Origin: a virus | Virus record (IMG/VR): IMGVR_UViG_3300029305_006219 | Length of the DNA: 64,000 nucleotides | Reading direction: 5' to 3' (one strand) | Part shown: one piece after another, positions 1-64,000 of the stretch | How the letters are laid out: every line of letters starts with the position of its first letter | Numbering within the stretch: the first letter of the stretch is position 1 | Notes under the pieces: model-generated | The model's input: only the letters and a program-made list of their open reading frames with translations | What the model was told of the DNA's origin: nothing | Database searches by the model: none | Position numbers and translations under genes: made by a program

Positions 1-2
1 AA

Positions 3-176
3 GAGTTTGAGAAAGTTCTTTGCCATGAGTTAGTGCATGCGGCAATGTTTGCATATGATATGACTTTGGGTCATGATGAGGAAGAACTTATAGCGGAAAT
101 AATTTCGGTTTTTGGTGAAGAAATTATTGATTTAACTGATATAATGTTTGAACGAATAAGAAGAGGAAGATATTGA
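3..176 (+). CDS. C-terminal fragment of a HEXXH zinc-metallopeptidase-like protein; gene starts upstream of the window
   Basis: Plus-strand frame 3 reads ...EKVLCHELVHAAMFAYD... (HEXXH motif) to TGA at 174-176. This is the only plus-strand gene seen in the window. Confidence 0.4.
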   Translation, partial: EFEKVLCHELVHAAMFAYDMTLGHDEEELIAEIISVFGEEIIDLTDIMFERIRRGRY

Positions 177-196
177 GATATCTTCCTCTTTTTTAC
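159..196. terminator. Bidirectional rho-independent terminator between convergent genes
   Basis: Inverted repeat AGAGGAAGATAT / ATATCTTCCTCT followed by a T-run. It lies between the plus-strand gene and the minus-strand ruvC-like gene. Confidence 0.5.
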
Positions 197-702
197 CACT
201 CTAAAGCAGAGCTATAATCTTTTTCTTTTTTTGGATGTAAATAAGCATGACCAATACAAATTGCGTCTGCAATGTCGTCATTGGTTAAAGATAATCCATA
301 AGCACGGTTTGCAAAGTCTATATCTTTCTATTTTTTCTATTCGCGCTTAGATCCACGTCCATCTTCTATTCCACATACGGAGCGCCAAGAACTAGGATAA
401 ACTAATTCAATTTCTACATTAGGATATTTATCATGAAGCTCGATATGGATTAACGCTTGTAAATACATTAATGCTTTAAATGTATTAGTGTTTTTAGTAT
501 GATCTGGAATAACTTCTTCCATTACAATTTTTTCAATCTTTAACTATTCTACTAATGCTAGTATATTATCAACCATTTTATGGATTCGTTTATATAAATC
601 ATTTGAAGAAGCTGTAATACAAGTCTATCCAATCAACTCTTTGTCTTTAAAAATTGCCACACCTGTTGCTTTAGTTGAGGCATCTAATGCAAGTAAGTAC
701 AT
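193..702 (-). CDS. ruvC: RuvC-like Holliday junction resolvase, read through 4 in-frame TAG codons
   Basis: Joins ORF 337..522 with flanking in-frame segments. N-terminus MYLLALDASTKATGVAIF; C-terminal DDIADAICIGHAYL resembles the RuvC D-A-x-A-x-A-x-x-H motif. TAGs at 337-339, 328-330, 544-546, 625-627. RBS GGAGG upstream of the ATG at 700-702; TAA stop at 193-195. Confidence 0.7.
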
Positions 703-766
703 ATATGCACCTCCATTCTGGTTTTATTATACTATAAAATTTTATAAAAGTCAAAAGGAGCAGAAT

Positions 767-994
767 TTACTTCTGCTCCTTGGCTTTTTGTTCTTGCTCT
801 ATAAGTAATTGATATTGTTGTAAATCTCTTTGATATTCTAATTGGACTTGATTTTGAGTTTCAATATAAATATCTTTTAATAATGCAGCGATTGTAAAAG
901 GCGGTAGATGATAATCATTAACTCCAGCATTTACAAGATTAATAAGATTTTGTTTTAATTGTTCGTAAGCAACAGATTGAGGTAATTGAGCCAT
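767..994 (-). CDS. Hypothetical protein
   Basis: 75-aa ORF with a TAA stop. Confidence 0.35.
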   Translation of the reverse strand: MAQLPQSVAYEQLKQNLINLVNAGVNDYHLPPFTIAALLKDIYIETQNQVQLEYQRDLQQYQLLIEQEQKAKEQK

Positions 995-1479
995 TATTTA
1001 GTTCCTGTACTACCAAATCCGCCTTCTCCGCGCGCGGTAGTTCCAATAGAATTTACCTCATTAAATAGTACTGGTATATATGGAGTAACCACGATTTGTG
1101 CAATACGTTCTCCATGTTCTACTATTTGTACTTCATTTGAAGTATTCTTAAGAGCTACTATTAGTTCTCCTCGATAATCTGAATCAATGATACCTGTTCC
1201 ATTGGCTAATACAAGACCACGCTTTGTAGCCATCCCAGAACGAGGATAAACTGCGCCAAACGTGCCTTGAGGTAGCTCAATAGCAATGCCAGTAGAAATC
1301 TTACGAACTTCGCCTGGAGCAAGGGTGATACGACTTTGCAATTCAAGATCCGCATAAAGATCCCAGCCTGCTGCGTATGTACTGCCCTGCACTGGCTCGT
1401 GCGCAGTGGGTGAAAGTTTTACATAATTTACGTGGCTACGCCACATTCCATTAGTGTCACAAGATGTTACTCCTACCAT
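994..1479 (-). CDS. dut: dUTP diphosphatase (dUTPase)
   Basis: dUTPase motifs (AAGWDLYA, GLVLANGTGIIDSDYRGEL, ARGEGGFGSTG). Internal ATG at 1477-1479 with a GGAG RBS is preferred over the TTG at 1494. Confidence 0.85.
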   Translation of the reverse strand: MVGVTSCDTNGMWRSHVNYVKLSPTAHEPVQGSTYAAGWDLYADLELQSRITLAPGEVRKISTGIAIELPQGTFGAVYPRSGMATKRGLVLANGTGIIDSDYRGELIVALKNTSNEVQIVEHGERIAQIVVTPYIPVLFNEVNSIGTTARGEGGFGSTGTK

Positions 1480-1480
1480 A

Positions 1481-1732
1481 TTAAAATGCTCCAATCTTAT
1501 ATTCTACGCTTGCTTCTCCACAAGGTTCTTTAGGGTCATCGAATACCTTAACCAAAGTTACAATATAATATTCATCAATAATTTCACCCTTTTGTTTGCG
1601 TTCTTTTTTTACCGAAGAGTATTTTGATAAGAGATAGCGCGTATCCGCCTTAGCTGCCTCTATAAGCGCAGCCGCCTCTTTTTCACTATCTGCTCTATGC
1701 TCTTCTGTTGTTTTAAGCAAATATTTAGCCAT
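1481..1732 (-). CDS. Hypothetical protein
   Basis: 83-aa ORF with a TAA stop. Confidence 0.35.
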   Translation of the reverse strand: MAKYLLKTTEEHRADSEKEAAALIEAAKADTRYLLSKYSSVKKERKQKGEIIDEYYIVTLVKVFDDPKEPCGEASVEYKIGAF

Positions 1733-1754
1733 ATCCTTTTATCTCCTTTTATTC

Positions 1755-2036
1755 TTATAGATATTGAAAAGTCAAATCATCTATACTATAAGTTGTTACT
1801 GTTGTTTCTTTTAGTCTTTTTTCAATGCCTTCCATATAATCTTTTGCGCCTGAAAAACTAATATGCTTAATATCATATTTTTTAATAAGCTCGAAAATAA
1901 CTTCATCGAGATCTTCAAATTGAACACCTATTGTGTCAACTATTGCTTTTTCTTTAACGACGCAAATTTTATAAAAAGGGGTTACTGGACTTCCGTGTAT
2001 TAATATTGTATTCATAGACTGCTCCTTAATATTCAA
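1755..2036 (-). CDS. Hypothetical protein
   Basis: 93-aa ORF. Confidence 0.35.
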   Translation of the reverse strand: MNIKEQSMNTILIHGSPVTPFYKICVVKEKAIVDTIGVQFEDLDEVIFELIKKYDIKHISFSGAKDYMEGIEKRLKETTVTTYSIDDLTFQYL

Positions 2037-2451
2037 TTACTGCTTCTCCATATGGGAAAAGATAATAAGCAAAACAACCCTCAGGGTTTCTAATCCAAAG
2101 TTCCCAACTACCATCTGTTTGATCTTCTATTGCTAAAATTTCTCCTCTATTAATCATACACTCAATAACGTCATTAGCTGCATTGTAAACTGTGAGAGGA
2201 GGAGTCATATCGCTATTTGTTTTATTTAAGTTAAATAAAGTAAAGTCGCGCTGTTCATGACATAAAAGCATAAAATACTTTTGTTCAAAATGGTTTAGAA
2301 ACCAAGTTCTTAAATGTTCACGCGAAAGTTCAAGTTGAGCATCGCTAATCTTAGGCTCTTTTTCCATCAACTGCTTATTTATATCATATAGATTTCCAAG
2401 AGAGACTTCTGACGTTTGCTTTGGAATTTTATCTTCATAGTTGGCTTTCAT
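2026..2451 (-). CDS. Hypothetical protein
   Basis: 141-aa ORF. Confidence 0.35.
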   Translation of the reverse strand: MKANYEDKIPKQTSEVSLGNLYDINKQLMEKEPKISDAQLELSREHLRTWFLNHFEQKYFMLLCHEQRDFTLFNLNKTNSDMTPPLTVYNAANDVIECMINRGEILAIEDQTDGSWELWIRNPEGCFAYYLFPYGEAVIEY

Positions 2452-2704
2452 TTTTCTTTCTCCTTAAATTGTTCTATATATAATAATTATAATTTAATTT
2501 TTTATTTTTGTCAAGCTTCTGTTTTTATATATAAACCGCAATTGCAAATAGTCCCCTAAGGTGATTCACGAAAATCTTTACACATACATTTAGTATCTTC
2601 ATTTCGAAATTCTTTTAGCACACAAGGACAATGTCCTTCAGCAGCATTAATAGCTGTGCGGATCTCAGCGGCAAGTTCATCACTAGCATATCTTTTAATG
2701 ATCA

Positions 2705-3187
2705 TTAACTAATCCTTTCTGCGTATTGATTGGGAGAAGCCAATTTTACGCCAAGTATTTCATCATAATGTGACTCAGTATTTGGAATATAGCGCCCAAA
2801 TTTTATTATGATGTTTGAAAATTGTTTTAATTGAATTAATTCATTTTCAATCTCATCTTTATTATAACCTGTATAGATAATAATATCATCATTTATAGAA
2901 TAACATTCTCTAAAAACAAAGATAAGATTTAACAGGTCTTCAAATGTATCAAAAGGTTCTAGACCTTGGAAGCATATCGCGCGCGCGATAGGGTTGTTTC
3001 TATAAGCTTGTACTATTGAAGTGTTAGCAATTTCTTTATCAGGTGCGGCCACCAGTGCGCTATTTTGACACACTGGTTGGCCGCATTCACGATCGCATTT
3101 AAAACCTTTACAAATAGGCGTTTCTATTGTCATACAAGGAACTTTATAATTTACAAAATCTTCAAATATAATTCCTTTTATTTTCAT
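2705..3187 (-). CDS. nrdG: Anaerobic ribonucleotide reductase activating protein (NrdG-like radical-SAM activase)
   Basis: Sits immediately downstream of nrdD with ATGA overlap. IIIYTGYNKDEIENE and GLEP motifs resemble NrdG WVWTGY.LDEL and GGDP. The Cys cluster is non-canonical. Confidence 0.55.
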   Translation of the reverse strand: MKIKGIIFEDFVNYKVPCMTIETPICKGFKCDRECGQPVCQNSALVAAPDKEIANTSIVQAYRNNPIARAICFQGLEPFDTFEDLLNLIFVFRECYSINDDIIIYTGYNKDEIENELIQLKQFSNIIIKFGRYIPNTESHYDEILGVKLASPNQYAERIS

Positions 3188-6100
3188 TTATTAATAGGCT
3201 CCCATTTTCTCATTTTATATTCATTAGTTCTTTCTTTTGACCACGTCTTTATAGGGGTGTAAAAGCCAACGATACGAGTATATTCTGTTTCAACTGGTCG
3301 ACCACATACTGGACAAGTGCGTCCATAGAAGGCATGGTTATTATCACAAGCTTGAATCTTGGTATTAAAAGCAAAATATGTTACTCCTGCATCAGAGATA
3401 TAATTAACCATATCCCAAGCCTTATCAAAACTATCAAATGGGGCATCGATATTGGCGTGTAGGATCGAACCTCCATTGCAATATCCATCAAACTCTGCGG
3501 CGATACGTACGCGCTCGGCAAGGGTTGTTTGTATACCAAGCGGAATAAATTGATTACCATAAAGCGGTAAGTCAAAGATGCTCGCTTCCGGATAAAAGAA
3601 TTTGTCTTTTTTCATTAGCTTTGCGGCAGCCGACTCTCCGGGGATCTATTCAGTATTAACGTGATAATCGGCGCCTACCTCTGCAATAAATTCATCTGCC
3701 GTTTGACGTATAGTCTCAAAGATTCTTTTACCAAGCGACGAAGCATTTTCTGTATAGTAAACATTGCCAAATTCATCTGTACGAGTATAGCCAAAACGCT
3801 TCATTGTTTCATATACTCCGATAAAACCAATAGTATTATAAAGATGTTCAAAGTCGACTAACCCATTAGAAAAATTAGGTAATAGTCCTTTTTCAACATT
3901 ACGACGAATAATATTACGTACACAATGTAGTGCTTGAAGATTCAAAAGTGTCAACTTCTTCAATCCACATAGATATTCAAATTCATTAGCACTATCAAGA
4001 GCGAGGCGCGCGAGGTTGATTGTAGAGACTTTAACTGAACCGACTTTTAGTGCGGTACCTCCGATACTATTAAAATAACCTAGGTCTTTAATATCACTCT
4101 TCAAACGACAACAGTTAGAAAGTGAAGTTACTGAATCATCAATAAATAGGTTACTGTCAGACCAGCGCATATTGTGTTTAACTGCCCAGCGCGCAAAATC
4201 TTCATCTTGGAATTTACCTTCTTGTTTTAGTAGAGAGATTGAAAGTACTGGAAAAGTAAACATATTCTTGTCCCTGATATCAGCAACGGTTTCCATATAC
4301 CATTTTTGGAATTCAATAATTTCTTCTTCATAGTCAATCATAAATTCTCCATTAGGGAACTCACTGCCGCCAAATAAAGCTTCGTAGTAAGGACGATCAA
4401 ATACACTGGTATTAGTAAATGCAGATTGCGACCCATCGCGGACATAAGGTTGATTCACTGCGTATACAAAACGCTGGAAGTTTTGACGTGCATATTTCTC
4501 TCCATTTCCGCTACTCTTGATACCGAGATAGTCTTCTTCCATATCCTTATGCCAAAAGTAATACATATAAGGGATGAGATTAGGAAGTCCTACGGCGCCG
4601 GAGGAACGATTAGAAGCATAGCTAATAAACTCTTTAACAAAATCAACAAAAGTAGTTAAATGCTAAGCAGGCTCAGGATTAAAAGGTGCGCCAATAAAAT
4701 ATAGTCCTTTTTCAGCCAGGTCTTTCAGGTCATAAGCAAAACAATTATGAGATAGAATGTTGTTGCAAATAAAATGACCTGTTTTTGTTGTTAAGTCATA
4801 TACCTCAGGGCATTCATCAATATACTCTGAGTTATCAATAACTGAGACCCATCCATAGTTATATTCATATTGCTTGTTTTTAAAATTACCTTTACGAGTT
4901 AAAGGAATATATTTTTCAGCAATTTTAATACTTCCAATACGAGAAAAATATTCTTCGTTCGTTAAAGTGAAGCCAATCCCAAACATTGGTAACTTTTGTT
5001 CGAAGCTTCCAGCTCGATTATATCTAAATGGAGTGCGATCTCCTGCAAAAACCCCTTTGGAATGTAAATACATACTCAATTGATGGCATAGCGTTTCTGA
5101 GGCAATACGGATATGACAATGTCTATTTTTATATCCATCAATAGTACCATCGCCATCGATCATTCCCGCAATAATTCCATCCATAAATTCAGAAGGATAA
5201 GTCATGAAATATGATGGTAACTGCTTAGTTGCAGAAGTCTGACCTTTTAATAGTGAATTTAACCATTCTTCAAAAGGACTAACCTTTAAATAAATTTTTC
5301 TATCTCCACTTTCTGAATATGGAATATCATATTGGTCACAGATATATTTTAATTTTTCAGCTTGAGGAGAATCTAGTTTTTGAGCAATTACAAATTGACT
5401 ATTCAGACTATTTCCTTCGGAAAGAGCCATACCTAATATCCATCCTGTCTCTCTATTATAAGGAATTTGATATACAATTTCTTGATGACTTTCAGAATAT
5501 TTATTAGGCTGTATTGTAAAGACTCGATACTCACTAGTTACATCCTTTGCAGGAATATCTCCACAATCGGTAATAATAGGGTGATCTTCTGTTACAATTT
5601 GTGATAAACCATTTGCTAACTTGATAAAACGCATAGGTTTATTATTTGTGTGTTTAACTGCGCGAGTAATCTTAGTCCAACATTTTTCTCCAGTTTCTTC
5701 ATTAATATCAAGTATCTCGATATTTTTCGGGAAAAGTGCATTTTGTTCAATAGATACATCATATTTTTCTTCTGCTTCTGTATCCATATACAAAATATTT
5801 TCATACAAATTCTTAAGTGCAAAAGTGTATTCACGATGCACCTTGTCTCTTACTGTTACAAGTTCTTCACCCTTATAGCAGTAATGTTTAAAGGTCGAGG
5901 TATCAGCATCATGCATGTAGAGCTGACCAATCCATTCGGCGCGCAACCACTCATTTGCACGTTTAAAACCAAAATGTTTTTGCATCTCATAATGAATTTT
6001 ATTATAAGCTAATAATTTTCTATGAGGTTTTGGCATTTCGTTTAAGAGAGTTACAATATCTTTTTTACTAACATTACTATTGCCATCAATACTCGCGTCA

Positions 6101-6321
6101 GCTACGACTTTGGTATCGATAAATGAACTAATAAAATCTGTGTAACTTAATTGTTCATCAGCAAATCCATTAAGCTTTGCCATTTCAGTTCCAAATTCAT
6201 CTTGCATTTTGTTATAAGCAGTAACAAAATTTTTCTTTAATTTAACATTAACTTCCATATCTCCAATGATATCCTCCTGTTGTTTGTAAAAATCCTTGAC
6301 AGCATCGAGATATGTTTTCAT
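3184..6321 (-). CDS. nrdD: Anaerobic ribonucleoside-triphosphate reductase NrdD, intein-containing, read through 2 in-frame TAG codons
   Basis: ORFs 4663..6333, 3646..4566 and 3184..3615 are one reading frame separated only by TAG at 4663-4665 and 3646-3648. C-terminus has a CPVCG zinc site and a RIVGFYTP glycyl-radical motif. TGA stop overlaps the nrdG ATG. Confidence 0.85.
4744..5880 (-). mobile_element. Intein (about 379 aa) with LAGLIDADG homing endonuclease domain inside nrdD
   Basis: Starts CYKGEEL and ends ILSHN followed by +1 Cys (CFAYDLKDL, aligning with E. coli NrdD FNC-MLIDLKG). Contains LGMALSEGN and IAGMIDGDGTI dodecapeptide blocks. Confidence 0.7.
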
Positions 6322-6922
6322 GATGTATGCCAAGCTCTTTCTCTGCTTCTGCTAGAGATTTAAAGTTTTGATTTAGCTCCACACAATAAACTGGAGTAAC
6401 TCTTTTATCTTCAGATAGAGGAAGATTATTTGATAAATAATCTTCATAGTATGTCCAATGAAATTTATATGCAGTGTGTAATTTTCCACGACAACACGCA
6501 ATAATATTTGCATTAGCAAAACCCTTTAATCGTTCAATTTCTTTTGCGCTATCAAAAACCTTTTGTGTTTCTAAACATATAATTTTTCTTTTTGTTTTAC
6601 AACTATTACTCATTTTTTGACGAGATTCTCTTGAATATTCATTATTCAATCCGCCACTTTTTATATTATAGCCACTATTCACAGTATCATATTTTGTGAT
6701 AAGTTCTTCTTCTTTTTGATTAGCTTCCTGTAATGTTAAGTTCTCATATAAAATAGTCTATTCAAAATTATCCCATCCATATTTTTCAATAGCATGATAA
6801 AATTTAACACAGCCAGTATAGTTAGAGGGGTGACAGCGACGCGTGATATCTTTAGACTAACCAATATATTTTTTGCCATTTATTTTATTGGTATAACAAT
6901 AAATGCAATATTGATTATCCAT
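6248..6922 (-). CDS. GIY-YIG homing endonuclease (HE1) between nrdH and nrdD, 2 in-frame TAG
   Basis: N-terminus MDNQYCIYCYTNKINGKKYIG[TAG]SKDITRRCHP...YGWDNFE[TAG]TILYENL, then the C-terminus of ORF 6248..6682 with two C-x-x-G...GY.W.Y repeats. TAGs at 6857-6859 and 6758-6760. Confidence 0.8.
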
Positions 6923-7139
6923 TAGCATGCTCCTTTGCCCAATTAGTAAACCACTTAATAGCTTCTGGGCCTGTATAGATAGTACCATCCATACGAAGCG
7001 CGGGAGCAGCTTTTACTCCAAGAGCAATAATTGCATCTTCATCTTCAATATGCTTATAGCTGATACCAGCTTTATCCATTTTCATTTTTAACACTTTGCA
7101 CTGGGGGCATCCAGGCTTTGAATATAAAGTTATATCCAT
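6915..7139 (-). CDS. nrdH: NrdH-like glutaredoxin
   Basis: 74 aa with a CPQC redox motif, adjacent to the nrd genes. Confidence 0.7.
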   Translation of the reverse strand: MDITLYSKPGCPQCKVLKMKMDKAGISYKHIEDEDAIIALGVKAAPALRMDGTIYTGPEAIKWFTNWAKEHANG

Positions 7140-7214
7140 GTCATTTTCTCCTTTTCATTTAATTTTGACATTATAATATAATTTTTATTATAATTAGTTA
7201 AATTATTTTTGACC

Positions 7215-7922
7215 TCATTTTGCTTTTATCAACTTTAAATGTTCACTAAAAACAGCCGGATCTTTACCAAGAGATAACCACATTCTACTAATAGGCAAAG
7301 TAATACCATAGTTCATAAGTAGGTCTGGATTGGTATTATTATCCATATTTGCAAACCTGTAATATTCAAATTCAAGGTCGCTAAAATCTGTTTCATCTGT
7401 AAAATAACGACGACACATTTCTGCACAATTAGGATTATCAGAGCGTTGTAAATAACGCATTAAGCGCATTTTATCAGGTGCGTCCACATAAATTACTATG
7501 GTTTGAATATTAGGCGCCTCAAGAAGAGCAATTACACCTGCAGGGTTAAATACACCTATATTAATTTTATCGGTTACTAATGAGTCATAACCAGTGCCGT
7601 AAAACCAACCATTAAATTCTGTTGCTTCAAAGAGATTCCCATTTAAAACTCTACGAGTAAAATCTTCAATAGAAAGGTAATGGTAATCTATACCATCTTG
7701 TTCATTATCTCGCGGCGGGCGCGTAGTACAGCTAACTATTGAATGAAAAATATCTGGATGTAATTCATAAGTAACTCGCTGAATTAAATCTTTACCTGCG
7801 CCCGCCTTGCCTATAAGCGCCACTACTTGATATTGTTTATCCATAAATTCTTGTTTGACCTCTTTCTTTTTGTATTTCTTGTAAAGATAATAGTAGTTGA
7901 TAAGCTTCACTATAATCTTCAA
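7215..7922 (-). CDS. Guanylate kinase-like nucleoside monophosphate kinase
   Basis: P-loop GKAGAGKD and TTRPPRDNEQDGIDYHYLS resemble the guanylate-kinase signature. The start may instead be the internal ATG near 7844. Confidence 0.55.
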   Translation of the reverse strand: MKIIVKLINYYYLYKKYKKKEVKQEFMDKQYQVVALIGKAGAGKDLIQRVTYELHPDIFHSIVSCTTRPPRDNEQDGIDYHYLSIEDFTRRVLNGNLFEATEFNGWFYGTGYDSLVTDKINIGVFNPAGVIALLEAPNIQTIVIYVDAPDKMRLMRYLQRSDNPNCAEMCRRYFTDETDFSDLEFEYYRFANMDNNTNPDLLMNYGITLPISRMWLSLGKDPAVFSEHLKLIKAK

Positions 7923-8000
7923 ATGATTCTGTGGTAATCTCTATTTTATAGAGATTACCAGCATTTTCATAATCGGGGGTAATTACCCGTTTTATATCAA

Positions 8001-11000
8001 TCATTCTTCCATATCCTTTCTTTCATGAACTAGTTCCATATCGCGTCCGTTATTAAGCAATGATATTTTATAGATTTGGTGCGTCGGGGTATGCTTATAG
8101 GTCTTGGTTACGAACTGGTCACCACGTTTATAGCCAGTTAAAAGTAGCATCGTTCCTCTCTTAAACCAGCCCTTTTCTGTTATCTTCTTAGATCCATCAT
8201 CCTGAAGCTCCGACAATTGTTTCTTGTACTGCGCATAATATTCCTTCGTAAACTTAACAGTGACAACACCGCTTGGAGTTAATAGAGTAATAGATGCTTT
8301 ATTATCATTTTTTGCGATTACAGTTCCGATAATCTTATGCGTTTTCCAAATCGGAATCTGTTGACCATTGCGCTTGAAATAGTAGTCAACCTCGGGCTCT
8401 TCTGGAAGCGCAAAGAAGTTTGAAATACCATACTTATAGGTGTCAACATTTGCTAACTCATGCTCGTGATAATAGAAACATAGAGACTCCATTTCCCAAG
8501 AGGATAAAGATCCTTGAGCATATTTATTCCAAGTATCCATAAAGAGCTGTGTATTGAGTTGGCGCAAAACCTCACTCTGATTCTCCTTCAACCAATCACG
8601 GGCGCCATCCATCTGTTTCTGATAAATACCGTCCCAAGTCTTTTGTTGAATACAAGTTAATCCATTGATAACTTCAAGTTTTTCAATATCAAAGTGACCT
8701 TTATAGAATTTATCACAAGGTTCATCAAATACAAAGTATTTTCCAACTTTTGTATTTGCTTTGAGATATTTATTAAACTCAAAAACTCTGCGCTCAAAGT
8801 CAAGTGACTCTGGAACCAGACCACGCTGAATAAGTCCGTTAAAGTTCTGCAAAGTTAGTTTACTTTTAGGCTCACAAGCTTTTGATAAATAATATGCCAT
8901 AGCTACGAAACGAGGATGGATATTTAACTCTTTACCCCATTCTGCTTCAAGCTTATCAAAGGCGCCCGCCTTGATAAGAGAAATCATCTGTGTTTTATTA
9001 AGAGGACAGCGCTCCATAAAATCGGCGATATTAGCATACGGTCTGCCGCAAATTATCTGCTCAATAACTTCGCTATTGATTCCGCTTAATGCTTTCATAC
9101 CAAAGAGGATTTGATTATTTTCTACGTCAGGCTTAAAGCTGAATTGAGATTTGTTTATATCAACTAAAGATACATTAATACCAGCGGAAATAATATCTCC
9201 TAAAGCACGAGCAAGTTTTGTATAATCAGTCTGTTTATCTTTTGCCTCTTCATCGTCATCTTCATTGTCATAGCCTTCAAGTGAGCCACTATTAACAATT
9301 AGATTTGCGGTATTCCAATAAATTGGATTCCATCTAGTCGCAGCATACGCAGTCTGGAATCCTATAAATGAATAGGCTAGAGCATGGATTATGGAGAAGG
9401 AATAACCCATCTGGGGTCCAATTCCATGTTTCCATACATAGTGACCCATGCATGGAGAGCTAGCCTGATCAAGAACTTGTTGTTGTAAAGCAGGAATCTT
9501 AGACATTTGCTTTTTTCCGACAATTTTTCTGGCGGCGTTGGCATCTGCAAGGCTAAACCCACAAATCTTGGGATCCATCAACATCTGCATCATCTGCTCC
9601 TGAGAAGGTGGAACACCGTGAGACTTTAAGAAGTAAGGTTTTAATACCTCTTGCTCCTCTTTGGTTAAGCCAAATTCATCCATTTCTTTATACCAAAGGT
9701 TAATATTATTCTTAAAACGAACATACTTTTCCATTGGGGTTTCCTGACCTTTTTCATTTGTCATAAGGCGCATTAAACCATTGGCGTCCGCCAGCTCAAG
9801 GATACTTGATGGACGAATCTTTTTAGCCGCTTGGGCGCCCACATCTGAGTCAAACTGGAAAAGACCTAATACTGCAACATCTTGAATAGGTTTCCAATAC
9901 TTTTCTTCTTCAATAGGAAGAACATTCGGATGAAAATATTTATCATATATCTGGCGCAAGGTCATATCTGACTCTAATTCGCCAGTCTCTTGCAGCATAT
10001 TAATAGTCTCTACGAGTTTGTCTTGTACTTCTGTTACAAGGAAGTCATATTTCACCATTCCAAGTGCCTCACAAGTGTGAAGATCAAATTGCGTTATAAC
10101 TTCACCTTTTGGAGTTCTCATGAATGCGCCAAACTCATATGGATCTTCATCAAATAAAATTACTCCAGATGCGTGAGATGAGCGCTTGTTCTTAAGACCT
10201 TCAATCGAAGTCATAATTTCCAAAAGTCCAGGATAATGATTTACTTCTCGAACGAATGACGCTACTGGTTTACGATCTTTATCTGGGTTACCATTAACAA
10301 CATCATTGATACTCCATAAGAAACCACGCTCTTGCGGAACAAGAGAAGTAAGATACTGCGCCATATCAACATCAATACCGTCCGGATATTCTTCACTACG
10401 ATAGCCGCGGCAAGCGGTCAATATTGCGCTCTTTGTAGTTTCCGTACCAAAAGTTGCAATAAGAGTACAACCTAAGTTTGCGCGAGACAGTTCATCAATA
10501 TCTGTATTAAACTTGGCTCCACGTTCTTCTTTAATTTTCTTAAGAATATAGGGTCTTTTACTTGGACAAAGGTCTAAGTCGATATCACCGAGTTCTACTC
10601 TTTCCTTATTGAGGTAGCGCCAGAAGGGAAGATCCCACTCTATAGGATCAAGCTGGGTAACTCCAAGGAGATAATGGTTTAGGCCTGAGCAGCTTGAACC
10701 ACGACCGGCGCCAACCATAGAACCGCATTCCCAAAAGAGATCAATATAATGCTGAAGAGTGACAGGATATGCAAACATATTTGTTTCCAATTTTTCACTA
10801 ATCGTTCTCTTGATATCTGCTTCTTCTTCAAGTCTGTCGAGATATTGAGAAAATTCAACGATTAAATCATAACTGGTAGCTTTCTTTTTATTTGCCAAAC
10901 TTTCAAAACATTGATTTACCCAATATCGTTCCACCTTATTTTCAGAATTAAATAGACTATTCAAAGTAGGGTAATGTGTACCGATAAAATATTCATCGTC

Positions 11001-11975
11001 ATTACCAGATTTTGTTAAATCAACTTGCGGATACTCTTTTACTTCAACTTTAGGAATTCTTTGCTTATGTCGAATACTGTAATTTTCAATTTTATCATAG
11101 ATAGATAAGCTATTTTCAAATAAATTGCTAATATAATTATCATCATTGAAAGATTTTCGTAAGTTTTCAAAAATCTCGTCTTCAGTTTGAAGATAAGAAT
11201 ATTCATAGAAGCTATCTACTTCTCTCTCGCCGCCTTTTGAATTAAGATACGCTTTATGAACATATCTATCCTTCTTTGAGAGATAATGTGCGTCGCTGCC
11301 AATTACCATTGGAATCTGCATTGCATCAGAGATTTGACGCAGCTTTTTATTAACCACTATCTGATCTCTTGAAGCGGCGGGCGCGCACTCTAAATAAAAG
11401 TCGTTTCCAAAAAGATTCTTACACCAAGAGATAAAATCAATGATATGATTATACTCTCGCTGTCTTGTATCCATATCAAACATAGCTTCTGCACTTACCA
11501 TATTTGCGACTGCTGTTGATAATTCTCCGCCGAGACAAGCGGTTGTTGCTATAAGTGAATTTGGATATTTGTTTACAATTTCTTCGAGATCTGATTTAAG
11601 AGTTACTACTCTTTCCATGCCGCGATCCCAATAGCTATTGAGCCAAGCGCGCGATGATAACTCTCTTAATGCGCGCCATCCATTAAAATTTTTCGCCAAT
11701 AAGATAAAATGCCAATATTTTTGTCCAGTTTCTCTAGTATTGCATAAATAAATCTCGTTGCCTAAAATAACTTTAAAATCAGGATATTTTTTTTGAATTT
11801 CTTCTGCATAAAAATTAGCCTCTGGTAGTCCAGCTAAAGTTTCATGGTCTGTAATAGCAATTCCTTGAAGTCCTATTTCTACTGCCTTATCTATAAGACG
11901 TTGTACAGTGTTTACGCTATCTAACAATCTAATATTACTATAATCACTATGAGTATGAATTTCACATCGTTTCAT
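8001..11975 (-). CDS. dnaE: DNA polymerase III alpha subunit (DnaE-type replicative polymerase with PHP domain)
   Basis: 1324 aa. N-terminal PHP motif MKRCEIHTHSDYS...ITDHE. No in-frame TAG. GGAGG RBS upstream. Confidence 0.85.
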   Translation of the reverse strand: MKRCEIHTHSDYSNIRLLDSVNTVQRLIDKAVEIGLQGIAITDHETLAGLPEANFYAEEIQKKYPDFKVILGNEIYLCNTRETGQKYWHFILLAKNFNGWRALRELSSRAWLNSYWDRGMERVVTLKSDLEEIVNKYPNSLIATTACLGGELSTAVANMVSAEAMFDMDTRQREYNHIIDFISWCKNLFGNDFYLECAPAASRDQIVVNKKLRQISDAMQIPMVIGSDAHYLSKKDRYVHKAYLNSKGGEREVDSFYEYSYLQTEDEIFENLRKSFNDDNYISNLFENSLSIYDKIENYSIRHKQRIPKVEVKEYPQVDLTKSGNDDEYFIGTHYPTLNSLFNSENKVERYWVNQCFESLANKKKATSYDLIVEFSQYLDRLEEEADIKRTISEKLETNMFAYPVTLQHYIDLFWECGSMVGAGRGSSCSGLNHYLLGVTQLDPIEWDLPFWRYLNKERVELGDIDLDLCPSKRPYILKKIKEERGAKFNTDIDELSRANLGCTLIATFGTETTKSAILTACRGYRSEEYPDGIDVDMAQYLTSLVPQERGFLWSINDVVNGNPDKDRKPVASFVREVNHYPGLLEIMTSIEGLKNKRSSHASGVILFDEDPYEFGAFMRTPKGEVITQFDLHTCEALGMVKYDFLVTEVQDKLVETINMLQETGELESDMTLRQIYDKYFHPNVLPIEEEKYWKPIQDVAVLGLFQFDSDVGAQAAKKIRPSSILELADANGLMRLMTNEKGQETPMEKYVRFKNNINLWYKEMDEFGLTKEEQEVLKPYFLKSHGVPPSQEQMMQMLMDPKICGFSLADANAARKIVGKKQMSKIPALQQQVLDQASSPCMGHYVWKHGIGPQMGYSFSIIHALAYSFIGFQTAYAATRWNPIYWNTANLIVNSGSLEGYDNEDDDEEAKDKQTDYTKLARALGDIISAGINVSLVDINKSQFSFKPDVENNQILFGMKALSGINSEVIEQIICGRPYANIADFMERCPLNKTQMISLIKAGAFDKLEAEWGKELNIHPRFVAMAYYLSKACEPKSKLTLQNFNGLIQRGLVPESLDFERRVFEFNKYLKANTKVGKYFVFDEPCDKFYKGHFDIEKLEVINGLTCIQQKTWDGIYQKQMDGARDWLKENQSEVLRQLNTQLFMDTWNKYAQGSLSSWEMESLCFYYHEHELANVDTYKYGISNFFALPEEPEVDYYFKRNGQQIPIWKTHKIIGTVIAKNDNKASITLLTPSGVVTVKFTKEYYAQYKKQLSELQDDGSKKITEKGWFKRGTMLLLTGYKRGDQFVTKTYKHTPTHQIYKISLLNNGRDMELVHERKDMEE

Positions 11976-11978
11976 TTT

Positions 11979-12866
11979 TTATTCTATATACCTCCAATAA
12001 TATCCATATGCTTTTCTTTGCTTTCTGGCAGCTGCGCAAATATTACTTTTATCTTGTAATCCTAGAGCTCTAGCTGCATCTGCTCCAGAGTCATATTCAG
12101 CAATTATGCTATTATCTAACGTGAGTTGTTGAATTCTTTTCTTAGGGCGTCCACTAGATAACTTATTCTAATAAATTTGTACCCACTCTTGGATATCTCT
12201 TTCATCTGCTTTGTATTTCCAAAGAAAGCCGTAAGCACTTTTCTATTTCTAAGCACATACCTAACTAATTGCTGTTTGTTGAAAACCATTAGCCCTGCCG
12301 CACTCTGAGGCTGATTCCCATTCTTGGATAAAATATCCATTTAAATCATACTGTAGTACAGGATAAGCACATCGTTTTGCTACTGCGCAACCAAATCTTG
12401 CGGCTATCTCTTCTCGTGAAATTCCTGCTCCTCTTAATCGAAGTCGGGCAGTTTTTTTTGAACAGCCTATTTTTTCAGCAATTTCTTTAATTAAAAGACC
12501 TTGATTCCAGCCATCAAGAAAAAGCTGAGTGGGATATAGAATCGCCCCTTGTCCTCCAAGAACTGCATTGTATCCATTATTAGGGTCGGTGCTGTCAAAA
12601 TATTCTATATAATACATTTCTCGCTCAAATCTAATTTCATCAGGGCATTTCTCTAGCGTTTCAATAATAAAATTTTGTTCTCCGTATTTTCGTATAGCAC
12701 AAGAAATATGATAATAATATCCATGATCACCTTCTTTAGAATGAGCCCTTCTTATATGTTCCCTCCACCTTGTCTCAACCCCTCGAATAGTTTCTCCTAT
12801 ATAAACTTTATTGTTTATTTGGTTGGTAATTTTATAAATATAAGCCATAAAATGCTCTCCTTTCAC
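11979..12866 (-). CDS. GIY-YIG homing endonuclease (HE2), 4 in-frame TAG
   Basis: MAYIYKITNQINNKVYIGET...R..H, then reading through TAGs at 12261-63, 12249-51, 12243-45, 12168-70 gives two C-terminal repeats KSAYGFLWKY and RKQRKAYGYYWRY. TAA at 11979-81 lies 3 nt before the dnaE ATG. ORF 12116..12340 in the other frame is spurious. Confidence 0.8.
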
Positions 12867-12932
12867 TTTGTTCTTATATATATAAGAAAAAAGTGATAAT
12901 AAAATTATTGAGATTTGACCTTAATTTTACTC

Positions 12933-13103
12933 TAAAGCATTTTCAATCTCGTTACATTTATCTTCTATTGCTTGAATAATAAGCGCCATTGCAGGAAAAC
13001 TTAAACCCGCTCTATTCATATTATCTACAAATCTACAATCTTCACTTATTAAAAATTCTCTTACCTCTTGAATTGTTTTTTTATCAATTAATGTGCTAAA
13101 CAT
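12933..13103 (-). CDS. Small hypothetical protein (56 aa)
   Basis: ATG preceded by AAAGGAGAA, downstream of a consensus promoter module. Confidence 0.3.
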
Positions 13104-13111
13104 ATTTATTA

Positions 13112-13160
13112 TTCTCCTTTCGCATACTTTTATATATAATAATTATAACTTATTTTTTAC
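13112..13160 (-). promoter_or_regulatory. Sigma-A-type promoter, one copy of a repeated intergenic module
   Basis: On the minus strand: TTGATT-17 nt-TATAAT, followed by an RBS. Confidence 0.5.
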
Positions 13161-13162
13161 AA

Positions 13163-13190
13163 AAAATCAAGCCGTATCACCTGATACGGC
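13163..13190 (-). terminator. Rho-independent terminator
   Basis: Hairpin AAGCCGTATCA..TGATACGGCTT followed by a T-run on the minus strand. Confidence 0.55.
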
Positions 13191-13195
13191 TTTTA

Positions 13196-13441
13196 TCATT
13201 TTAAACCAAGCATACGACATATATCTAAATAACTTTCACTTACCTCATAGGGCTCATTATCAGAATCAGCATTTATCCAAATTTCAGTGCCAGTTAGAAT
13301 TTCACGACTTGGCCCAAATTGTTCGATATATGCCGTATTTAGCATTATTTTATTTTGAGAATGAAAAAGAGTTACTTCAATAAACATATTATTTTTCCCT
13401 CCAAATATGAATTGGTAAATTGTTTTCACAAGGAAAGACAT
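13196..13441 (-). CDS. Hypothetical protein
   Basis: 81-aa ORF with a TGA stop. Confidence 0.35.
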   Translation of the reverse strand: MSFLVKTIYQFIFGGKNNMFIEVTLFHSQNKIMLNTAYIEQFGPSREILTGTEIWINADSDNEPYEVSESYLDICRMLGLK

Positions 13442-13625
13442 TAATCATCTTATGATCTTGACTGTAAGAACAATAAACATCAAAACCTCGTTTCTTCATT
13501 TGTCTTTCGATAATCTCTTCTTTAAGTAAGCCAATATGTGCATAGTTCTTAGCTCGCTGTTCTGCGATACATTTATCAAGATACTTAAAAGTTTCTTTTA
13601 TTGCTTGTTCATATTTTTCTGTCAT
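13389..13625 (-). CDS. Hypothetical protein
   Basis: 78-aa ORF. Confidence 0.35.
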   Translation of the reverse strand: MTEKYEQAIKETFKYLDKCIAEQRAKNYAHIGLLKEEIIERQMKKRGFDVYCSYSQDHKMINVFPCENNLPIHIWREK

Positions 13626-13944
13626 TTATTTTCCATGCTCCTATTTCAAAGTTATTTAGATCTATTAGCGGCGGATCGCCAATGAAAGCGATTTTTATTG
13701 GCTTTTGAAGTTCGCTTACGCCAAGTATCCAAAGAGAATTGGGATCTAGCCTCTCTGGGTCGTAGTATACTTCTACAGGTATCTGTTTTTCTTTTATTTT
13801 TTGTCTGAATAAAAGATACAATTCTTCAAAAGATAGCTCTCTTACATCAGTCGTTGCTTTTATGTTCTCAATTAGATCGTGTAATTCTGCTTCTATATAT
13901 GGTTTCATTGCTACCTCATTTCCGTTGATAATATTCTTCTTCAT
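13609..13944 (-). CDS. Hypothetical protein
   Basis: 111-aa ORF. Confidence 0.35.
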   Translation of the reverse strand: MKKNIINGNEVAMKPYIEAELHDLIENIKATTDVRELSFEELYLLFRQKIKEKQIPVEVYYDPERLDPNSLWILGVSELQKPIKIAFIGDPPLIDLNNFEIGAWKINDRKI

Positions 13945-14887
13945 TTTCTTTTGTTAATAGAAATCTTGAAGTTTCTAATTTTAAATCGTTTAGGTCATAC
14001 TCTTGATCATATGGGATACGAATTAATGGAATATTATGTTCAAAACAATATTTATTTTTAAGTAAATCGTTGTTGCGAGTTTCTTCAAAATGCTCTTTTG
14101 TATTCCAAGTATTTATAGTATCTTTGCGATATGAAAAATGTTGTTGTCCATCAAATTCAATAATATAAGAGTCTTCTATATAAAAATCAAATCTAGCCTT
14201 TGCACCAGAGGCTAACAAACAGTCTTTAAAACTCTTTTGGTTTGTAAAGCTAATATCGGCTTCTTGTAACATTTGTGTAATTTTTGTTTCATTATAGGAT
14301 GCGCCTAAACAGCCGCAACTTTTTGTTTGCCCCACAGTTAAATAGCCAGAAGGAACTTCCGTATAGTTACCGCAATCACATAAGCATTTCCAAATTACAT
14401 AAGATCCAATCCTTTTTTCAGTTGGTTCTAAAGCAGTTAATAAGCCAAATTTTTGATTACTTAAATCAATAAAATGCCTAGGTTTACAAAATCCACAGCT
14501 TTTGGTGTCGCCAGCCGTAAGACTTGAGCCCATTACTATATGCGCCCTTCCACAAGAACATTTGCAATTCCAAAAGGCATGGCCACCTTCTGTTTTGGCT
14601 AAACTTAAAACTGTAAGTTCTCCAAAAGTTTGTCCTGTTAAATCTCGAACTGGTCTTCCGCCACTTTTATTTTCGTGTTTAAGACAGCCACAAGATTTAG
14701 TATGATCTGATGTTAAATGGTTTTTAGACACCACTAATAAAGTCTTTGCTTCACATTGACATTCGCAGAGCCAAAAGACACCTTTTCTCCCTGTTGGATG
14801 CTCTACTCTATATAGCGCTTTTAAACGATTAAACTATTTACCAGAAATATTTTCAGCTTGCCCTATTGGAATTTGTTTGTACTCCAT
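13916..14887 (-). CDS. Zinc-ribbon-repeat protein with C-terminal PD-(D/E)xK/Vsr-like nuclease domain, 1 in-frame TAG
   Basis: Starts MEYKQIPIGQAENISGK[TAG]FNRL... (TAG at 14834-36) and continues in frame into ORF 13916..14734. Repeated W.C.C.CG...TKSCGC motifs; C-terminal YIIEFDGQQHF resembles Vsr/DUF559-type nucleases. Confidence 0.5.
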
Positions 14888-14891
14888 TTTT

Positions 14892-16079
14892 TTACTCCTT
14901 TATAATAACGACTTTTTCACTTCCTCTTGTGCAACAAGTATATAGCCATTTTTTATGCTCTTCTTTATCAAATGGGAAACGTTCTTCAATAACTAGTACT
15001 TTATCCCATTCACTGCCTTGCGCGCGATGTCCAGTAATACTATAACCATATGTGAATTCATAGGGAATCATATGCTTTGTCATTTTATTTCGAGAAAGTT
15101 TATAGATTTGTTGGGGGGTTAAACTTCCCTCTCCCATTATTATATAATTTTTATCCATATTCAATTCATTAAACTTGTCCAAATTTTCCGAAAGGAAATT
15201 ACAAGAAATAATTGGGATAGGAGGCACTCCTAAAATTTTTGGAGGATAAAAAGTTTGTTCATAAAAATCAGTGCAATATCCAATAGTGCCATTAATTAAA
15301 GCATTGCCTGATTCTGAAATTTCAGACCAATAATTTTTTAAACAGATTAATTTTTCATTTTTTTCTAATGGTTTTTCATAACCCAATAGTTCTCGGACTT
15401 GTGAGTTTAAAGCAATTCTAGTCTTATTAGTTGAGCATAGAATAATATCTGCCCAAGTCAACATACCTGTATTCAATTCACTAGAAGGTAGAACCATGGC
15501 ATCTTTTCCCTTAAAATTATCTATTCTTTCTCCATTTCGAATTTTTAAGCTCAATTGAATAATATCACTTTCTAAACTTTGACGCATAATGTCAGATAAA
15601 AAGATATGAGGTTTATCTAATAAATGATTGGCATTTGTTTTATCAATTGGAGGAAGTTGTCCTGGATCGCCGCAGAAAATAAGGTAAGCATTGTGAGAAA
15701 ATAAAAGTGCTACCATATCTTGCGGCACCATAGAACATTCATCAATCACAATAATACGATATTCTAATTCCGTTTTGGGGGAATGCACGAATTTGCCATT
15801 GGGTAGGGGGCGAGTATAATATAATAGCTTATGAAGGGTCATTGCATTTTTATTACCCTTTTTTTGAAGTACAGATGCCGCCTTTCCAGTAAAACTTGCG
15901 TATGCTACATCTTCTATTGTTAAACCAGATCCAGTATTCAAAAGCGCGGCTACTAAAAATTTAACTAGCGTTGACTTACCAGATCCAGCGTATCCCGAAA
16001 TAACCGTATACTTTTCGCCTGCTTTATATCGCTGAAGTGCGATCGTAAGTCCAGTTAATTGCTGATCAGTTAGCACCAT
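14892..16079 (-). CDS. Dda/RecD-like superfamily I DNA helicase
   Basis: Walker A motif GYAGSGKST; AAA_30-like architecture; 395 aa. Confidence 0.75.
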   Translation of the reverse strand: MVLTDQQLTGLTIALQRYKAGEKYTVISGYAGSGKSTLVKFLVAALLNTGSGLTIEDVAYASFTGKAASVLQKKGNKNAMTLHKLLYYTRPLPNGKFVHSPKTELEYRIIVIDECSMVPQDMVALLFSHNAYLIFCGDPGQLPPIDKTNANHLLDKPHIFLSDIMRQSLESDIIQLSLKIRNGERIDNFKGKDAMVLPSSELNTGMLTWADIILCSTNKTRIALNSQVRELLGYEKPLEKNEKLICLKNYWSEISESGNALINGTIGYCTDFYEQTFYPPKILGVPPIPIISCNFLSENLDKFNELNMDKNYIIMGEGSLTPQQIYKLSRNKMTKHMIPYEFTYGYSITGHRAQGSEWDKVLVIEERFPFDKEEHKKWLYTCCTRGSEKVVIIKE

Positions 16080-16453
16080 GTGTCATTCACCACCTTGCTA
16101 ATATTCTTTAACTTTTCCCAAAGCTTATCATTCTCTAGCTGTAAATCATAGTTTCTATCTATTAAATCTGTATTGTCACTCTCTAGTATTTCATTTCTTT
16201 CTCGTATATGATCATTATAGTCTTTCAAGTCATCGATATCTGCTTTTAAGCTTTCAATTTCTTCCTCATACTCTTCTCGTTCATCAGTATAAAGTATAGT
16301 ATGAGCTTCAACATCTTCCCACAGATCTTTCATTTCTGCTTCAAATATATTGCGTTCAAGAGGATTGCAATCAAGATTATTAAAGCCTTTTGCCTCATAT
16401 AGCTGCTGCATTAAGTCTTTAATTATGCTTTTTACTTTTTCTTTATTTGCCAT
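16070..16453 (-). CDS. Hypothetical acidic coiled-coil protein
   Basis: 127-aa ORF. Confidence 0.35.
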   Translation of the reverse strand: MANKEKVKSIIKDLMQQLYEAKGFNNLDCNPLERNIFEAEMKDLWEDVEAHTILYTDEREEYEEEIESLKADIDDLKDYNDHIRERNEILESDNTDLIDRNYDLQLENDKLWEKLKNISKVVNDTWC

Positions 16454-16464
16454 TATATTTCTCC

Positions 16465-16692
16465 TTAAAATGTAAAACTAAAGCCTATAGACGAATCTGT
16501 TTTTTCCTTTCGTTCAATGCGTTCTTCTTGTTTACCGCAAAATCTGCATCGAATTCCCACTCTATGATTTCCTTCTTCATCTTCGTAGCTACTACCATCT
16601 AACCACCATTGATGTGGACACATATCAGGGTGTTCAGATAGAAAGGCTTCCATAAAGGCTTCAACTCTAGCTACTCTTTCTTCTAAATACAT
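16465..16692 (-). CDS. Hypothetical Zn-ribbon protein
   Basis: 75 aa with CxxC pairs. Confidence 0.3.
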   Translation of the reverse strand: MYLEERVARVEAFMEAFLSEHPDMCPHQWWLDGSSYEDEEGNHRVGIRCRFCGKQEERIERKEKTDSSIGFSFTF

Positions 16693-16931
16693 TATTCTTC
16701 CTCCCTTTTTTCTTTTCCCATAAATCTGTATTTATCCAATACCTTAATCCCATTAAAATTTTCAAAATGCATAAACATTTCTTCGACTTGTTTTCCGTCT
16801 TTATAAGTTCCACATATTCCACGCTCATTGGTGTATTGTATTTTACACGCGCAATGCTTTTTTCCATCGTGAAAAAAGCAAGAGGTAGCAAAACAAATTG
16901 GTCTTGGATCCGTCTTTTTTATTTCTTTCAT
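16692..16931 (-). CDS. Hypothetical Cys-rich protein
   Basis: 79-aa ORF. Confidence 0.3.
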   Translation of the reverse strand: MKEIKKTDPRPICFATSCFFHDGKKHCACKIQYTNERGICGTYKDGKQVEEMFMHFENFNGIKVLDKYRFMGKEKREEE

Positions 16932-17429
16932 TTACTCTTCCTCCAATTTTTTACCCATTCTCAACTTCATCAGTCTTCCGCAGAATTCCGATTGAGTCAA
17001 TACTGTTCTGCTCTCATCATTTTTACCTATTGAGTGCGTTAAGATAGCGGGTTTAGATGCTTCAAGAGCTCGCCTAAATCCTTCGTTCTGGTATAGAGCG
17101 TTGTAAACTCTGTTTAGAAGAATCTGGTATTCCTCGCTATCTCTCTTGTATTCTACTCCCTGCCAGTAGAGAGTCTGATCTCTCCACCACTTCTTATCTT
17201 TACCCTTAAACTTTGCGGCCTTGCCTACCAGGGTGCAGACATGGCGCTGCATATCGGGTGATTTAAATTTTAATGACTGCAAGAACCCCTCCATTGATGC
17301 ACATTCGACGCCGTCTATTACGAATGGGTGCGGCGCAAAGTTGCTCAATGTGCAAGATGGGTATGCAGACCCGCTTCCTATATCCATTTTATTTTCCTCT
17401 TTTCTTATTCTTATAATATATTTTAACAT
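16932..17429 (-). CDS. NADAR (YbiA/DUF1768) family protein
   Basis: SNFAPHPF..DG...SMEGFLQSLKF and GKAAKFKG resemble NADAR motifs. Confidence 0.5.
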   Translation of the reverse strand: MLKYIIRIRKEENKMDIGSGSAYPSCTLSNFAPHPFVIDGVECASMEGFLQSLKFKSPDMQRHVCTLVGKAAKFKGKDKKWWRDQTLYWQGVEYKRDSEEYQILLNRVYNALYQNEGFRRALEASKPAILTHSIGKNDESRTVLTQSEFCGRLMKLRMGKKLEEE

Positions 17430-17458
17430 AATTTTTATTAAAAATCAAAAGAGGATGA

Positions 17459-17683
17459 TTAATTATCCTCTGATGTCATTGTTGTTAGATAATATAATAA
17501 TGTTGTTTTCCTTCCGCATTTAGGACATTGCCAAATTTCTTCACCATATGCTAAAGAGTCTTTTCTCAGAGAAGTGTGCTGACAATTTTGAACCTTCTCT
17601 TGAATACACTTCATTCTAATTCTACATTTACAACAGTTAATTCCTGTAGTGCGAGGTAATTTTGTGCGTTTTAAATATTTCAT
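17459..17683 (-). CDS. Hypothetical Zn-ribbon protein
   Basis: 74-aa ORF. Confidence 0.3.
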   Translation of the reverse strand: MKYLKRTKLPRTTGINCCKCRIRMKCIQEKVQNCQHTSLRKDSLAYGEEIWQCPKCGRKTTLLYYLTTMTSEDN

Positions 17684-17753
17684 ATTTTACTCCTAAAAAT
17701 TCCAAAAGTCATTTTCATTTTAAATTTACGACCCAGTTCGTTCCAAGTATTAG

Positions 17754-17999
17754 TTAAATGAAGATTAGCTCTCCCCCATAAGGACTGCACATGGGTTTTA
17801 ATACACAGGTAATCCATTCTTCATTAATCTTTGTGTTTAATTCGCCATCTACATAAATGGTGTTACATCTAGCACCAGGGCGCCCCATTAAGAGATAGCT
17901 TCGTGTACCTTTAATAATTGTAATTTTAGTGTTGTTGGTTAGAATAGTCTCTACCTTATTTTCTTTATCATCTAATAGAAAAAACATTATTCTTTTCAT
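17754..17999 (-). CDS. Hypothetical protein
   Basis: 81-aa ORF; ATGA overlap with recJ. Confidence 0.35.
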   Translation of the reverse strand: MKRIMFFLLDDKENKVETILTNNTKITIIKGTRSYLLMGRPGARCNTIYVDGELNTKINEEWITCVLKPMCSPYGGELIFI

Positions 18000-19792
18000 C
18001 AGAAATTATACCTACTTTCACCTGTAATTGCATATTCTTCGATAAATATCTGCGGACTTACCCAGCCATTATATTCATTCTTATTTGGCTTTCCAATGAT
18101 ATCCATTTCCACATAGCCTTGAGTGTTTTGAAGCTTCTCACACAAGTCATCGGGTGCGTTGAATAACATTATCGACAAGCGGTTGGGAAGAGTTATTTTA
18201 AGGGTCTTGTTTTTCTTTATATACACAGTTACCATATCTGCGGTCACTTTTAAGCCATCAATAGCAACGAATGATTCTTCCACATCCTTGCCCCAGATAC
18301 CATCAAGCTCAGCTATTTCAAGGATTTGATTAGGATCTACATTTGTATTGCGGTAGATGTAGTCTACATAATGGACTGGTTCAGATGCCATATTACGAAG
18401 CGCGCGGTCAGTCGATTCAAGAAAGAAAGGCACGTCCTCTGGAAGAATGCCTAAGCCAAACGCGCCTTGGTGTCCAGCCACATATTGGATAAGACCAGTT
18501 CCTTCGCAGATATCTTTGAAATTAGATACTTCTGCTTTATCGCAGCCTCGCGCTGAACCTTCGTAACAGAAATACTTGCGCGCATTAAGAGTGGGGGTTG
18601 CATCCATTTCTTTTTCGCGTTTTGTAAGTACGGCGCAAGGACGCTGATACTTACCCATTATTTTATTTGCGGCAAGACCAGCTACATTTGGCTCAACCTC
18701 GCCAGGTTCAAGAAGGAATAAAAGGACTTGATGATCCATCAGATTTTCCATAGTAATACGCTCTTCAAGTAATTCCATTGCTGCATCTTGAGCTTTCGTT
18801 TGGCGCGTCTTTACATTCTTACAAGTACGCACTGCTTGCGTCACTAATTGTTCAGTTTCACCCTGTTTATGCCCACGCTTTGTAGAGTATATATAATCAA
18901 AAGCCTTAAACTTTAAAAAGGATTTGAAAAGAAGCTCCTTTTCTTCTTCTTCACCACTACGCACCATAGCATTGACAAACGGCGCAATATACCAAGCAGC
19001 GCCATGTGGAGTAATCTTATCTCCAAGAGAATAGGCATTACTTTCAGCTATTGTTGCGATAAATGGATTGTGAATATTTTCTGCGCGGAAGCCCTTCATT
19101 ATAAGATGCTTTGTTTCTATTGACTGAAGCGACATCATATCCGCGGTATTCCCCAGCGCCACGAGGTCAAGATAATTCTGCGCATAATCAGTGTGCATAA
19201 GTGAATCAAGGTATCTGCAAAACTGCCACGTGATACCAACACCTGATAGTTGCTTATTTGGATAGGCGCAAAGCTGATTATTTATGACTATTGCATTTGG
19301 AGATACAATATCCGCTTCATGGTGGTCTAAGACAATAATATCTACACCTTTGTCGATAAAAGCTAGGTGATATTCATAGTCATTAGAGCTTGCGTCTGGG
19401 CACAAGATTAATGCGTAATTGGCGGCCGCCCATTCAACATCGACATCACTAAGTCCGTGTTGTTTGCCGCTATGAATAAACCAGTCTAAGTTGTTCTGAA
19501 CCCAAGCTGGGAAATGGTCATAAAGGTAATTGATTAGAAGCGCGGACGAGGTAAATCCGTCGCAGTCTGAGTCCACGATAACCAGCGCTCGGGCGCCTTG
19601 AGAAATCGTTTTTATTAAGGTTTGAGCTGCCTTGCGCAATCGATCGGCGCCCAATAAGTTAAAGTCATTAATATCCGCATCCGTTGTATTCAGCCAGTGA
19701 TGGATATCATAGTAGGGAATACCTCTATTGGTTAGCACCTACTCTACTGCTGAATAGTGCGGATTTATATTTCCTAAAAGTTTATAGTTCAA
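17999..19792 (-). CDS. recJ: RecJ-like DHH-family ssDNA exonuclease, 1 in-frame TAG near the N-terminus
   Basis: DHH motifs VIVDSDCDGFTSSALL and VLDHH. The conserved N-terminal VLTNRGI block lies just downstream of TAG 19739-41. Upstream residues LNYKLLGNINPHYSAVE continue in frame from a TTG at 19790-92 with an AAAGGA RBS. Start choice is uncertain (alternative is GTG at 19738). Confidence 0.65.
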
Positions 19793-19801
19793 TTCACAAT
19801 C

Positions 19802-20554
19802 TCATCCTTTCTTTAAATAATTTTCTACATCTTCAATAAACAACCAATGATAACCATAGCCTTTAGTTTCACCTTTATTACGACAACTTCTACGAATGTG
19901 AGAACCATCTGTTTTTCCTAGTGCTCGAGCAGCGGTTTGACTTGATGAATACTCTTGTTTGGTTTCTATGCAATATACTGGTTTACTATTGGTTTTAACT
20001 GAATTTATTCGCATTTTATCTAATTTAATTTTTTCTTCTTCTTTATGACTATCCCAGTATACACGAGATGCCATTCTTCCTTTTAAGGTATTATTTTTTC
20101 GTTCTTCAAAAGAAGAATTTTCTATATATTTTACATTAATTTCCTTTAAAAATACTTTCTTTTCTTCTTTTTTATCTTCTGGTAAATTTTGCCAAGTATT
20201 TTTAGAAGCAATACCAATTTTCTTTTTAGTTTCTTCTGTGTGCAAATGTCCAAGCTGACCTCCTTTTGTTAAATTATATCCAAAATCAGGATTGTCACTT
20301 TTATAAAATTGGATATAAAATTTTTCCCAATAATCAGCTTCATTTTGACTTAGCAAGTTTTGTTTTAAAATTATATGCTCAAAATTATCCCATCCATATT
20401 TTTCAATGGCAGAATAAAAAAGAGGGCTTTTAATATATTGCTTTCCATTAGCTCTCCATCTCTACTTTATATTACAGCTTTGTCCTATATATCTTTTCTA
20501 ATTTTGCTTATTAACATGAGCATAGATACACCATTTTTTAATATTTTCATTCAT
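19802..20554 (-). CDS. GIY-YIG homing endonuclease (HE3), 2 in-frame TAG
   Basis: MNENIKKWCIYAHVNKQN[TAG]KRYIGQSCNIK[TAG]RWRANG...YGWDNFEHIIL then ORF 19802..20356, ending in a C-terminal CRNKGETKGYGYHWLF repeat. Note the genomically encoded Q in YIGQS. TAGs at 20498-500 and 20462-64. AAAGGAGG RBS. Confidence 0.8.
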
Positions 20555-21666
20555 AATAAAATCCTCCTTTTAAACAGTTCTATAAATACTTCTGCTCCTT
20601 CGTCAAGAGGAGAAGCTTTGTATGGCAATAAGTTTTCTTTATCAAAAATAAAACTAATTTGCACTTTAGAATAGTATTTTTTATGAATTGCTTGAAGCTT
20701 CTTTACCCACTGATTAAACTCTGTATCATTTTTTTGTCGCCATTGGCGATCAAAACCAATCACTATTTCTTTCGCGCCATGTTTAATTAATAAATCTACT
20801 TGATGTTGAATAAGATTACTTCCACACACTGCTACCGAAATATCGTTTTCTGTCCCAAAAAAGGATGCATATTTTAAGCAACTTTTTTCACCTTCTACAA
20901 CAATTGCCTTTTGTATTTTTCGTATATTGTTTTTTGAAAAGTTCAAGTTATATAAAGCGAAACCTAATGGATGATTATATTGAACACCATTAAGAATCGC
21001 TGGTCGATACTTACCATATGCTTCCTCTTCTTTAATAAGTGTGCGCTCACGGATACCTATTAGCGCTCCATTTTCATCATAATGAGGTATCACAATACCT
21101 TGGTTAACGGGGTCATAACAAATACCTCGAGAATCCATTATCTCTTGAGTAATGCCTTCATTAAGCCATGGAGTAATGCGCGGGCGTGGTAAGTGTTGAA
21201 GGATATTTTCATCAAATTTTTTGAACTCAATTATTTTTTTATCATTATTGATGGAGCTATTTTGTTGATAATTCTTTAAAATATCCCAATCACGAAGTTT
21301 TTGTTGTGCATCTCCAAAATTCTCGTCTTCAGATGAAGCTATGCCGAAATAGCGGGCAACATACCCAACGGCGTGTGATAGTGACCACTCTTCGCCGCGC
21401 TGGATCTTCATTGCGCGCCGTGTTAAGTCATATATGTCAAACGCGTCTCCCGCGCACTCAGTGTAGCAGCGATAGAGTCGAGTATTCCCGTAGTAGTATA
21501 ACTTGTGTGATCCGGTGCAAGCTGGGTTATGGCAGATAGTGTGGGCAGTAAAAACTTCTCCTCCTCCGGGGTCAAGTTTAGGATTGCCGCCAAGCTCTGC
21601 GGTGTAATCGAAGACTTGTTGGAAGGTAAGTTGTTGTTTGATTTCGTTGGAGTCATACTTGCTCAT
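20551..21666 (-). CDS. dnaG: DNA primase (DnaG-like, CHC2 zinc finger plus Toprim)
   Basis: CHNPACTGSHKLYYY zinc finger and a VVEGEKS Toprim motif. GAGGAGG RBS before the ATG at 21664-66. ORF 21423..21656 is spurious. Confidence 0.8.
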   Translation of the reverse strand: MSKYDSNEIKQQLTFQQVFDYTAELGGNPKLDPGGGEVFTAHTICHNPACTGSHKLYYYGNTRLYRCYTECAGDAFDIYDLTRRAMKIQRGEEWSLSHAVGYVARYFGIASSEDENFGDAQQKLRDWDILKNYQQNSSINNDKKIIEFKKFDENILQHLPRPRITPWLNEGITQEIMDSRGICYDPVNQGIVIPHYDENGALIGIRERTLIKEEEAYGKYRPAILNGVQYNHPLGFALYNLNFSKNNIRKIQKAIVVEGEKSCLKYASFFGTENDISVAVCGSNLIQHQVDLLIKHGAKEIVIGFDRQWRQKNDTEFNQWVKKLQAIHKKYYSKVQISFIFDKENLLPYKASPLDEGAEVFIELFKRRILL

Positions 21667-22274
21667 TTTTCCTCCTCGTAACAAGTCCAAATTCCATATG
21701 ATACATTTTTATATTTACAAGGCTGTCCATAAACTACTTTTTTACAAGTCTTACAAATGTCTGGTGTAGCTGCGAAAGCCCAGTCGCTTATGATAGCTTT
21801 ATTCTTATTTGGTTTATTAAGTTCTGCAATTTTCATTTTAACTGTCACAGCTTCGCCTAAATGCTTATCATCAATATCCATCATATCATCACAAATATTA
21901 CATTTTGCTCGTTGACCTCTTGTATAGTTTGTTGAATGATAATAGTCACAAGGCATTCCCTCAAAAAAGTCTTTAAGAGGTTCTGGATGATTGAATAAAC
22001 ATATTGGACCTACCATAATATCACTATCATCAAAGTGGATACAGTCTGGGTGACAGGTTTTTTGCTCTTTAAGAGTAAACCCCTTATATTCTCCAATAAC
22101 CCCATTCTTCATATTTTCTTCTGAAGCGGTTTTAACATACCCCTCACACTTCCCATCGGCGCCAATATTAATCACATAGTTATCACATACTCCATTATGA
22201 TTAAATAGGCAATCAGGGTGCGCCTTACATTTTACTATTGTGTTCTTTTGATCCATTACAAGCCTCCCTTTCAT
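21663..22274 (-). CDS. Hypothetical Cys-rich protein
   Basis: 203 aa with many CxxC pairs. Confidence 0.35.
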   Translation of the reverse strand: MKGRLVMDQKNTIVKCKAHPDCLFNHNGVCDNYVINIGADGKCEGYVKTASEENMKNGVIGEYKGFTLKEQKTCHPDCIHFDDSDIMVGPICLFNHPEPLKDFFEGMPCDYYHSTNYTRGQRAKCNICDDMMDIDDKHLGEAVTVKMKIAELNKPNKNKAIISDWAFAATPDICKTCKKVVYGQPCKYKNVSYGIWTCYEEEK

Positions 22275-22494
22275 TAAAACGCTTCAAATCTTCTATCATC
22301 TTTTCAAACTTGTCTCTTGGCATGAATATCTTACAAATACCTCGTTCATCGTGAAGAATAAGTGAGGCTGTGCAATATTCATCTTTATTATATAAACATT
22401 GAGTTGCACTACATTGAGTAACTCGTTCTGGATTTTTTATGTTAAGATCTTTCATATTTACCCACCCTGCTATAACATACTCCATTATTATCAA
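22225..22494 (-). CDS. Hypothetical protein
   Basis: 89-aa ORF. Confidence 0.3.
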   Translation of the reverse strand: MIIMEYVIAGWVNMKDLNIKNPERVTQCSATQCLYNKDEYCTASLILHDERGICKIFMPRDKFEKMIEDLKRFNEREACNGSKEHNSKM

Positions 22495-22774
22495 CTTTGG
22501 CTTCTTCTAAATCACAAAAACCGCCTTCCATCCAATGCATACAAAATTTATCAGCGCATCTATCCTGACAACCATTCTTCCACATTGTATAAGTTTCAGC
22601 ATTTGTCCAAGAAATATTAATCCATCCAAGGTCTTCTCCCCAACTATAGCTTCTTTCTTTTAGCACATAACAAGTTTCAAACCAACGATATTCATTGCCT
22701 ACTCGAATAGGCAATAGAGCAAAGCGTTTTACTATTTTATAGTCTTTATTACGATATTTTTTAGTCCATCTCAT
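22442..22774 (-). CDS. Hypothetical protein
   Basis: 110-aa ORF. Confidence 0.3.
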   Translation of the reverse strand: MRWTKKYRNKDYKIVKRFALLPIRVGNEYRWFETCYVLKERSYSWGEDLGWINISWTNAETYTMWKNGCQDRCADKFCMHWMEGGFCDLEEAKVDNNGVCYSRVGKYERS

Positions 22775-22785
22775 TTTTCTACTCC

Positions 22786-24330
22786 TTAAAACGCTGATAA
22801 GTCAACGCTTTTCTTTACATTTATCTTAAAATCTTCTATATCAACTAATTCATAACTATATTTAGTTACAAATATCGGATCTAATCTACAAATACCACGA
22901 TCTGACTTAATCCAGACTAGAACATTCTTCCAACGACCTCGTCTATTCTTATAAATCGACATCTTAATATCTGGCATCTCACATCCAAGACGCTTAACCA
23001 AAGGCGCCAGCGCCTCTTTATCTTTATCCGTCGCCTCAAGTAAAATAGAACCAGCATCAATTTTATCTGCTATAGACTTTGCGCCACGAAGCAATCCTTG
23101 GTCATAAACCTCTGCCTCGTGATAATCATTACTCAACTGAGTCGCAGACATAATAAATATTCCATACTGATTACACAAATCTTTAAGTCTTACGGAAATC
23201 ATAAAGAGAATATTATCTTCTCTAAGGCGCACACCGCCGCTTCTTCGAGTAATCTCTTCGAGAATCTTCATACTCGTGTGTATATAGTCGTGGAATACGT
23301 ACTTGATATCGTTCTCTCTAATGCCTTTCTTAATAACATTCTCAATGTCTTGTAATGAGAAATCTGGAAGTGCTTCAAAATAGATTTTTCCAGTCTTTAA
23401 GAGTTGCGCAGCATGGAGTGCGCGCTCCCATTCACCTTCAAGATATTCACCTGTAACAATATGTTCCTCGTCAACACCAGATAAAAACGCTATCATCATG
23501 GTTTGAACTTCTGATAACTCTTGCTCTGTTGCTATATAAAGAGTGGCTTGTGGTTCACCTGTATTTATCCAAGTGCGTTCTTCAAGGCTATACATAGAAC
23601 CACATCCAATATAACACGCATCTGCTACCATTGAACGCGTTTTACCAACACCTGTTGCAGCTGAGCGCAAGTAAAATTTTTTCAAGCGCGCGCCGCGGAA
23701 AATAGTATTAATATATTTGCCATACAATGGGTATCCAAGCTCAGGCTTTTGTTTTAATTGCTCAAGAAGTAACTCCACACCTGCGCCCGCCTGAACAATA
23801 TCGGCTTCGCAGTTGTCTACATAAACTGATTTAACTTCATCTATCTTTTTATCAATTAAATCTGCAATTTCTACAAGAGGTGTATTGTCTAACCAGTCCT
23901 CTTGTGCCTGTTTCTTCTTTGCATCAAAGATATTATCCATATCATAGAGCCACGATAAATCCATTCCACAGCGCTCGTTATACATGCGCAAGAGCGTCAT
24001 CTTCTTAACTCTATCATAGTAATACTGAAAGGCGCTTAATTGTGTAGCCTCTTTAAGTTGCTCAAGATATTCTGCACCCTTATTTGATTTATATATCGCT
24101 TGGCGCTTAGGGCGCTGTGCAAGATAGTCTTCTATTGCATTGAGAGTTATCTCCTTAGCGCCGAGCGCATGTAGATTATATATAGTTCCAAAAAGAGTCA
24201 CGTGAAAGTCTTCACAAAAATCTTCTTCGTGGAAATGATAATTTTCATTATCTAAAAGTGAGGGTTGGATATAGATAGCACCGATCACTTGCATTATTGC
24301 AGCGGTATCTACATATTTACTTTTGCTCAT
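22786..24330 (-). CDS. DnaB-like replicative DNA helicase
   Basis: 514 aa. Walker A motif SAATGVGKT in a RecA-like C-terminal domain. Confidence 0.7.
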   Translation of the reverse strand: MSKSKYVDTAAIMQVIGAIYIQPSLLDNENYHFHEEDFCEDFHVTLFGTIYNLHALGAKEITLNAIEDYLAQRPKRQAIYKSNKGAEYLEQLKEATQLSAFQYYYDRVKKMTLLRMYNERCGMDLSWLYDMDNIFDAKKKQAQEDWLDNTPLVEIADLIDKKIDEVKSVYVDNCEADIVQAGAGVELLLEQLKQKPELGYPLYGKYINTIFRGARLKKFYLRSAATGVGKTRSMVADACYIGCGSMYSLEERTWINTGEPQATLYIATEQELSEVQTMMIAFLSGVDEEHIVTGEYLEGEWERALHAAQLLKTGKIYFEALPDFSLQDIENVIKKGIRENDIKYVFHDYIHTSMKILEEITRRSGGVRLREDNILFMISVRLKDLCNQYGIFIMSATQLSNDYHEAEVYDQGLLRGAKSIADKIDAGSILLEATDKDKEALAPLVKRLGCEMPDIKMSIYKNRRGRWKNVLVWIKSDRGICRLDPIFVTKYSYELVDIEDFKINVKKSVDLSAF

Positions 24331-24337
24331 TGTTGCC

Positions 24338-24607
24338 TCACCTCATTTTAATATTTTGAATTTTATTACCAAGCTTATTGATCCATGCATGTGCTACTAT
24401 TTTTGCATCTGACCCAATGAATACTATTTTACTTTTCATAAGATCAAGATGATTTTTTAATCTACAAATTTTAATAACAACATCAAAATTAGCTTCAGCT
24501 TCAGCCGCCCAATTATAAAATGTTGTATCTGCTACTTCAAACCAGCCAAGATAATCAGAATCGTAGCGAGCTTTAGTGAATTTTAAAATTACTTTATGTT
24601 TTTTCAT
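24338..24607 (-). CDS. Hypothetical protein
   Basis: 89-aa ORF. Confidence 0.3.
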   Translation of the reverse strand: MKKHKVILKFTKARYDSDYLGWFEVADTTFYNWAAEAEANFDVVIKICRLKNHLDLMKSKIVFIGSDAKIVAHAWINKLGNKIQNIKMR

Positions 24608-25125
24608 TCCTCTTCCTCCAAATCATCTAAATTGAACAAACGCGGCGGTTTTACAATTCTCATAGGTGGTTCAATAGAGAACTCTCTAACCTTAACTTGA
24701 AAATGCTCTATGTCTTTATCTTCATTAGCGACCGCCGCCAGATATAGTGCATAGTAATAGGCGCACGCATCCTTGTAGACATAAGGTACAATGCCTATTG
24801 CACCGTTTGCTTTTTCCACATCGTTACCTTTTAATTCATACCACCACTTAAGCGTTTTTAATATTCCACTATAAGAATATTTATACACTTCTTTATATTC
24901 CTTAAGTTGTTTCCATACTCGCGGATTTAAATCCTCTCCTAAGAGGTATTTTATATATTCGATTAATTCATTATAGTCTCGTTCTTCTTGAGACATTGAT
25001 GCCATATGTGTTTCATAGCATTTTTGATGTGCGTAACGATTACCTTTTGGTTTGGCGCAAGGCTCAGAATTACGATCAAAAAGCTGGCCACAATACAGGC
25101 ATTTAACCATTGCTTTGCTCGCCAT
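24604..25125 (-). CDS. Hypothetical protein with N-terminal Zn-ribbon
   Basis: 173-aa ORF. Confidence 0.3.
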   Translation of the reverse strand: MASKAMVKCLYCGQLFDRNSEPCAKPKGNRYAHQKCYETHMASMSQEERDYNELIEYIKYLLGEDLNPRVWKQLKEYKEVYKYSYSGILKTLKWWYELKGNDVEKANGAIGIVPYVYKDACAYYYALYLAAVANEDKDIEHFQVKVREFSIEPPMRIVKPPRLFNLDDLEEEE

Positions 25126-25223
25126 TTATCTTTTTACCTCTTTTTATACTTTTATATATATATATTATAACATAAATTAAATAAAAAGTCAATAGAGGAT
25201 AATATCCTCTATTGACTTAATCA

Positions 25224-25700
25224 TTATTGAGCTGTATTTATCAAATCTTTAAGTTCCGTCACAATAAGGTCAAGCGCTTCTGTCTGTTCGCGAGAGCACT
25301 GAGAAACTTTTTGTCCTTTACCAAGATATTTCTCTATGCATTGACTAATACGAGGTTGCCAATAAGTTTTGAATGTTTCTTCGTCGCTTTGAACCGAGAG
25401 GTCTTGAATCATTGAGTTAAACTGCATCATAAGTTCATCGAAATCAAGTTCTTTTGAAACGAATGTATGCAAGTTGGCGCCAGTATCTGTGAAGTATTGA
25501 GTTCCATCCTCAGCCGCCTGTCTATCAATAGCATCTCCTATTGCATTAACAAGAGCATTATAGTTGAAGTCAATATAATCAGGCGTATACTTAAATCTAC
25601 TTCCAGCTACGAAACGAGGAGTTCCGCGCATAAAGAGTTTTGTAGATTTCTCACCAGACTCAGACTCAACAGTTCTCGCATATCCTATTATGTCCTTTAA
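25224..25700 (-). CDS. AAA_24/Sak4-like ATPase, 3' exon (C-terminal part)
   Basis: ORF 25224..25715 continues the ATPase sequence interrupted by the group I intron. The exact 3' splice site is not resolved. Confidence 0.45.
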   Translation of the reverse strand, partial: LKDIIGYARTVESESGEKSTKLFMRGTPRFVAGSRFKYTPDYIDFNYNALVNAIGDAIDRQAAEDGTQYFTDTGANLHTFVSKELDFDELMMQFNSMIQDLSVQSDEETFKTYWQPRISQCIEKYLGKGQKVSQCSREQTEALDLIVTELKDLINTAQ

Positions 25701-26690
25701 TACCCTCTTTTTCAAGATATTTTAATGGGAATAGACTATATCTTCATCCATTTTAAACGGTGGATGTCATGCACTTCGATTTAAAGGATTTTCACCTACT
25801 TTTATATTATTATAAAAGCCCTACTCCTGTTGAGGAAATTTCATCCTCCAGTGGGATAGTCGTTGAACCTTCTCCTATTCGGAGCTTGGCTGCTGATTGC
25901 CCAATTTAATCAATTTTTAACATTCGCACTTAGATTTCTTTCATTCTTATGCTGTAGTTTGATTAACTCTAAGGGGTTTCCAGCAATTCACATGATTTGC
26001 TTAATGGATTGCTCCATTAAGGGCCTTATATATTTCATATTTTCGTCTCAACCGAGAGGCCTCGGTTGAATGTTCATAAATTTTATTTAAAATTTGTACA
26101 ACTGCAGCGCCTTCTTTATGAATTTGATAAGCAGAGGTTCCACAAGGACTTACTTTATTATCAAACTCTAAAATTTCTAGCATTTGTTTTGTGCAGATCT
26201 CAGTTTGACTGACAAAACTTAAACTAGGAATATTGTTTCTATCTTCTCTAATGTGAATACTACCATCTGCATCTAGCAATCCTCTTGCAAAATCATAAAT
26301 ATATTCATTAGGAATGTTTTCAAGGGGAATACTAAAAATAGAGGTTTTTGCAGGTACTATATTATATTGTGCTAAATAACGTTTTAACTCTGCCGAGTTT
26401 ATAGATACAGTTAAAGCATGACATCCAGTGTTATTAGTACGCTCTGTAATGGGCGCATTAGATTCAAAGAATGCTTGTAAATTTTCAAGCTGCTCTCTAT
26501 CTATATCTTTTAACTCAACTCTTACTCTGGCTTCATTTTTAGCTACATTTCCATCTCCAGCTAAAAATCCAAGCCAATAATATTTTTCATGAGGGTCTAT
26601 TTTAATGTTTGTTAAATTTAAAGGATATTTTCTCAAAAAACTTTCAACTCCTTCTTTAAGAGAGCGAAAATATGAAATAAAAATGTTAAG
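25700..26690 (-). mobile_element. Group I intron interrupting the AAA_24 ATPase gene and carrying a LAGLIDADG endonuclease ORF
   Basis: Minus-strand core elements: P-like AATTGCTGG (about 25950), Q-like AATCAGCAGCC (about 25890), R GTTCAACGACTA (25849-25860), S AAGATATAGTCT (25726-25737). Upstream exon ORF ends at a TAA at 26686. Boundaries are approximate. Confidence 0.6.
26001..26636 (-). CDS. Double-motif LAGLIDADG homing endonuclease (intron-encoded)
   Basis: LGFLAGDGNV and ARGLLDADGSI motifs. TTG start with an AAGGAG RBS. Confidence 0.75.
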   Translation of the reverse strand: MRKYPLNLTNIKIDPHEKYYWLGFLAGDGNVAKNEARVRVELKDIDREQLENLQAFFESNAPITERTNNTGCHALTVSINSAELKRYLAQYNIVPAKTSIFSIPLENIPNEYIYDFARGLLDADGSIHIREDRNNIPSLSFVSQTEICTKQMLEILEFDNKVSPCGTSAYQIHKEGAAVVQILNKIYEHSTEASRLRRKYEIYKALNGAIH

Positions 26691-27252
26691 CCATACGGTT
26701 TACAATATTACGAGGTTTATTATCAAGAGTAGGAACAATCTGATTATACTCATTGCCATTTTGATCCTTAAAGGTTTTGTCTTGCGCGTGAGAAATAATT
26801 ACTAAGCCGTATCCTAATTGAAGGATTGAACGAAGCGCGCTATCAAACTCTTGCGCTGCCATTTTGAAGCCCTTTCCGTAACCAATGTCACCGATGCTAT
26901 CGACGCCTATAGAGCCATCTGGACGAACTGCATTGGCGCAAATATATTTCTCACAATAGTCATAGGCTATATCAGCTGTATCAAGGATAATAGTTTCGAA
27001 TCTAGCTTTAACCTGTTCATTCTTTAACTGGCGCAAGAATTTTTTAAACTCAGACCAACTATTAATAGGTTGTGCCATGGCGCCGGGAATTGCATTATAT
27101 CCTTTTTCAAAAGCCGCCAAAAGATGATTAGGGAATTTAGTCGCGGTAGTAGTTTTACCGGTCTTTGCGTCTCCATAGAAGAAGACGCAATAACCGCGCA
27201 TATCTCTTGAAACCTAATGAGGCTAAATATCAAGTAAATTAAAATCTGCCAT
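26690..27252 (-). CDS. AAA_24/Sak4-like ATPase, 5' exon, 2 in-frame TAG
   Basis: MADFNLLDI[TAG]PH[TAG]VSRDMRGYCVFFYGDAKTGKTT (Walker A) ...ISHAQDK. TAGs at 27223-25 and 27214-16. RBS AAAAGAGG. Confidence 0.6.
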
Positions 27253-27271
27253 TTTCACTTACCTCTTTTTA

Positions 27272-28237
27272 TCAGAAGTTAAAGCCACCAGCTTTTGCCT
27301 GAGGAGCGGCGGGCGCTGCTACAGGATTATTTCTCTGTGCCTTATACTCTTCACTTCTCTTCTTTTCCTCGGCAAGCTTAACCTGTCTATCCTGCATAGC
27401 CTTTGTAAGCTCTTCTCCAGTAAGAATACCCTCTTCACCAAAGTCATAAGGATTCTGCGAAGCTCTTACAACAAGCCATTCTTTAGTCTTGCGCTCAAAG
27501 GTTCTTACAGACTCGCCGCCAAATGCAGTCTCTTCCTTGACCTCGTTCTTAACAGTATTGCAGTTAATAATACCTTCAACCCAAGTGTAAACAGGCTCGC
27601 TACCAGACACGCCAAGTTCTTCAAAGTAATTCATACCGTTAGGATTCTTAACTGTAAAGGTAAGAGGAAGAAGTTCTTTACGGAAATTAAATACTGCACC
27701 GCGAAGAGCAACATGTTCATCAATGTTTTTCTCTTTATCTTCATCTACATGAGTTACATTTGTGATAACCATATCACAGCGGAAATAAGTTCTCTCTGCT
27801 TCGTTCTCAGGAAGAGTGTTTACGATTGTTGCAAAACCACCCTCGTGCATTACCTGAGAGACAAGTTTATCTTCACCATTCTCATTGATATAGAAATCAT
27901 TGAGCGCAAAAGAAGGCTCGAGTTTAACCATAGGTGCAGCATCCTTGCCGTCCTTTACCCAAGTCTTACCGCCATCGATAAGTGCCTTAAGAGCGGTAAA
28001 GGTATTGTTGGTGCCGCCATTCTTTGTGGTGGGGGTTACAAAAGTGTAGTGAACAGGAATTACATTAAGACCTGCTTCATCTACTGCAACCTGGATAGTT
28101 CCTGCAATAAACTCCTTACCGAAGTTCTCAGACTTTTCATTCTTTACAGTCTTTACTTCAAGCATATTTCTTCCATTTGCTTCTCCAAAACTGTAAACTC
28201 TTCCTTGAATTGTAATTGAATTCTTTGTGTACTTCAT
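27272..28237 (-). CDS. Putative ssDNA-binding/annealing protein (uncertain)
   Basis: 321 aa, adjacent to the Sak4-like ATPase; C-terminal Gly/Ala/Pro-rich tail ending GGFNF. Confidence 0.3.
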   Translation of the reverse strand: MKYTKNSITIQGRVYSFGEANGRNMLEVKTVKNEKSENFGKEFIAGTIQVAVDEAGLNVIPVHYTFVTPTTKNGGTNNTFTALKALIDGGKTWVKDGKDAAPMVKLEPSFALNDFYINENGEDKLVSQVMHEGGFATIVNTLPENEAERTYFRCDMVITNVTHVDEDKEKNIDEHVALRGAVFNFRKELLPLTFTVKNPNGMNYFEELGVSGSEPVYTWVEGIINCNTVKNEVKEETAFGGESVRTFERKTKEWLVVRASQNPYDFGEEGILTGEELTKAMQDRQVKLAEEKKRSEEYKAQRNNPVAAPAAPQAKAGGFNF

Positions 28238-28471
28238 TTCTTTCTCCTTGTTTATTAATTATTTTACTTATTTAATATTTTTGTCCAATATCTTTATTAT
28301 AACAAAAATTTTTTATTTAGTCAAGTAGAAGCTGCATTATATCATTAACTACTTCATAAGTCATACGAGAGCTTCCATCTTCATTATAGCAAGTTATTCC
28401 TCTTGTTTTAAGATACTCCTCTAAAACAGGAAAAGGTATATAAGAAATTGCTAAAATTATAAAATCTCTCA

Positions 28472-28855
28472 TTATTCTTCATCCTTGGTTTTCTTTTCTG
28501 GAACTACTACCGTTACGCTCATCCCAAGTTCTGTAAGCGAATAACAAGTAGGAGTTCCTTCTGTCTTGCTTACATAACCGTCAGTAATAAGCTTTCTCAT
28601 AGCACCAGACACTGTGCGCGAAGAACAGAAAAGTCCATCACCGATTTCCTTTGCCTTGAGAATATTGTTATAAGACTCATAATTCTCCTGCATCCAAATA
28701 AGAACCTTTGCGCCATTTTCAGTAAAAGGAGCCTTCTCCTTTTCAGGTGTTGCTTTAAGCTGATTAAGGTATTCAATAGCTTCAGTAGGAATCATATCTT
28801 TGCTATGCGCAATAAGTTGTTCTACTGTGTTGATAAAAATTTCTTTGTTTGTCAT
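28472..28855 (-). CDS. Winged-helix (MarR-like) DNA-binding protein
   Basis: 127-aa ORF. Confidence 0.3.
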   Translation of the reverse strand: MTNKEIFINTVEQLIAHSKDMIPTEAIEYLNQLKATPEKEKAPFTENGAKVLIWMQENYESYNNILKAKEIGDGLFCSSRTVSGAMRKLITDGYVSKTEGTPTCYSLTELGMSVTVVVPEKKTKDEE

Positions 28856-28937
28856 TTAATTAATTTATCTCCATTTCTATTTATTTTATTCATTTTATAT
28901 AATAATTATAATTAAATTTGTATAAAAAATCAATAAA

Positions 28938-29633
28938 TTAATCAAAGATTAGCTCTTTTGCATAGGGAAGAGTATTCGCCCACTCAAGGAAAGTATGCCA
29001 CTCAGAGAGCTTGTGTCCGGCGCGCTGATGAGCCATACTACGAAGATTCTCATAATTCATAGTTACTGTACGCGTTTGAAGCCAACCATTGGGCAGCCAA
29101 CGGATAAGCTCTTTCCAATATCGCTTATCTTTTGTTTCAAGATATTTTTGACGCAAGGTTTCACAATAAGCAATAATAGTATCTGGATTTAATGTTTCAT
29201 CAATATCCGCGAAGTTAGTAAAATCATCAGTCTCAAAACATTCAAGCGTAATTGGAGTGCTTGCCAGTTTATGCATGGTGCTAGTTGAATTCTCGGTTAC
29301 TCCAATACGGTAGGTATCAAACTCCTTGAGCCAGTAGAGAGGAGCAGTAATATCTACACTCACGAAGATTTGTCTAAGAAATTTACGATGTTCTGGACCT
29401 CCATTGATTAGTCTACGACAAAGATCCATATCATTAGGTCCGATTACAAAAGCCCCTTTAAGCATATTGCCTGGACACACTGACCAATCAAGACGCCATT
29501 TATCACAATTATCACAACTACCTGGACACAAAATAGAATCGCTTTTAGCCCAGCTATTAAGCGGATTTCTCATACCACGTAAAGCACCTTCAAAGTTAAA
29601 AACCTCAGTATTCTTAAACTTCATTAATCCCAT
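28938..29633 (-). CDS. ThyX-like (flavin-dependent thymidylate synthase family) protein, divergent
   Basis: C-terminal NLRSMAHQRAGHKLSEWHTF aligns with ThyX [22 protein letters not shown]. The canonical RHRxxSxNxxSxR motif is degenerate. Confidence 0.45.
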   Translation of the reverse strand: MGLMKFKNTEVFNFEGALRGMRNPLNSWAKSDSILCPGSCDNCDKWRLDWSVCPGNMLKGAFVIGPNDMDLCRRLINGGPEHRKFLRQIFVSVDITAPLYWLKEFDTYRIGVTENSTSTMHKLASTPITLECFETDDFTNFADIDETLNPDTIIAYCETLRQKYLETKDKRYWKELIRWLPNGWLQTRTVTMNYENLRSMAHQRAGHKLSEWHTFLEWANTLPYAKELIFD

Positions 29634-29756
29634 TCCTCCTTTATTCCATCTTGATATTTCTTTTTCATTTTCTTTAGTACGCGAATTGCATCATCAAAAG
29701 AGTCTTCATAAGTTTCATGCTCAAATTCGCCGCTATCCTCCCATTCAAGAGAGATT

Positions 29757-29975
29757 TCAATTCTTGTTACTTTCATTTGCCACATCCTTTATATAATCTT
29801 TAATAACTTCATTATTAAGTAGATTAAACAGTTCTTCTTGGTTATGCTTATCTACTATTATGGCGCAAGCTTCGTTCCAGCTTAGGTTTTCAGCATGATA
29901 CTCTGCGCCTTCGTCTGTTGTTATCCAAATATCTACTTTCATTTCAATTTTAACTCCTTGCGTATTTTCTTCCAT
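29757..29975 (-). CDS. Hypothetical protein
   Basis: 72-aa ORF. Confidence 0.3.
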   Translation of the reverse strand: MEENTQGVKIEMKVDIWITTDEGAEYHAENLSWNEACAIIVDKHNQEELFNLLNNEVIKDYIKDVANESNKN

Positions 29976-30083
29976 TTTTGGTCGTACATTTTAAAAACAA
30001 AGCTAAAACAGTCTCCCCAAGACCAAAACTCTTTTTCTTCAATATCACCAATTTCATCTGTCCATTCTAGTTTAATATACATT

Positions 30084-30308
30084 TAACTATTTCCGCGAGT
30101 TTTATTCAGTCCAAAATCATATGTCTGATAGAGGTCAATATAAAACTTCTCCTTTTCATTTAATTCATTGATATTACATTTTTCAAGTATTTCAAAAGTA
30201 AAGTTATCAATACCCTTTTCTTTTGTAAATGCATAAAGTTGACTTGTTACAGGGGTATCGATACCTAAGCTGCATTTGACATGCGTTACCCAGCGCTCTT
30301 TAATGTTG
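30084..30308 (-). CDS. GIY-YIG endonuclease HE5, 3' exon (second half of the catalytic domain)
   Basis: Reads CNIKERWVTHVKCSLG...DNFTFEILEKC...GLNKTRGNS with an in-frame TAA immediately upstream, so it cannot stand alone. It matches the continuation expected after YIGQA in paralogs (HE3: YIGQSCNIKQRW). Confidence 0.5.
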
Positions 30309-31598
30309 CATTAATTTTGACTATTTTTTACTGTAATTTTTATTACAGGAAACCATTTCGGCATTTAAAGTACTTCGTTTCCTAAAATACTACTATGTGC
30401 TAATAATAGCCCTACTTCCCCGCCCATAAGGCCTAGGGAATAGTCGATACAGGTTTTTCAATTAATCCATTATTTTCTAGCAGGATAATCATAATCTTTA
30501 AGAATATAAGTTTTTCCTAAATTAATATTACTTATAGTTGAACGCCCTATGTTATATTGTGCACCAATATTATCCATAGAAGTATTAGTATTACGTAACA
30601 GATCTAAAATATTCTAAACATCCTCTAAAGTTAAATTATGATTATTGCGAATGTTTTTTGCTCTAATAGGATAACTATATTTCCCTATTTCTGCAAATTT
30701 TCTTCCATTATTAATGTCTCTTAATACCCTGATTGGAATATTATATTTAATATCTATACCACCTTGAATTGGTAAATCCCAACGATACAATAAATCTTCT
30801 TTTAAATTAACTAGCTCTTCTTCGGAGGAAAAATAATCTAAAACTTCTGTCTTACACGCTGAGTCATGATTATTTTTTCTTAATGGGTAAACTAAGTTTG
30901 GATTAACATAGGTTCTACCTGTTGAAATATTTAATATAGTACCTTGTCCTACTCCATATTTATTACCTATCTCTGTTAAAGAAAACTCTGTATGATTAAT
31001 TAACAAATCAATTATTTCTTTAAGTTGATTTTCATTTAAAGCTGCATTAGGATTTTCAGTCCCTCGTTTCCCCGAAGCGTCTCCTCCTCGGGTTTTATTG
31101 TATCCGTGTCCATCTTTAATATAGGTTTTATAAAAGGAAATCCAATATCTTTCTTTATCATCTAATAACGATAAGTCAGAAACTGTTTCAAGTAATTCAA
31201 ACTCATCAATAATAATATTGTATTCTTTCATTTTTTGCTCACACAATAGAAGTTCTCTTGAACCATGTCCAGCTTGACTATAAGAATTATGCTCCATAAG
31301 TCTAGCTCGAATATTTTGAGCCTATCCAATGTAAGCTTTTCCGTTTGGGTAATTAATTTTATAAATTCCGCTAATAATGTCATTTGGTGTCATCTTAGAT
31401 AAAAATAATTTTTGCATTTTATGCCTCCTATAATGTTATATTCATCAGTTGTTCATATATATATTATTTTTATGGAAGATGGATTAATCAAAATTTCCCA
31501 CGAGATTGTATTTTATTAAAAAATATTTTCCTCGTTAGCCACTATAAGTTAGCGACCCCTAGCAGCTACTAGGTAAAGTTTTTCATCGGCCAACATTG
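30309..31598 (-). mobile_element. Putative group I intron carrying GIY-YIG HE4, inserted in GIY-YIG HE5
   Basis: 5' exon ends ...YIGQAGT, followed by an in-frame stop VNVGR*. Intron ends in G before exon 2 CAACATT. R-like TCGACTAT and S-like ATAGTCAA lie in the 3' 170 nt. Boundaries are proposed, not proven. Confidence 0.45.
30470..31417 (-). CDS. GIY-YIG homing endonuclease (HE4) with tandem C-terminal HTH repeats, 2 in-frame TAG
   Basis: MQKLFLSKMTPNDIISGIYKINYPNGKAYIG[TAG]AQNIRARL... then ORF 30614..31297. The TAG at 30614-16 reads through into a second HTH repeat DNIGAQYNIGRSTISNINLGKTY before TAA at 30470-72. GGAGG RBS. Confidence 0.75.
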
Positions 31599-32566
31599 AC
31601 CGCTTGTCCGATATAAGATATACCAGAGTCAATGTGTGTTATCTTATATATTCCACTGGCGCCCAACGCACCTACGCGCGCCGCAAGGTCATTGACTTTA
31701 TCTCTATAGAAAGTAGTCCATATAAGCATACGCAAAGGTCTTGCTTCGCGTAGATTATATTCAATACTTTGAAGATATGCCACGTCTCGCTTATCTGCCT
31801 CATTAAGTTGAAGAGTATAAAATGTTGCTTGATTTTTAATTTCTTCTTCACGAAGTTGTGCTTCCATTGTGGCGGCCTTGGTTGCACGAATTTTTTCTAG
31901 CTCTTTGCGGATTGAGTCTAGGTCGGCGCGCATTGCCGCCTCTTCTTCTTGTAATTCTTTAGACATTGACTATTGCTTATCATAAAATAATTGCACAAGA
32001 GTGTCAATATCTTGACGTCGCTCTTCAATTAATCCTTTTTCTCTTGCATCAAGTTCTTGAAGTCTGTCAAAATATAATTGATCAAGAGTGTCCACTTCAA
32101 TATCGAACTCTTGTTCGCGTTTTTGATATTCATAATCAAGAGTCTCACAATATTGTTCAAAGGAGGCGAGCGCAGCTGCCTTTAAGTCACCTGACATTGT
32201 CTCTACAGAGCTGCTGAAAGCAGCAATTTGCGCCTCAATTCCTGCTTTTTCAATTTGCTTATTTTGAATTTCATTTATTAACAACAATTTCTATTGAGTT
32301 AATTGATTTAATTCGTCGTAAGAATTTTTTGTTTTTTTACAGTTCTCTTCATATTTTTGAGAAATTTCATTGTTAGATTTTATCAATAAGTTATTTTGTG
32401 CTTCTAAGCTTTTGCGAGTTGCTTGTAATGACTAATTGAGTTCTTCTAGTTTCTAATTTTCTTCTGCTGTATAGCGATTAGCTTTTACAGATGTGGCTTT
32501 AACCCATACTCCATAAGCAAGACCGCTCACACCAAGAAGAATTGATATTACGCATAATACTATCAT
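31583..32566 (-). CDS. Membrane-anchored coiled-coil protein whose C-terminus is the 5' exon of GIY-YIG HE5, 4 in-frame TAG
   Basis: N-terminal TM helix MIVLCVISILLGVSGLAYGVWV, then a long coiled coil. ORFs 31970..32287 and 31583..31966 are joined by TAG 31970-72; further TAGs at 32453-55, 32432-34, 32291-93. Ends GASGIYKITHIDSGISYIGQAVNVGR*. Confidence 0.5.
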
Positions 32567-32948
32567 CTTTACAATTTAAGGGGTAATTGCATAATTACCC
32601 CTTATTTTCCTTTTTAATTAGTCTTCCGTTGCCTCAGGATCAAAACATTTTCCCGTTTCAGTTAGACGGATATATTTTACCTTACCGCCAGTTACAGCAA
32701 CCTCTTCACGATAAATAAGATCGTGGTGTCTTGCCATTGCTGTGAGGCATCCATTTACAGACTTTACACCGATACCAGTTGCTTCTGAAATATCCTATGC
32801 AGTAAAGTCCTCTCCATCATGCTCTCTTACATAGTTAAAAATTGTGAGTGAATTGTCTTTTAAAGCCATTGCCTTAATTCTCCTTTTATATCTTAATATT
32901 TGCAGTTTTTTATTCTCTGCTATTGTTATTATAATTATATAATAAATT

Positions 32949-33200
32949 TTAATGATTGTCAAGTAGATTCTTGTTATAGATATAATCTTCGATGGCAAAC
33001 ATCTCAATCATTGTGCAGCTTTCAATGATTTGGGTCATTTCAGTTTCAGCTGCGTCTTTATCAATGCCTGCTTTTATTTGCTTTTCGAGTTCTACAATGC
33101 GCTTAATTTTAGGCATAAGGCGCTTATGCATTGCCTTACGCTGCTCTCGGTTCATTGGCGCATGACTATTTGAATCTTTTAAGTTTATGTTAACTTTCAT
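32949..33200 (-). CDS. Hypothetical protein
   Basis: 83 aa; ATGA overlap with ligA. Confidence 0.3.
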   Translation of the reverse strand: MKVNINLKDSNSHAPMNREQRKAMHKRLMPKIKRIVELEKQIKAGIDKDAAETEMTQIIESCTMIEMFAIEDYIYNKNLLDNH

Positions 33201-35209
33201 TTCATTAACTCCTGTAACTGTTCTTCAGTGATAATTGGAATACCGAGCTCTTTTGCTTTAAGATTTTTTGATGATGTGCTTGTAACATCATTGTTTACGA
33301 GATAATCGGTTTTTGAAGAGACTGATGATGTTACCTTGCCACCTGCGGCGGTCACTGCCGCTGAAAGTTCGTCTCGGTTCTTCCAGATATGGACTCGACC
33401 CGTGACACAAAAAATCTTACCCTCAAGCGCATTTCCAGAATTTTCCAGTGCGCCTTCTTCTTCGACAAAGTCAATGATATTCATATCAACCATTCTATCT
33501 GCCTCATAATAATTAAAACTCATGATTGCCTCATGCATTGCTGGACCAAATCCATCAATCTGTGTAAAGTCAAAAGGTTTAATACCAGTGATAGGATCGG
33601 GAGTTACAGATACTCTAAAGTTTTGATAAGTTTCAAATATCTGCGCCAACTGACGTGCATAAGTCTTCCCTATAAGCGGAATACTAATCGCGCTTAAATA
33701 CTTCTCAAGTGTCGTGTGACGCGCCTCTTCAATAGCATCCAAAATCTTCTTTACGCTCTTTGCGCCGAATCCTGGCTTATTAATCCACTCAGACTCGCAT
33801 TGGTATAGATAGAATAGATCCTTTGCTCTTGTAATCCAGCCCCAGTCAATAAGTTTTTCTAAGGTAGCTTTAGACAAGCCTTTAATGTCGAGACCTTTCT
33901 TACCACAGAAATGGTCTAGCTTGTTTATGAGCTTTCCTTCGCAAGTATCACTTGAACAATACAGCTCAATAGTTCCACTATCGCTCTCTCTGATTTCTGT
34001 TGGCGCGCCGCAGATTGGACATTTCTTAGGTGGAAATAAGAATTTAATTTCTGGATCGTTAAGATAATAACCCGGATCCGCGCCAAATATTTCTTCCGCT
34101 TTTTCCCCCCAACTTACTTGAGGATTAATCATTAATGCCTTATATGTTTTTATTTTTTGTCCTACATAGGGATATTCACCAAGAATCTCGACTAAAGTAT
34201 TGATATTATGAAGGCTTGCTCTTGAGCACATTGTATTTTCCATTTCTATTTCTCGATAAATAGCAACTGGACTAAGCACTCCCGTTTTACCCATACTCCA
34301 TTCAATATCTAATAGCTCGGTTTCATATTCTTCATCATAAAATTTAAACGCAATTGCCGCTTTTGGATGATGGGCGGTAATCCCAGTGGCATAGTATTCG
34401 CTTTTATTATTTAATTTAAAAACCACTCCATCAATAGGTAAGCCTATTCTTTCACTATCCCATTTTAAACTATCTATTGCTTCTGTTATAGATTGACTTC
34501 CTGAAACGCTCCAGGAGACAACCTCAAACCCATAAAGACTTAAATCTTCGAGTTGAGCTGATAAAAAGTTACTTTCACTTTTATCGTCATAAATACAGTC
34601 CCACGCAATAAAACTCAAATTTCGCTTTGCAGACTCAGCGCTGTCAAGCAATCTAATACTACCCGCCGCAAAGTTTCTTGAGTTAGCATACTCCTCTGCA
34701 AAAGGTGCAAAGTCTTGCGAAAAACAGACTATCTCTCCATCGACTACAAGTCTGCCATCATGCGGAATCCACTTGGGTATATTTTTTACAACTTTAGCGT
34801 TGTGTGTGATATCCTCTCCCACCTCGCCATTGCCTCGAGTAGCCGCTTGAATTAGGCGCCCGCCTTGATAGATAAGACGACATGATAGACCATCACATTT
34901 AGCCATTGCAATCCATTGCTTATTTCCAAATTTATCTTCGATATCAGCAATCTCTTTTGTCTTATCAAGAGAAAGCATAGGAAAGTCTTCATCATGAGAT
35001 ACTTTGCGAAGCTCCGATACAACTTCATATCTTATCTTTTGAGTTGGAGATCCAGGTAGGCTTTCTCCAGCAACTTCTTCAAGATTCTTTAATTCAAAAT
35101 AGGCATCATCCCACTCTTTATCGCTAATTGCAGGGGTACTTTTATCATAAAGCTCTTGATGATGATTTAGAAACTCAATAAGCTCTTTCATTCTTGTATA
35201 ATTAGCCAT
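33197..35209 (-). CDS. ligA: NAD-dependent DNA ligase
   Basis: 670 aa with the adenylation motif KCDGLS, Zn finger CPICGAP, HhH region and a C-terminal BRCT-like domain. Confidence 0.85.
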   Translation of the reverse strand: MANYTRMKELIEFLNHHQELYDKSTPAISDKEWDDAYFELKNLEEVAGESLPGSPTQKIRYEVVSELRKVSHDEDFPMLSLDKTKEIADIEDKFGNKQWIAMAKCDGLSCRLIYQGGRLIQAATRGNGEVGEDITHNAKVVKNIPKWIPHDGRLVVDGEIVCFSQDFAPFAEEYANSRNFAAGSIRLLDSAESAKRNLSFIAWDCIYDDKSESNFLSAQLEDLSLYGFEVVSWSVSGSQSITEAIDSLKWDSERIGLPIDGVVFKLNNKSEYYATGITAHHPKAAIAFKFYDEEYETELLDIEWSMGKTGVLSPVAIYREIEMENTMCSRASLHNINTLVEILGEYPYVGQKIKTYKALMINPQVSWGEKAEEIFGADPGYYLNDPEIKFLFPPKKCPICGAPTEIRESDSGTIELYCSSDTCEGKLINKLDHFCGKKGLDIKGLSKATLEKLIDWGWITRAKDLFYLYQCESEWINKPGFGAKSVKKILDAIEEARHTTLEKYLSAISIPLIGKTYARQLAQIFETYQNFRVSVTPDPITGIKPFDFTQIDGFGPAMHEAIMSFNYYEADRMVDMNIIDFVEEEGALENSGNALEGKIFCVTGRVHIWKNRDELSAAVTAAGGKVTSSVSSKTDYLVNNDVTSTSSKNLKAKELGIPIITEEQLQELMK

Positions 35210-35221
35210 TTCTCTTTCTCC

Positions 35222-35298
35222 TCTTTTTCATTCTTATAATAAATTATAACATATTTTTAATAAAAAATCAAAATAAGAGGGTTAATATAACCCTCTTA
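35222..35298 (-). promoter_or_regulatory. Intergenic terminator plus sigma-A promoter module (repeated family)
   Basis: Minus strand: hairpin AAGAGGGTTATATTAACCCTCTT, then TTGATT-17 nt-TGTTATAAT, then RBS GAGGAG before the ligA ATG. Confidence 0.55.
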
Positions 35299-36144
35299 AT
35301 GTTTTATTCTATACCATAAGCTATAAAAGACACTATATATCTTATTGGCAATTTTAACTAAAGTGCGTAAAAACTTATTTTGGGTTTTAAACGGCTTTTT
35401 AATATTTAATGGAGTGGTCTCAGTATCAACAATAGCATAAGCTTCACGTAACTTAAAATCATAGGGCCAAACGGCACGACCTTGATTACCCCAAAATACA
35501 CTCCAAGAATTTTGAATTTTCCAACCGTTTTCATCCCAACCATAAAGCACCATCGCATGGCCGCCAGACTTTTGGGTGAAATTAGAGGTTATAACTCCAT
35601 CTTTGACTTTCATATCATTATACCAGTCCACTGCAATAATAACAGGATAGCCTTGCATTAATGCTGTTTTTATTTCTTTTTCTTTTGATACTTTAATATA
35701 AGAGGTAAAACGGAATTGGCGCGCGAGTGCGTCCAATGAGTCTTTAGCCTTTTCTACTGCGGTAATAATATCTGGGACTTCACAATGTAATGGAAAATCA
35801 TTGAATGTAGGAGCGCCATCTGCGCAAAAATTGGAAATTGCAAAACGCGTAATCATGCCAGCAGTTTTATTTAATGGAGGCACTCTATTGCCATAAATAT
35901 AGCCAACGCTTATTTCATTTGCGATGCCATATTGTTGTTGATTAAAATATTCTGCTACTAAAGCAATAGAATGAGCTACGCAAGAGCCAACTGATCCTTG
36001 ATTCTTAACAGGTGGCATTGGTAATTCAAATTCAGCTGGAAATTCTGATTGTAGACTAGAACTATCAATACGATAATCTCGGATATCGGGAGCGGAAAAT
36101 TCCGCTCCCAAAGTTTCCATATATTGTTGATTTTCAGTTATCAT
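35296..36144 (-). CDS. Papain-like (C1 family) cysteine peptidase
   Basis: QGSVGSCVAHS (Gln and Cys), GGHAMVLYGW (His), NSWSVFWGNQG (Asn and Trp). Confidence 0.6.
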   Translation of the reverse strand: MITENQQYMETLGAEFSAPDIRDYRIDSSSLQSEFPAEFELPMPPVKNQGSVGSCVAHSIALVAEYFNQQQYGIANEISVGYIYGNRVPPLNKTAGMITRFAISNFCADGAPTFNDFPLHCEVPDIITAVEKAKDSLDALARQFRFTSYIKVSKEKEIKTALMQGYPVIIAVDWYNDMKVKDGVITSNFTQKSGGHAMVLYGWDENGWKIQNSWSVFWGNQGRAVWPYDFKLREAYAIVDTETTPLNIKKPFKTQNKFLRTLVKIANKIYSVFYSLWYRIKH

Positions 36145-38483
36145 ATTTTAATTACTCCTTTTATGGTACTATTTTTAATCATTATATTACCTTGCGCCGT
36201 GCGCGCTAAGAGCGGAATTTCAGTGGCTGATATGCAGATGCTATTTGGCGAACCGACTATGAGAAGATTATCTTCATCGCTAATCAACGCTGCGCCAGCC
36301 AGGTCTCCACTTCCTATCTTTAGGCCCTTGCCACCTCTACCCTGGACAGGGAATTCTTCAAGCAAGGTCTTGCGCCCCATACCATTCGCGCTAAATGTTG
36401 CAAGAGTATCAGTCTTATGCTTAATAGGCAAACCAGTTAAAACCTCATCACCCTCGTTTAATTTAATGCTCTTTACACCAGAGGTTACGCGCCCAATAGG
36501 AGCAATCTCTTTCGTTTCAAAGCGAATACTCATTCCTTGTTTTGTAAGAATGATAAAATCTTCTTCATTAGCAAAAGTAACAGTAGCAAGTGAATCACCT
36601 TCCTTAAACTTAATTGCGGTAATACCTGTTGCTCGTTTTGTTTGGAGATATTCTTCTAACTTTGTCTTTTTGAAAAGTCCCTGCTTTGTAATAAAGATAA
36701 CATATTCTGCTTGACTCTTGCGATATAGTGAAGTCATAGCTACTACTTTTTCATCTGCTTCTATATTAATCAAGGCGCCGATGCGTCCGCCCTTCGAAGC
36801 ATTAGTGCCAGTAGGAACTTTATCTACCAATAGACGATACATTTTACCTTTATCAGTAAAGAACATTAAAGTATCGACAGTGTTGGTAGAAATCATGTCA
36901 AGGATTGCGTCATCTGTTGTCTTTACGCCTTTGCCGTTGCGCTTTTGCGTTTTAAAAGATGCGGCGGGCACTCTCTTAATATCGCCATTTTGTGTCGCTA
37001 TTACTACGCAGTCTTCAGGTACTACGGTTTCGATTTCCTTCTCTACCTTGGGAAGCTCGATCTGCTCAAGACCAGTTCTGCGTGAGTCACCATATTTCTT
37101 AATGAATGCGGTAAGGCGTTCGCGCAATACTTCACGCTGCTTGGTTTCGTTAAGGAAGAGGGTATTTAATTCCTCAACTTCTTTGTGGAGTTCGTTTGCC
37201 TCTTGATTCAGCTCAACCTTTTCAAGTCCAGCGAGCTTACCAAGTTTCATATCTACGATAGCTTTTGCTTGTGCTTCAGAGAACTTATAGGTGGCGATTA
37301 ACGCATCCTTAGCGGCCGCCGCACTTGCAGATGTCTTAATGAGCGCGATAATGTTATCGATATCTTCCAATGCATGAAGAAGTCCTTCAACGATATGAAG
37401 TCTATCTTGCGCCTTTTCCAAATCAAACTGTGCTTCATTTTGAATACAAAGTAAATTATGGTCTACATAAATCTCACAATAGTCTTTAAGAGTAAGAAGT
37501 CTTGGAGTTTTACCCACAAGCGCCCATTGGTTTGCGCTATATGATTTTTGTAAATCAGTCTTAGAATACAGCTGTTTTAATACTGCATCGGGATTTTCAC
37601 CACATTCTACATCTATTTCAATACCCTTTTTACTACTTCTATTATAAACCGCATCTACGCCAGTGATTTCGCCTTTTGATGCAAGCTCTTTAATTTTTTC
37701 AATAAGAGGCTCAACATACACCTGATAAGGAAGTTCTCTAAAATAGATATGGTCTTTTACTATATCTGCTCTTGCCCTAAGTGTGACTTTGCCTTTGCCT
37801 GTTGCATAAATAGGCGCTAAATCGTTTTTATTAATTATCTGACATCCCGTAGGAAAATCTGGAGCTAAGCCTGTAAAATCAACAGTGTTAGTTTCAATAT
37901 AGTTAAGAATAACATTTCCTATATCAGTTAAGTTATGCGGCAACCATACGTTTGCTATTGTGCTTCCTATTCCTTGACATCCATTTACCATTAAGCGAGG
38001 GAAAATCGCAGGAAGAACCTCTGGCCATTCATCGTCTTCAGAATAGTTGGGAATCATTTTTACTACTCGCTTTTTAATAGCATGGAACATACCCTCTTCA
38101 GTTGCTTTTGAAAGACGAGTTTCTGTATACCTTGAAGAAGCGGCTGAGTCAGGAATAATTTGAGAACCATTATTTCCTTTCCAGTCTACTTCTGGAACAT
38201 TATTAATCCATGGCTGAGACATACGAGTAAAAGTTTCATAGATAGCTACATCTCCGTGCGGCCACCAGTTACCCGATACTGCGCCAGCTACTTTTGCGCC
38301 TTTTACTGTTGGTTTAGAAGAAAGATATCCTTTATGATACATTTCCCAAAGACAAGCGCGTTGACCTGGTTTTAAGCCGTCTCTTGCGTCAGCAAAAGCA
38401 CGACATGAATTGGCTTCATAACTAAAATCTATAAAGTTATTTGATAATTCATCACATATGTTTATTTGTTTATTATTATCCAT
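36141..38483 (-). CDS. Type II topoisomerase subunit A (GyrA/ParC-like)
   Basis: 780 aa with a GLKPGQRACLWEM motif, downstream of the B subunit with ATGA overlap. Confidence 0.8.
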   Translation of the reverse strand: MDNNKQINICDELSNNFIDFSYEANSCRAFADARDGLKPGQRACLWEMYHKGYLSSKPTVKGAKVAGAVSGNWWPHGDVAIYETFTRMSQPWINNVPEVDWKGNNGSQIIPDSAASSRYTETRLSKATEEGMFHAIKKRVVKMIPNYSEDDEWPEVLPAIFPRLMVNGCQGIGSTIANVWLPHNLTDIGNVILNYIETNTVDFTGLAPDFPTGCQIINKNDLAPIYATGKGKVTLRARADIVKDHIYFRELPYQVYVEPLIEKIKELASKGEITGVDAVYNRSSKKGIEIDVECGENPDAVLKQLYSKTDLQKSYSANQWALVGKTPRLLTLKDYCEIYVDHNLLCIQNEAQFDLEKAQDRLHIVEGLLHALEDIDNIIALIKTSASAAAAKDALIATYKFSEAQAKAIVDMKLGKLAGLEKVELNQEANELHKEVEELNTLFLNETKQREVLRERLTAFIKKYGDSRRTGLEQIELPKVEKEIETVVPEDCVVIATQNGDIKRVPAASFKTQKRNGKGVKTTDDAILDMISTNTVDTLMFFTDKGKMYRLLVDKVPTGTNASKGGRIGALINIEADEKVVAMTSLYRKSQAEYVIFITKQGLFKKTKLEEYLQTKRATGITAIKFKEGDSLATVTFANEEDFIILTKQGMSIRFETKEIAPIGRVTSGVKSIKLNEGDEVLTGLPIKHKTDTLATFSANGMGRKTLLEEFPVQGRGGKGLKIGSGDLAGAALISDEDNLLIVGSPNSICISATEIPLLARTAQGNIMIKNSTIKGVIKI

Positions 38484-38498
38484 TTTTTATTCTCCTTA

Positions 38499-40409
38499 TT
38501 ACCACAATCCATCGCTTGCTTCTTCGCTGTGCGCCAATAGCCATGCGCGCCTTGGAGGAACAGCAGTCCCCATTAATGTTTCAAACATAATATCTGCCTG
38601 CTTTTTATCGGGAACTATAATCTGATTGATATTGCGAGTCTCAGGATTTAGTAAGCAGGGCTCTAATTCTTCGCTATCCTGTTCTCCAAGTCCCTTGTTT
38701 CTGTTGATAACGAACTTCTCGTTTCGATGTTCATTTTTATATTTCTCTAGCTCCTCATTATCTTTAAGGTAGATATATTTATCTTTTCCCTTAGTGATTC
38801 TATAAAGAGGCGGAACTGTTACATAAACGTGACCATTTAAAATAAGCTCTGGACAAATAGTCCATAGGCAAGTTAATATAAGATTTTTTATAGCCATGCC
38901 ATCAGGATCTGCATCACAAGCTGTAAGAATTTTTCCATAACGAAGCTTTGAAGTATCATAAATCAATTTACCTGTTCGAGGATCAATATCAAGACCAAGA
39001 GCTTTCTTTAGATTATTTACTTCTGCATTAGCAAGAACTTTCTCTGGAGAATTCTTGTAAAGATTGATTAATTTTCCACGGATTGGAAAAATGCCTTGTG
39101 TTTCAGAATCTCGAACCTTAATCAATCCACCTGCGGCACTATCGCCTTCACAGATATACAGCTCACATTCAAGCCTGTTTTTGCTATTTGCGTCAACGAG
39201 TTTTGTTGGAAGGTTAAGAAGTTTATTTTTCTTTTCTTTTTTGTCGCCACGAGCCGCGTCTCGCGCCTTTTTAGCAGCTTCTCTTGCCTTTCTTGCATTA
39301 ATTGCTTTATCTGCAATTACTTTGATTTCCTTTTCATTATTATTCAACCAAATACTTAAATTCTCTGCGAGTGCCTGAGTAAAGGTTGTCATACCAATTT
39401 TAGTAATATTACTCTTAACCTGTGCATCATAAGATACATTGGGTGCAGTAATATTAAATACAATATACATTCCCTCTTGGATATCATCACCAGACAGATT
39501 CTCGTCAGTAGATTTCAACCACTTTTTCTCCTTGAAGAACTTATTAAATTCTCTTGTGAGTACTGTCTTAATCTGTGTGATATGAGGTCCTTTCTCTGTA
39601 AGTCCAGTATTCACATATGGAACCAGAGTAGAGGAATAATTGCTGGTATAAGTGAGGATAAAGTCCATTTTCTCTTTTCCTTCACTAAAATTCATAGAAA
39701 ATCTGTTATTGATTATTTCTTTATCTTTTACTGCTTTATCTGCTAAATCATTTAATCCACGAGTTGAATGATAAACAGTTTTCTTTCCATTATCATCAAG
39801 ATTAATCGTTAACCCAGGGCAAAGACAAGTGATTGTTTCAAATAAAGAATGAATTTTAGACACTTCTACTTCTGGATGAGTAAAGAACTCTTCGCTTGGT
39901 TCGTACTCTACAATAGTACCTGTAGGTTCTTTATTTTCAATGCCCGTTACTCGCTGATCGAATACACCTTCTCTAAAATTGACGCTTTCCATTTTCTTAT
40001 CTCGAATAGTTACAACGCGCAACCAATGAGAAAGGAATGTAGTAATCTTTGAGCCAATACCGAAGCTACCTAATGATGTTCCTTCATAAGTTCCATCCTC
40101 TCGATACTTTCCGGAGGTATTCAGAACTGAGAAAGCTGCCTCTAGGATAGTTTTACCATCATCGCGCTTTTCATTTACCAAGAAGCCCTGACCATAGTCT
40201 CTAACTCTAACCTTAGCATCTCGAAGCTCTACATCGATTTGATTACCATGACCCAATCTAAATTCATCAACCGAGTTAGAAATTATCTCAACCAAGAGCT
40301 GAGTTGCATAGGTCGTGTCTCCTGCATATACCCCTGGCCTAAGACGAGTAAATTCTAGCGGCGATAAAGATTCGATTGAGTCCTTAGTATATAATTTACT
40401 ATCTGCCAT
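38499..40409 (-). CDS. Type II topoisomerase subunit B (GyrB/ParE-like ATPase plus Toprim)
   Basis: 636 aa with a GHKL ATPase N-terminus and the Toprim motif EGDSAAG. Confidence 0.8.
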   Translation of the reverse strand: MADSKLYTKDSIESLSPLEFTRLRPGVYAGDTTYATQLLVEIISNSVDEFRLGHGNQIDVELRDAKVRVRDYGQGFLVNEKRDDGKTILEAAFSVLNTSGKYREDGTYEGTSLGSFGIGSKITTFLSHWLRVVTIRDKKMESVNFREGVFDQRVTGIENKEPTGTIVEYEPSEEFFTHPEVEVSKIHSLFETITCLCPGLTINLDDNGKKTVYHSTRGLNDLADKAVKDKEIINNRFSMNFSEGKEKMDFILTYTSNYSSTLVPYVNTGLTEKGPHITQIKTVLTREFNKFFKEKKWLKSTDENLSGDDIQEGMYIVFNITAPNVSYDAQVKSNITKIGMTTFTQALAENLSIWLNNNEKEIKVIADKAINARKAREAAKKARDAARGDKKEKKNKLLNLPTKLVDANSKNRLECELYICEGDSAAGGLIKVRDSETQGIFPIRGKLINLYKNSPEKVLANAEVNNLKKALGLDIDPRTGKLIYDTSKLRYGKILTACDADPDGMAIKNLILTCLWTICPELILNGHVYVTVPPLYRITKGKDKYIYLKDNEELEKYKNEHRNEKFVINRNKGLGEQDSEELEPCLLNPETRNINQIIVPDKKQADIMFETLMGTAVPPRRAWLLAHSEEASDGLW

Positions 40410-40519
40410 ATTTTCTCCTTTATTTTATTTTATTCATTTTTATTTACTTATAATATATTATAACATATTTTTTATATTTTTTCAATTCAAAAAGCCATAG
40501 ATTAACTCTATGGCTTATT

Positions 40520-41002
40520 TTATATTATATTTAAGCGGAACATTCTATATCCTTCAACCATTATTTTGAATTTAACATATAATTCAGATAACGAATATGC
40601 TTCCAGCGCTGGATCCTTAAGAGGGAAAACGGGCGCACAAGTGGAATACCCATTTTCAGTCAAAAAATTTCTAAAAGCATTTTCGATTCGGTCGAGACGT
40701 TCGCCTTCAATCCGAACAGCTTCTTCAGTATAAGGGGTGTCATAAAAACCTGTATCTATTGTCATATAGTATTTTTTATCAGCTCGATTATAATAAATAT
40801 ATGCATCATCCCAAGAGCAGAACGAAGGTGTAATTATAGGGTTTGTATTATATCCCCATATAAATTTATTATCTAACATATTAAATTCATCGTCGCGCCA
40901 GTCCGGATAAAGGCGCACGCATCTTGCTTTTTCGCGCTTCATGCTTTTGCCTATACGACGAAATTCTTTACGTAAATAGGCATCTAATTTTTGTTTATTC
41001 AT
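40520..41002 (-). CDS. Hypothetical protein
   Basis: 160-aa ORF. Confidence 0.3.
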   Translation of the reverse strand: MNKQKLDAYLRKEFRRIGKSMKREKARCVRLYPDWRDDEFNMLDNKFIWGYNTNPIITPSFCSWDDAYIYYNRADKKYYMTIDTGFYDTPYTEEAVRIEGERLDRIENAFRNFLTENGYSTCAPVFPLKDPALEAYSLSELYVKFKIMVEGYRMFRLNII

Positions 41003-41062
41003 ACTTACTCCTTGTTAATAATGGTAAAGCTCCTTTGATTCTCTCAAAGGAGCTTCTCTATC

Positions 41063-41137
41063 TGGCAGGGGAGGTAGGAATCGAACCTACGTCTGTGGTT
41101 TTAGAGACCACGGTCTTGACCTTTCGACGACTCCCCA
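41063..41137 (-). tRNA. Amber suppressor tRNA, tRNA-Gln-like, anticodon CUA (reads UAG)
   Basis: Minus-strand sequence UGGGGAGUCGUCGAAAGGUCAAGACC GUGGU CUCUAAA ACCAC AGAC GUAGGUUCGAUUCCUAC CUCCCCU G CCA. The anticodon stem is 5 bp Watson-Crick and the loop is CUCUAAA. U1.U72, G2-C71, G3-C70 and the G73 discriminator follow the bacterial tRNA-Gln pattern. It closely parallels the tRNA-Gln(UUG) at 62245-62316. Confidence 0.75.
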
Positions 41138-41272
41138 GTATAAGTAATGAGGTGGCTGTTTATTAATATTTTACCTGTCGAAATTTAAGTTGTCAGGCGG
41201 CACCTTTCACACACCACTTTTTTCATTTCTTAACTCATTACATTTATATTATATACAAATTTTTTAGTTTTG

Positions 41273-41794
41273 TCAAATAAAGAAATCAATTGATTGTCTA
41301 AGTGGATCGTCATCTGGTTTAAACCAATATTCAATAAGCTCTTTATATTTCTTATGATTGCCAGTAGCTAAGGCATCTGCTAATTCATTACCTATATCAC
41401 CTGAGTGCCCGTCGCATTTGTGAACTTCTGCGTTGAAAAATGGGCGCGAAATGTAACTCCATATTGCTTTCATCAAATCGATATTTTCTACTTCTTGCTT
41501 TTTTGAGTTACGCCATCCATTAGCCGCCCATGTCCGCATCCAAGAGTTGCAACTATTGACAACATAAGCGCTATCAGAATAAATAATAAACTGGTCATTT
41601 GGATGAGACTCTACATATCCAAGGGCGCAAATCATTGCCTTTAACTCCATACGGTTATTGGTTGTATGATCTTCAGTGTCGTGCTCAGTGAAAATAATCT
41701 CAGTTTCATTTTCATTCATCACGATCATTCCCCAGCCACCTGGGCCCGGATTAAATCTTGCACTTCCGTCTGTGTATATATGATATTTAGCCAA
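41273..41794 (-). CDS. rnhA: Ribonuclease H (RNase HI type)
   Basis: Motifs YTDGSARFNPGPGGWG...NNRMEL...YSDS...; TTG start with a GGAG RBS. Confidence 0.8.
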   Translation of the reverse strand: MAKYHIYTDGSARFNPGPGGWGMIVMNENETEIIFTEHDTEDHTTNNRMELKAMICALGYVESHPNDQFIIYSDSAYVVNSCNSWMRTWAANGWRNSKKQEVENIDLMKAIWSYISRPFFNAEVHKCDGHSGDIGNELADALATGNHKKYKELIEYWFKPDDDPLRQSIDFFI

Positions 41795-42248
41795 GTTCGC
41801 TCTCCTTTCTAATTTTTAATACAGTGCTTAAACAAGCATATCTTAAGCCTAATTCTTTTTTATTTAAACAGTCATGATGATGTGGCAAATCACATAAAAC
41901 ACGATGAATAAATGTGCGGGTGTGTTCGTGCATAGCAATAGGTTTAGAACTCTTATTCAGCCACCATTCATATTCTTTTTGGTAACTGAAACTCTTTCCC
42001 ATATATGCGCGCCCGGCGCCTAGATAATCACAGAGCATCTCTACTGCATCTTTATAAGGCATCTGTACAGGGTGCCCACCATTGTCAAAATTGTCCTGCC
42101 AATATTCGTAATGGTGAGTGTTTCTACCTTTGTGGTGCATCCACGCTTTAGAGACACCTTTATCTTCTTTGCAAGCGTCAATGGGAGAGCGATTACCTTG
42201 ATAGTATCTCACCGACTCCCAGAATTCAGTCGGTGAGAATTTAGACAT
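41787..42248 (-). CDS. Hypothetical His/Cys-rich protein
   Basis: 153-aa ORF. Confidence 0.3.
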   Translation of the reverse strand: MSKFSPTEFWESVRYYQGNRSPIDACKEDKGVSKAWMHHKGRNTHHYEYWQDNFDNGGHPVQMPYKDAVEMLCDYLGAGRAYMGKSFSYQKEYEWWLNKSSKPIAMHEHTRTFIHRVLCDLPHHHDCLNKKELGLRYACLSTVLKIRKESELG

Positions 42249-42347
42249 ATCGTGTTTAATTCCGCGCCAAGGGAACCTGCTTTACAACAATAATAAAATA
42301 CCCAATATTTATGTTTGAGTATTTTACCGAAGTGACGACAAGTATTC

Positions 42348-42656
42348 TTAATAGTAATTTTGGGAGTCATTTATAGTTGCAATCCTTTCTGATTTATATC
42401 CATTATCATTAATCACTGTAAAATCAATATCATCATACCAAATAAAAACATTATGATTAGGAAAGCAATCTTGAAGAGTGCGTTTTAATGTATTAAGTTT
42501 TTCAAAATCATAGCCCGAATTTCGAGAGATGCGCGCAACCAGTACTGCATTCCGCTCAAGGGTAAGAGTATTAAGTTGCATAGAGGCAAGGTTTGGCGCC
42601 TCATAGTATTTAGGCATGCCTTGTTCTATTGGAGTGCCCGTATAATAATCAATCAT
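42348..42656 (-). CDS. Hypothetical protein
   Basis: 102-aa ORF. Confidence 0.3.
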   Translation of the reverse strand: MIDYYTGTPIEQGMPKYYEAPNLASMQLNTLTLERNAVLVARISRNSGYDFEKLNTLKRTLQDCFPNHNVFIWYDDIDFTVINDNGYKSERIATINDSQNYY

Positions 42657-42736
42657 ATATCAATTCTTCCTTTTTTTATTTTTTATTTCTTATAATAATT
42701 ATAATATATTTTTAATAAAAAATCAAAGAAGGAAGA

Positions 42737-43030
42737 TTACTCTCCCTTCTTTAACTTTTCTCTCATTATTTCAAGTGCTGAATCTACCATTTTTGAAAAG
42801 AGTTTAAATGGTAATACTTTTCCTACTAGTGGGAACTTTTGAACTAGTCTATCATGAACTAACCTTAGTTTGTCTTGTCCATGCCCTACGCCGATTTCTG
42901 TTTCTGCGGCAGTAACAGCTTCAAGCAGCCATTTCTTTAATGTATTACGTTTAAAGATGAACATTATTACAAGAAATGCTACAGCGAGTACCGCAGCAAT
43001 AATATAAAATACTGTTTGCATCGGTATCAC
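42737..43030 (-). CDS. Holin, LL-H family-like (single N-terminal TM helix)
   Basis: TM segment VFYIIAAVLAVAFLVIMFIF, then KKWLLEAVTAAETEIGVGHGQDKLRLVHDRL, which resembles the phage_holin_LLH family. Confidence 0.4.
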   Translation of the reverse strand: MIPMQTVFYIIAAVLAVAFLVIMFIFKRNTLKKWLLEAVTAAETEIGVGHGQDKLRLVHDRLVQKFPLVGKVLPFKLFSKMVDSALEIMREKLKKGE

Positions 43031-43067
43031 ATCCTTTCATATAATTATGAAAAATGCAATAGATATA

Positions 43068-43511
43068 TTAATTAGTTTTGTCCTTAAGCGCTCTTTGAAG
43101 AGTAGCATTTTTGAAACCAAGGTCACGAGTAATAATGGTATTATGATAAGAGCGTTTAAGGTATTGAATGCGCGCAGACCATTCATCATATCGTGCTTTG
43201 ACTTCGTCTACTTTAATTCGCATCTTTTTTACCCAAAAATCATCTACATTATAGGTGCGAGTAGTGATCATATTACGCCAGAATTCAGTTAGCGCCTTAA
43301 GTTGCGCAGAATAAAAAGCTTTTTTTGCTTTTGCATATTCAATTTCAGCTTTTGTTTCTGCAAGAGTCCAACCGAATATATCACTTTCATGCGCCCAGTC
43401 CTCCTCACGGCAAACTGTGGCGCCAGTAAACTCTCCTAAATCTGTACCTATTGTTACCAGATAGCTATGAGAATCTGGTTTTATATTTTCAATTAATGTA
43501 TGTTGCTTCAT
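43068..43511 (-). CDS. Hypothetical protein
   Basis: 147-aa ORF. Confidence 0.3.
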   Translation of the reverse strand: MKQHTLIENIKPDSHSYLVTIGTDLGEFTGATVCREEDWAHESDIFGWTLAETKAEIEYAKAKKAFYSAQLKALTEFWRNMITTRTYNVDDFWVKKMRIKVDEVKARYDEWSARIQYLKRSYHNTIITRDLGFKNATLQRALKDKTN

Positions 43512-43601
43512 CGTAGCTCTATTTTCTCCTTTATAGCATAAAATATTTTTTCAATTTCAAAACGGTTTTCCATAAACCAATGGTAAATAGGAAATATAAT
43601 A

Positions 43602-44150
43602 TTAATCATTCTTTTGAATCTCCTTCCAATGCTCAGTAATCTCTTCAATAACTGTATCAAGTAGTACGGGTCTACAATCATGCGCATCCATATTTACGTT
43701 GTAGCAAAAAGAGTGTTCACACCACTTTGAAGTAGAGTGAGTGTGTCCATGTAAATTCCATGTAGCTAACCAACATTTGTCTTTTCCGTTGCCTGTAAGG
43801 GTAGGATAATGGCTAAGATAAAAACTTTTCTTTTTGTATTTTAACCTATATGCAAAATGAACATCGTATCCAAGTTCTTTATATATAGCAATTCGAGTAT
43901 CCGTGCAATGGTTGCCACAAACCACATGAATATGTCCTTTGAGTTGTTTAAGAGCGGCCGCCCCTTTTTCATTATCATTCATCATTAAATCGCCAAGAAT
44001 CCAGACATCATCTTCATGATCAACCAATTCATTCCATCTTTTAATAATTTCTTCGTTCATATGGTCTGGAGAAGTGAATCCTCGTGCTTCCCATACAAAT
44101 GGTTGAATATGGGATAGATGCAAATCGCTAGTTACATATATTTTACCCAT
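43602..44150 (-). CDS. Calcineurin-like metallophosphoesterase (candidate RNA/DNA 3'-phosphatase or 2',3'-cyclic phosphodiesterase)
   Basis: Motifs DLHLSH, GDLMMND, GNHC, GHTH. Confidence 0.65.
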   Translation of the reverse strand: MGKIYVTSDLHLSHIQPFVWEARGFTSPDHMNEEIIKRWNELVDHEDDVWILGDLMMNDNEKGAAALKQLKGHIHVVCGNHCTDTRIAIYKELGYDVHFAYRLKYKKKSFYLSHYPTLTGNGKDKCWLATWNLHGHTHSTSKWCEHSFCYNVNMDAHDCRPVLLDTVIEEITEHWKEIQKND

Positions 44151-44155
44151 ATTTT

Positions 44156-44368
44156 TTACATCCTTTCTATCATTTTATTTAGTTCATTTACTGCAAAATT
44201 ATAATTATTTAATATTCCTATCGCTTGTAGAATATCAGTATTACTTTTAGAAGAAACGCAATGCGTCTTAATACAACACTGCTGTTTATCATAGTCCCAC
44301 CAAGCGCAACGCTTTGCTTCACACTCTGTACTATGACCATATTGATTAGTTTTCATTGGACATTGCAT
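44156..44368 (-). CDS. Hypothetical Cys-rich protein
   Basis: 70-aa ORF. Confidence 0.3.
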   Translation of the reverse strand: MQCPMKTNQYGHSTECEAKRCAWWDYDKQQCCIKTHCVSSKSNTDILQAIGILNNYNFAVNELNKMIERM

Positions 44369-44372
44369 TTAA

Positions 44373-44849
44373 TCACCACTCTCTAATACGAGTAATTTTA
44401 GTAAAACCTTCATCTCTTGTAGGTGCCTCCATTTGAAAGAACATTCTACGAATGACTCCACGCGGCACTCGTGCGCGCCCTTCGCGCAGTTCGTTTCTTA
44501 TAAGTGCAGTTTCAAGAGGAACCTCTATTACTATTATTTCTATTTCATCTGCAAATTTAGCGACTTTATTAAGAACTTTAGCGCGCGCCTTTTTATTAAG
44601 ATGAGTCGCATCTGCTATTGCAATTTCATCTACTATAAGACTGCCAATAATTTGATAAATAAACTTATCAAAAACTTCATCTTCATAGTCAAAATACTCG
44701 CCGCCTCTTTTATCAAGCAATTCAAAACGAATTGCATCTCTTGATACAGGTATTATATCTGGAAAATTATTTTTTATCCAAGTACTTTTACCAGAACCTG
44801 GAACTCCGCACATCATAATTAATTTACTCATTCTTCTATCTCCTTCCAA
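44373..44849 (-). CDS. P-loop polynucleotide kinase-like protein (AAA_33/Pnk kinase domain)
   Basis: Walker A motif MMCGVPGSGKST, small kinase fold of about 158 aa, adjacent to the phosphoesterase and near the RNA ligase. Confidence 0.5.
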   Translation of the reverse strand: MEGDRRMSKLIMMCGVPGSGKSTWIKNNFPDIIPVSRDAIRFELLDKRGGEYFDYEDEVFDKFIYQIIGSLIVDEIAIADATHLNKKARAKVLNKVAKFADEIEIIVIEVPLETALIRNELREGRARVPRGVIRRMFFQMEAPTRDEGFTKITRIREW

Positions 44850-45160
44850 CTAATCCATATTTTTATTTCTACGGGGATTATTGTTCCCGATCCTTTGATC
44901 TCTTGGAGTTCAACACTATATCCAAAATCCGTAAGAAGATCAATTAATACATCTTCAAATACTGAGAATGTAAACTCTTTTTCCCAAAAGACTTCTTTAG
45001 TCCATTTATAGGAAACATGGTATTCTCCTTCACTTGCTGCTTTTTTAATACGCGGATTAATGAAACGATTAATTTCATCTATTGCAAACTGCTTTGCGCG
45101 TTCTCTTTCGCGACTATTAAAACTATCTGCTATTCTTTTAGCTTCTATTGCACCTATCAT
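44828..45160 (-). CDS. Hypothetical protein
   Basis: 110-aa ORF. Confidence 0.3.
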   Translation of the reverse strand: MIGAIEAKRIADSFNSRERERAKQFAIDEINRFINPRIKKAASEGEYHVSYKWTKEVFWEKEFTFSVFEDVLIDLLTDFGYSVELQEIKGSGTIIPVEIKIWISWKEIEE

Positions 45161-45184
45161 TTTTATTCCCTTCTTTTCATTTCT

Positions 45185-45262
45185 TTCTTATTTTATAATT
45201 TATTATAACATATTTTTTTAATAAAATCAAAAAAGCCGCTAAAAAGCGGCTTTTGTTGTTTT
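45185..45262 (-). promoter_or_regulatory. Intergenic terminator plus sigma-A promoter module (repeated family)
   Basis: Minus strand: hairpin AAAAGCCGCTTTTTAGCGGCTTTT, then TTGATT-17 nt-TGTTATAAT. Confidence 0.5.
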
Positions 45263-46062
45263 TAGATAATATAGAATTTATTTGTACCTGCGCTAAGAGT
45301 GAAAGTTCCTGCTTCACCATATTGTACAAATTTAGACAAATCAGTGATGATAGTTCCCGTTTTCCATATCGCAGCATCCATTGTTATTTCTTCGGCGCCA
45401 AGTGTAACAACACCAGTATTAGCAATACTTAAAGTTGTTTCTGTTGTTTCTATTGTAGGCACTCCTTCAATTTGAACGAAAATAGCTGTTCCTGTAGGAA
45501 TTGTCATTGTGACATCTTCTTTATCATAAATCTCAAGAGTAAATAATACATCCTTATCTTCTTCTGTAATACCAGGCATCGCATCAAAAGTGAAAGTAAA
45601 AGCAGAAGGATCTCCTGAAGGAGCCATTGCTAAATTAAGGTTAGATTGTAATTTTGCTCTTGGAATTACAATATATGCTGGATGATCATTACCAGATTCA
45701 TCTCTAAATAAAGTATCAGCAGTAATTTTATAATATCCAGCAAAAGATGTTGTTTTAGATGTAAATTTAATACCATTATTAGTATCTTTTACATCTGCTC
45801 CAGTTAAGGCATAAAAGCTTTCCATTGTAATAAGTGCATCTTCAACGGTAAAGGTAAGTGTTTTTTCACCTTCCCAAGCCATTAAACGAGAGTTTCCTTT
45901 TCCTCCTTGTGCATAAACGGTAGTAGAAGCACCTTCAAGAGTAGAAGTTTTGGCTGTCTCAATGTCGAATTGCGCTGGACCAACACCAGAAAGTTTTTCT
46001 AAGTGCATATCGCATACTTCACGAATACCAAATCTCATATGTATAATCTCCTTTATTCTCAA
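45262..46062 (-). CDS. Hypothetical protein, possibly structural (Thr/Gly-rich beta-type)
   Basis: 266-aa ORF. Confidence 0.3.
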   Translation of the reverse strand: MRIKEIIHMRFGIREVCDMHLEKLSGVGPAQFDIETAKTSTLEGASTTVYAQGGKGNSRLMAWEGEKTLTFTVEDALITMESFYALTGADVKDTNNGIKFTSKTTSFAGYYKITADTLFRDESGNDHPAYIVIPRAKLQSNLNLAMAPSGDPSAFTFTFDAMPGITEEDKDVLFTLEIYDKEDVTMTIPTGTAIFVQIEGVPTIETTETTLSIANTGVVTLGAEEITMDAAIWKTGTIITDLSKFVQYGEAGTFTLSAGTNKFYII

Positions 46063-46143
46063 ATTTTATAGTAGTTAGCGGCAAGCTATTTATCTATAAA
46101 AATATGAAAATAAAGGAGATTATTTTAATTTATTTTGACCTTT

Positions 46144-47580
46144 TTATTCTTCAGTAACCTCTTGAGCCTCTTCCATATCAGGTGCGGCGGCCTCGGCTTT
46201 GACCAGCCCTTCTAGACACTTGAAACTAAAGTTCTTGTGTTTGTATGCGGCGAACTTAGGTCTATTGATTATACGCACAACTACTCCTTCACGGACATGG
46301 GTCTTTCCAATAGGATCGGCGCCATCATAAAATTCTTCTGCAATCTTCATTACAAGGTCACCAAGAGTCATTCCCTCTTTAAGAAGATAATCGTGATCAT
46401 AGCCATCGGGTGCTACAAAATGCGCGCGATCAGCGCTTAATATAACTTTTCCAAATACAGGCACAGTCTTAACCCCCATCTGCTCGCAACGGTAACGCAT
46501 GAGGTCAGGAGTGTACTCGACTATCTCACCATCCTCGTTAGTCATTGTCATACGGTAAACATAGATGTCTGACTGAGGGATGCTATAATCTATAGTGGGC
46601 ATGACGTTAGGTTCATCATATTCAGTAACTTTAAAACCAAAAGGCTCGCATCCATAGGAGAAACGAGTAATCTCGCCATACTGCTTGATGAATTCCTTAT
46701 CATTAAGCTTCTTGTTAGAAGCATCACCCATGATAGGAGCACCATTGGTTGTGAATCCTACTACTTCATAGTAGACCGTTTCTCCTTTATTCAGCTTATC
46801 CTCGAATATTTTAGAGTGTTGTTCACGAAACTCGTTACTTCCGTAAAAACCGCCATCATAATTTTCAAGAACTACGCGGCGGGTGCCAGAAACATAACCC
46901 CAATCATAAATAGGAGTGCCTTCCTTGCGAGTAAGCTTCTTCCAAAAGCTGCGCTTATATCCTTTAAGAGTAGGTAGACATCCTGTTCTTTGACTAGTTC
47001 CATGCATCTTAAGCGTGATCTCAATTTCATCACCTACTTTAAAAGCGCCGAGATTATATGCCAACTGCTCAGTATCCGCATGCTCTTTGAAGAGAGGTGC
47101 AGTAGGAACTTTCTTTTTACGAGTTCTATTGCCTTCAGTTACAGTACCGCGGCGAATGTTGGTACGAGGTATATACTTGCAGCAGATTTCGTGTCCGTTA
47201 ACTAGACCATCAATTATATCTCCAGCTTTAAGATGAGCGGCGGCCGCCCCATCCTCAAAGCAATAGTCAAGCGCTGATAGAGGAAGGAAAAGACCGTCAC
47301 TCTTCTCACTGCGCAGACGAATTGCGGTTACATTTCTTTTATCTGGGTCCATGTATCCACCAATCTGGTTTCCTGCATCATCTTTCTTACGGAGTAGGTT
47401 ATTATGCTCAGCAAATTCTACCGATACCTGACCATCAGTGGGTAGATAAATACCCACTTGACCTTCAAAATAGCTAGTGGATACGCATACGGTATTACCA
47501 AAGCAATCTCCAAGAAGCAGTCTATCTGCATTAGGATGCTTACGCACATTTTTCAGTGTAGTTATATATGCTTTATACAT
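46144..47580 (-). CDS. ATP-dependent RNA ligase (Rnl2-like nucleotidyltransferase) with N-terminal tRNA-binding (Myf/CsaA-like OB) domain
   Basis: N-terminal KHPNADRLLLGDCFGNTVCV resembles the tRNA-binding OB-fold motif. LKMHGTSQRTG matches the KxHGT(N/S) motif I of Rnl2-type ligases. 478 aa. Confidence 0.6.
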   Translation of the reverse strand: MYKAYITTLKNVRKHPNADRLLLGDCFGNTVCVSTSYFEGQVGIYLPTDGQVSVEFAEHNNLLRKKDDAGNQIGGYMDPDKRNVTAIRLRSEKSDGLFLPLSALDYCFEDGAAAAHLKAGDIIDGLVNGHEICCKYIPRTNIRRGTVTEGNRTRKKKVPTAPLFKEHADTEQLAYNLGAFKVGDEIEITLKMHGTSQRTGCLPTLKGYKRSFWKKLTRKEGTPIYDWGYVSGTRRVVLENYDGGFYGSNEFREQHSKIFEDKLNKGETVYYEVVGFTTNGAPIMGDASNKKLNDKEFIKQYGEITRFSYGCEPFGFKVTEYDEPNVMPTIDYSIPQSDIYVYRMTMTNEDGEIVEYTPDLMRYRCEQMGVKTVPVFGKVILSADRAHFVAPDGYDHDYLLKEGMTLGDLVMKIAEEFYDGADPIGKTHVREGVVVRIINRPKFAAYKHKNFSFKCLEGLVKAEAAAPDMEEAQEVTEE

Positions 47581-47595
47581 TTTTCTTTATCTCCT

Positions 47596-48531
47596 TTAAT
47601 TCTCTAAACATTCTTTTAACATACTAGCGCGCATAGGATTACGCAGTTTTCTCATAGCTTTTTCTTCAATCTGACGTATGCGCTCTTTTGAAAGACCATA
47701 AACCTTGCCAACGTCTTCCAAAGTCTGCGCTTTTTGATTGTTTAATCCATATCTACGAATTACAATATCAGCTTCTCGTTCATCAAGAGTAGATAATACT
47801 GTCTTTATCTTTTGAGAAACTTCTGCTTTGAATATATCTTCAATGGGCGACTCTGCGCCGTCGTCTGCTATAAGATCTCCAATAGTAGCATCATCTTCGT
47901 CGTTCAAAGTCTGATCAATAGAAACAGGCTCTTTTACAATATTTTGAAGTTCGCGCACCTTATTAATATCAAGCTTCATATAGGCGGCAAGTTCTGCGGC
48001 AGTAGGCTCGCGCTTAAATTCTTGATATAACTCACTATTCGCTCTACCAAGTTTATTCAAAGCTTCGATAATGTGATGCGGCACGCGAATTGTACGAGAC
48101 TGCTCTACCAACATTCTTGAAATAGACTGTTTAATCCAATAGGTGGCATAGGTAGAAAACTTATATCCCATTGTATAATCCCATTTATCAACTGCGCGTA
48201 TCAATCCGATATTACCTTCTTGAATCAAATCAAGAAAAGGGATTTTAGTTTTATTAGTATATCGTTTTGATATGCTAATAACCAAACGCAGATTAGATTC
48301 AATAAGTTTATTTCGCGCCGATAAATCACCTTGAGTAATCTTTGCGCCGAGCTCTTGTTCTTCTTCTGCTGTCAACAACGGAATATGTCTTATAGAGTTG
48401 ATATAAGCTCTTGTGGCATCGGGCAAATAATCACTTGTTTCAAACTCTAAATCAATTGTTTCTTCTTCAATCATTACATTACTTTTTGTCATACTATTTT
48501 CTCTCTTTCTCATTTTAATTTTCTTTAGCAT
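47596..48531 (-). CDS. Sigma-70 family RNA polymerase sigma factor
   Basis: Region 2 DLIQEGNIGLIRAVDKWD and region 4 GLSKERIRQIEEKAMRKLR. Confidence 0.8.
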   Translation of the reverse strand: MLKKIKMRKRENSMTKSNVMIEEETIDLEFETSDYLPDATRAYINSIRHIPLLTAEEEQELGAKITQGDLSARNKLIESNLRLVISISKRYTNKTKIPFLDLIQEGNIGLIRAVDKWDYTMGYKFSTYATYWIKQSISRMLVEQSRTIRVPHHIIEALNKLGRANSELYQEFKREPTAAELAAYMKLDINKVRELQNIVKEPVSIDQTLNDEDDATIGDLIADDGAESPIEDIFKAEVSQKIKTVLSTLDEREADIVIRRYGLNNQKAQTLEDVGKVYGLSKERIRQIEEKAMRKLRNPMRASMLKECLEN

Positions 48532-48572
48532 ATTATTATAACATAATTTTTTGAAAAAGTCAATCGATTCCT

Positions 48573-48821
48573 TTATGTTTCCGTTCCTGTTATAATATGT
48601 GTTGGAATAGGTGGGACAATTGCGGCAAATTTTGACCAGCTACCATAGTCAATAAAAGTTGCAGTTTCAGCCATTAAAATGCGCCAATAGGGATTGTTTG
48701 CCGCCTTAGGGATAGCTTCTCGAATTATTTCACAAGCTTCTTGATAGGTATTAGCTTCACCTATCTCAGTTTCGTTGTGAAGAGTTTCTATTGAATCTGA
48801 CGTAAAAATTTTATATTTCAT
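48573..48821 (-). CDS. Hypothetical protein
   Basis: 82-aa ORF. Confidence 0.3.
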   Translation of the reverse strand: MKYKIFTSDSIETLHNETEIGEANTYQEACEIIREAIPKAANNPYWRILMAETATFIDYGSWSKFAAIVPPIPTHIITGTET

Positions 48822-48839
48822 TTTTTTCTCTTCTCTTTT

Positions 48840-49202
48840 TTATTTATCTTCTAAAGGATTTACTTCGTCAATGATAACATTGAATGTCGAAAAGTAAATA
48901 ATATGACGCATACCTTGTTCATCATCCCAAAGAATATAAGTAGTATGATCAGTTTCGATGTCAAACTTACCAGAATACTCTGCGACAAGATCTCCATCTA
49001 TATCATAAACTTTAACAGTTCGATATAGACCGCCATTCCAGTTACTATCCATATCTTTGCAGCTACGGGCGCAACCTTCAGAGCATGAACATAGCGCCAG
49101 CGCTATTAAAAGCATGCATACTGTGACAATAATACGATGTTTGTTAGTTTTGAGGAATTTCTTCATTTTTCTTTTCTCCTTGTTCTTTATTTTCAATTTC
49201 AT
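48840..49202 (-). CDS. Putative lipoprotein
   Basis: Basic N-terminus, hydrophobic segment, then a LALCSCS lipobox-like sequence. Confidence 0.4.
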   Translation of the reverse strand: MKLKIKNKEKRKMKKFLKTNKHRIIVTVCMLLIALALCSCSEGCARSCKDMDSNWNGGLYRTVKVYDIDGDLVAEYSGKFDIETDHTTYILWDDEQGMRHIIYFSTFNVIIDEVNPLEDK

Positions 49203-49313
49203 TCAAAAAATTTGCAAACTCTGTAAATTCACTTGCAAGTCTTAAAAATCCAAGCCCTGCATAATAATTAGCTCTTTCAGTGGCTTTATTTTTTAATTCG
49301 ACAAGTCTTTCTT

Positions 49314-49730
49314 TCATAGTAGTTTCTCCATTTCCGACACATCAACGCCTTTGCCGCGAAGATTGTCGATGCACTCTTTCAAGTATTCATCGTTATGTTC
49401 GGGATAAATGATTTTACTCATTTGGTTTGCATCCATCCAAATATTAGATAATACTGTGGTATCAACCCAGTTAATATCATGTTGTAAAACATTTCCTCTC
49501 CAGTTAGGATCTTCCCAAATGAGATCAGGGTGATATCCTCTTTTCTGCATTTCCATCATAATGTGCCAATGATATGCAACCAATAGTTCAGGTCTATGAG
49601 TAAACACATAATCAACTGTCGCATGTTTCTTACCCCAACCTTTACCTCTTAAAGCGGCACATTCGCGATGTTGACCTAGCAATTGTTGTCTAGGAAGGTA
49701 GGGTATTAGTTTTTGATGCCAGAGTCTCAC
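49314..49730 (-). CDS. Pyrimidine-dimer DNA glycosylase (T4 endonuclease V/DenV-like)
   Basis: N-terminal MRLWHQKLIPYLPRQQLLGQHRECAALRGKGWGKKH resembles T4 endoV [27 protein letters not shown]. Confidence 0.45.
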   Translation of the reverse strand: MRLWHQKLIPYLPRQQLLGQHRECAALRGKGWGKKHATVDYVFTHRPELLVAYHWHIMMEMQKRGYHPDLIWEDPNWRGNVLQHDINWVDTTVLSNIWMDANQMSKIIYPEHNDEYLKECIDNLRGKGVDVSEMEKLL

Positions 49731-50353
49731 GCTTTTATCCCCCTTATTTCAAATCCATAACAAAATAACTTTTCAACATCAGGTTGAACAGCTATTGTTT
49801 TAATCTTTTTACGCATTTTTTTACTTTCAAATTCTGCGCCCATCTGTTTTTTAATAAGCGTAAGCGCTTCTGTGATGGCTATGTCACCATTTTTTACTGT
49901 AAATTTATTTTTTACTTTACTTGAGGCGGGCGCATTTCGAGGAATAATCTCAAAAGCATCATATTTTTGACCGTAAGGACAACCTGCAGAAACTATTTCT
50001 TTTGAGTTGTCAATTTTGCCAATAAAATCCATCTTTGCGCGTTTAATATTTTCTTCATAAGTTACCCACTCAAGATTTTCTAAGCTATTATCTCTTTTAT
50101 TATGATTTTTGTGATCAACAGTAAGATTTTCAGCCTCATCCGTGGGGCGCTAAGTAAGCATCACTAAACGATGAGCAAGTATTTTCGTGCAAGTTGTGCA
50201 ATCAACTTTAACACAACAATACCCTTTCTGACTTATTTTAATAGGCAAATCGGCTTTATCTCTATTACGAAAGCGCCCATGCGTTGATACATAAACACCA
50301 TAATCTTTATTAAATTTCCATCTTTCAAAGTGAATTTTAAGTGTTGGCAACAT
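49727..50353 (-). CDS. HNH homing endonuclease, 1 in-frame TAG
   Basis: ORF 50150..50425 (GYCCVKVDC...AHRLVMLT) reads through TAG 50150-52 into LTVDHKNHNKRDNSLENLEWVTYEEN (the HNH core) and ORF 49727..50032. The upstream M at 50425 lies inside the repeat module; ATG 50351-53 is preferred. Confidence 0.7.
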
Positions 50354-50384
50354 TTTTCTTTTCCTCTCTTTTTGCTTTTCATTT

Positions 50385-50455
50385 CTTTTATAATTTATTA
50401 TAACATATTTTTTTAATAAAATCAAAAGGCACTCATAAGAGTGCCTTTAAGTTGT
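50385..50455 (-). promoter_or_regulatory. Intergenic terminator plus sigma-A promoter module (repeated family)
   Basis: Minus strand: hairpin AAAGGCACTCTTATGAGTGCCTTT, then TTGATT-17 nt-TGTTATAAT. Confidence 0.5.
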
Positions 50456-51556
50456 TTAATTGTAACCATTATTTCTTGTATGCTCGATATCTATTGTAAA
50501 TGCTTCTTTATAAATATCTTCCATTTTATTTGGTTTAATATTATATTGTTCTCTTAGCTCTTCTAAATGCTTATTGTAAATAGATATTATATCTTCTTGT
50601 TCAGCAATTTTTTCACGAAGAGCTTTAGCTTCTGTTGCATGAGTATAAAATTCTTCCTCAGAAAGATCTCCTTGGATATATTTTATTGTCTTATAGTCTT
50701 TTTTGGCTAAACTTTTTTTATAATTATCTATTTTTTGCTTTGCAATATTAATTTGTCCAAAAGTAGGTGCGGCAGCGGTTAAATAATCTTTTTCATCAAT
50801 TTCAAGACGACGACCTTTATCATAAATTTCTCCCGTAGCTTTAAAAAATTCTAATTCTTCAGGAGTTAGTTCAGAAAATGCTTTTGTCCAACGATAATAA
50901 GCATTTATTTTATCGTTGGGAAAATGTCCTACTAAAACACCGTTAGCAAAATATAAATTATTTTCAACTATAAGAATATAGCTCTTACGATTGATTGAGT
51001 CTGCTATAGTTGCTTTTTTTACTAAAGTTATTTCAGCTCCGTCAAGACCACAGCCTTTATCTCCTACTTTCCATATTTTACTTCCTACTACTTCATTTTT
51101 CTTTGCAGAAAAAATTGTATGGCTTTGACGAATCTGTAACAAAGAACCGTTATCAAAAACGAAAGTTTCCCATCCTCTTGTTTGAGCAGTAACAAAAGCT
51201 CCATAGCATTTTGCATTGATATAGGTTTTGGTAAGTGGGTCCCAACTTTTAACATAGTCTCCATAACGAACATCGCAAATTTTTTTAGAGCTTCCATCCA
51301 TCATAAGGATATCGGTATCTTCTTTGAGACAAGTCATTCCTTCAACATAATCTATATTATCAATAATATTGTTTAAAATTGTTTCCAAGTTTTTGGAAGA
51401 TGTCGTAGATCCCCACGAATCTTTACAAGAAATAGAATTTGGAAGTGTTATATTAGTACTAAATTCCGCTGTGTTGTTAGCAATAGTCAAAACTACATTG
51501 CCTGAATTGTCAAGAAGTTTCCAACCATTGTTTGTGCTTTTCATTAATGTTGCCAT
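50456..51556 (-). CDS. Hint (Hedgehog/intein-like) domain protein, possibly structural
   Basis: CLKEDTDILMMDGSSKKICDVRYGDYV ... LIVENNLYFANGVLVGHF has an intein N-terminal and C-terminal splicing-block pattern. ATG at 51554-56 with an AAGGAG RBS is preferred over the upstream M. Confidence 0.45.
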   Translation of the reverse strand: MATLMKSTNNGWKLLDNSGNVVLTIANNTAEFSTNITLPNSISCKDSWGSTTSSKNLETILNNIIDNIDYVEGMTCLKEDTDILMMDGSSKKICDVRYGDYVKSWDPLTKTYINAKCYGAFVTAQTRGWETFVFDNGSLLQIRQSHTIFSAKKNEVVGSKIWKVGDKGCGLDGAEITLVKKATIADSINRKSYILIVENNLYFANGVLVGHFPNDKINAYYRWTKAFSELTPEELEFFKATGEIYDKGRRLEIDEKDYLTAAAPTFGQINIAKQKIDNYKKSLAKKDYKTIKYIQGDLSEEEFYTHATEAKALREKIAEQEDIISIYNKHLEELREQYNIKPNKMEDIYKEAFTIDIEHTRNNGYN

Positions 51557-51639
51557 TTTGTTAATCTCCTTTATAATATTTATTTTATTTATTATTTCAA
51601 AGAGGGTATAATTTGTACCCCATTGATACTGTGTTATTA

Positions 51640-54477
51640 TCACGAGTTATAATCGTTGTTTGCTATTATCATATCAGTTAGTTTTACAAAACCCTGAGAC
51701 ATTGAGTTGATGTCGACGTAAAACTGATTATCATAATAATTTGTATCGATAACCTGATTATATTCATCAACATAAAATCCGCTTGTGTTATATGGAGTGT
51801 TAATCCACTCTTGCCAAGTCATACCTTCTAAGGCGGTGTATGATGCTCCGTTAACGGTAAAGGTAATTATAGGCAATGTTCTTGTAAGAGTATATGTGTG
51901 ATTTGCTACGATTGTATCACTTGTTTTAACATATTTATATATGATGTTACCATCCTCATCTTCGTCTTCTCTCAAACATATAAGATTTCCCGTCATGTCC
52001 TCACAAACATATCCAGGTATCAATGGATCACTCCAATAATTTTCAGAAGGAACATAGTAACTGCCGTCGCTGGCGTTCATAAAATCAGCCCAAGTCATAC
52101 CCTCGGTGACTGTATATGATTCATCTCCTGCATCGTTACCGTCAATATAGAATGTTATTGTGCTAGGTGTTGGCTCTTCTTCGTTTTCAAAATTAAAGTA
52201 AATATCTATTTGAGTATCTGTTGAAGTCGTATAATCAATTGTAAGGTTATTGTTTTCAATATCGATAGAGTTAATATTTGAAGTTAAATTATCAATACCA
52301 TTTAAGGTTATTAATTCATTGTTCTACGAACCCATATTTATTGTTTTAGTATTTTCAGTTGCAAGAAGCTCTATTGATATTGGGCTTGTTATTTCTACTT
52401 CAATCCCTACAGCATCGATATAATAGTTACATCTTCCTATAATAATATCCAAATCACGACAATGTCTACCGCTACCATCATTAAGCCATACTGCGCCGAT
52501 ATATCCATCTCCATCTTCATCGATAATAGATTCTGCTACACAGTTTTCTTCTCCGTTAACAGTAAGAGAGTTCCAAATAACAAAATCCTTTGTATTATAC
52601 GCGCTATCGCACCATTCATACCACGTCATACCAGGCTCAGCCATGTATGTTATTCCTTCAATAGTGAAAGTGATTTCAAGTGTAATATATGAATCATCTA
52701 TATAATATACACCATTTTCTGTAATTGTATCATTATAAGATACCATCATCTTGATATCATCGCTATTGTAGTATACTGCGCCGATATATCCATCTCCATC
52801 TTCATCAGTTGCAGATGTTGCTATTAAGTCTTGATTATATGAGCTATTATAAGGAACAAAACCTGCTTTATTATATGAGCTATTACACCAATCGCTCCAA
52901 ATCATATTCCTATTAGATGTGTATTCTGTTCCATTAATAGTAAATGTTATTGTACTTGTTTCGTTTTCAAAACTAAAGTAAGCATCTATTTGAGTGTCGG
53001 TTGAAGTTGCATAATTAATTGTAAGTTCATTATTTTCATTAATATTAATAGAGTTGATATTTGAAGTTAAATTGTCAATACCATTTAATGTTAATCTATT
53101 CTATGAATCTATATTTACTGTTTTAGTATTTTCAGCGGCAAGAAGCTCTATTCTCATTGGACTTGTTGTTCCTGCTGGTATGTCTCCAATTGTGTATGTA
53201 TAATTTGCCATAATAAGACTACTTGGGAAAACTGGCTTACTACCATCATTGCAATATACCGCTACTTGTGATCCCTCTTCTACCACAAAACCATCTTGAA
53301 TAATATAGTATGTACCATATTCACTATTCACCCAGTCTTGCCAAGTCATACCTTCTTCAAATCTATAGAACTCGTCTCCCGTTAGATTATCTTCGATATA
53401 AAATATTGAGGTTGAAATAGGTAATGAATCTGAAACTATATATGAATGATTTATTCTAATAACATCACTGGGTTTAACAGCAGTGTACTCATTTAAAAGC
53501 ACATATCGACCTGTAGAATTTTCTATTATATAATCATTTTGAACTACATATTCTGCATCATCATTACTTGAAATACTATCAATCCATTCTTGCCAAGTCA
53601 TACCACTCTCGGCGAAATATGATTCTTTTTGCATATCATTTCCTTCAATATAAAATGTTATCATACCTACAATATAATCTCTATAAACACTCCAATTTGT
53701 TGCTGCTTTCCAATCATCAACAAGTTCATAGGGAACTCTAATTTTACAATTTGAAGGAATGTTTAAAAAAGCACTTGTATTAGCAAGAGTTGGTATACTT
53801 GTATGAAAAGAAAAATCGTAATATTGCATTGAAGTACAGTTGGCAAATGCGCTTGATCTAATAGTTGTAACGCCATTAGGAAAATTCATTTGTGTAAGAG
53901 CCTTACACCCATAAAAAGCTTGCTCTCCAATTGCTGTAATATTACTAGGTAGAGTTATGCCTGAAAGAACTTTACAACCGCTAAACATGCGATATCCAAT
54001 CCAGGAAATATTACTGGGTAAAGATATATCTATAAGAGATGTACAATTATAAAATGCTTCATCTCCTATTTTTGTAATACTATCGGGTAGACTTAAACTC
54101 TTAAGCTTAGCACAATTAGTAAAAACACCTACTCCAAGTTGTGTAATAGTGTTAGGAATAATTATATTTGCATTTGACTCAAGTCCATGACAATTTGAAA
54201 AAGCATAATCACCAATATAAGTAATATTATTTGGTATATTTATTTTTGTAAGATATGTGCAGCCCTCAAAAGCAGCTCGTCCTATTTTTGTTATATTAGC
54301 TAAATCCTGTGTAGTTATTTCAGTAATTGTTCTATCAATTATTTTAGCTAGTTTACTTTGTTCTTCTGTATCTGCATTTAAAGCCGTTACAATAATATCA
54401 CGATCGCAATATTTACCTGCTGTTTTTAAACGAATGGAAGATCCGCTTGTTACATTTATATTATGTTCAGCCATCAT
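51640..54477 (-). CDS. BspA-type leucine-rich-repeat tail fiber/receptor-binding protein with C-terminal tandem repeats, 2 in-frame TAG
   Basis: ORFs 53101..54477, 52324..52905 and 51640..52098 are one frame joined by TAG 53101-03 and TAG 52324-26. LRR_5 repeats (NITYIGDYAFSNC...). Repeated (R/S)IELLA(A/T)ENTKT(V/I)N(I/M)(D/G)S and GMTWQEW blocks. Confidence 0.6.
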
Positions 54478-54794
54478 TCTACCTCCCCATTATAAACAGG
54501 TAGGGCATTTATTACTGCTGAAACTATTTCATTTTTATCTTCATCTGTCCAATAATCCGTTCCTTTTACAGGAGTATAACCATCGTCACCTTTCTCTCCA
54601 GTTAATTCTAGAAAAGGAAGATTTCCTACCTTAGTCGTTCCATCTCCTATTTTTAATCGAGGCTTAGATTCTCCTCCTTTACCGTCAGAATAAATAATTA
54701 ACTCTCCTTTTAAAGGTATAAAAGTCGTAGCTAATTCCCATTCTGCGGCCGTACCTATTTTATGCTAGATACGAGCATTAATTTGTTTTGCCAT
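54474..54794 (-). CDS. Tail fiber N-terminal anchor-domain protein, 1 in-frame TAG
   Basis: MAKQINARI[TAG]HKIGTAAEWELATTFIPLKGELIIYSDG...RLKIGDGTTKVGNLPFL, plus a collagen-like GEKGDDG. TGA overlaps the ATG of the LRR gene. RBS AAAGGAG. TAG at 54765-67. Confidence 0.55.
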
Positions 54795-54956
54795 AGCATT
54801 TTCTCCTTTAATTTATCTTTTCAAAATTTGGAGAATAAGTTTACCATCATTCCAGATAAACTTCTTTCTTCATTTTATATATAAAAATTAAAGAAGATAA
54901 AGTAATTTACTTTGACCTGTTTTTATAATTATAATAAAATTTTATATAAAAGTCAA

Positions 54957-54990
54957 ATAAAGCCATCGGCGCGAACCGATGGCTTTAGAT
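54957..54990 (-). terminator. Rho-independent terminator
   Basis: Hairpin AAAGCCATCGG CGCGAA CCGATGGCTTT followed by a T-run on the minus strand. Confidence 0.55.
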
Positions 54991-54999
54991 TACTTTAAG

Positions 55000-57480
55000 T
55001 TATTCTTTTGAAGCCTCTACAATATTTTTCATTGTTTTCTCAAGGCTGGTTCCACGAAGCAGAGTGTTCCATGTCTCAGCGAGAGATTCACCCTTAGCCA
55101 TAGCGGCAGGCGCGAGGTTTTTGCCAAGTCCATTCATAATCTCTGCATTTGCCTGAGACTCAAGTGCTGCTACAAGATCAGGGCTAATTGCCGCAAATAT
55201 CTTAGCAACGTTGTCTGCATATGCCTTCTGTTTTGCTTCTTCTATTGCAGCAAGCTGCTTCTCAGTTGCGATCTTGGCATCATCTGCCGCCTTATCACGA
55301 GCAAGCTGTGCTTTCTGAATTGCATCGAAGATAGGCTGCATATCAGACTTGGCAGTAGCTTCAGCTGTTGCCTCAGCACGCTTCATAGCGGCGATCTCCG
55401 CCTGATTCTTTAGCTTTTCTTCTTCAGCCTTCTGGTTAAGCTCAAGCGCATACATCTTATTCTGGTGATTAAGTTCTGCCTCTTCACGATCGAATTTAGC
55501 AATCTGCTTAACCATTTCAGATTTACGAGTAGCATCAGAGAGTTCAAGAGTTTTCTGAATCATTTCCTTCTGGTGTGCTTCCATCATCTTAGCGACTTGC
55601 GCCTCAACCTGAACATTGAGAACTTCAACATCAGTTACAAGCATACCATTTTCTTTAAAGAGTCTTCCGTTATGAGGCGCCTGATCAGTTTCTGCTTTAG
55701 CTACATTGCCAAGCGCAGTGTTTCTGATGATGTCTGCCGCTTTTGCGTAGAACTCTTCAATATTATACTTCTTAGCTTCGCGCTTAAGGAGACTGCGCAT
55801 TCTGTCACACATATGTTTTACATAGTTATCTACAGAGAACCACTTATCCTTATATTCGGGAAGGAAGTTTACATTATAGGAGAGAAGGAACTTAACATCA
55901 ACAAAGTCCTTTGTCTGAACACTGATGATATCAGATACCTTATTATTGTCAATACGGAGATATGCAGTCTGAATCAGATTGTCTGTTGTCTTAGGCTTAC
56001 CTGTTGAAAGATTTACAATTTCAAGAGTCTCATCATACTCAAGGAGTCGAGTAGCAGGACCAATGATTGTCTCTCTCTTACCAGACTTGGATACAACATT
56101 TACTGCATAGCCAGTCCATACATTGATAGCAACAACTCCATCATACTTTGTATCAAGCACAATAGTACGAGGCTTTGTATAAGATACACCGCGCGAAATA
56201 TTAGCGGTTGCCGCAAAAATCGCAAGAGCATCATTTTGATTTGCAGTGCTATATGCATTATTAATTATGTCTGTCTTGTTAGACTTACCATTGCGCGCAT
56301 CGCGCTCAGCCTTTGCTTCAGAAAGACCGAGGTTATATTCAAGCGCCTCACGGTTGCCAGGATAGAAAGTTTCGCACTCCTTAACAGAAAGTACTCTCTT
56401 AACAACTACCTCAAAACGAGGATCAGGAAGATACATAGCGGGACCCTTGACCATCTTAACAGTTCCCTTAATTCTATCAAGGATATAGCGTCCTTCGCCC
56501 TCAGGAATTGCTATTGCATGATGCATATACTTACCGTCATACTGAATAAGTGCGTGCTCAGGGCGAGGATAGTAAATCATCTGATTATTACCTGTAATAA
56601 AGAGTTCTTCGCCAACAGGATGCTTAACTCCATTCTCTGTATATTCTGCGATAACCTTTACATAAATACCGCTAATAGGCGAAAGTTCAAGTGCGCGGAA
56701 TATTACGCCCTTCTGAGGGGTCTGTACGAAGGTCTGTGTAGGTGTAGGGAATACAACCTTGGGTCCATGAGCATAGACCTTTTCACCGTTTTCATCTTTA
56801 AGGATACAATACTCAAGGCGCTCAAGGGTGACTGCATCGCGCACATACTCAGAAGAGTTATCTTCACAAGCGAGAACTTCAATACCCGTAGGAGGAATAT
56901 AGAAAGATACTTCAGTACCCTTGATTACAAGTTGCTGACCTGTAAAGTAGGTCTCTTTCTTAACGATCTCTTTACCTTCTGCATCGAGAATAGTTGCGGA
57001 AGCAGCGTTCTTGGCGGCTGCCACTGCGTCATAAACGCGAGCAATGAGGTACTGGTTAGAACGAAGCTTATGTCCTCGAATAACTTTTGCCATCTGACCA
57101 GGGAATAGCGCAAAGGAAGCAGGTCCAGAAATATTAACCTTAATACCAATTTTCATATTATCGGGAGTAACATTCGACTTACCTGCAAGAGGGTATACAC
57201 CATCTGCCGTAGGGTTCTTGAGAATCACATACCAACCCTCGGGCGCCGATACAAATAGCTGTTTTGCTCGCTCGAAGTCTTTTACTTCATCGAATTTCTT
57301 TGTCTTATTGTTGAAAATAACACAAGTCTGCTGCTGAGAAATAGTTACCATAGCAGGTCCTGCATAGGTTCTAATCTCACCGTTAGTGCAGTCCTGAATC
57401 TGGACGTATTCATTGACTGCAAGTACAAGGTCGCGTGTGCGACCTCTATTGTCATTTGCATTGTAATTAAAATCATTCAT
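55000..57480 (-). CDS. Large flotillin/MVP-like SPFH-domain coiled-coil protein (function unknown, possibly structural)
   Basis: 826 aa. C-terminal Ala/Glu/Lys-rich coiled coil typical of the flotillin/YqiK C-terminus. No TAG. Confidence 0.35.
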   Translation of the reverse strand: MNDFNYNANDNRGRTRDLVLAVNEYVQIQDCTNGEIRTYAGPAMVTISQQQTCVIFNNKTKKFDEVKDFERAKQLFVSAPEGWYVILKNPTADGVYPLAGKSNVTPDNMKIGIKVNISGPASFALFPGQMAKVIRGHKLRSNQYLIARVYDAVAAAKNAASATILDAEGKEIVKKETYFTGQQLVIKGTEVSFYIPPTGIEVLACEDNSSEYVRDAVTLERLEYCILKDENGEKVYAHGPKVVFPTPTQTFVQTPQKGVIFRALELSPISGIYVKVIAEYTENGVKHPVGEELFITGNNQMIYYPRPEHALIQYDGKYMHHAIAIPEGEGRYILDRIKGTVKMVKGPAMYLPDPRFEVVVKRVLSVKECETFYPGNREALEYNLGLSEAKAERDARNGKSNKTDIINNAYSTANQNDALAIFAATANISRGVSYTKPRTIVLDTKYDGVVAINVWTGYAVNVVSKSGKRETIIGPATRLLEYDETLEIVNLSTGKPKTTDNLIQTAYLRIDNNKVSDIISVQTKDFVDVKFLLSYNVNFLPEYKDKWFSVDNYVKHMCDRMRSLLKREAKKYNIEEFYAKAADIIRNTALGNVAKAETDQAPHNGRLFKENGMLVTDVEVLNVQVEAQVAKMMEAHQKEMIQKTLELSDATRKSEMVKQIAKFDREEAELNHQNKMYALELNQKAEEEKLKNQAEIAAMKRAEATAEATAKSDMQPIFDAIQKAQLARDKAADDAKIATEKQLAAIEEAKQKAYADNVAKIFAAISPDLVAALESQANAEIMNGLGKNLAPAAMAKGESLAETWNTLLRGTSLEKTMKNIVEASKE

Positions 57481-57561
57481 TCTTTTTTATTTCCTTTCTT
57501 TCTTATCATTTATTACATATATATTATATCATTTTTTTTATTAAAAATCAATTAAAATTCC

Positions 57562-57921
57562 TTAATTTGATTTATTTCTTTCAATATAATTATATTGATT
57601 CTCAGTCACGGTAATAGTTTTTGTTACCTGTGTCCAATTGACTTCTTGTGGCTGGCGCCAATATTCAGTATCTTGAAGTTCAGTCAAAGCCTCATCTGCA
57701 TTAAGCTCAAAGAAACGCTCATTAATATTTACCCAACGAGTGTGATTACGGTTCCAACGACGCGGTTCATCATATTCTTCTTCAATAATGCAACAAGTGT
57801 CGTTTTCATCCTCGTCAAAATCAAGATAAAAGATATCTTTAAGCTCGTGTTCATTGAAATTCTCTCCTGCGTCATAGCGCGCCAAAAATTCTTTAACTTT
57901 CATCATTGATAACCTCCACAT
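57562..57921 (-). CDS. Hypothetical acidic protein
   Basis: 119-aa ORF. Confidence 0.3.
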   Translation of the reverse strand: MWRLSMMKVKEFLARYDAGENFNEHELKDIFYLDFDEDENDTCCIIEEEYDEPRRWNRNHTRWVNINERFFELNADEALTELQDTEYWRQPQEVNWTQVTKTITVTENQYNYIERNKSN

Positions 57922-58447
57922 TGCAACTTTTCATTACTTCAAGCGCTGCTTTATGTTTCTCTGGTGTAAGTCCGGCGCAACAGCTTGCATCTACGCGGAT
58001 TTGGGTATTTGGATACATGCTACGTAATATCAATGCGTTAGAGATTACGCATATATCCGTACAAACGCCACAAAGTTCAATTACATCTGCGCAACAAAAT
58101 CGATCCGCCCAATTATCCCACATTGTATATCCATAAGTGGATTTATGTGCAGTATAAAATACGAAAGAATAAAGCTCAGGAATAATATCTTCACCTTCAG
58201 TCCCTTCCATACAATGGGGCGGCACATATTTACTTTCAAGACAAACGGCGTACACTTCTTCGTCATAGTGTTTATCAATAGTAAAAATAACTATATCTCC
58301 ATTCTGGCGCGCTTCAATTACTTTATCGCGCACATTATAGATAATATCGCGCGCTTCAGGTGTTCCAAGGGCGCCATACACAAAATCATTCTGCATATCG
58401 ATTATAATTAAAACTTTATTCATTATTTGTATCCTCCCACTTAACAA
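57893..58447 (-). CDS. Isochorismatase-family cysteine hydrolase (nicotinamidase PncA-like)
   Basis: LIIIDMQNDF, IDKHY, and CGVCTDICV (catalytic Cys). Confidence 0.6.
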   Translation of the reverse strand: MLSGRIQIMNKVLIIIDMQNDFVYGALGTPEARDIIYNVRDKVIEARQNGDIVIFTIDKHYDEEVYAVCLESKYVPPHCMEGTEGEDIIPELYSFVFYTAHKSTYGYTMWDNWADRFCCADVIELCGVCTDICVISNALILRSMYPNTQIRVDASCCAGLTPEKHKAALEVMKSCNVEVINDES

Positions 58448-58703
58448 TTATCATTTTACTGCCGAGCGTAAGAGTTTTATATCCCAACTTCTCTAAATAA
58501 GAGCCAACCGCTTCTGCCTCAGAGGGACCATCTACATTTATACGAGTTTGAAAATATCCTTCAGTTGCAGCTGCCCAGATATGTTTCATAAGATTTTTCT
58601 TATATTTTTTACCTAGAGTCATTGGTTTCTTGGTAAAAAGATTTGCTTCTTTTGCAGTGATATCTTTCATTACTCCATCTCCTCCACTATAAGTCATTTC
58701 CAT
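58416..58703 (-). CDS. Hypothetical protein
   Basis: 95-aa ORF. Confidence 0.3.
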   Translation of the reverse strand: MEMTYSGGDGVMKDITAKEANLFTKKPMTLGKKYKKNLMKHIWAAATEGYFQTRINVDGPSEAEAVGSYLEKLGYKTLTLGSKMIIVKWEDTNNE

Positions 58704-58795
58704 TTTTCTTTTCCTCTCTTTTTTCCCTTTTTTATTTTATAATTTATTATATCATAAATTTTTAAAAAAATAAAAGCAGATTATATGATCTGCTT

Positions 58796-59221
58796 TTATT
58801 CTACTTCGTGTTTATAATTAAGTGTTTTGAATTGGCGGCGATCGATGCATTTAAGCTTCTCGCTTTCATTGATATTTTCTAGCAACAACTCACAATTAGC
58901 GCCAGTTGCACTAAGATTACGTATAGACTCCATCATTTCTGATAAAGAAACACCGTATGATTTTGCTGCTGTTGCTATTTTCTGCAGAGCATTGCTCATA
59001 CTACTCTGTGCTGTTTGTAATTGTTCTTCTTTAGTACCCATTCTCACTTCTAACTCCTTCCATTGATGTACACCATCTCCTATTTTTACTGTGACGATTC
59101 CTTGATCAGAATCAATTGCGCAACCCACTTCGCCTTTCATTAATATTGGATTATTTTCATTCCAAGCCTATGGAGTATCATTTTTCATAATAAGGCGCGT
59201 ACTTAGATTATAAGTTGCCAT
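58796..59221 (-). CDS. Tail-fiber N-terminal-domain-like protein, 1 in-frame TAG
   Basis: MATYNLSTRLIMKNDTP[TAG]AWNENNPILMKGEVGCAIDSDQGIVTVKIGDGVHQWKEL continues into ORF 58796..59140. TAG at 59168-70. RBS AAAGGAG. Confidence 0.5.
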
Positions 59222-59588
59222 TTTCTATCTCCTTTGCTATCTCAATATAAGTTCCTTTTACACCTTGACTTTTGACCTGCGCAATACCAAATTTTTCCAT
59301 TTTTTGCAATAGTGAAGTCCATACAGGGCGCGAAAGGCTTGTTTTTTGAATCATCTTTACAATTGAGATATTACCAGATAAACCAATTGTTTCTCTAATT
59401 GATTGAAAAGCCAATTTTTCATTATCTGTTAATGATTTGTAAAAATCTTCTACTAAAATTAGCTGATCAGCGCCAATGACCGCTTCTAAGAAATCCATTA
59501 GGCGCCCAAGATCTCCATCAAGTCTAAATTCACGAATATCTGCTTCATATTCTTTAGCTATTGCTAATAATTTATCATAAGTAATCAT
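59208..59588 (-). CDS. Hypothetical protein
   Basis: 126-aa ORF. Confidence 0.3.
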   Translation of the reverse strand: MITYDKLLAIAKEYEADIREFRLDGDLGRLMDFLEAVIGADQLILVEDFYKSLTDNEKLAFQSIRETIGLSGNISIVKMIQKTSLSRPVWTSLLQKMEKFGIAQVKSQGVKGTYIEIAKEIENGNL

Positions 59589-59748
59589 ATTTTTATTTTC
59601 CTCTACATATTCTTTTAATAAATTATAATATAAATTTTACAGTTTTTCAACGAAAAAATCTAAAACCACTTTTAGATTCTATAAGTCGACCCTCTGCGTT
59701 CCGAACAGATATATAAAATAAAAAGCCACCTTCATAGGTGACTCTGGT

Positions 59749-59823
59749 TGGAGGCGCGCCCGCGACTCGAACGCGGAATCAAGGCTTTGCAGGCCTGCGC
59801 CTTAACCATTTGGCTAGCGCGCC
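59749..59823 (-). tRNA. tRNA-Cys (GCA)
   Basis: Cloverleaf with anticodon loop CUGCAAA, U73 discriminator, and CCA encoded. Confidence 0.8.
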
Positions 59824-59913
59824 ATTTTATCAAAGCCCCCGCGACAACGTACATCGCGGGGGTAAGCAGAAAGGAAGGGTAGAAAAATGATAGGCTGTAG
59901 GAGCCAGCCTATA

Positions 59914-59988
59914 TGGAGCAAGTACTGGGAGTTGAACCCAGATCTTCTGCTTGGAAGGCAGAAGTAATAGCCGTTATACGACACCTGC
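59914..59988 (-). tRNA. tRNA-Gly (UCC)
   Basis: Anticodon stem UCUGC/GCAGA, loop CUUCCAA, U73, CCA encoded. Confidence 0.8.
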
Positions 59989-59989
59989 A

Positions 59990-61100
59990 GAGGGCGCTTA
60001 AGATTGTCAATTGAATTTCCTGTGGAGTAGTTAATTGTATCCACACTTTTCCCAACCCTACCAAGTACTATCTCTTGCGAGACCGTGCAAACGGCTTCTT
60101 TTGACAGAGCGCTGTGTTTGGGGCAGAGGCTCTCTTAAGCATTATTATAGATTAACTTGATATTTGCGCAGTGATCACCTGATTCCTGCTCCTATTGATC
60201 TTTTCCGAAGGTGCGACCTTCGCACAGTTCTGCATATCAAGTGAAAATGGGAAGAAACGAAGACCTTTCCCGTAGTCCTCGTTTAGCGACACTAACGGAT
60301 TTCCAAGGGCGGAATGTGTCAGTTACCCGAGCTTATGACCCAGCCACAGAGGTTTGTCAGAGTATGCTCTCCGCAACACTTTTGCATCTTCAAATGTCGA
60401 CGACTTACAGGCGTGCGCCGCCTTGTCTCAGAAAGGAGGTGAGACTATAATTGAAGAAATTAGTCGCTTTTAAGGCTCACAGCGTCGCCACGAGAAGGCT
60501 TTCTTCTTGACGCCATATGGAGCACCTGATTGGATTTGGACCAATGTGGACAGAGTCTCGCGCTTACAAGGCGCGTGCAATCGACCGCTATGCGACAGGT
60601 GCATATATTAAAGAGGTGACAGCTTTAGGTCAGCCAACCGCTCATTGTTTTCTTTTGGGCGTGGTATTTGCTTACCATCCTCAATTCGAGTAAATAACCG
60701 TTTCATCTTTCAATCTACATCTGGCTTAGACATTTTTAATTGGTCTACCAGAACCTCGCCACATCCTCGGCGCCAATCGCACCCTACTTATTTCACCGTA
60801 GCTACTCTTCGGGTGGACGAAATCCACGATTTTCTCGGCATTTGATTTCAGTTTATTTTCGTGGGCGCTCTCTCAAGCCTACTCTGGATTATCCAGCAGT
60901 ATTCGCCTCAAAATACTCAATGAAATCAAGGTTATTCACTTATAGATAAACTTTTCATCAATATTAAGGATATTATAACACTGGCATTTATCAATCCCTG
61001 TTATAAAAACCCTGACACTTTTGTGCTCGTGCTGCGAGGTCAGCTCGTGGTTAGCACTCTTATAATCCTGAATGCTCCAGAAGTCATCTACATTTGCTCA
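59990..61100. ncRNA. GC-rich non-coding block between tRNAs; candidate large structured RNA (GOLLD/ROOL-like?)
   Basis: About 1.1 kb with no ORF over 80 aa in any frame even with TAG treated as sense. GC content is clearly above the flanking genes, and there are many local hairpins. No family could be assigned from sequence alone. Confidence 0.25.
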
Positions 61101-61119
61101 AGGCTTGGAAGTAGCTCCA

Positions 61120-61195
61120 TGGTACCGACTCTGGGATTCGAACCCAGAAATTTTAGTTCCTAAGACTAACGCCTATGCCATTCGGCTAAGTCGGC
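61120..61195 (-). tRNA. Class-I tRNA with anticodon UAG (would read CUA/CUN); identity undetermined
   Basis: GCCGACU UA GCCGAAUGGCAUAGGCG UUAGU CUUAGGA ACUAA AAUUU CUGGGUUCGAAUCCCAG AGUCGGU A CCA. Short variable loop, A73, G1.U72. Confidence 0.6.
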
Positions 61196-61512
61196 ATAAA
61201 GGTTGTTGATTTTGCGGTAACAACCAACCCGCTGAAGGGAGGAAAACCATGAAAAGTCTCGTACTTGGAGGGAACTGAGAATTACGATATCTCGACATCA
61301 ACCTTAACAGGGTTGCGCTCTGCCTCTGAGCTAAGCTCCCATATTGCGCCTGTGAGGTTTACTTCAGTAGCGCCAACTGAAGGTGACTTACTTCGCTTCT
61401 TTATATACCGTTTTCCGCTATTGCTCCATACCTCGTTACCATATCGCGGTGAACCGCACCTTGATCTGAGTCGGGAGTAGTTTAGTCACTAATCCGTGTT
61501 AACGGTTATATT

Positions 61513-62163
61513 TTAATCAGCCTACCATTTCCAAATGAAACCATAAGCAGATTTTCTAATTCCATTTGCACACTCTCGAATGTGCGTTGAAATACCTTTT
61601 ACTTTCACTGAAGATGTTAAATTATTATCTATTAAATACTGAGAAGCATCTGTTAAAGAAGAAAAACTTTGAATATATTCATTAGTTTTTTTATCAAACA
61701 TTTTTACAGCTTTGCTAAACAACTCTTTATTAATTGTTTGAGCAGTTTTTAATACGCCTCCTCGTTGATGAATAACAATATATACGCTATCTACTGAAAT
61801 ATTTAATTTTTTTGCCACTTCTGTTGCATTTTGCAAAACTTCATAAGTGGAATAGATTAAATCATAATCTAAATAACGTTTTCCATCTCCTCCTAAAGTA
61901 GCATTATAACCATTTTTAAATGATTGTTTTTTCTCAATCCAAAAGATTTCTCTTTCAGAAGGATTATCTGTTTCTTCAAGCAATTCTATATGAAAATGTT
62001 CAATTCCATATTTGTTTATTGCTCGATATAAAGGACGATCCTTGCATCTTTCCTTTTGATAATCACTACAATGCTCTTTCCAACGTTTTTCTATAGACTT
62101 TTCTGTTTTACCAATGTATATTTTACCATTTATATCATTGGTAATTTGATAAATGTATGCCAT
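61513..62163 (-). CDS. GIY-YIG homing endonuclease (HE6) in the tRNA cluster, 1 in-frame TAG near the C-terminus
   Basis: MAYIYQITNDINGKIYIGKT...R..H...NGYNATLGGDG...; C-terminal CANGIRKSAYGFIWKW[TAG]AI then TAA. RBS AAAGGAG. Confidence 0.75.
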
Positions 62164-62244
62164 ATTTAAATAGCTCCTTTTTATACTTATTATCAACTTT
62201 TAGCTTAACCCATCGCACACCACGTGGAGGTAGTTGATTAAGTG

Positions 62245-62316
62245 CGACCTGGGGTGGCTGGATTTGAACCAGCGGGTGTCAGAGTCAAAGTCTGATGCCT
62301 TGCCACTTGGCTACAC
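62245..62316 (-). tRNA. tRNA-Gln (UUG)
   Basis: UGGGGUG...anticodon loop CUUUGAC...GCUGGUUCAAAUCCAGC CACCCCA G. U1-A72 and G73. CCA is not encoded. Confidence 0.8.
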
Positions 62317-62561
62317 CCCAATAATATCTTAATTACATTAACTAATAGGAGTGATTTGCACTATTCCAAAGGCGATTACTCAACCTTCCTCCTTTAATCT
62401 TGTACAAGATTTGTGAACAACCTAAGTTACCGTTTCACTACGGAGTTAATGTTATTACGATTAGCGACCCCTTTCGGGCAATTTTGAATCGAGAATTTGT
62501 TGATGGAAACTCAGGTCAGGAGTTTATATTGCATCGCTTTATTTCTTACATATATATTATA

Positions 62562-63003
62562 TCATAAATTTTTTAGAAAATCAATTAATCGATAATTTTC
62601 TACCAAATTTATCCCTTTAGTTTGATTATTTTTTGGAGGATCTTGTCTAAAAGTAATTACTTTTTTAGTACCAATTTCTTCAATTGGCAGAATAAGAATT
62701 TCATTCCATTCTACGATATAAAAACAAAAATAATCTATGTCATTCTCGTAAGTGCTATAATGTTTATTGGTAGTATGGTTTGTACTGCTTGCACAAGGAC
62801 AGGCAATAGAATTATTTTCAGTAATTTGTTGATTACAATACTTTACTTGAATACGATTTAATTTTCCATTAAACTCTGCTATCAAATCATAACGAGCATT
62901 ATCTCCAAAAGGGATTGCTACCTAAATGTTATTTTTAACAAATTCAGCAAGTACAACTGCCTCACCAATATTGCCTTTATCTTTACTATTCATATTACTC
63001 CTT
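62562..63003 (-). CDS. PD-(D/E)xK (Hjc/endonuclease-like) nuclease, 1 in-frame TAG
   Basis: MNSKDKGNIGEAVVLAEFVKNNI[TAG]VAIPFGDNARYDLIAEFNGKLNRIQVKY continues into ORF 62562..62885. TAG at 62932-34. RBS AGAAGGAG. It is immediately adjacent to the interrupted tRNA-Lys. Confidence 0.45.
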
Positions 63004-63007
63004 CTTA

Positions 63008-63161
63008 TGGTGAGCCAAGCGAGATTCGAACTCGCGACCCCGTGATTAATGGTGCTTGAGGTTAGATTCGAACTAACAACCTAAAGCCGACTAAGCCCCA
63101 GACTTTACCAATTAAACATACTCAAACAAGTCACGTGCTCTTCCATCTGAGCTACTGGCTC
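63008..63161 (-). tRNA. tRNA-Lys (UUU) interrupted by a 78-nt insertion in the anticodon loop
   Basis: Exon parts GAGCCAG UA GCUC AGAUGGAA GAGC A CGUGA CUU | 78-nt insert | UUAA UCACG GGGUC GCGAGUUCGAAUCUCGC UUGGCUC A CCA. After removal of the insert the sequence closely resembles E. coli tRNA-Lys and the loop reads CUUUUAA. Confidence 0.6.
63050..63127 (-). other. tRNA-like insertion element (acceptor/T-arm minihelix with encoded CCA) inside the tRNA-Lys anticodon loop
   Basis: GUUUGAG...GUUAG UUCGAAU CUAAC CUCAAGC A CCA. The 7-bp acceptor pairing and T-arm are perfect. No canonical anticodon arm could be folded. Confidence 0.45.
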
Positions 63162-63169
63162 ATATAATT

Positions 63170-64000
63170 ATTTACTTAGTTAGCTTTTTGAATAGCTCTA
63201 TATTTTCGCTTGAGTTTATTGATTATATTTCCATTAGCGGCATCGCGCTAAAGAATACTAATACGATTAAGTATTGCAAGTTCTCTATTTATCATTTTGC
63301 TTTATTTCCTTTCTTATCTTTATTACATAAATATTATATCATATTTTTTAATAAAAATCAATGAAAACCTTTGGAGTTTGCTTTTGCCTAATGGTGGTTA
63401 GGACAAAAGCTCTCTGCAACTCATTTTTCTTTGCTACGAGTAAACACAATAGATTGATAGGTTTTTACTAAGCTACCTTCAAACTTAATGGTGGAGAATA
63501 TGAGTAACGATCTCATCTGAACTTCTGCTTGCAAAGCAGACGACCACTCCATGCAGTCCCATTCCCCATAGGAAAGAGAGGGAGAGTTTTTATATCCAAC
63601 AAGAGAATCACTCTCCAAACTCTGATGTTTTACGAGGCGCCGAGTAATGCTTGTTGGCAGCATCAAGGCGTTGATTTAAAATGGCAGAAAATGTCGGTGC
63701 TGCCCCGCTACTCCGCATCCCAAATGCGGTGTGTTACTGTTACACTACATTCTCTATATTCCAGCTTTTAGATGCGGGAAGCTGGGCCCGCGCCTTTCAT
63801 AGCCTTGTTGGATAAACCTGCGCTATTACTAAGCTATCTTTATAAATCTCGCACTTCATCTTGGAGGCGAAACTCCAGCGGATGTTTGGCCCACCGCTGC
63901 CTTTCGGATATAAGTCTCACCGAGTATAACCAGCACTGTTTATATAGCGTCTGCCGCCTCGCTCTCTACTCTCTCTGTTGATTAGGTGAGAGGAATATCC
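63170..64000. ncRNA. GC-rich non-coding block at the window end; candidate structured RNA
   Basis: No convincing ORF, high GC relative to the phage genes, and contiguous with the tRNA cluster. ORFs 63421..63666 and 63529..63981 look spurious. Confidence 0.2.

Follow-up and report, generated by a model that had tools for sequence, protein, structure and literature searches.

TAG-bearing genes in the window

The stretch of DNA analysed here, which we call the window, is 64,000 nucleotides long and appears to be a portion of an SPbeta-like tailed phage of roughly 125-135 kb from an animal or human gut or a rumen. It probably covers about half of the phage genome, and no capsid module, lysis module or terminase is present within this partial genome. 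Among cultured phages, its closest relatives are Enterococcus phage EF1 and SPbeta-like phages of Bacillus, with a DnaE identity of ~39%, and MAG co-binning points only to Bacillota as the host. When translated with code 15, ORFs on the coding (-) strand contain 39 in-frame TAG codons, ~32 of which lie inside 17 credible genes. TAGs at 1506, 7943, 44852, 59239 and 59227 are probably upstream of true start codons. A first-pass annotation had proposed that at least 15 genes are in frame only if TAG is translated. All genes and tRNAs described below are on the - strand.

Several TAG-bearing genes are predicted to function in nucleotide metabolism or recombination. A RuvC-like Holliday-junction resolvase (193..702) has TAG at 625-627, 544-546, 337-339 and 328-330, accounting for 4 of its 5 Gln-like codons. 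Three protein families (phrog_159, phrog_827 and phrog_1770) each match it in one stretch, residues 1-159, over all four TAGs, and the ortholog in the related locus L001 carries CAA at two of these sites and TAG at one. The anaerobic ribonucleotide reductase NrdD (3184..6258, with the true start at 6258) contains TAG at 4663-4665 and 3646-3648 and an intein at 4744-5880. Pfam NRDD gives a single match of 279.7 bits to ORF residues 526-1043 with both TAGs inside, and Thermotoga NrdD (4coi) aligns to C-extein residues 1-513 (E=1e-126), including the glycyl-radical end. Thus, the earlier idea that the NrdD parts are joined over the TAGs holds as a single alignment to the glycyl-radical end, with the correction that the extra length is the intein. 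A RecJ-like exonuclease (17999..19792; Pfam DHH and RecJ_OB) has TAG at codon 18 (19739-19741), where relatives have Gln codons in 32 of 45 cases and TAG in 5. The first exon of an AAA_24 ATPase (26686..27258; Pfam AAA_24) has TAG at 27223-27225, occupied in more than 50 relatives by Gln (31), Lys (14) or TAG (9), and at 27214-27216, where Lys (31) and Gln (20) are found; in relatives this gene and 25224-25715 form one contiguous gene. A PD-(D/E)XK endonuclease (62562..62993) with TAG at 62922-62924 matches Pfam PDDEXK_5 in a single stretch over the TAG (residues 1-136 of 143, E=4.9e-33).

Homing endonucleases form a second group. The first-pass annotation counted six GIY-YIG genes of this type; we find five that are free-standing. 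The one upstream of nrdD (6248..6934) has TAG at 6758-6760 and, within a YIG-TAG-S motif, at 6857-6859, where Gln is the commonest residue in relatives (5/12). The second, upstream of dnaE (11979..12866; Pfam GIY-YIG and NUMOD1), has TAG at 12261-12263, 12249-12251, 12243-12245 and 12168-12170; its L001 ortholog keeps all four, and the public gene call reads through them. The third (19802..20554) has TAG at 20498-20500 and 20462-20464, both inside its Pfam GIY-YIG match (residues 7-86), and the fourth (30470..31417), in an insertion that splits a coiled-coil gene, has TAG at 30614-30616 and at 31322-31324, the latter inside Pfam GIY-YIG (residues 17-98) and replaced in relatives by TAG, CAG, CAA or TTA. 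As proposed previously, the third gene has YIG-Q-S with CAA (20480-20482) where its paralogs have YIG-TAG-S (6857-6859) or YIG-TAG-A (31322-31324). The fifth (61513..62196) has TAG at 61522-61524, three codons before TAA. The split gene, encoding a transmembrane coiled-coil protein with a C-terminal GIY-YIG (T5orf172-like) domain, has four TAGs in its first exon (31583..32566) at 32453-32455, 32432-32434, 32291-32293 and 31970-31972; relatives with 85-88% identity have TAG at three sites and CAA/CAG at the fourth. Two other endonucleases are a Zn-ribbon HNH-like protein (13916..14887; phrog_374, phrog_559 and phrog_9084) with TAG at 14834-14836, where relatives have AAA, AAA and TAG, and an HNH homing endonuclease (49727..50425) with TAG at 50150-50152, spanned by Pfam HNH_3 (residues 83-126) and replaced by TGG or TTT in relatives. 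The TAGs that the first-pass annotation had placed in NrdD, RecJ and the HNH endonuclease were all present.

The remaining genes encode small or tail-associated proteins. A small Cys-rich protein (2511..2705; phrog_38239, residues 13-61, spans the site) has TAG at 2556-2558, where relatives carry GCA, and a small winged-helix protein (32618..32869; phrog_142 and phrog_1687) has TAG at 32795-32797, where relatives have Ala (26), Gln (5) or TAG (1). A BspA-type LRR tail-fibre-like protein (51640..54477; Pfam LRR_5) has TAG at 53101-53103 and 52324-52326, followed by 486 and 227 open codons; the two TAGs share one position within an internal repeat, and no homologs were found among the fetched loci. 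The TAG at 54765-54767 in a tail-fibre N-terminal protein (54474..54794; phrog_6049, residues 2-73) is residue 10, at which the Pfam Mtd_N match begins. A second tail-fibre N-terminal protein (58796..59221; tail PHROGs, residues 1-96) has TAG at 59168-59170, and relative L077 has TAG at the identical site.

Predicted translation across TAG

Alignments to Pfam, PHROG and PDB entries are continuous over the TAGs of NrdD, RuvC, RecJ, the GIY-YIG and HNH endonucleases and the PD-(D/E)XK protein. On the - strand, five TAGs stand as lone stops with 100 or more open codons on either side, a situation never seen for TAA or TGA, and the 393,760 codons aligned from 206 related phage loci include 439 in-frame TAG, 22 TAA and 5 TGA codons. 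Public gene calls for the near relatives also translate TAG as Q. Greedy ORF coverage was 89.5% with code 15 compared to 83.9% with code 11 and 84.6% with code 4. It is a weak metric because treating TAA as sense also reaches 88.8%.

These data bear on whether the TAGs are true stops in genes that are decaying pseudogenes or are made as separate fragments. Homing endonucleases are prone to decay, one of them has TAG three codons ahead of TAA, and the TAG in the HNH gene faces a Trp column (TGG) that is one transition away. Yet the interruptions are by TAG alone, never by TAA, TGA or a frameshift, and essential parts such as the NrdD glycyl-radical domain are downstream of TAG, both of which contradict genuine stops. 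The positions of TAGs are also kept in close relatives, within alignments of 85-88% identity, with protein-level conservation on both flanks. Adding the avoidance of TAG as a terminator and the presence of a suppressor tRNA, both described below, we consider true stops the least probable of all the explanations and hardly credible.

TAG, TAA and TGA as terminators

As the first-pass annotation stated, there is no clear case of a gene ending in TAG among ~80 genes in the window. The only candidate is TAG 61522-61524 in the fifth GIY-YIG gene, which is ambiguous. The residues AD encoded after it match the internal WKYKAD of its paralogs, making read-through at this site plausible but unproven. 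TGA is still used as a stop, as shown by stop/start overlaps, five of the form ATGA and two of the form GTGA, and no TGA recoding was found among the relatives fetched.

The genetic code varies among these relatives, many of which use the standard code: 58 of the 110 loci lack in-frame TAG. In standard-code relatives TAG terminates 28 of 284 orthologs (~10%), compared to 4 of 223 in recoded relatives. This difference within a single clade, and a tRNA(CUA) encoded by the phage itself, make it very unlikely that the host reads TAG as Gln and the phage only matches its host. We know of no bacterial lineage described with TAG reassigned to Gln.

The amino acid at TAG and the suppressor tRNA

We compared the TAG sites with the corresponding codons in relatives. 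Opposite the TAGs of the window were Gln codons (CAA/CAG, 103), Lys codons (57), TAG (43) and Ala codons (31). The codon-level log-likelihood was −596.7 for Gln compared to −777.6 for Lys, and with per-site normalisation it was −69.4 for Gln compared to −84.1 for Ala. At NrdD site 3648 Gln is invariant: 120/120 homologs have Q, as does NrdD of Thermotoga, which uses the standard code, and the DNA of relatives has CAA. The column at the other NrdD TAG has K60/R23/Q18, and relatives have CAG there. Counts of Q from protein databases are to some extent circular, TAG having been translated as Q in the recoded relatives; the codon-level tables escape this circularity. Gln is the commonest partner in these alignments and, from sequence comparison, appears to be far the most likely meaning of TAG.

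Some TAGs face other residues. Relatives have Trp or Phe opposite HNH 50152, Phe opposite 6760, Ala opposite 32797, Cys opposite RuvC 627, and Lys opposite several TAGs. The columns at such sites are variable, or their substitutions are non-conservative. That certain sites face only non-Gln residues, that Lys is the second commonest partner and that ARAGORN labels the tRNA(CUA) as Pyl, a label set by the anticodon, could suggest that TAG encodes Lys, Glu, Ala, Trp or pyrrolysine. This is very unlikely given that Gln is ahead of Lys by ~180 log-likelihood units, remains ahead with one count per site and is invariant at NrdD 3648. The features of the tRNA itself also disfavour pyrrolysine.

The suppressor tRNA, with anticodon CUA, is at 41063..41137 (ARAGORN; Rfam tRNA 58.9 bits). 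It folds into a canonical cloverleaf, in which the variable loop is short and CCA is encoded, with a U1·U72 mismatch, G2-C71, G3-C70, G73 and G10. In the close relatives L166, L171, L173 and L193 a tRNA(CUA) is found in the corresponding place, between RNase H and the gene upstream of gyrB. The canonical G18G19, TΨC loop and 5-bp anticodon stem are not the textbook traits of tRNA-Pyl, and Pfam scans of the window detected no Pyl genes. The short variable loop disfavours Ser, Leu and bacterial Tyr. Among 104 tRNAs from the window and 117 loci, the closest to tRNA(CUA) are tRNA-Gln(UUG), in agreement with the previous description of the suppressor as Gln-like; the ordinary phage tRNA-Gln(UUG) at 62248..62321 (ARAGORN, Rfam) has U1-A72 and G73. 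No RF2, aminoacyl-tRNA synthetase or RF1 antagonist was found by Pfam scans of the window.

In E. coli, the supE suppressor, a tRNA-Gln with a CUA anticodon, receives Gln from GlnRS and delivers it to UAG. By textbook comparison, supE and the tRNA(CUA) of the window share a Gln-type acceptor end with a weak or open 1:72 pair, G2-C71, G3-C70 and G73. They differ in that the suppressor of the window is phage-encoded with conserved synteny, and that the genome is adapted to it, with no TAG terminators and with TAG within essential genes. The acceptor end, with U1·U72 unpaired, and U35 fit glutaminyl-tRNA synthetase, so charging with Gln by a host enzyme is most likely. Many Bacillota lack GlnRS and form Gln-tRNA via GluRS and GatCAB, which prefers a U1-A72 pair.

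Distribution of TAG among genes

The reassignment had been described as genome-wide. TAG does behave as a sense codon, but its usage is sparse and uneven, and only about half a genome is covered. TAG makes up ~6% of Gln-like codons (39 in-frame in 18.7k codons). It is used at 0 of 221 Gln-like codons in the ten longest core (replication and transcription) genes (P about 1e-6), at 12 of 66 in six homing endonucleases and at 1 of 135 in the block 33197-49730. This TAG-poor block of 16.5 kb houses the suppressor tRNA. Within genes, 12 of 32 TAGs are in the first 15% compared to 21 of 173 CAA/CAG codons (Fisher p=0.001). TAG is concentrated in RuvC, in selfish homing-endonuclease genes, in tail-fibre genes and in the coiled-coil/GIY-YIG gene, and it is frequently close to the 5' end.

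One explanation for this pattern is conditional suppression in place of fixed reassignment, where host RF1 would terminate at UAG early in infection and Gln would be inserted once the phage tRNA(CUA) builds up, making the TAGs mainly timing gates for endonuclease, recombination and tail genes. This fits the TAG-free core genes, the lack of TAG around the suppressor tRNA and the lean of TAGs to the 5' ends of genes. Borges et al. (bioRxiv 10.1101/2021.08.26.457843) report the same pattern for recoded phages, including a recoded intron endonuclease within an early gene. On the other hand, TAG-bearing and TAG-free genes are mixed on one strand with no clean modules, RecJ, AAA_24 and NrdD do not belong to the classical late genes, and the 5' skew comes partly from paralogous sites and uncertain start codons. 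Overall, conditional suppression is possible, although the balance is somewhat against it. It is a refinement of a Gln-decoding explanation rather than an exclusion of it.

Discussion

Our comparisons confirm, at the level of sequence, that TAG in this phage stretch is to be read as a rare glutamine codon reassigned from stop. They support the earlier reading that TAG has a sense meaning, which is most likely Gln, while TAA and TGA are still predicted to be stops. The joint explanation that best accounts for the data, and that we hold to be very probably correct, is that UAG is read as Gln by the phage's own tRNA(CUA), with TAA and TGA as sole terminators and TAG used rarely and unevenly. Stop-codon recoding was reportedly described earlier by Ivanova et al. 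in 2014. Phages with TAG reassigned to Gln are already established and include crAss-like, Lak, Agate and phAss-1 phages.

Borges et al. described stop-codon-recoded gut phages, including the Firmicutes-associated Agate clade with genomes of 154±27 kb. These phages and the phage of the window share TAG that aligns best with Gln, a suppressor tRNA(CUA) encoded without a cognate synthetase, replication machinery mostly without recoded stops, preferential recoding of intron or homing endonucleases, comparable genome sizes and animal-gut sources. In both, close relatives differ in genetic code. Placement in a named clade would need a terminase, which the window lacks. The well-studied Agate lineage is TGA-recoded, unlike the fetched relatives of the window. 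In the window TAG also occurs beyond structural and lysis genes, in RecJ, AAA_24, NrdD and RuvC, which differs from the pattern of Borges et al.

phAss-1, of the proposed Phassvirus group (Babkin et al. 2023, PMC10607447; GenBank OQ749652, NCBI 'Caudoviricetes code 15 clade'), has a ~136 kb genome, like the estimated size of the window phage. It shares TAG→Gln recoding (in 28% of its ORFs), tRNA-Sup-CTA genes without a dedicated synthetase, class III RNR, dUTPase, PolIII-alpha, RecJ and gyrase, and a relationship to Enterococcus phage EF1. However, the amino-acid identity of core proteins is only 25-35%, and a megablast of the window against the phage collection gave no nucleotide match. Judged by these sequences, the two phages belong to different genera. 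The phage of the window is a new SPbeta-like lineage with TAG reassigned to Gln, distant from phAss-1.

For crAss-like phages, code 15 was validated by metaproteomics (Peters et al. 2022, PMC9523058), which provides experimental precedent for the TAG→Gln mechanism. These phages and that of the window are alike in using TAG as Gln although standard-code hosts are expected. crAss-like phages belong to an unrelated order with Bacteroidota hosts, in contrast to the cultured relatives of the window.

In the mechanism that we favour, the tRNA(CUA) at 41063-41137 would supply UAG decoding after being charged with Gln, probably by a host enzyme. A likely consequence, in line with the Borges et al. model, is that TAG-bearing genes could be translated to the end only after the suppressor tRNA accumulates. 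Their expression would in this way be delayed or limited by recoding.

Genomic content and relatives

The window is 64 kb long, has a G+C content of 36% and carries nearly all of its genes on the minus strand. Pfam scans showed it to be that half of a large tailed phage which serves replication and nucleotide metabolism; they recovered PolIII-alpha (dnaE, 8001-11975), DnaB, gyrases A and B, an NAD-ligase, RNase H, a sigma-70 factor, NrdD, NrdG, a dUTPase, RecJ, an AAA_24 ATPase, an LRR tail-fibre-like protein and several homing endonucleases. Between 59.7 and 63.6 kb there is a cluster of tRNAs. Among cultured phages, DnaE places the window nearest to SPbeta-like Bacillus phages (39.6% identity) and to Enterococcus phage EF1 (38.5%). 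A megablast search with 25 kb of the window returned no match among GenBank phages. IMG/VR contains many relatives on contigs of 105-190 kb. The contigs of the closest ones measure 123-135 kb, so the window probably covers about half of a genome. In MAG binning, related contigs were grouped with Eubacteriales, Bacilli, Erysipelotrichaceae and Clostridium MAGs, a weak hint that the host belongs to the Bacillota.

Several other minus-strand genes are of note. The shoulder and repeat domains of the major vault protein (PF11978 at 6e-26, PF17795) occur in an 826-residue protein (55000-57480). This protein matches no PHROG and is conserved in 46 IMG/VR relatives. The HNH endonuclease and the LRR tail-fibre gene flank a gene for a Hint-module protein (50456-51643), and a papain-like (Peptidase_C1) protein (35296-36144) is encoded between gyrA and the ligase.

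TAG codons lie within conserved genes

When only TAA and TGA were treated as stops, the minus-strand ORFs of the window contained 39 in-frame TAGs. About 32 of these are inside 17 genes with curated starts, and those at 1506, 7943, 44852, 59239 and 59227 are probably upstream of the true start codons. The first-pass annotation held that a set of genes is in frame only if TAG is translated, and this is borne out by domain alignments that continue uninterrupted across the TAGs. In NrdD (3184-6258, minus strand) a single Pfam NRDD match (residues 526-1043) crosses both TAGs, and the Thermotoga NrdD (PDB 4coi) aligned to residues 1-513 of the C-extein with E=1e-126, glycyl-radical end included, as expected from the proposal that the parts of NrdD are joined across TAG. 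The HNH core and the PD-(D/E)XK nuclease likewise continue past their TAGs, each of which is crossed by a single-stretch match (HNH_3 and PDDEXK_5), and in two genes Pfam GIY-YIG domains extend over a total of three TAGs. All four TAGs claimed for RuvC (193-702, minus strand) fall within matches to three Holliday-junction-resolvase PHROGs. These matches were recovered once Q was substituted at the TAG sites; with X in these places, RuvC gave no match in Pfam or the PDB. The TAG at codon 18 of RecJ faces CAA or CAG in 32 of 45 relatives, which places it inside the gene and agrees with the earlier reading that the conserved N-terminus spans it.

The count of six GIY-YIG homing endonucleases was correct only in part. 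Five are free-standing (6248-6934, 11979-12866, 19802-20554, 30470-31417 and 61513-62196), and a search of the window for a sixth free-standing gene found none. The sixth motif does exist, as the C-terminal domain of a transmembrane coiled-coil protein.

Some gene interruptions are caused by mobile insertions

The NrdD ORF is 1049 codons long; in close relatives NrdD is continuous and measures 645-646 aa. The ORF is overlong because it includes a 379-residue intein (4744-5880, minus strand) and because the real start is at 6258. The intein has Cys…His-Asn/Cys residues and a LAGLIDADG-type endonuclease region and contains zero TAGs. The AAA_24 gene is split into two parts (26686-27258 and 25224-25715) by a group I intron at 25713-26685 on the minus strand (Rfam RF00028, 78.2 bits, 25713-26068) with a LAGLIDADG ORF at 26001-26636; in L005, L007, L010 and other related loci it is one continuous ORF. 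The first exon of the coiled-coil gene (31583-32566, minus strand) is cut just past 'YIGQA' by an insertion of about 1.3 kb (~30289-31597, minus strand) carrying a GIY-YIG endonuclease, and the domain resumes at 'NIKERWVTH…' in exon 2 (30083-~30288). Relatives have the intact gene. About 160 nt past the endonuclease ORF (30300-30461) are conserved beside related endonucleases in L035, L066, L072 and L075. An Rfam E-value scan of this insertion matched no intron model, and it may be a group I intron of divergent sequence or simply inserted DNA. The splits in the AAA_24 and coiled-coil genes are due to mobile insertions and are unrelated to TAG.

Interruptions of other genes were also seen. In a related locus with about 85% identity (L001:960-6049), a GIY-YIG endonuclease gene divides PolIII-alpha into pieces of 839 aa and 491 aa; the dnaE of the window is intact. 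At 63011-63161 (minus strand) Rfam called a 151-nt tRNA that ARAGORN, when allowing introns, reads as a tRNA-Thr(UGU) whose anticodon loop is interrupted by 78 nt containing a T-arm-like hairpin. Another weak tRNA-like match lies at 63686-63754 (minus strand), and the same ARAGORN setting also proposed a nearby tRNA-Gln(UUG) with a 171-nt insert.

TAG is read through while TAA and TGA terminate

We compared the three stop codons with a composition-free join test that counts single stops on the minus strand flanked by at least 100 open codons on both sides. The window contains five such TAGs, zero TAAs and zero TGAs. TAG is also the rarest stop trinucleotide in each minus-strand reading frame. 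Greedy ORF coverage, one form of the coding-density comparison proposed in the first-pass annotation, was higher under code 15, in which TAG is read as Gln (89.5%), than under the standard code 11 (83.9%) or code 4, in which TGA is read as Trp (84.6%). However, a control in which TAA was treated as sense also raised coverage, to 88.8%, so that this measure is weak support for code 15; it was superseded by the join test, the codon-level homolog tables and the comparison of terminator usage.

Five ATGA and two GTGA stop/start overlaps in the window indicate that TGA still terminates. In relatives, only 5 in-frame TGAs were found in 393,760 aligned codons, and TGA is not recoded, as had been argued from the overlaps. 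The coverage values, the overlaps and the scarcity of in-frame TGA together rule out code 4. That no gene ends in TAG also holds, with 0 clear TAG terminators in about 80 genes and one ambiguous case at 61524. Here, in the endonuclease at 61513-62196, TAG is three codons ahead of TAA, and the two residues past TAG match an internal motif of the paralogs. Among relatives, 28 of 284 orthologs end in TAG where the relative has no in-frame TAG, versus 4 of 223 in recoded relatives.

TAG most probably corresponds to glutamine

To assign an amino acid we aligned all window proteins to 206 related loci totalling 3.67 Mb and took the codons from the underlying DNA. The loci surround nrdD in ENA contigs and, in IMG/VR, DnaB, RNA ligase, the MVP-like gene and gyrA. 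The alignments yielded 393,760 unique aligned codon columns, in which the in-frame stops of the relatives were 439 TAG and 22 TAA in addition to the few TGAs. The codons facing window TAGs encode Gln in 103 cases, Lys in 57 and Ala in 31, or are themselves TAG in 43; other residues were rare. Under a substitution model built from the same alignments, the log-likelihood for the meaning of TAG was −596.7 for Gln versus −777.6 for Lys. When each TAG site was weighted equally it was −69.4 for Gln versus −84.1 for Ala. The homolog tabulation therefore supports the original choice of Gln as the most likely residue.

At the NrdD site 3648, Q is found in 120 of 120 database homologs and in the standard-code Thermotoga NrdD, and site 4665 falls in a variable K/R/Q column. 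Counts of Q in protein databases carry some circularity, since the entries for recoded relatives show Q wherever TAG was translated. In the public annotation of contig L001 the genes continue through TAGs, and position 19 of P0002, a database protein of a recoded relative, is stored as Q where the DNA is TAG. We used these counts only beside the codon-level tables, which are non-circular, and the Thermotoga sequence.

A glutamine-type suppressor tRNA

ARAGORN identified a tRNA with the anticodon CUA at 41063-41137 (minus strand; Rfam tRNA score 58.9 bits). The fold is a canonical cloverleaf. Its anticodon stem has 5 bp, its variable loop is short, and both G18G19 and a TΨC loop are present, with GG in the D-loop and GTTCGATTCC in the T-loop. 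The ARAGORN label was 'tRNA-Pyl'. Pyrrolysine tRNAs have a 6-bp anticodon stem and a tiny D-loop, lack G18G19 and TΨC, and are accompanied by pylS and pylBCD genes. Pyrrolysine decoding is contradicted by the canonical architecture, and Pfam scans of the window found no Pyl genes. The architecture also rules out a Ser, Leu or Tyr type.

The acceptor end has an unpaired U1·U72, G2-C71, G3-C70 and G73, and G10 and U35 are present. In textbook terms these features match the tRNA-Gln identity set of E. coli GlnRS, which opens the 1:72 pair on binding. Its three best matches among 104 tRNAs from the window and 117 related loci are tRNA-Gln(UUG). Overall identity is 63-70% for many isoacceptors and discriminates poorly, so the argument rests on the acceptor-end features. 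Both observations agree with the first-pass description of the tRNA as Gln-like. Pfam scans showed that the window encodes neither a release factor nor an aminoacyl-tRNA synthetase, from which we infer that the tRNA is charged by a host enzyme. Considering the codon tables and the tRNA together, we think it very probable that TAG is decoded as Gln via this phage tRNA(CUA).

In the four closest relative contigs a tRNA(CUA) is syntenic with that of the window, with RNase H on one side and the gene upstream of gyrB on the other (L166:7386-7461, L171:~5108-5206, L173:6471-6567 and L193:5571-5646). The bodies of these tRNAs are strongly divergent in sequence, and two have long variable arms. Position 1:72 is mismatched in four of the five (U·U, A·A, A·C, U·C) and a weak U1-A72 in the other, and all five, window included, have G73. 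This pattern of divergent bodies with an open or weak 1:72 and G73 suggests that tRNA(CUA) may have been repeatedly selected to capture the Gln-charging enzyme of the host despite the loss of G36. Phage-encoded suppressor tRNA(CUA) is common, but not universal, in code-15 phages. A close TAG-recoded relative (IMG/VR contig 3300029305_005988) has an opal-suppressor-like tRNA with the anticodon UCA (L121:3640-3715), and its aligned genes contain no in-frame TGA.

TAG use is uneven among genes

TAG makes up 6% of the Gln-like codons in the window and occurs at 2.1 per 1000 codons in frame versus 14-23 per 1000 out of frame. None of the 221 Gln-like codons in the ten longest core genes is TAG (P about 1e-6). 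In the 16.5 kb block with the suppressor tRNA (33197-49730), one of 135 is, and that one is probably upstream of the real start. By comparison, TAG accounts for 12 of 66 Gln-like codons in six homing endonucleases and four of five in RuvC. It is also skewed towards 5' ends, with 12 of 32 TAGs in the first 15% of the gene versus 21 of 173 CAA/CAG codons in the same genes (Fisher p=0.001), a comparison in which some sites are paralogous and some start codons uncertain.

This uneven use fits the published idea that recoded genes cannot be fully translated until the code change takes effect. Applied here, 5'-proximal TAGs would hold back RuvC, the homing endonucleases and a small number of genes for DNA processing and tails, and this gate would be lifted once the phage suppressor tRNA accumulates. 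The distribution fits equally well with simple selection that keeps an inefficient codon out of heavily used genes. That TAG serves this lineage as a deliberate gate beyond being a rare Gln codon, with the suppressor locus as a fast-evolving cassette under the repeated selection suggested above, seems to us rather unlikely.

Discussion

Recoding is patchy in this family. Among 110 well-covered loci (L005-L208), 39 have at least three in-frame TAGs and 58 have none. Borges et al. (bioRxiv 10.1101/2021.08.26.457843) described TAG-to-Gln recoding of phages across eight clades, with suppressor tRNAs but no synthetases, codes that differ between close relatives, unrecoded replication genes and a preferentially recoded intron endonuclease. 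Placement in their Agate clade rests on a large-terminase tree, and the window carries no terminase gene. Peters et al. (PMC9523058) confirmed code 15 by metaproteomics in crAss-like phages. Babkin et al. (PMC10607447) described the phAss-1 group, with a 136 kb genome and a tRNA-Sup-CTA, and NCBI places phAss-1 in the 'Caudoviricetes code 15 clade'. The gene repertoire of phAss-1 is shared with the window, whereas its core proteins have only 25-35% amino-acid identity to those of the window. Membership in Phassvirus calls for about 80% or more nucleotide identity and synteny, and is rejected by this low identity and the lack of a megablast match. The window represents a distinct, apparently undescribed lineage with the same kind of TAG-to-Gln recoding.

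TAG-to-Gln recoding in phages is already established, and the case in the window is real and was rightly interpreted. It leaves the current picture of phage recoding unchanged and adds an SPbeta-like lineage to the phages that use this code. Annotation of this genome requires translation table 15, since table 11 truncates or splits at least 17 genes, including NrdD, RuvC and RecJ. The presence of recoded and standard-code relatives in one clade provides a convenient comparative set for asking how a stop codon ceases to terminate and comes back into use as a sense codon, why the recoded codon builds up in selfish endonuclease genes, and which features of a suppressor tRNA allow a host enzyme to charge it.

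Follow-up and report, generated by a model that had tools for sequence, protein, structure and literature searches.

Why does a phage that reads TAG as an amino acid carry this codon in some genes and keep it out of others? The question was raised by a sequence-only reading of the stretch of viral DNA analysed here (IMG/VR record IMGVR_UViG_3300029305_006219; 64,000 nucleotides, hereafter the window), which ascribed the uneven use of TAG to suppressor-dependent translational control or, alternatively, to horizontal origin of the TAG-bearing genes. The window is part of a phage genome in which TAG is read as glutamine through the phage's own Gln-like tRNA(CUA), and all of its genes lie on the minus strand (Table 1). 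When genes were called with TAG as a sense codon, 80 curated genes were obtained, comprising 18,759 codons with 31 in-frame TAGs; these genes end in TAA (54) or TGA (26) and never in TAG. The host is probably a standard-code member of the Firmicutes, because the window has consensus -35/-10 promoters, Shine-Dalgarno sites and an SPbeta-like DnaE. This DnaE has no close relative among the INPHARED phages, the best tblastn matches, in SPbeta-like phages, being 39-40% identical. Genes for a release factor or an aminoacyl-tRNA synthetase were not observed in the window.

Table 1. Features of the window, with the in-frame TAG codons of each gene.
Feature	Position	Strand	TAG codons	Evidence
RuvC-like Holliday junction resolvase, 169 aa	193-702	-	4 (aa 26, 53, 122, 125)	phrog_159, E 1e-19
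RuvC promoter	754-726	-		promoter/terminator scan
Terminator-like hairpins on both sides of RuvC	781-755; 190-161	-		promoter/terminator scan
Small hypothetical gene, 64 aa	2511-2705	-	1 (aa 50)	phrog_38239
Anaerobic ribonucleotide reductase NrdD, 1,024 aa including intein (4744-5880)	3184-6258	-	2 in extein (aa 532, 871), 0 in intein	Pfam NRDD, E 9e-84
GIY-YIG homing endonuclease	6248-6922	-	2 (aa 22, 55)	Pfam GIY-YIG, I-HmuI NUMOD-like
DnaE (DNA polymerase III alpha), 1,324 aa	8001-11975	-	0	Pfam
GIY-YIG + NUMOD1 homing endonuclease, directly upstream of DnaE	11979-12848	-	4 (aa 196, 200, 202, 227)	Pfam
HNH-type homing endonuclease	13916-14887	-	1 (aa 18)	phrog_374, E 3e-48; phrog_9084
Dda-like SF1 helicase	14892-16079	-	0	Pfam AAA_30, UvrD_C_2
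RecJ-like exonuclease	17999-19792	-	1 (aa 18)	Pfam DHH, RecJ_OB
GIY-YIG homing endonuclease between primase and RecJ	19802-20554	-	2 (aa 19, 31)	Pfam
DNA primase	20551-21666	-	0	phrog_47, E 1e-31
DnaB-like helicase	22786-24330	-	0	Pfam DnaB, DnaB_C
Intron LAGLIDADG ORF	26001-26636	-	0	
Coiled-coil + GIY-YIG protein, exon 2	30086-30307	-		tblastn, contiguous L081 ortholog vs window
GIY-YIG homing endonuclease	30470-31417	-	2 (aa 32, 268)	Pfam
Coiled-coil + GIY-YIG protein, exon 1	31583-32566	-	4 (aa 38, 45, 92, 199)	tblastn, contiguous L081 ortholog vs window
Small winged-helix protein	32618-32869	-	1 (aa 25)	PHROGs
12/12 sigma-70-type promoter upstream of winged-helix gene	32962-32934	-		promoter scan
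NAD-dependent DNA ligase LigA	33197-35209	-	0	Pfam
GyrA-like type II topoisomerase subunit	36141-38483	-	0	Pfam
GyrB-like type II topoisomerase subunit	38499-40409	-	0	Pfam
12-bp hairpin directly 3' of suppressor tRNA	41027-41055	-		read from sequence
Suppressor tRNA, anticodon CUA	41063-41137	-		ARAGORN; Rfam tRNA, 58.9 bits; alignment and fold
Consensus sigma-70-type promoter upstream of suppressor tRNA, TTGACA-17-TATAAT, 12/12	41248-41276	-		promoter scan and sequence read
Virion structural protein	45262-46038	-	0	phrog_2729
RNA ligase	46144-47580	-	0	phrog_968, E 1.5e-56
Sigma-70 family factor	47596-48531	-	0	Pfam Sigma70 regions r1.2 to r4
HNH_3 endonuclease	49727-50353	-	1 (aa 68), within HNH domain	Pfam HNH_3
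BspA-type LRR protein, tail-fibre-like pair	51640-54477	-	2 (aa 459, 718)	Pfam LRR_5
Mtd_N protein, tail-fibre-like pair	54474-54794	-	1 (aa 10)	Pfam Mtd_N
MVP-shoulder/vault-like protein, 826 aa	55000-57480	-	0	Pfam MVP_shoulder, E 9e-26
Mtd_N-like tail-fibre N-terminal protein	58796-59221	-	1 (aa 18)	PHROGs tail-fibre families
GIY-YIG + NUMOD1 endonuclease in tRNA array	61513-62163	-	1 (aa 214 of 216)	Pfam
PD-(D/E)XK endonuclease (PDDEXK_5) in tRNA array	62562-62993	-	1 (aa 24)	Pfam, E 5e-32

It is very improbable that translation really stops at the in-frame TAGs and that the genes carrying them are fused ORFs, pseudogenes or products of mis-called starts. Full-length Pfam matches of PDDEXK_5 (residues 1-136), HNH_3, GIY-YIG and NRDD span in-frame TAGs, PHROG matches and PDB alignments cross them as well, and orthologs in relatives are intact over the same regions; of the 31 codons, at least 25 are excluded as stops by homology that continues past them. 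The encoded tRNA(CUA) and the complete lack of TAG among the terminal stops also speak against such an artefact. Where the TAG falls in a conserved column it aligns with Gln, in RecJ (aa 18) in 32 of 32 relatives and, for the second TAG of NrdD, with the Q of 'NIEQVPAE' in T. maritima NrdD; in the winged-helix protein (aa 25), Q is the most frequent residue among relatives. What favours real stops are the 5'-end TAGs of the stop-to-stop ORFs at 44373, 26686, 22225, 7215 and 994, which lie upstream of likely starts and were left uncounted, and the TAG at 61522-61524 in the GIY-YIG gene of the tRNA array, which precedes TAA by two codons and may be a functional stop.

The suppressor tRNA has the acceptor stem UGGGG...CCCCU with discriminator G73 and resembles the window's tRNA-Gln(UUG), with which it shares U1, G2-G5 and G73. 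The hairpin that follows it is a possible terminator or processing site; it was not among the terminators flagged by the scan. The tRNA does not belong to a late transcription unit; it sits with its own perfect promoter within the TAG-free replication module. This location agrees with the published model, in which the machinery of the code change is itself written in the standard code.

The uneven use of TAG is real, at p values from 1e-3 to 1e-6 in tests of dispersion, homing endonucleases and the replication class. TAG is dispersed unevenly relative to gene length (p about 1e-3); homing endonuclease genes hold 14 TAGs in 2,179 codons vs 17 in 16,563 elsewhere (p 3e-6, odds ratio 6.3), none is present in the 6,812 codons of the replication, sigma and vault-like genes (p 1.4e-6), and heterogeneity remains when the homing endonucleases are removed (p 6e-4). 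Each gene that the sequence-only reading had listed as free of TAG (DnaE, GyrA, GyrB, LigA, DnaB, primase, Dda, RNA ligase, sigma factor and the 826-aa gene) proved to be so, an outcome with a chance probability of 3e-6 for the list, and the four TAGs of RuvC were confirmed, in 169 codons. Other parts of that reading need narrowing. TAG is absent from DnaE and similar large genes, but NrdD, also among the largest, has two. One to four TAGs are found in seven of eight free-standing or insert-borne homing endonuclease genes, but none in the LAGLIDADG ORF or the NrdD intein; one of these endonuclease genes (30470-31417) lies in a ~1.27-kb insertion that, by split-gene mapping, divides the coiled-coil GIY-YIG gene. 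TAG is present in tail-fibre genes, but their enrichment alone is not significant (4 TAGs in 1,192 codons, p 0.13).

Comparison with 54 TAG-recoded relatives reveals that the TAG-free and TAG-rich gene sets are common to the clade. In these genomes TAG occurs once in 30,004 codons of DnaE and once in 17,782 codons of GyrA (1 in 35,385 for GyrA and GyrB together), and not at all in GyrB (17,603 codons), LigA (12,193), primase (5,122) or Dda (6,583); RuvC has 60 in 1,888 codons (32 per 1,000), RecJ 112 in 9,326 and the coiled-coil GIY-YIG gene 42 in 1,180. In DnaE, GyrB, GyrA and LigA, all 38 conserved Gln columns contain both CAA and CAG, and none of the 917 Gln codons at these columns is TAG; at conserved Glu columns of the TAG-free genes, both synonymous codons are present in 94 of 105 and TAG in none. 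Because synonymous Gln and Glu codons have fully turned over in these genes, the absence of TAG is attributable to purifying selection and not to chance or lack of time. A sister lineage apparently reads TAG as glutamate, and the ranking of its genes by TAG density is unchanged.

These comparisons also bear on horizontal origin, according to which TAG-rich genes, homing endonucleases in particular, were recently transferred from recoded phages with more TAG and have yet to adopt the resident pattern. The homing endonuclease genes are mobile, have the lowest GC (0.28-0.36) and GC3 (0.15-0.24) of the window, and have same-position orthologs in relatives at only 1-6 loci each (GIY-YIG, PDDEXK_5, HNH_3, LAGLIDADG) vs 12-28 for core genes. 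These genes may have been acquired by transfer. However, transfer cannot account for RuvC, RecJ and the coiled-coil GIY-YIG gene, which, like AAA_24 and phrog_6721, are syntenic, clade-wide and TAG-rich in many relatives, at mostly different positions. The equally mobile LAGLIDADG intron ORF and intein lack TAG, and transfer leaves unexplained why DnaE, gyrase and LigA have none despite saturated synonymous change. As a general explanation it is unlikely.

We lean towards suppressor-limited translation, delayed or limited, as the best explanation of the pattern. The suppressor tRNA would compete with host release factor 1, and therefore the yield of full-length product should fall with the number n of TAGs, roughly as (suppression efficiency)^n, and increase with accumulation of the tRNA. 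Purifying selection would have removed TAG from the genes for the replisome, topoisomerase, ligase, sigma factor and vault-like protein, presumably needed at once or in quantity, and genes whose products are needed late or in low amount could tolerate or exploit it, mainly nucleases (homing endonucleases, RuvC resolvase, RecJ and the coiled-coil GIY-YIG protein) and tail-fibre-like genes. Since TAG is often near the N-terminus, aborted products would be short: the first 40 codons hold 12 of the 31 TAGs in the window vs 12% expected (p 2e-4), and 88 of 336 in relatives vs 16.6% expected. The same bias is equally predicted if TAG is a slightly costly codon. Delayed or limited translation would be the pay-off of this arrangement.

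Evidence for timing is not evident in the window. RuvC, Mtd_N/BspA, HNH and the winged-helix gene, all TAG-bearing, have sigma-70-type promoters like those of GyrB, LigA and the sigma factor gene, and with promoter type equal in both classes no independent sequence sign marks the TAG genes as late. No promoter or terminator was predicted between several homing endonuclease genes and adjoining TAG-free genes (e.g. GIY-YIG 11979-12848/DnaE; primase/GIY-YIG 19802-20554/RecJ), so that any discrimination between the interleaved genes would have to act at translation. Suppressor-dependent control is partly supported: as suppressor-limited translation would predict, the unevenness is selected and conserved in the 54 relatives, but promoter type and apparent transcription units are common to both classes. 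The statement that late or structural genes carry TAG was too broad, and the same genes argue against the favoured explanation: the virion structural and vault-like proteins lack TAG, and NrdD, which normally acts in the early or middle phase, has two. The lysis and structural modules (among them the capsid genes), for which delay by suppression makes its strongest prediction, fall outside the window.

TAG may also have no regulatory role, being an inefficient codon that selection for translational efficiency removes where expression is high or a gene is long or essential, and that persists by mutation-selection balance where expression is weak or a gene evolves fast or is selfish. This view shares its mechanism, limited suppression, with the favoured explanation and differs only in whether the outcome is exploited. 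TAG genes are low in GC3 and CAG (29 of 31 TAGs are in genes with GC3 < 0.28; Spearman rho -0.36, p 0.001), and the strong CAG preference of the TAG-free vault-like (30 of 33 Gln codons), SSB-like, GyrB and gp30.3 genes is typical of a high-expression class. TAG density per gene forms a continuous gradient in relatives and not two classes. In the TAG-bearing genes TAG (31) is about as frequent as CAG (26), as neutral CAG-to-TAG drift in tolerant genes would give, with no need for positive selection for TAG. However, GC3 alone is insufficient, because eight genes with GC3 < 0.28 (2,033 codons) have no TAG, whereas the class rate of 29 per 9,018 predicts about 6.5; low-GC3 genes without TAG include those for Dda, NrdG, an AAA_33 kinase and the virion protein, of which the first three lack it in relatives too. 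The TAG-rich set is, moreover, functionally coherent, with 23 of 31 TAGs in nuclease or nuclease-like genes, and in the Glu-type lineage TAG makes up 50 of the 91 Glu codons of RuvC. A purely passive role for TAG is conceivable, if rather doubtful.

The favoured explanation has counterparts in known systems. In laboratory amber suppression, as by supE tRNA-Gln(CUA) in E. coli, the suppressor competes with release factor 1 and each extra amber lowers the yield. The suppressor of the window is likewise tRNA-Gln-like, but here suppressor and ambers are natural, conserved in the clade and gene-specific in distribution. The pattern has already been described for other recoded phages, and suppressor-dependent control is the published model of Borges et al., which fits: recoding in gut phages (the Garnet, Amethyst, Jade, Sapphire, Agate, Topaz, crAss-like and Lak clades) was proposed to hold back translation until suppression has set in (Borges et al., 10.1101/2021.08.26.457843). 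As in those phages, the suppressor tRNA lies in a region compatible with the standard code, the replication machinery lacks the recoded stop, and certain genes are rich in the recoded codon, such as a group I intron endonuclease in Agate (Borges et al., 10.1101/2021.08.26.457843). In contrast, the TAG genes of the window are scattered singly among TAG-free genes instead of forming a contiguous structural/lysis block, and the enriched class is mostly nucleases (homing endonucleases, RuvC, RecJ). The phAss-1 group ('Phassvirus'; genomes of ~135 kb, about 30 tRNA genes including tRNA-Sup(CTA)) resembles the window in its DnaE-type polymerase, suppressor tRNA and TAG read as Gln; TAG occurs there in virion genes and 'several DNA-processing enzymes', its presence in dUTPase and NrdG varying by genome, in an account that, unlike the present analysis, gives no gene-by-gene TAG statistics (PMC10607447). 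Dual coding in crAss-like phages similarly combines standard-code-compatible and TAG read-through genes in one genome, but there they form long one-code blocks, whereas in the window the two kinds of gene are intermixed on a scale of a few kilobases (Mgcod, 10.1101/2022.06.29.495998; Yutin et al., PMC7886860).

The sequence-only reading had located TAG codons in homing endonuclease (HE), recombination/repair and tail-fibre genes, had noted their absence from the largest replication genes, and had proposed suppressor-dependent translational control. Its observation is confirmed and strengthened here. The window has a GC content of about 36%, a GC skew that is negative throughout, and credible genes on the minus strand only. 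Gene calling with TAG as a sense codon gave 80 curated genes (18,759 codons) with 31 in-frame TAGs; standard-code gene callers will break up 17 of the 80. Pfam and PHROGs matches outline a phage replication and nucleotide-metabolism module, comprising replication genes (DnaE, GyrA/GyrB-like topoisomerase, LigA, DnaB, primase, and Dda), recombination/repair genes (RecJ, a Sak4-like AAA_24 gene, a RuvC-like resolvase, and DenV), nucleotide metabolism genes (NrdD with an intein, NrdG, dUTPase, and guanylate kinase), and genes for RNase H, RNA ligase, a sigma-70 family factor, and an 826-aa vault/MVP-like protein, which has shoulder and repeat domains of Major Vault Protein and is conserved in relatives. 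Five GIY-YIG endonucleases, three other HEs, two Mtd_N tail-fibre N-terminal proteins, and one BspA-type LRR protein were also identified. ARAGORN predicts eight tRNAs, including the suppressor tRNA(CUA), on which Rfam agrees. A nucleotide search of the phage collection with DnaE returned short, distant matches only, and tblastn against INPHARED reached at best 39-40% identity, in SPbeta-like phages, with no close relative.

Coordinates of features in the window and in relatives (L-numbers, IMG/VR loci), and TAG content of orthologs in 54 recoded loci
Feature	Coordinates	Strand	TAG/codons, recoded loci	TAG per 1,000 codons
RuvC-like resolvase	193-702	-	60/1,888	32
RuvC promoter	754-726
NrdD	3184-6258	-
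NrdD intein	4744-5880	-
TAG gene by glutaredoxin	6248-6922	-
DnaE	8001-11975	-	1/30,004	0.03
TAG gene by DnaE	11979-12848	-
RecJ	17999-19792	-	112/9,326	12
TAG gene by primase	19802-20554	-
Primase			0/5,122	0
Sak4-like/AAA_24 region	25224-27258	-
Sak4-like/AAA_24 gene, parts	26686-27201; 25224-25715	-
Group I intron (Rfam, 78 bits)	25713-26068	-
LAGLIDADG ORF	26001-26636	-
CAG-rich gene	27272-28237	-
Three tandem promoters	28296-28411	-
Coiled-coil GIY-YIG gene, exons 1 and 2	31583-32566; 30086-30307	-	42/1,180	36
Insertion between exons	about 30308-31582
GIY-YIG HE gene in insertion	30470-31417	-
Winged-helix (wHTH) gene	32618-32869	-
wHTH promoter	32962-32934
Suppressor tRNA(CUA)	41063-41137	-
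Suppressor tRNA promoter	41276-41248
Virion structural protein	45262-46038	-
HNH_3 promoter	50425-50397
Mtd_N/BspA pair promoter	54956-54928
Vault-like protein	55000-57480	-	0/5,757	0
Ambiguous TAG	61522-61524
tRNA-Gln(UUG)	62248-62321
tRNA-like match, 151 nt	63011-63161	-
tRNA-like match	63686-63754	-
GyrB			0/17,603	0
GyrA			1/17,782	0.06
LigA			0/12,193	0
Dda			0/6,583	0
DnaB			2/6,000	0.3
HNH endonuclease (13916 type)			41/3,565	11.5
GIY-YIG HE genes				9-32
L207 tRNA(CUA)	4917-4993	-
L207 tRNA-Glu(UUC)	10152-10227	-
L199 tRNA(CUA), 97 nt	20489-20585
L162 tRNA(UCA)	3640-3715

On sequence criteria TAG reads as glutamine in the window, a known 'code 15' case, because domain matches cross TAGs, TAGs fall at Gln columns, no gene stops at TAG, and the tRNA(CUA) has a Gln-like identity. 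Stops are TAA in 54 genes and TGA in 26, the one ambiguous case being a TAG two codons ahead of a TAA. The PDDEXK_5 match spans residues 1-136, through a TAG at residue 24, the NRDD match extends across both NrdD TAGs, as does the alignment to NrdD of T. maritima, and HNH_3 and GIY-YIG domain matches continue through their TAGs. Conserved columns hold few of the window's TAG sites, and one RuvC TAG falls at a Tyr/His column. The RecJ TAG column is Gln in 32 of 32 relatives, Gln is the most frequent residue at the wHTH TAG column, and the second NrdD TAG stands opposite the Q of 'NIEQVPAE' (Thermotoga NrdD structure); in L001, a close relative, the RuvC motif 'YLQA' has TAG at its invariant Q. 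The predicted Gln-like identity of the suppressor tRNA is seen in its acceptor U1, G2-G5 and G73, which are the same as in tRNA-Gln(UUG) of the window.

TAG frequency is not uniform among genes (dispersion test, p about 1e-3). All genes named TAG-free earlier have none in the curated counts, and RuvC has the four noted earlier, in 169 codons. HE genes hold 14 TAGs in 2,179 codons versus 17 in 16,563 elsewhere (odds ratio 6.3, p 3e-6), the replication, sigma factor and vault-like genes hold none in 6,812 codons (p 1.4e-6), and heterogeneity persists when HE genes are left out (p 6e-4). Nuclease or nuclease-like genes carry 23 of the 31 TAGs. Of the eight HE genes that are free-standing or carried on an insert, seven bear out the figure of one to four TAGs each, but the intron-encoded LAGLIDADG ORF and the intein lack TAG; absence from the largest genes likewise holds for the replication genes, but NrdD, among the largest, has two TAGs. 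The claimed tail-fibre enrichment is not significant for that class alone (4 TAGs in 1,192 codons, p 0.13). The virion structural protein gene and the vault-like gene are TAG-free; capsid, portal, terminase and lysis genes lie outside the window.

Several mobile elements and gene interruptions accompany these genes. A group I intron, adjoining the LAGLIDADG ORF, splits with it the Sak4-like/AAA_24 gene. The coiled-coil GIY-YIG gene is broken after 'YIGQA' by an insertion of ~1.27 kb that contains a GIY-YIG HE gene and has no Rfam match at the gathering threshold; in the relative L081 the gene is unbroken. The NrdD intein (~379 aa, 'CYKGEEL' to 'ILSHN') has LAGLIDADG-type motifs and lacks TAG, versus two TAGs in the extein. 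Rfam gives two extra tRNA-like matches that ARAGORN does not see, and the 151-nt one, which adjoins the PDDEXK_5 endonuclease gene, could be a tRNA gene interrupted by an insertion.

Relatives were collected by three IMG/VR scans, giving 206 loci around DnaE, GyrB and vault-like homologs (50-88% amino-acid identity), of which 54 were taken as recoded, with at least two in-frame TAGs in orthologs of window genes. The TAG content of dnaE, topoisomerase and ligA homologs in these 54 loci does not contradict the sequence-only reading. Horizontal origin of the HE genes may contribute to the pattern; however, it cannot account for the TAGs of RuvC, RecJ and the coiled-coil GIY-YIG gene, or for zero TAG in replisome genes. 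Within the TAG-free genes of recoded genomes, CAA and CAG both occur among relatives at 38 of 38 conserved Gln columns, GAA and GAG both occur at 94 of 105 conserved Glu columns, and TAG occurs at none of either. Since synonymous change is saturated and TAG is still absent, what keeps TAG out of these genes is purifying selection, not too little time.

GC3 had been proposed as a check. Genes with higher GC3 have a lower TAG density (Spearman rho -0.36, p 0.001) and genes with GC3 <0.28 hold 29 of the 31 TAGs, but GC3 alone is insufficient: eight low-GC3 genes (Dda, Hint-domain protein, virion protein, C1 peptidase, LAGLIDADG, guanylate kinase, NrdG, and AAA_33 kinase) have no TAG in 2,033 codons versus ~6.5 expected at the class rate. 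CAG is much commoner in TAG-free genes (28 of 58 Gln codons in DnaE), and its use in 30 of 33 Gln codons suggests that the vault-like protein is highly expressed. TAG occurs early in genes. Codons 1-40 of TAG-bearing genes contain 12 of the 31 TAGs versus 12% of codons (p 2e-4), and the first TAG lies at codons 10-38 in 11 of 17 such genes versus ~5 expected (p 0.001); five apparent N-terminal TAGs lie upstream of likely start codons. In relatives the bias points the same way but is weaker (88 of 336 versus 16.6% expected, counts that are phylogenetically non-independent). TAG could be merely tolerated in these genes or exploited for regulation; the N-terminal bias and the similar numbers of TAG (31) and CAG (26) in TAG-bearing genes are compatible with both readings. 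RuvC of the window uses TAG for four of its five Gln codons, and in the Glu-type relatives described below 50 of 91 Glu codons of RuvC are TAG; positive selection for TAG in RuvC is not claimed, as an AT-biased neutral equilibrium could yield similar ratios.

The suppressor tRNA gene does not sit in a late transcription unit, a possibility raised earlier: it lies between the RNase H and topoisomerase genes, inside the TAG-free module, with its own sigma-70-type promoter (a perfect TTGACA-17-TATAAT, 12 of 12) and a 12-bp hairpin directly 3' of its CCA. Promoters of the same type, often right behind a terminator hairpin, precede the GyrB, LigA, sigma factor, vault-like and SSB-like genes, and they also precede the TAG-bearing RuvC, Mtd_N/BspA, HNH_3 and wHTH genes. 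No difference in promoter class between TAG and TAG-free genes was found in the window, and no signal is predicted between several HE genes and the TAG-free genes that they abut. Since the promoters are the same and abutting genes lack signals between them, the sequence offers no indication of a transcriptional class peculiar to TAG genes. TAG genes occur as single genes between TAG-free genes, as beside DnaE, primase and glutaredoxin, and because of this interleaving any control would have to act at translation. Three tandem sigma-70-type promoters with extended -10 TG elements lie upstream of a CAG-rich gene, which may be SSB-like.

The meaning of TAG appears to differ among the relatives. 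TAGs of the relatives and the window were tallied wherever the non-TAG sequences conserve a column to at least 70%: of 121 such TAGs, 93 fall at Glu and six at Gln, Glu accounting for 359 of 5,372 conserved columns. The Glu signal comes from ~30 columns in at least 10 gene families, several columns being 100% Glu in 33-58 sequences. The conserved Glu of the RuvC '(I/V)xxE(E/D)V' motif, by analogy with RuvC family enzymes the putative catalytic Glu, is TAG in L052, L069 and L118. Glu-type relatives include these three and L064, L066, L067, L071, L072, L035, L023, L034, L036, L037 and others (an example contig is IMGVR_UViG_3300021399_000006), whereas the window, L001, L013, L130 and L162 have TAG at conserved Gln columns instead. 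Both groups share the same gene-specific TAG map: RuvC and RecJ are rich in TAG, and replisome, topoisomerase and ligase genes have none. With moderate confidence, these alignments point to a single phage clade (DnaE sharing at least 59% identity with that of the window) in which the window and its closest relatives would read TAG as Gln and a sister group would read it as Glu.

ARAGORN found no tRNAs in 44 DnaE-centred loci of relatives, and a Glu-type suppressor tRNA was reached via GyrB and vault-gene neighbourhoods and then by walking one contig, IMGVR_UViG_3300037400_003528 (L207). Its tRNA(CUA) matches its own tRNA-Glu(UUC) in acceptor pairs one to five, G1·U72 and U4·G69 among them, and in discriminator A73. 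The acceptor stem gives the only informative tRNA comparison, in which the Glu side is one genome; whole-tRNA identity was set aside as a pointer to the parent of either suppressor, all pairs being ~60-70% identical and none singled out. How TAG is read may depend on a change in the acceptor stem. If the host makes Gln-tRNA via GluRS and GatCAB, a small change in the suppressor acceptor stem could decide Glu-to-Gln conversion. Common descent of the Gln- and Glu-type suppressors had been considered from their identical anticodon arm, TGGTCTCTAAAACCA; an IMG/VR scan (loci L208-L306) showed this 15-mer to be shared by 49 tRNA(CUA) genes whose acceptor stems are of many unrelated types, with one variant occurring in 15 contigs of mostly about 78-137 kb, and the argument was therefore dropped. 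Close relatives show other coding oddities: the tRNA(CUA) of L199 has a long extra arm, L162 encodes a tRNA(UCA), and in the AAA_24 ortholog of L055 one TAG falls where 53 of 53 sequences have Trp.

No description of TAG-to-Glu in phages was found in the literature searched; the Lak phage paper noted occasional Glu alignments and concluded Gln. If confirmed, the sister lineage would demonstrate that related phages can switch a recoded stop codon from one amino acid to another, and it may matter more than TAG avoidance. If true, the TAG map would also be a selected translational gate on particular genes, outlasting a change in codon meaning.

Limited or delayed suppression is the best-supported reading of the TAG pattern in these sequences. 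Each TAG would lower the yield of full-length protein, and build-up of the tRNA would raise it; replication genes could not bear the loss, and nucleases and tail fibres could bear it or even gain from it. This interpretation, as proposed in the sequence-only reading, is an already known hypothesis, the code-switch model of Borges et al. (10.1101/2021.08.26.457843), who likewise described replication genes kept in standard code and an intron endonuclease that is recoded; proteomic results of Peters et al. on crAss-like phages lend it support. The window and the recoded relatives have the standard-code-compatible replication/early genes of that model. The model also places the code-change machinery in standard code, expressed ahead of the recoded genes; the suppressor tRNA of the window, in the TAG-free module with its own promoter, may fit this. 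It further expects preferential recoding of structural and lysis genes, on which the window offers the tail-fibre, virion and vault-like counts given above, and later translation of recoded genes. A block-wise dual-code genome of the Mgcod type, in contrast, has long one-code blocks, and the TAG genes of the window are single. The window offers an independent, statistically clean case of a recoded stop codon being kept out of particular genes, and its phage group lacks a close INPHARED relative. To the published picture it adds avoidance maintained by purifying selection at saturated synonymous sites, one-by-one interleaving of TAG and TAG-free genes, and a favoured class made up of nucleases, with TAG early in the gene.

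Follow-up and report, generated by a model that had tools for sequence, protein, structure and literature searches.

Inteins, introns, and free-standing homing endonucleases cluster in the ribonucleotide reductase (RNR) genes of large phages, which are known hotspots for such elements (PMC3653736, PMC2988022, PMC12880540). The group I introns of T4 nrdD and nrdB, mobE, the intein in SPbeta bnrdE, and the fragmented genes of Jug phages and crAss-like phages all illustrate this theme, and an intein has been noted in the NrdD of Clostridium phage c-st/D-1873 (PMC3653736). Among inteins of solved structure, TliVMA and PhoVMA (7qsu, 7qst), PI-PfuI (1dq3), PI-PkoII (2cw7), and PI-SceI (1vde) have a Hint domain that is split by a double-motif LAGLIDADG endonuclease, and splicing and DNA cutting have been demonstrated for these solved proteins.

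Here, we describe an nrdD gene in a 64,000-nucleotide stretch of phage DNA (IMG/VR record IMGVR_UViG_3300029305_006219), referred to below as the window. Its operon brings together an intein and a GIY-YIG gene; the phage also reads TAG as glutamine, whereas Jug phages were reported to be without alternative codes (PMC12880540). From its sequence, the segment that interrupts nrdD directly before the catalytic cysteine is very probably a genuine class 1 intein with a probably active double-motif LAGLIDADG endonuclease. The NrdD of c-st belongs to the same subclass and is the closest GenBank phage NrdD match (41% identity), and its intein is likewise of the LAGLIDADG type and ends in HN before a Cys. 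We considered whether the two inteins are the same allele; however, the c-st intein is inserted at the finger loop (SC/CR), while the Y/CYAY site of c-st is uninterrupted. The two inteins are thus non-allelic, with 26% identity over 205 residues. Comparison with NrdD inteins of Bacillus and Listeria phages, which a preliminary description of this DNA had recommended, was unproductive, the closest GenBank phage NrdD intein being that of c-st at its different site.

A large in-frame segment lies directly before a conserved cysteine of nrdD

Translation of the minus strand showed that positions 6333 to 3184 form one single frame, which ends in a TGA stop at 3186-3184. The start of nrdD is likely the ATG at 6258 (MEVNVKL...), since homologues and the structure begin at this point; beyond this ATG, the open reading frame up to 6333 runs through the 3' end of the neighboring GIY-YIG gene in its other frame. 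The features of the locus, all on the minus strand, are as follows.

3184-6258, minus strand: nrdD precursor gene, 1,024 codons plus the TGA stop, in the order N-extein, intein, C-extein
5881-6258, minus strand: N-extein, 126 codons, with the C-terminal end ...HDADTSTFKHY
4744-5880, minus strand: predicted class 1 intein, 379 amino acids (precursor residues 127-505), with an embedded LAGLIDADG endonuclease
5506-5880, minus strand: predicted N-terminal lobe of the Hint domain, intein residues 1-125, with blocks A and B
4861-5505, minus strand: predicted LAGLIDADG homing endonuclease domain, intein residues roughly 126-340
4744-4860, minus strand: predicted C-terminal lobe of the Hint domain, intein residues 341-379, with blocks F and G
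4741-4743, minus strand: TGT codon of the +1 Cys, the predicted splice-junction nucleophile and catalytic RNR cysteine
3187-4743, minus strand: C-extein, 519 codons, with a finger-loop motif (SNCCR), a glycyl-radical motif (RIVGF), and a Cys-rich C-terminal region
2705-3187, minus strand: nrdG-like radical-SAM activase (Pfam Fer4_12)
6248-6922, minus strand: free-standing GIY-YIG/NUMOD homing endonuclease gene, 224 amino acids, whose ends overlap with nrdH (stop) and nrdD (start)
6915-7139, minus strand: nrdH-like glutaredoxin (Pfam Glutaredoxin, E = 7e-7)
41063-41137, minus strand: suppressor tRNA with anticodon CTA (ARAGORN; Rfam tRNA, 58.9 bits)

The intein boundaries given in the preliminary description proved exact to the base: CYKGEEL starts at 5880, ...ILSHN ends at 4744 after 379 codons, and the next codon is a Cys (TGT at 4743-4741). 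The flanking exteins also read as it had quoted them (DADTSTFKHY/CFAYDLKDL), and both of its dodecapeptide motifs, LGMALSEGN and IAGMIDGDGTI, were found in the intein. A plus-strand reading of 4744-5880 was rejected, as its translation is ridden with stops.

The segment has the residues and the predicted fold of a splicing domain

Intein blocks A, B, F, and G, the absence of which would have counted against an intein, are all present and conserved across the family. Block A provides Cys1 (codon 5880-5878); block B, GLSQIVTEDHPIIT (IVTEDHP), provides T97 (5592-5590) and H100 (5583-5581); block F, EVYDLTTKTGHFICNN (VYDLT...), provides D362 (4797-4795); and block G, ILSHN (within HFICNNILSHN), provides H378 (4749-4747) and N379 (4746-4744). 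Across 12 family members with identities down to 31%, residues T97, H100, Y361, D362, H378, and N379 do not vary, and each of the 28 homologues in which a junction is included has a nucleophile there, one of them being Ser1.

As a single sequence, the intein matched Pfam Intein_splicing (PF14890) with an E value of 1.9e-7 and 31.5 bits, versus a gathering cut-off of 35.8, and precomputed PF14890 matches exist for many of its homologues. A single-sequence search of solved structures gave marginal matches alone (PI-PkoII, E = 0.11). A profile of the family matched solved inteins, with TliVMA at 4.7e-10 and also Pab PolC, Pho RadA, and I-DmoI. The intein has 29 homologues in one protein collection, one of them labeled "intein/homing endonuclease" by JGI, and a second collection contains 294 clusters that match it; together with the Intein_splicing match, these numbers indicate that the intein is not a chance open reading frame.

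The AlphaFold (AF2) model of the intein (pLDDT 91.5, pTM 0.91) has beta strands over residues 7-122, and its predicted fold is that of a Hint domain plus a LAGLIDADG domain. The best Foldseek matches of the model were endonuclease-bearing inteins (7qsu at 1.7e-18, PI-PfuI, PI-PkoII, and PI-SceI), followed by I-DmoI and mini-inteins, with a probability of 1.00 to full inteins and to mini-inteins (RadA, PolII, TFIIB, and NrdJ-1). The solved endonuclease-bearing inteins are thus the best matches of the window intein both in fold and in profile-to-sequence comparison, and they have the same Cys1, TxxH, HN, and +1 nucleophile chemistry. However, they are only 11 to 17% identical to the window intein and reside in other host proteins, and the window intein is known from sequence and model.

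Intein-carrying and intein-free alleles occur among related phages

To place the intein among related phage nrdD loci, we kept the best 80 of 108 matches of a locus search that ranks contiguous matches highest; because of this ranking, the fraction of intein-carrying alleles may be underestimated. Among these best 80 of 108, 78 loci have an uninterrupted TSTFKHY/CFAYDLK, and the sole other phage locus with the intein is L068. Two intein-free loci, L006 and L007, have exteins 93 to 94% identical to those of the window; among the best 80 of 108 they are its closest intein-free relatives and are nearer to it than the other carrier, L068. The empty site of the L006 type reads ACCTTTAAACATTAC followed directly by TGTTTCGCTTATGAT. 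L068, which has the intein, and L006, L007, and L008, which lack it, come from one metagenome (3300029305). Searches of GenBank phages by megablast with the locus and by tblastn with the intein both gave zero matches, which indicates that there is no close relative among isolated or deposited phages.

Between the window and L068, omega was 0.16 for the intein (0.18 for the endonuclease domain and 0.07-0.09 for the Hint lobes) and 0.03-0.045 for the exteins, which points to purifying selection on both; its strength on the exteins of these two carriers lends indirect support to splicing. The intein dS was 0.9 versus 2.2-2.5 for the exteins, a contrast that is qualitative because extein dS is saturated. 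As intein dS is far below extein dS, the intein appears, at this qualitative level, to be younger than the split of the host genes, and the difference argues for horizontal spread.

Homologous inteins also interrupt NrdD at this catalytic Cys in cellular genomes, namely in 26 cellular NrdD genes and a Thermotoga metagenome-assembled genome. Carriers include Thermotoga sp. (J7K79_00260), Thermoplasmatota, Saccharibacteria and other CPR bacteria, and Bipolaricaulota. These inteins are 24 to 34% identical to that of the window, with junctions that read ...HN/C[VAM]GWDL or ...THN/CFAYTL, so that by the usual definition, as judged from sequence, they and the window intein are alleles of one intein. 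They differ from it in residing in standard-code genes of cellular hosts, where several of the NrdDs have two or three inteins. We found no publication that describes these same-site cellular NrdD inteins.

The endonuclease domain retains both catalytic acids

Motif 1 (ILGMALSEG) contains the acidic residue E155 (5418-5416), and motif 2 (IAGMIDGDG) contains D244 (5151-5149). In the AF2 model, helices 143-155 and 230-244 terminate at these two residues, each followed by Gly. Foldseek matched the endonuclease part to I-DmoI (E of about 1e-6, TM 0.63 relative to the target), to I-Tsp061I, and to the domains of PI-PfuI and PI-SceI; as modeled, it is a monomeric two-motif LAGLIDADG endonuclease with the pseudo-dimeric alpha-beta-beta-alpha-beta-beta-alpha fold. 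The match to Pfam LAGLIDADG_3 (PF14528) had an E value of 0.006 and 17.3 bits, versus a gathering cut-off of 22.5, and PF14528 matches are precomputed for several homologues. A LAGLIDADG open reading frame beside a group I intron elsewhere in the window was considered as kin and rejected, since the similarity is confined to the motif.

Two acidic residues alone do not establish endonuclease activity, and the intein might splice although its endonuclease has ceased to function in homing, the element being inherited vertically and the domain being kept for folding. The faster evolution of this domain relative to the Hint lobes fits this explanation, as does a sister sublineage (P0016, P0022, and P0023) that has lost both catalytic acids, which indicates that endonuclease decay does occur in this intein family. 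On the other hand, E155 and D244 are kept here and in at least 90% of family members, and an omega of 0.18 still reflects selection on the domain. Vertical descent alone also sits poorly with an intein dS far below that of the exteins and with intein-free loci that are closer relatives of the window than L068, the other carrier; recent transfer fits both better. Cleavage and homing thus have indirect support from the sporadic distribution of the intein and from this dS contrast. We therefore regard loss of endonuclease activity as unlikely.

The interrupted protein is a class III ribonucleotide reductase

When the intein is removed and TAG is read as Gln, the exteins align without gaps to Thermotoga maritima NrdD (tmNrdD; 4u3e/4coi) with an E value of 1e-146, and the joined protein matches Pfam NRDD (PF13597) with 299.5 bits. 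In this alignment YCFAY is kept, SNCCR lies opposite SCCR, and RIVGF lies opposite RIVGY; by sequence, the host protein is a class III ribonucleotide reductase of the T. maritima-like subclass with the SCCR motif. The +1 Cys corresponds to tmNrdD Cys125, E. coli Cys175, and T4 Cys79 (by alignment and PMC4493059), which is the catalytic cysteine that every ribonucleotide reductase retains, and the -1 Tyr of the N-extein corresponds to tmNrdD Tyr124; the roles of active-site residues are taken from the same source (PMC4493059). The E. coli segment that had been cited for comparison, DYSPFFPMFNCMLIDLKG, is present verbatim in MG1655 NrdD, and its Cys175 pairs with the +1 Cys by BLASTP. The proposed placement of the intein directly before a conserved NrdD cysteine is thus supported by the blocks, the fold model, the family profile, the colinear exteins, and the empty sites.

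The alternative named beforehand, that the segment belongs natively to NrdD in this lineage as an insertion domain and stays unspliced in the mature enzyme, was not borne out. Some RNR lineages carry lineage-specific insertions, and the Pfam scores of the segment lie under the curated cut-offs; nevertheless, the segment is absent, with no gap at this point, from the T. maritima crystal-structure sequence and from 78 relatives among the best 80 of 108. A retained segment would also come between the -1 Tyr and the catalytic Cys in the active site, and every catalytic residue of an intein is present, along with the predicted intein fold. This makes a native domain extremely improbable.

TAG codons and an independently mobile neighbor

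Two in-frame TAG codons, at 4665-4663 and 3648-3646, lie in the C-extein and split nrdD into three open reading frames under the standard code. The second lies opposite the Gln of the tmNrdD motif EQVPAE. On the strength of such alignments and of the tRNA-CUA, TAG is read as Gln in this phage (stop-to-stop open reading frame statistics discriminate weakly for recoding), and this tRNA is needed to read the nrdD TAGs and hence to make the full C-extein. That nrdD is a decaying pseudogene, disrupted by stop codons and an inactive mobile element, is barely credible: the three standard-code frames would suit such decay, but the TAGs stand opposite Gln in homologues with a tRNA-CUA encoded in the window, the 1,024 codons contain zero frameshifts, omega for the exteins is as low as 0.03-0.045, the nrdG activase and nrdH redoxin are intact, and we found no frameshifted or degenerate catalytic motifs and no evidence for TAG termination. 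TAG accounts for 0 of 14 Gln codons in the intein versus 2 of 18 in the exteins; this difference is not significant, and two relatives that we inspected added nothing on this point, so we set aside the idea that an origin in a standard-code genome explains why the intein has no TAG.

Downstream of nrdD, the synteny with nrdG is kept in relatives, and upstream, the nrdH-like glutaredoxin probably serves this NrdD subclass as its reductant. Between nrdH (7139 to 6915) and nrdD lies the free-standing GIY-YIG gene (6922 to 6248) that had been noted earlier; it has in-frame TAGs at 6859-6857 and 6760-6758, and with TAG read as Gln its GIY-YIG, NUMOD1, and I-HmuI_NUMOD-like Pfam matches are all above cut-offs. 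L006 has a copy with 88% identity, while this position is empty in L007, L008, L009, and L068. The two elements are mobile independently of each other: L006 carries the GIY-YIG gene but lacks the intein, whereas L068 carries the intein but lacks a GIY-YIG gene in the interval from nrdH to nrdD. The earlier count of three independent selfish elements therefore holds for the intein and the GIY-YIG gene; TAG recoding, the third, is instead a genome-wide code change served by the phage tRNA-CUA.

Proposed pathway of splicing and homing

What we observe at this locus is a sequence anatomy, a predicted fold, conservation of residues, a precise presence/absence polymorphism, and purifying selection. 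We infer the following steps of splicing, cleavage, and homing. The 1,024-residue precursor would be translated with both C-extein TAGs read as Gln by the phage tRNA-CUA. The Hint domain would fold, and an N-S acyl shift at Cys1, helped by T97 and H100, would form a thioester to be handed over to the +1 Cys. Cyclization of N379, helped by H378 and D362, would then release the intein, and an S-N shift would create the native peptide bond ...FKHY-CFAYDL..., with the predicted junction peptide ...TFKHYCFAYDLK. The restored NrdD would have 645 residues, and the former +1 nucleophile would serve as its catalytic cysteine. The freed intein may cut intein-free nrdD alleles of co-infecting relatives site-specifically, at a target predicted to span about ACCTTTAAACATTAC/TGTTTTGCTTATGA, and recombinational repair would copy the intein into the cut allele.

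By analogy, splicing might in addition be redox gated, with a disulfide between Cys1 and the +1 Cys that stalls splicing under oxidizing conditions, which would make the intein a posttranslational oxygen switch rather than purely a parasite; the oxygen-sensitive NrdD would then mature only in a reducing or anaerobic cell. Such a disulfide could form because both junction nucleophiles are Cys, one of them the redox-active catalytic Cys of the enzyme, and Cys1-Cys+1 disulfide traps have precedents in other inteins. We nevertheless consider this switch quite doubtful.

Implications

This locus is a clear-cut but unremarkable case of a familiar type of selfish element, and it leaves the current understanding of inteins unaltered. 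For annotation, standard-code gene callers cut nrdD into three open reading frames, the first labeled "hypothetical" or "intein"; once TAG is taken as Gln and the intein is excised from the translation, one intact class III reductase emerges. It is a tidy natural instance of an intein located at the one cysteine that all ribonucleotide reductases have in common, and phages, Thermotoga, archaea, and CPR bacteria share one homologous intein at this site. The intein-plus and intein-minus alleles within one metagenome (3300029305) would let homing be studied, and the locus supplies another Cys/Cys intein together with a LAGLIDADG enzyme that has a predictable target.

Position of the insert in nrdD

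The class III ribonucleotide reductase (RNR) gene nrdD is translated on the minus strand as a single frame, uninterrupted save for two TAG codons. The preliminary description had placed the insert within it exactly. A plus-strand reading of 4744-5880 was rejected, as its translation was riddled with stops. The features of the gene are as follows (all minus strand).

6333-3184: open frame containing nrdD
5880-4744: insert of 379 codons, from CYKGEEL (5880) to ILSHN (4744)
4743-4741: TGT, codon of the first C-extein residue (Cys+1), directly after ILSHN
4665-4663: in-frame TAG codon
3648-3646: in-frame TAG codon
3186-3184: TGA, nrdD stop

Translation bore out the extein flanks proposed at the outset, DADTSTFKHY and CFAYDLKDL, and both dodecapeptide strings reported within the insert. 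The Escherichia coli peptide used for comparison, DYSPFFPMFNCMLIDLKG, matches MG1655 NrdD exactly, and Cys175 of that protein aligns to Cys+1.

After deletion of all 379 residues and translation of TAG as glutamine (Gln), the intein-free product scored 299.5 bits against Pfam NRDD and aligned over its full length to Thermotoga maritima NrdD (tmNrdD) crystal-structure sequences (E ~1e-146). The junction was ungapped (hdadtstfkhyCfaydlkdlaekgl versus HDRHHAALMPYCFAYTLKPIVEKGL), with Cys+1 opposite tmNrdD Cys125. Tyr124, just before Cys125, is conserved in the NrdD subclass bearing the SCCR finger-loop motif (PMC4493059); in the alignment to T. maritima, the window NrdD has SNCCR and a RIVGF glycyl-radical motif. 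The true start is probably ATG 6258, since MEVNVKL is where both the homologues and the crystal structure start; this start would give a precursor of 1,024 residues and a mature NrdD of 645. Upstream is an nrdH-like glutaredoxin gene; downstream is an nrdG-like radical-SAM activase gene.

Identity of the intein

The insert had been interpreted as an intein, rightly on the evidence of its splicing blocks, fold, and conservation. All four splicing blocks were seen by inspection: Cys1; GLSQIVTEDHPIIT (TxxH); EVYDLTTKTGHFICNN; and ILSHN followed by Cys. Pfam Intein_splicing matched at E = 1.9e-7 and 31.5 bits, below its curated cutoff of 35.8, LAGLIDADG_3 scored under its own cutoff, and a solved-structure search with the single sequence gave marginal matches. 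Thus, we added relatives to the analysis.

A database search with the intein returned 29 homologues (28 to 100% identity). All but a partial Thermotoga sp. protein are open reading frames (ORFs) of ~270 to 600 residues, and the nonfragmentary ones consist of the NrdD N terminus followed by the intein and a brief run of C-extein. Junctions are placed identically in all homologues that bear them (Y/CYKGEE and SHN/C[FY]AYDL; a slash marks the junction). In family alignments reaching down to 31% identity, T97, H100, Y361, D362, H378, and N379 are invariant, and the LAGLIDADG acids E155 and D244 are kept in at least 90% of members. Both acids are gone in one sub-lineage (homologues P0016, P0022, and P0023), as expected once a homing cycle enters its decay phase. 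A profile built from twelve intein-only sequences matched solved inteins directly (TliVMA, 4.7e-10; Pab PolC; Pho RadA), as well as I-DmoI. Searched exhaustively with phmmer, 1.84 billion cluster representatives yielded 294 matches at E <= 1e-3, of which 20 reached E <= 1e-30. The window intein belongs to a small, specific family inside a large intein superfamily.

The AlphaFold2 model built from the family alignment was confident (pLDDT 91.5, pTM 0.91). It has a beta-rich N lobe (residues 7 to 122), a helical/beta middle domain in which helices 143-155 and 230-244 terminate at E155 and D244, and a beta C lobe (residues 343 to 378). The top Foldseek matches in the PDB were all endonuclease-bearing inteins (TliVMA at 1.7e-18, PI-PfuI, PhoVMA, PI-PkoII, and PI-SceI), followed by free LAGLIDADG enzymes and mini-inteins.

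Distribution and mobility among phages

Viral contigs were scanned with the spliced NrdD, and the best 80 of 108 matches were kept; contiguous matches were favored, a bias that may make the intein seem rarer than it is. Among these best 80 of 108 loci (extein identity 53 to 94%), only L068 carries the intein, at 79% identity, and the junction is uninterrupted in 78. The empty-site consensus in the uninterrupted loci is ACATCTACATTTAAACATTAT/TGTTTTGCTTATGATTTAAAA, with TSTFKHYCFAYDLK the most frequent peptide. The intein is missing from the nearest relatives, L006 (94%) and L007 (93%), yet present in the less closely related L068 (83 to 90%); L006, L007, L008, and L068 come from one metagenome.

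Compared codon by codon, the window and L068 gave an omega (dN/dS) of 0.16 for the whole intein (dS 0.9), 0.07 to 0.09 for its Hint lobes, 0.18 for its endonuclease domain, and 0.03 to 0.045 for the exteins (dS 2.2 to 2.5). Purifying selection acts on every part of intein and exteins. Synonymous divergence is far lower in the intein than in the exteins, a qualitative contrast given that the extein values are saturated; the two inteins therefore share an ancestor younger than that of the host genes, which is a signature of horizontal transfer.

We found no close relatives among GenBank phages. The nearest GenBank phage NrdD, from Clostridium phage c-st (41% identity), carries a putative intein (PMC3653736). 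It shares 26% identity with the window intein and differs in site, lying inside the SCCR motif (ALASC/C...THN/CRLTSS); the two inteins are non-allelic.

Same-site inteins in cells

The intein profile, run against a single genome for each prokaryotic species, yielded 26 loci at 24 to 34% identity, in Thermoplasmatota, Saccharibacteria and other CPR, Bipolaricaulota, Peptococcaceae, Actinomycetota, and one Lachnospiraceae MAG. The C-extein opens with the same NrdD cysteine in 26/26 (HN/C[VAM]GWDL...KPxKH). The host ORF matches NrdD from that cysteine onward in nearly all; in L103 and L107, it does so only further downstream. In a Thermotoga sp. MAG protein, the intein precedes CFAYTLRPIVEKGLPFIK, which is unbroken in T. 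maritima.

Several of the 26 cellular ORFs appear to contain two or three inteins. The NrdD ORFs of L098, L099, L089, and L107 (1,685 to 1,975 residues; CPR bacteria, Thermoplasmatota, and Desulfobacterales) apparently hold two or three each, one at the Cys175-equivalent site. L098 and L099 have another insertion between extein residues ~322 and ~361, before the SCCR motif (~residue 373).

Other mobile elements and TAG recoding

Three selfish elements had been proposed at the nrd locus. The intein and a GIY-YIG gene stand; TAG recoding does not, being a property of the genome's code. Two TAGs (YIG*S and FE*T) fall in frame in the ORF 6922->6248, which lies between nrdH and nrdD. With TAG as Gln, this ORF scores above Pfam cutoffs for GIY-YIG, NUMOD1, and I-HmuI NUMOD-like domains. 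It is present in intein-free L006 and missing at that position in L007, L008, L009, and intein-bearing L068; because its presence is unlinked to the intein, it is an independent mobile element. It overlaps nrdH at its ATG, 8 nt inside the nrdH end (6915-6922), and nrdD at its stop, 11 nt inside the nrdD start (6248-6258). L007 and L068 have no gene between nrdH and nrdD, with nrdH running a few nucleotides into the start of the nrdD match, so the endonuclease gene is a precise intergenic insertion.

In the related contigs L115/L116 (2693-8355), nrdD is in at least four pieces, with the same intein and two GIY-YIG ORFs, one directly upstream of a short exon starting ~15 codons before the intein site. 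Several homologues in other relatives (e.g., P0004, P0005, and P0012) lose similarity straight after an NR[ST]SG motif, a pattern suggestive of an intron there. In the window's phage clade, nrdD is a mobile-element hotspot.

Elsewhere in the window, a full-length group I intron (25713-26068, minus strand; Rfam RF00028, 78.2 bits, cutoff 50) is overlapped by a 211-aa ORF just upstream (26001-26636, minus strand) with LAGLIDADG motifs LGFLAGDGNV and LLDADGSI. Together, they are a further self-splicing mobile element; this endonuclease shares nothing with that of the intein beyond the motif. The flanking P-loop ATPase-like ORF (27201->26686) and 163-aa ORF (25715->25224) probably represent two exons of a single gene.

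Reading TAG as Gln is supported by a window-encoded tRNA with anticodon CTA, by alignment of the second nrdD TAG to the Gln of the EQVPAE motif, by a TAG in L068 nrdD opposite a Gln codon of the window, and by low-frequency in-frame TAGs in many other window genes. In many genes of replication and nucleotide metabolism (e.g., 11982-12920, 31586-32575, and 51643-54489, minus strand), TAG occupies ~5 to 20% of Gln positions; thus, recoding here is not limited to late or structural genes. Rfam tRNA matches at 63011-63161 and 63686-63754 (both minus strand) fall outside the ARAGORN list, and the first, at 151 nt, may contain a long insertion or intron.

As a whole, the window is a large phage's module for replication and nucleotide metabolism (contigs of related phages span 120 to 165 kb). 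It encodes topoisomerase II, NAD ligase, DnaB, primase, a Dda-like helicase, and RNA ligase. The following ORF looks like a PolIII-alpha-type polymerase, judging from a precomputed HHH_6 match on its counterpart in the related phage locus L001.

8001-11975: 1,324-aa ORF

Proposed mechanism and significance

The evidence best supports an ordinary class-1 intein. The analysis establishes its anatomy, fold, conservation, polymorphism, and selection; splicing, cleavage, and homing are inferences. Cys1 would undergo an acyl shift, followed by transesterification onto the catalytic Cys+1; Asn379 would then cyclize, and the active-site Tyr-Cys peptide bond would be re-formed. The freed LAGLIDADG protein would cleave intein-free alleles of co-infecting relatives, and repair would copy the intein in.

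Phage RNR inteins, including those in nrdD, and gut-phage inteins with alternative codes are both known (PMC3653736, PMC12880540). Two aspects are the least ordinary here: a single intein allele occupies the universal RNR cysteine in phages, bacteria, and archaea alike, and a Cys1/Cys+1 intein housed in the oxygen-sensitive NrdD might conceivably splice in a redox-dependent manner.
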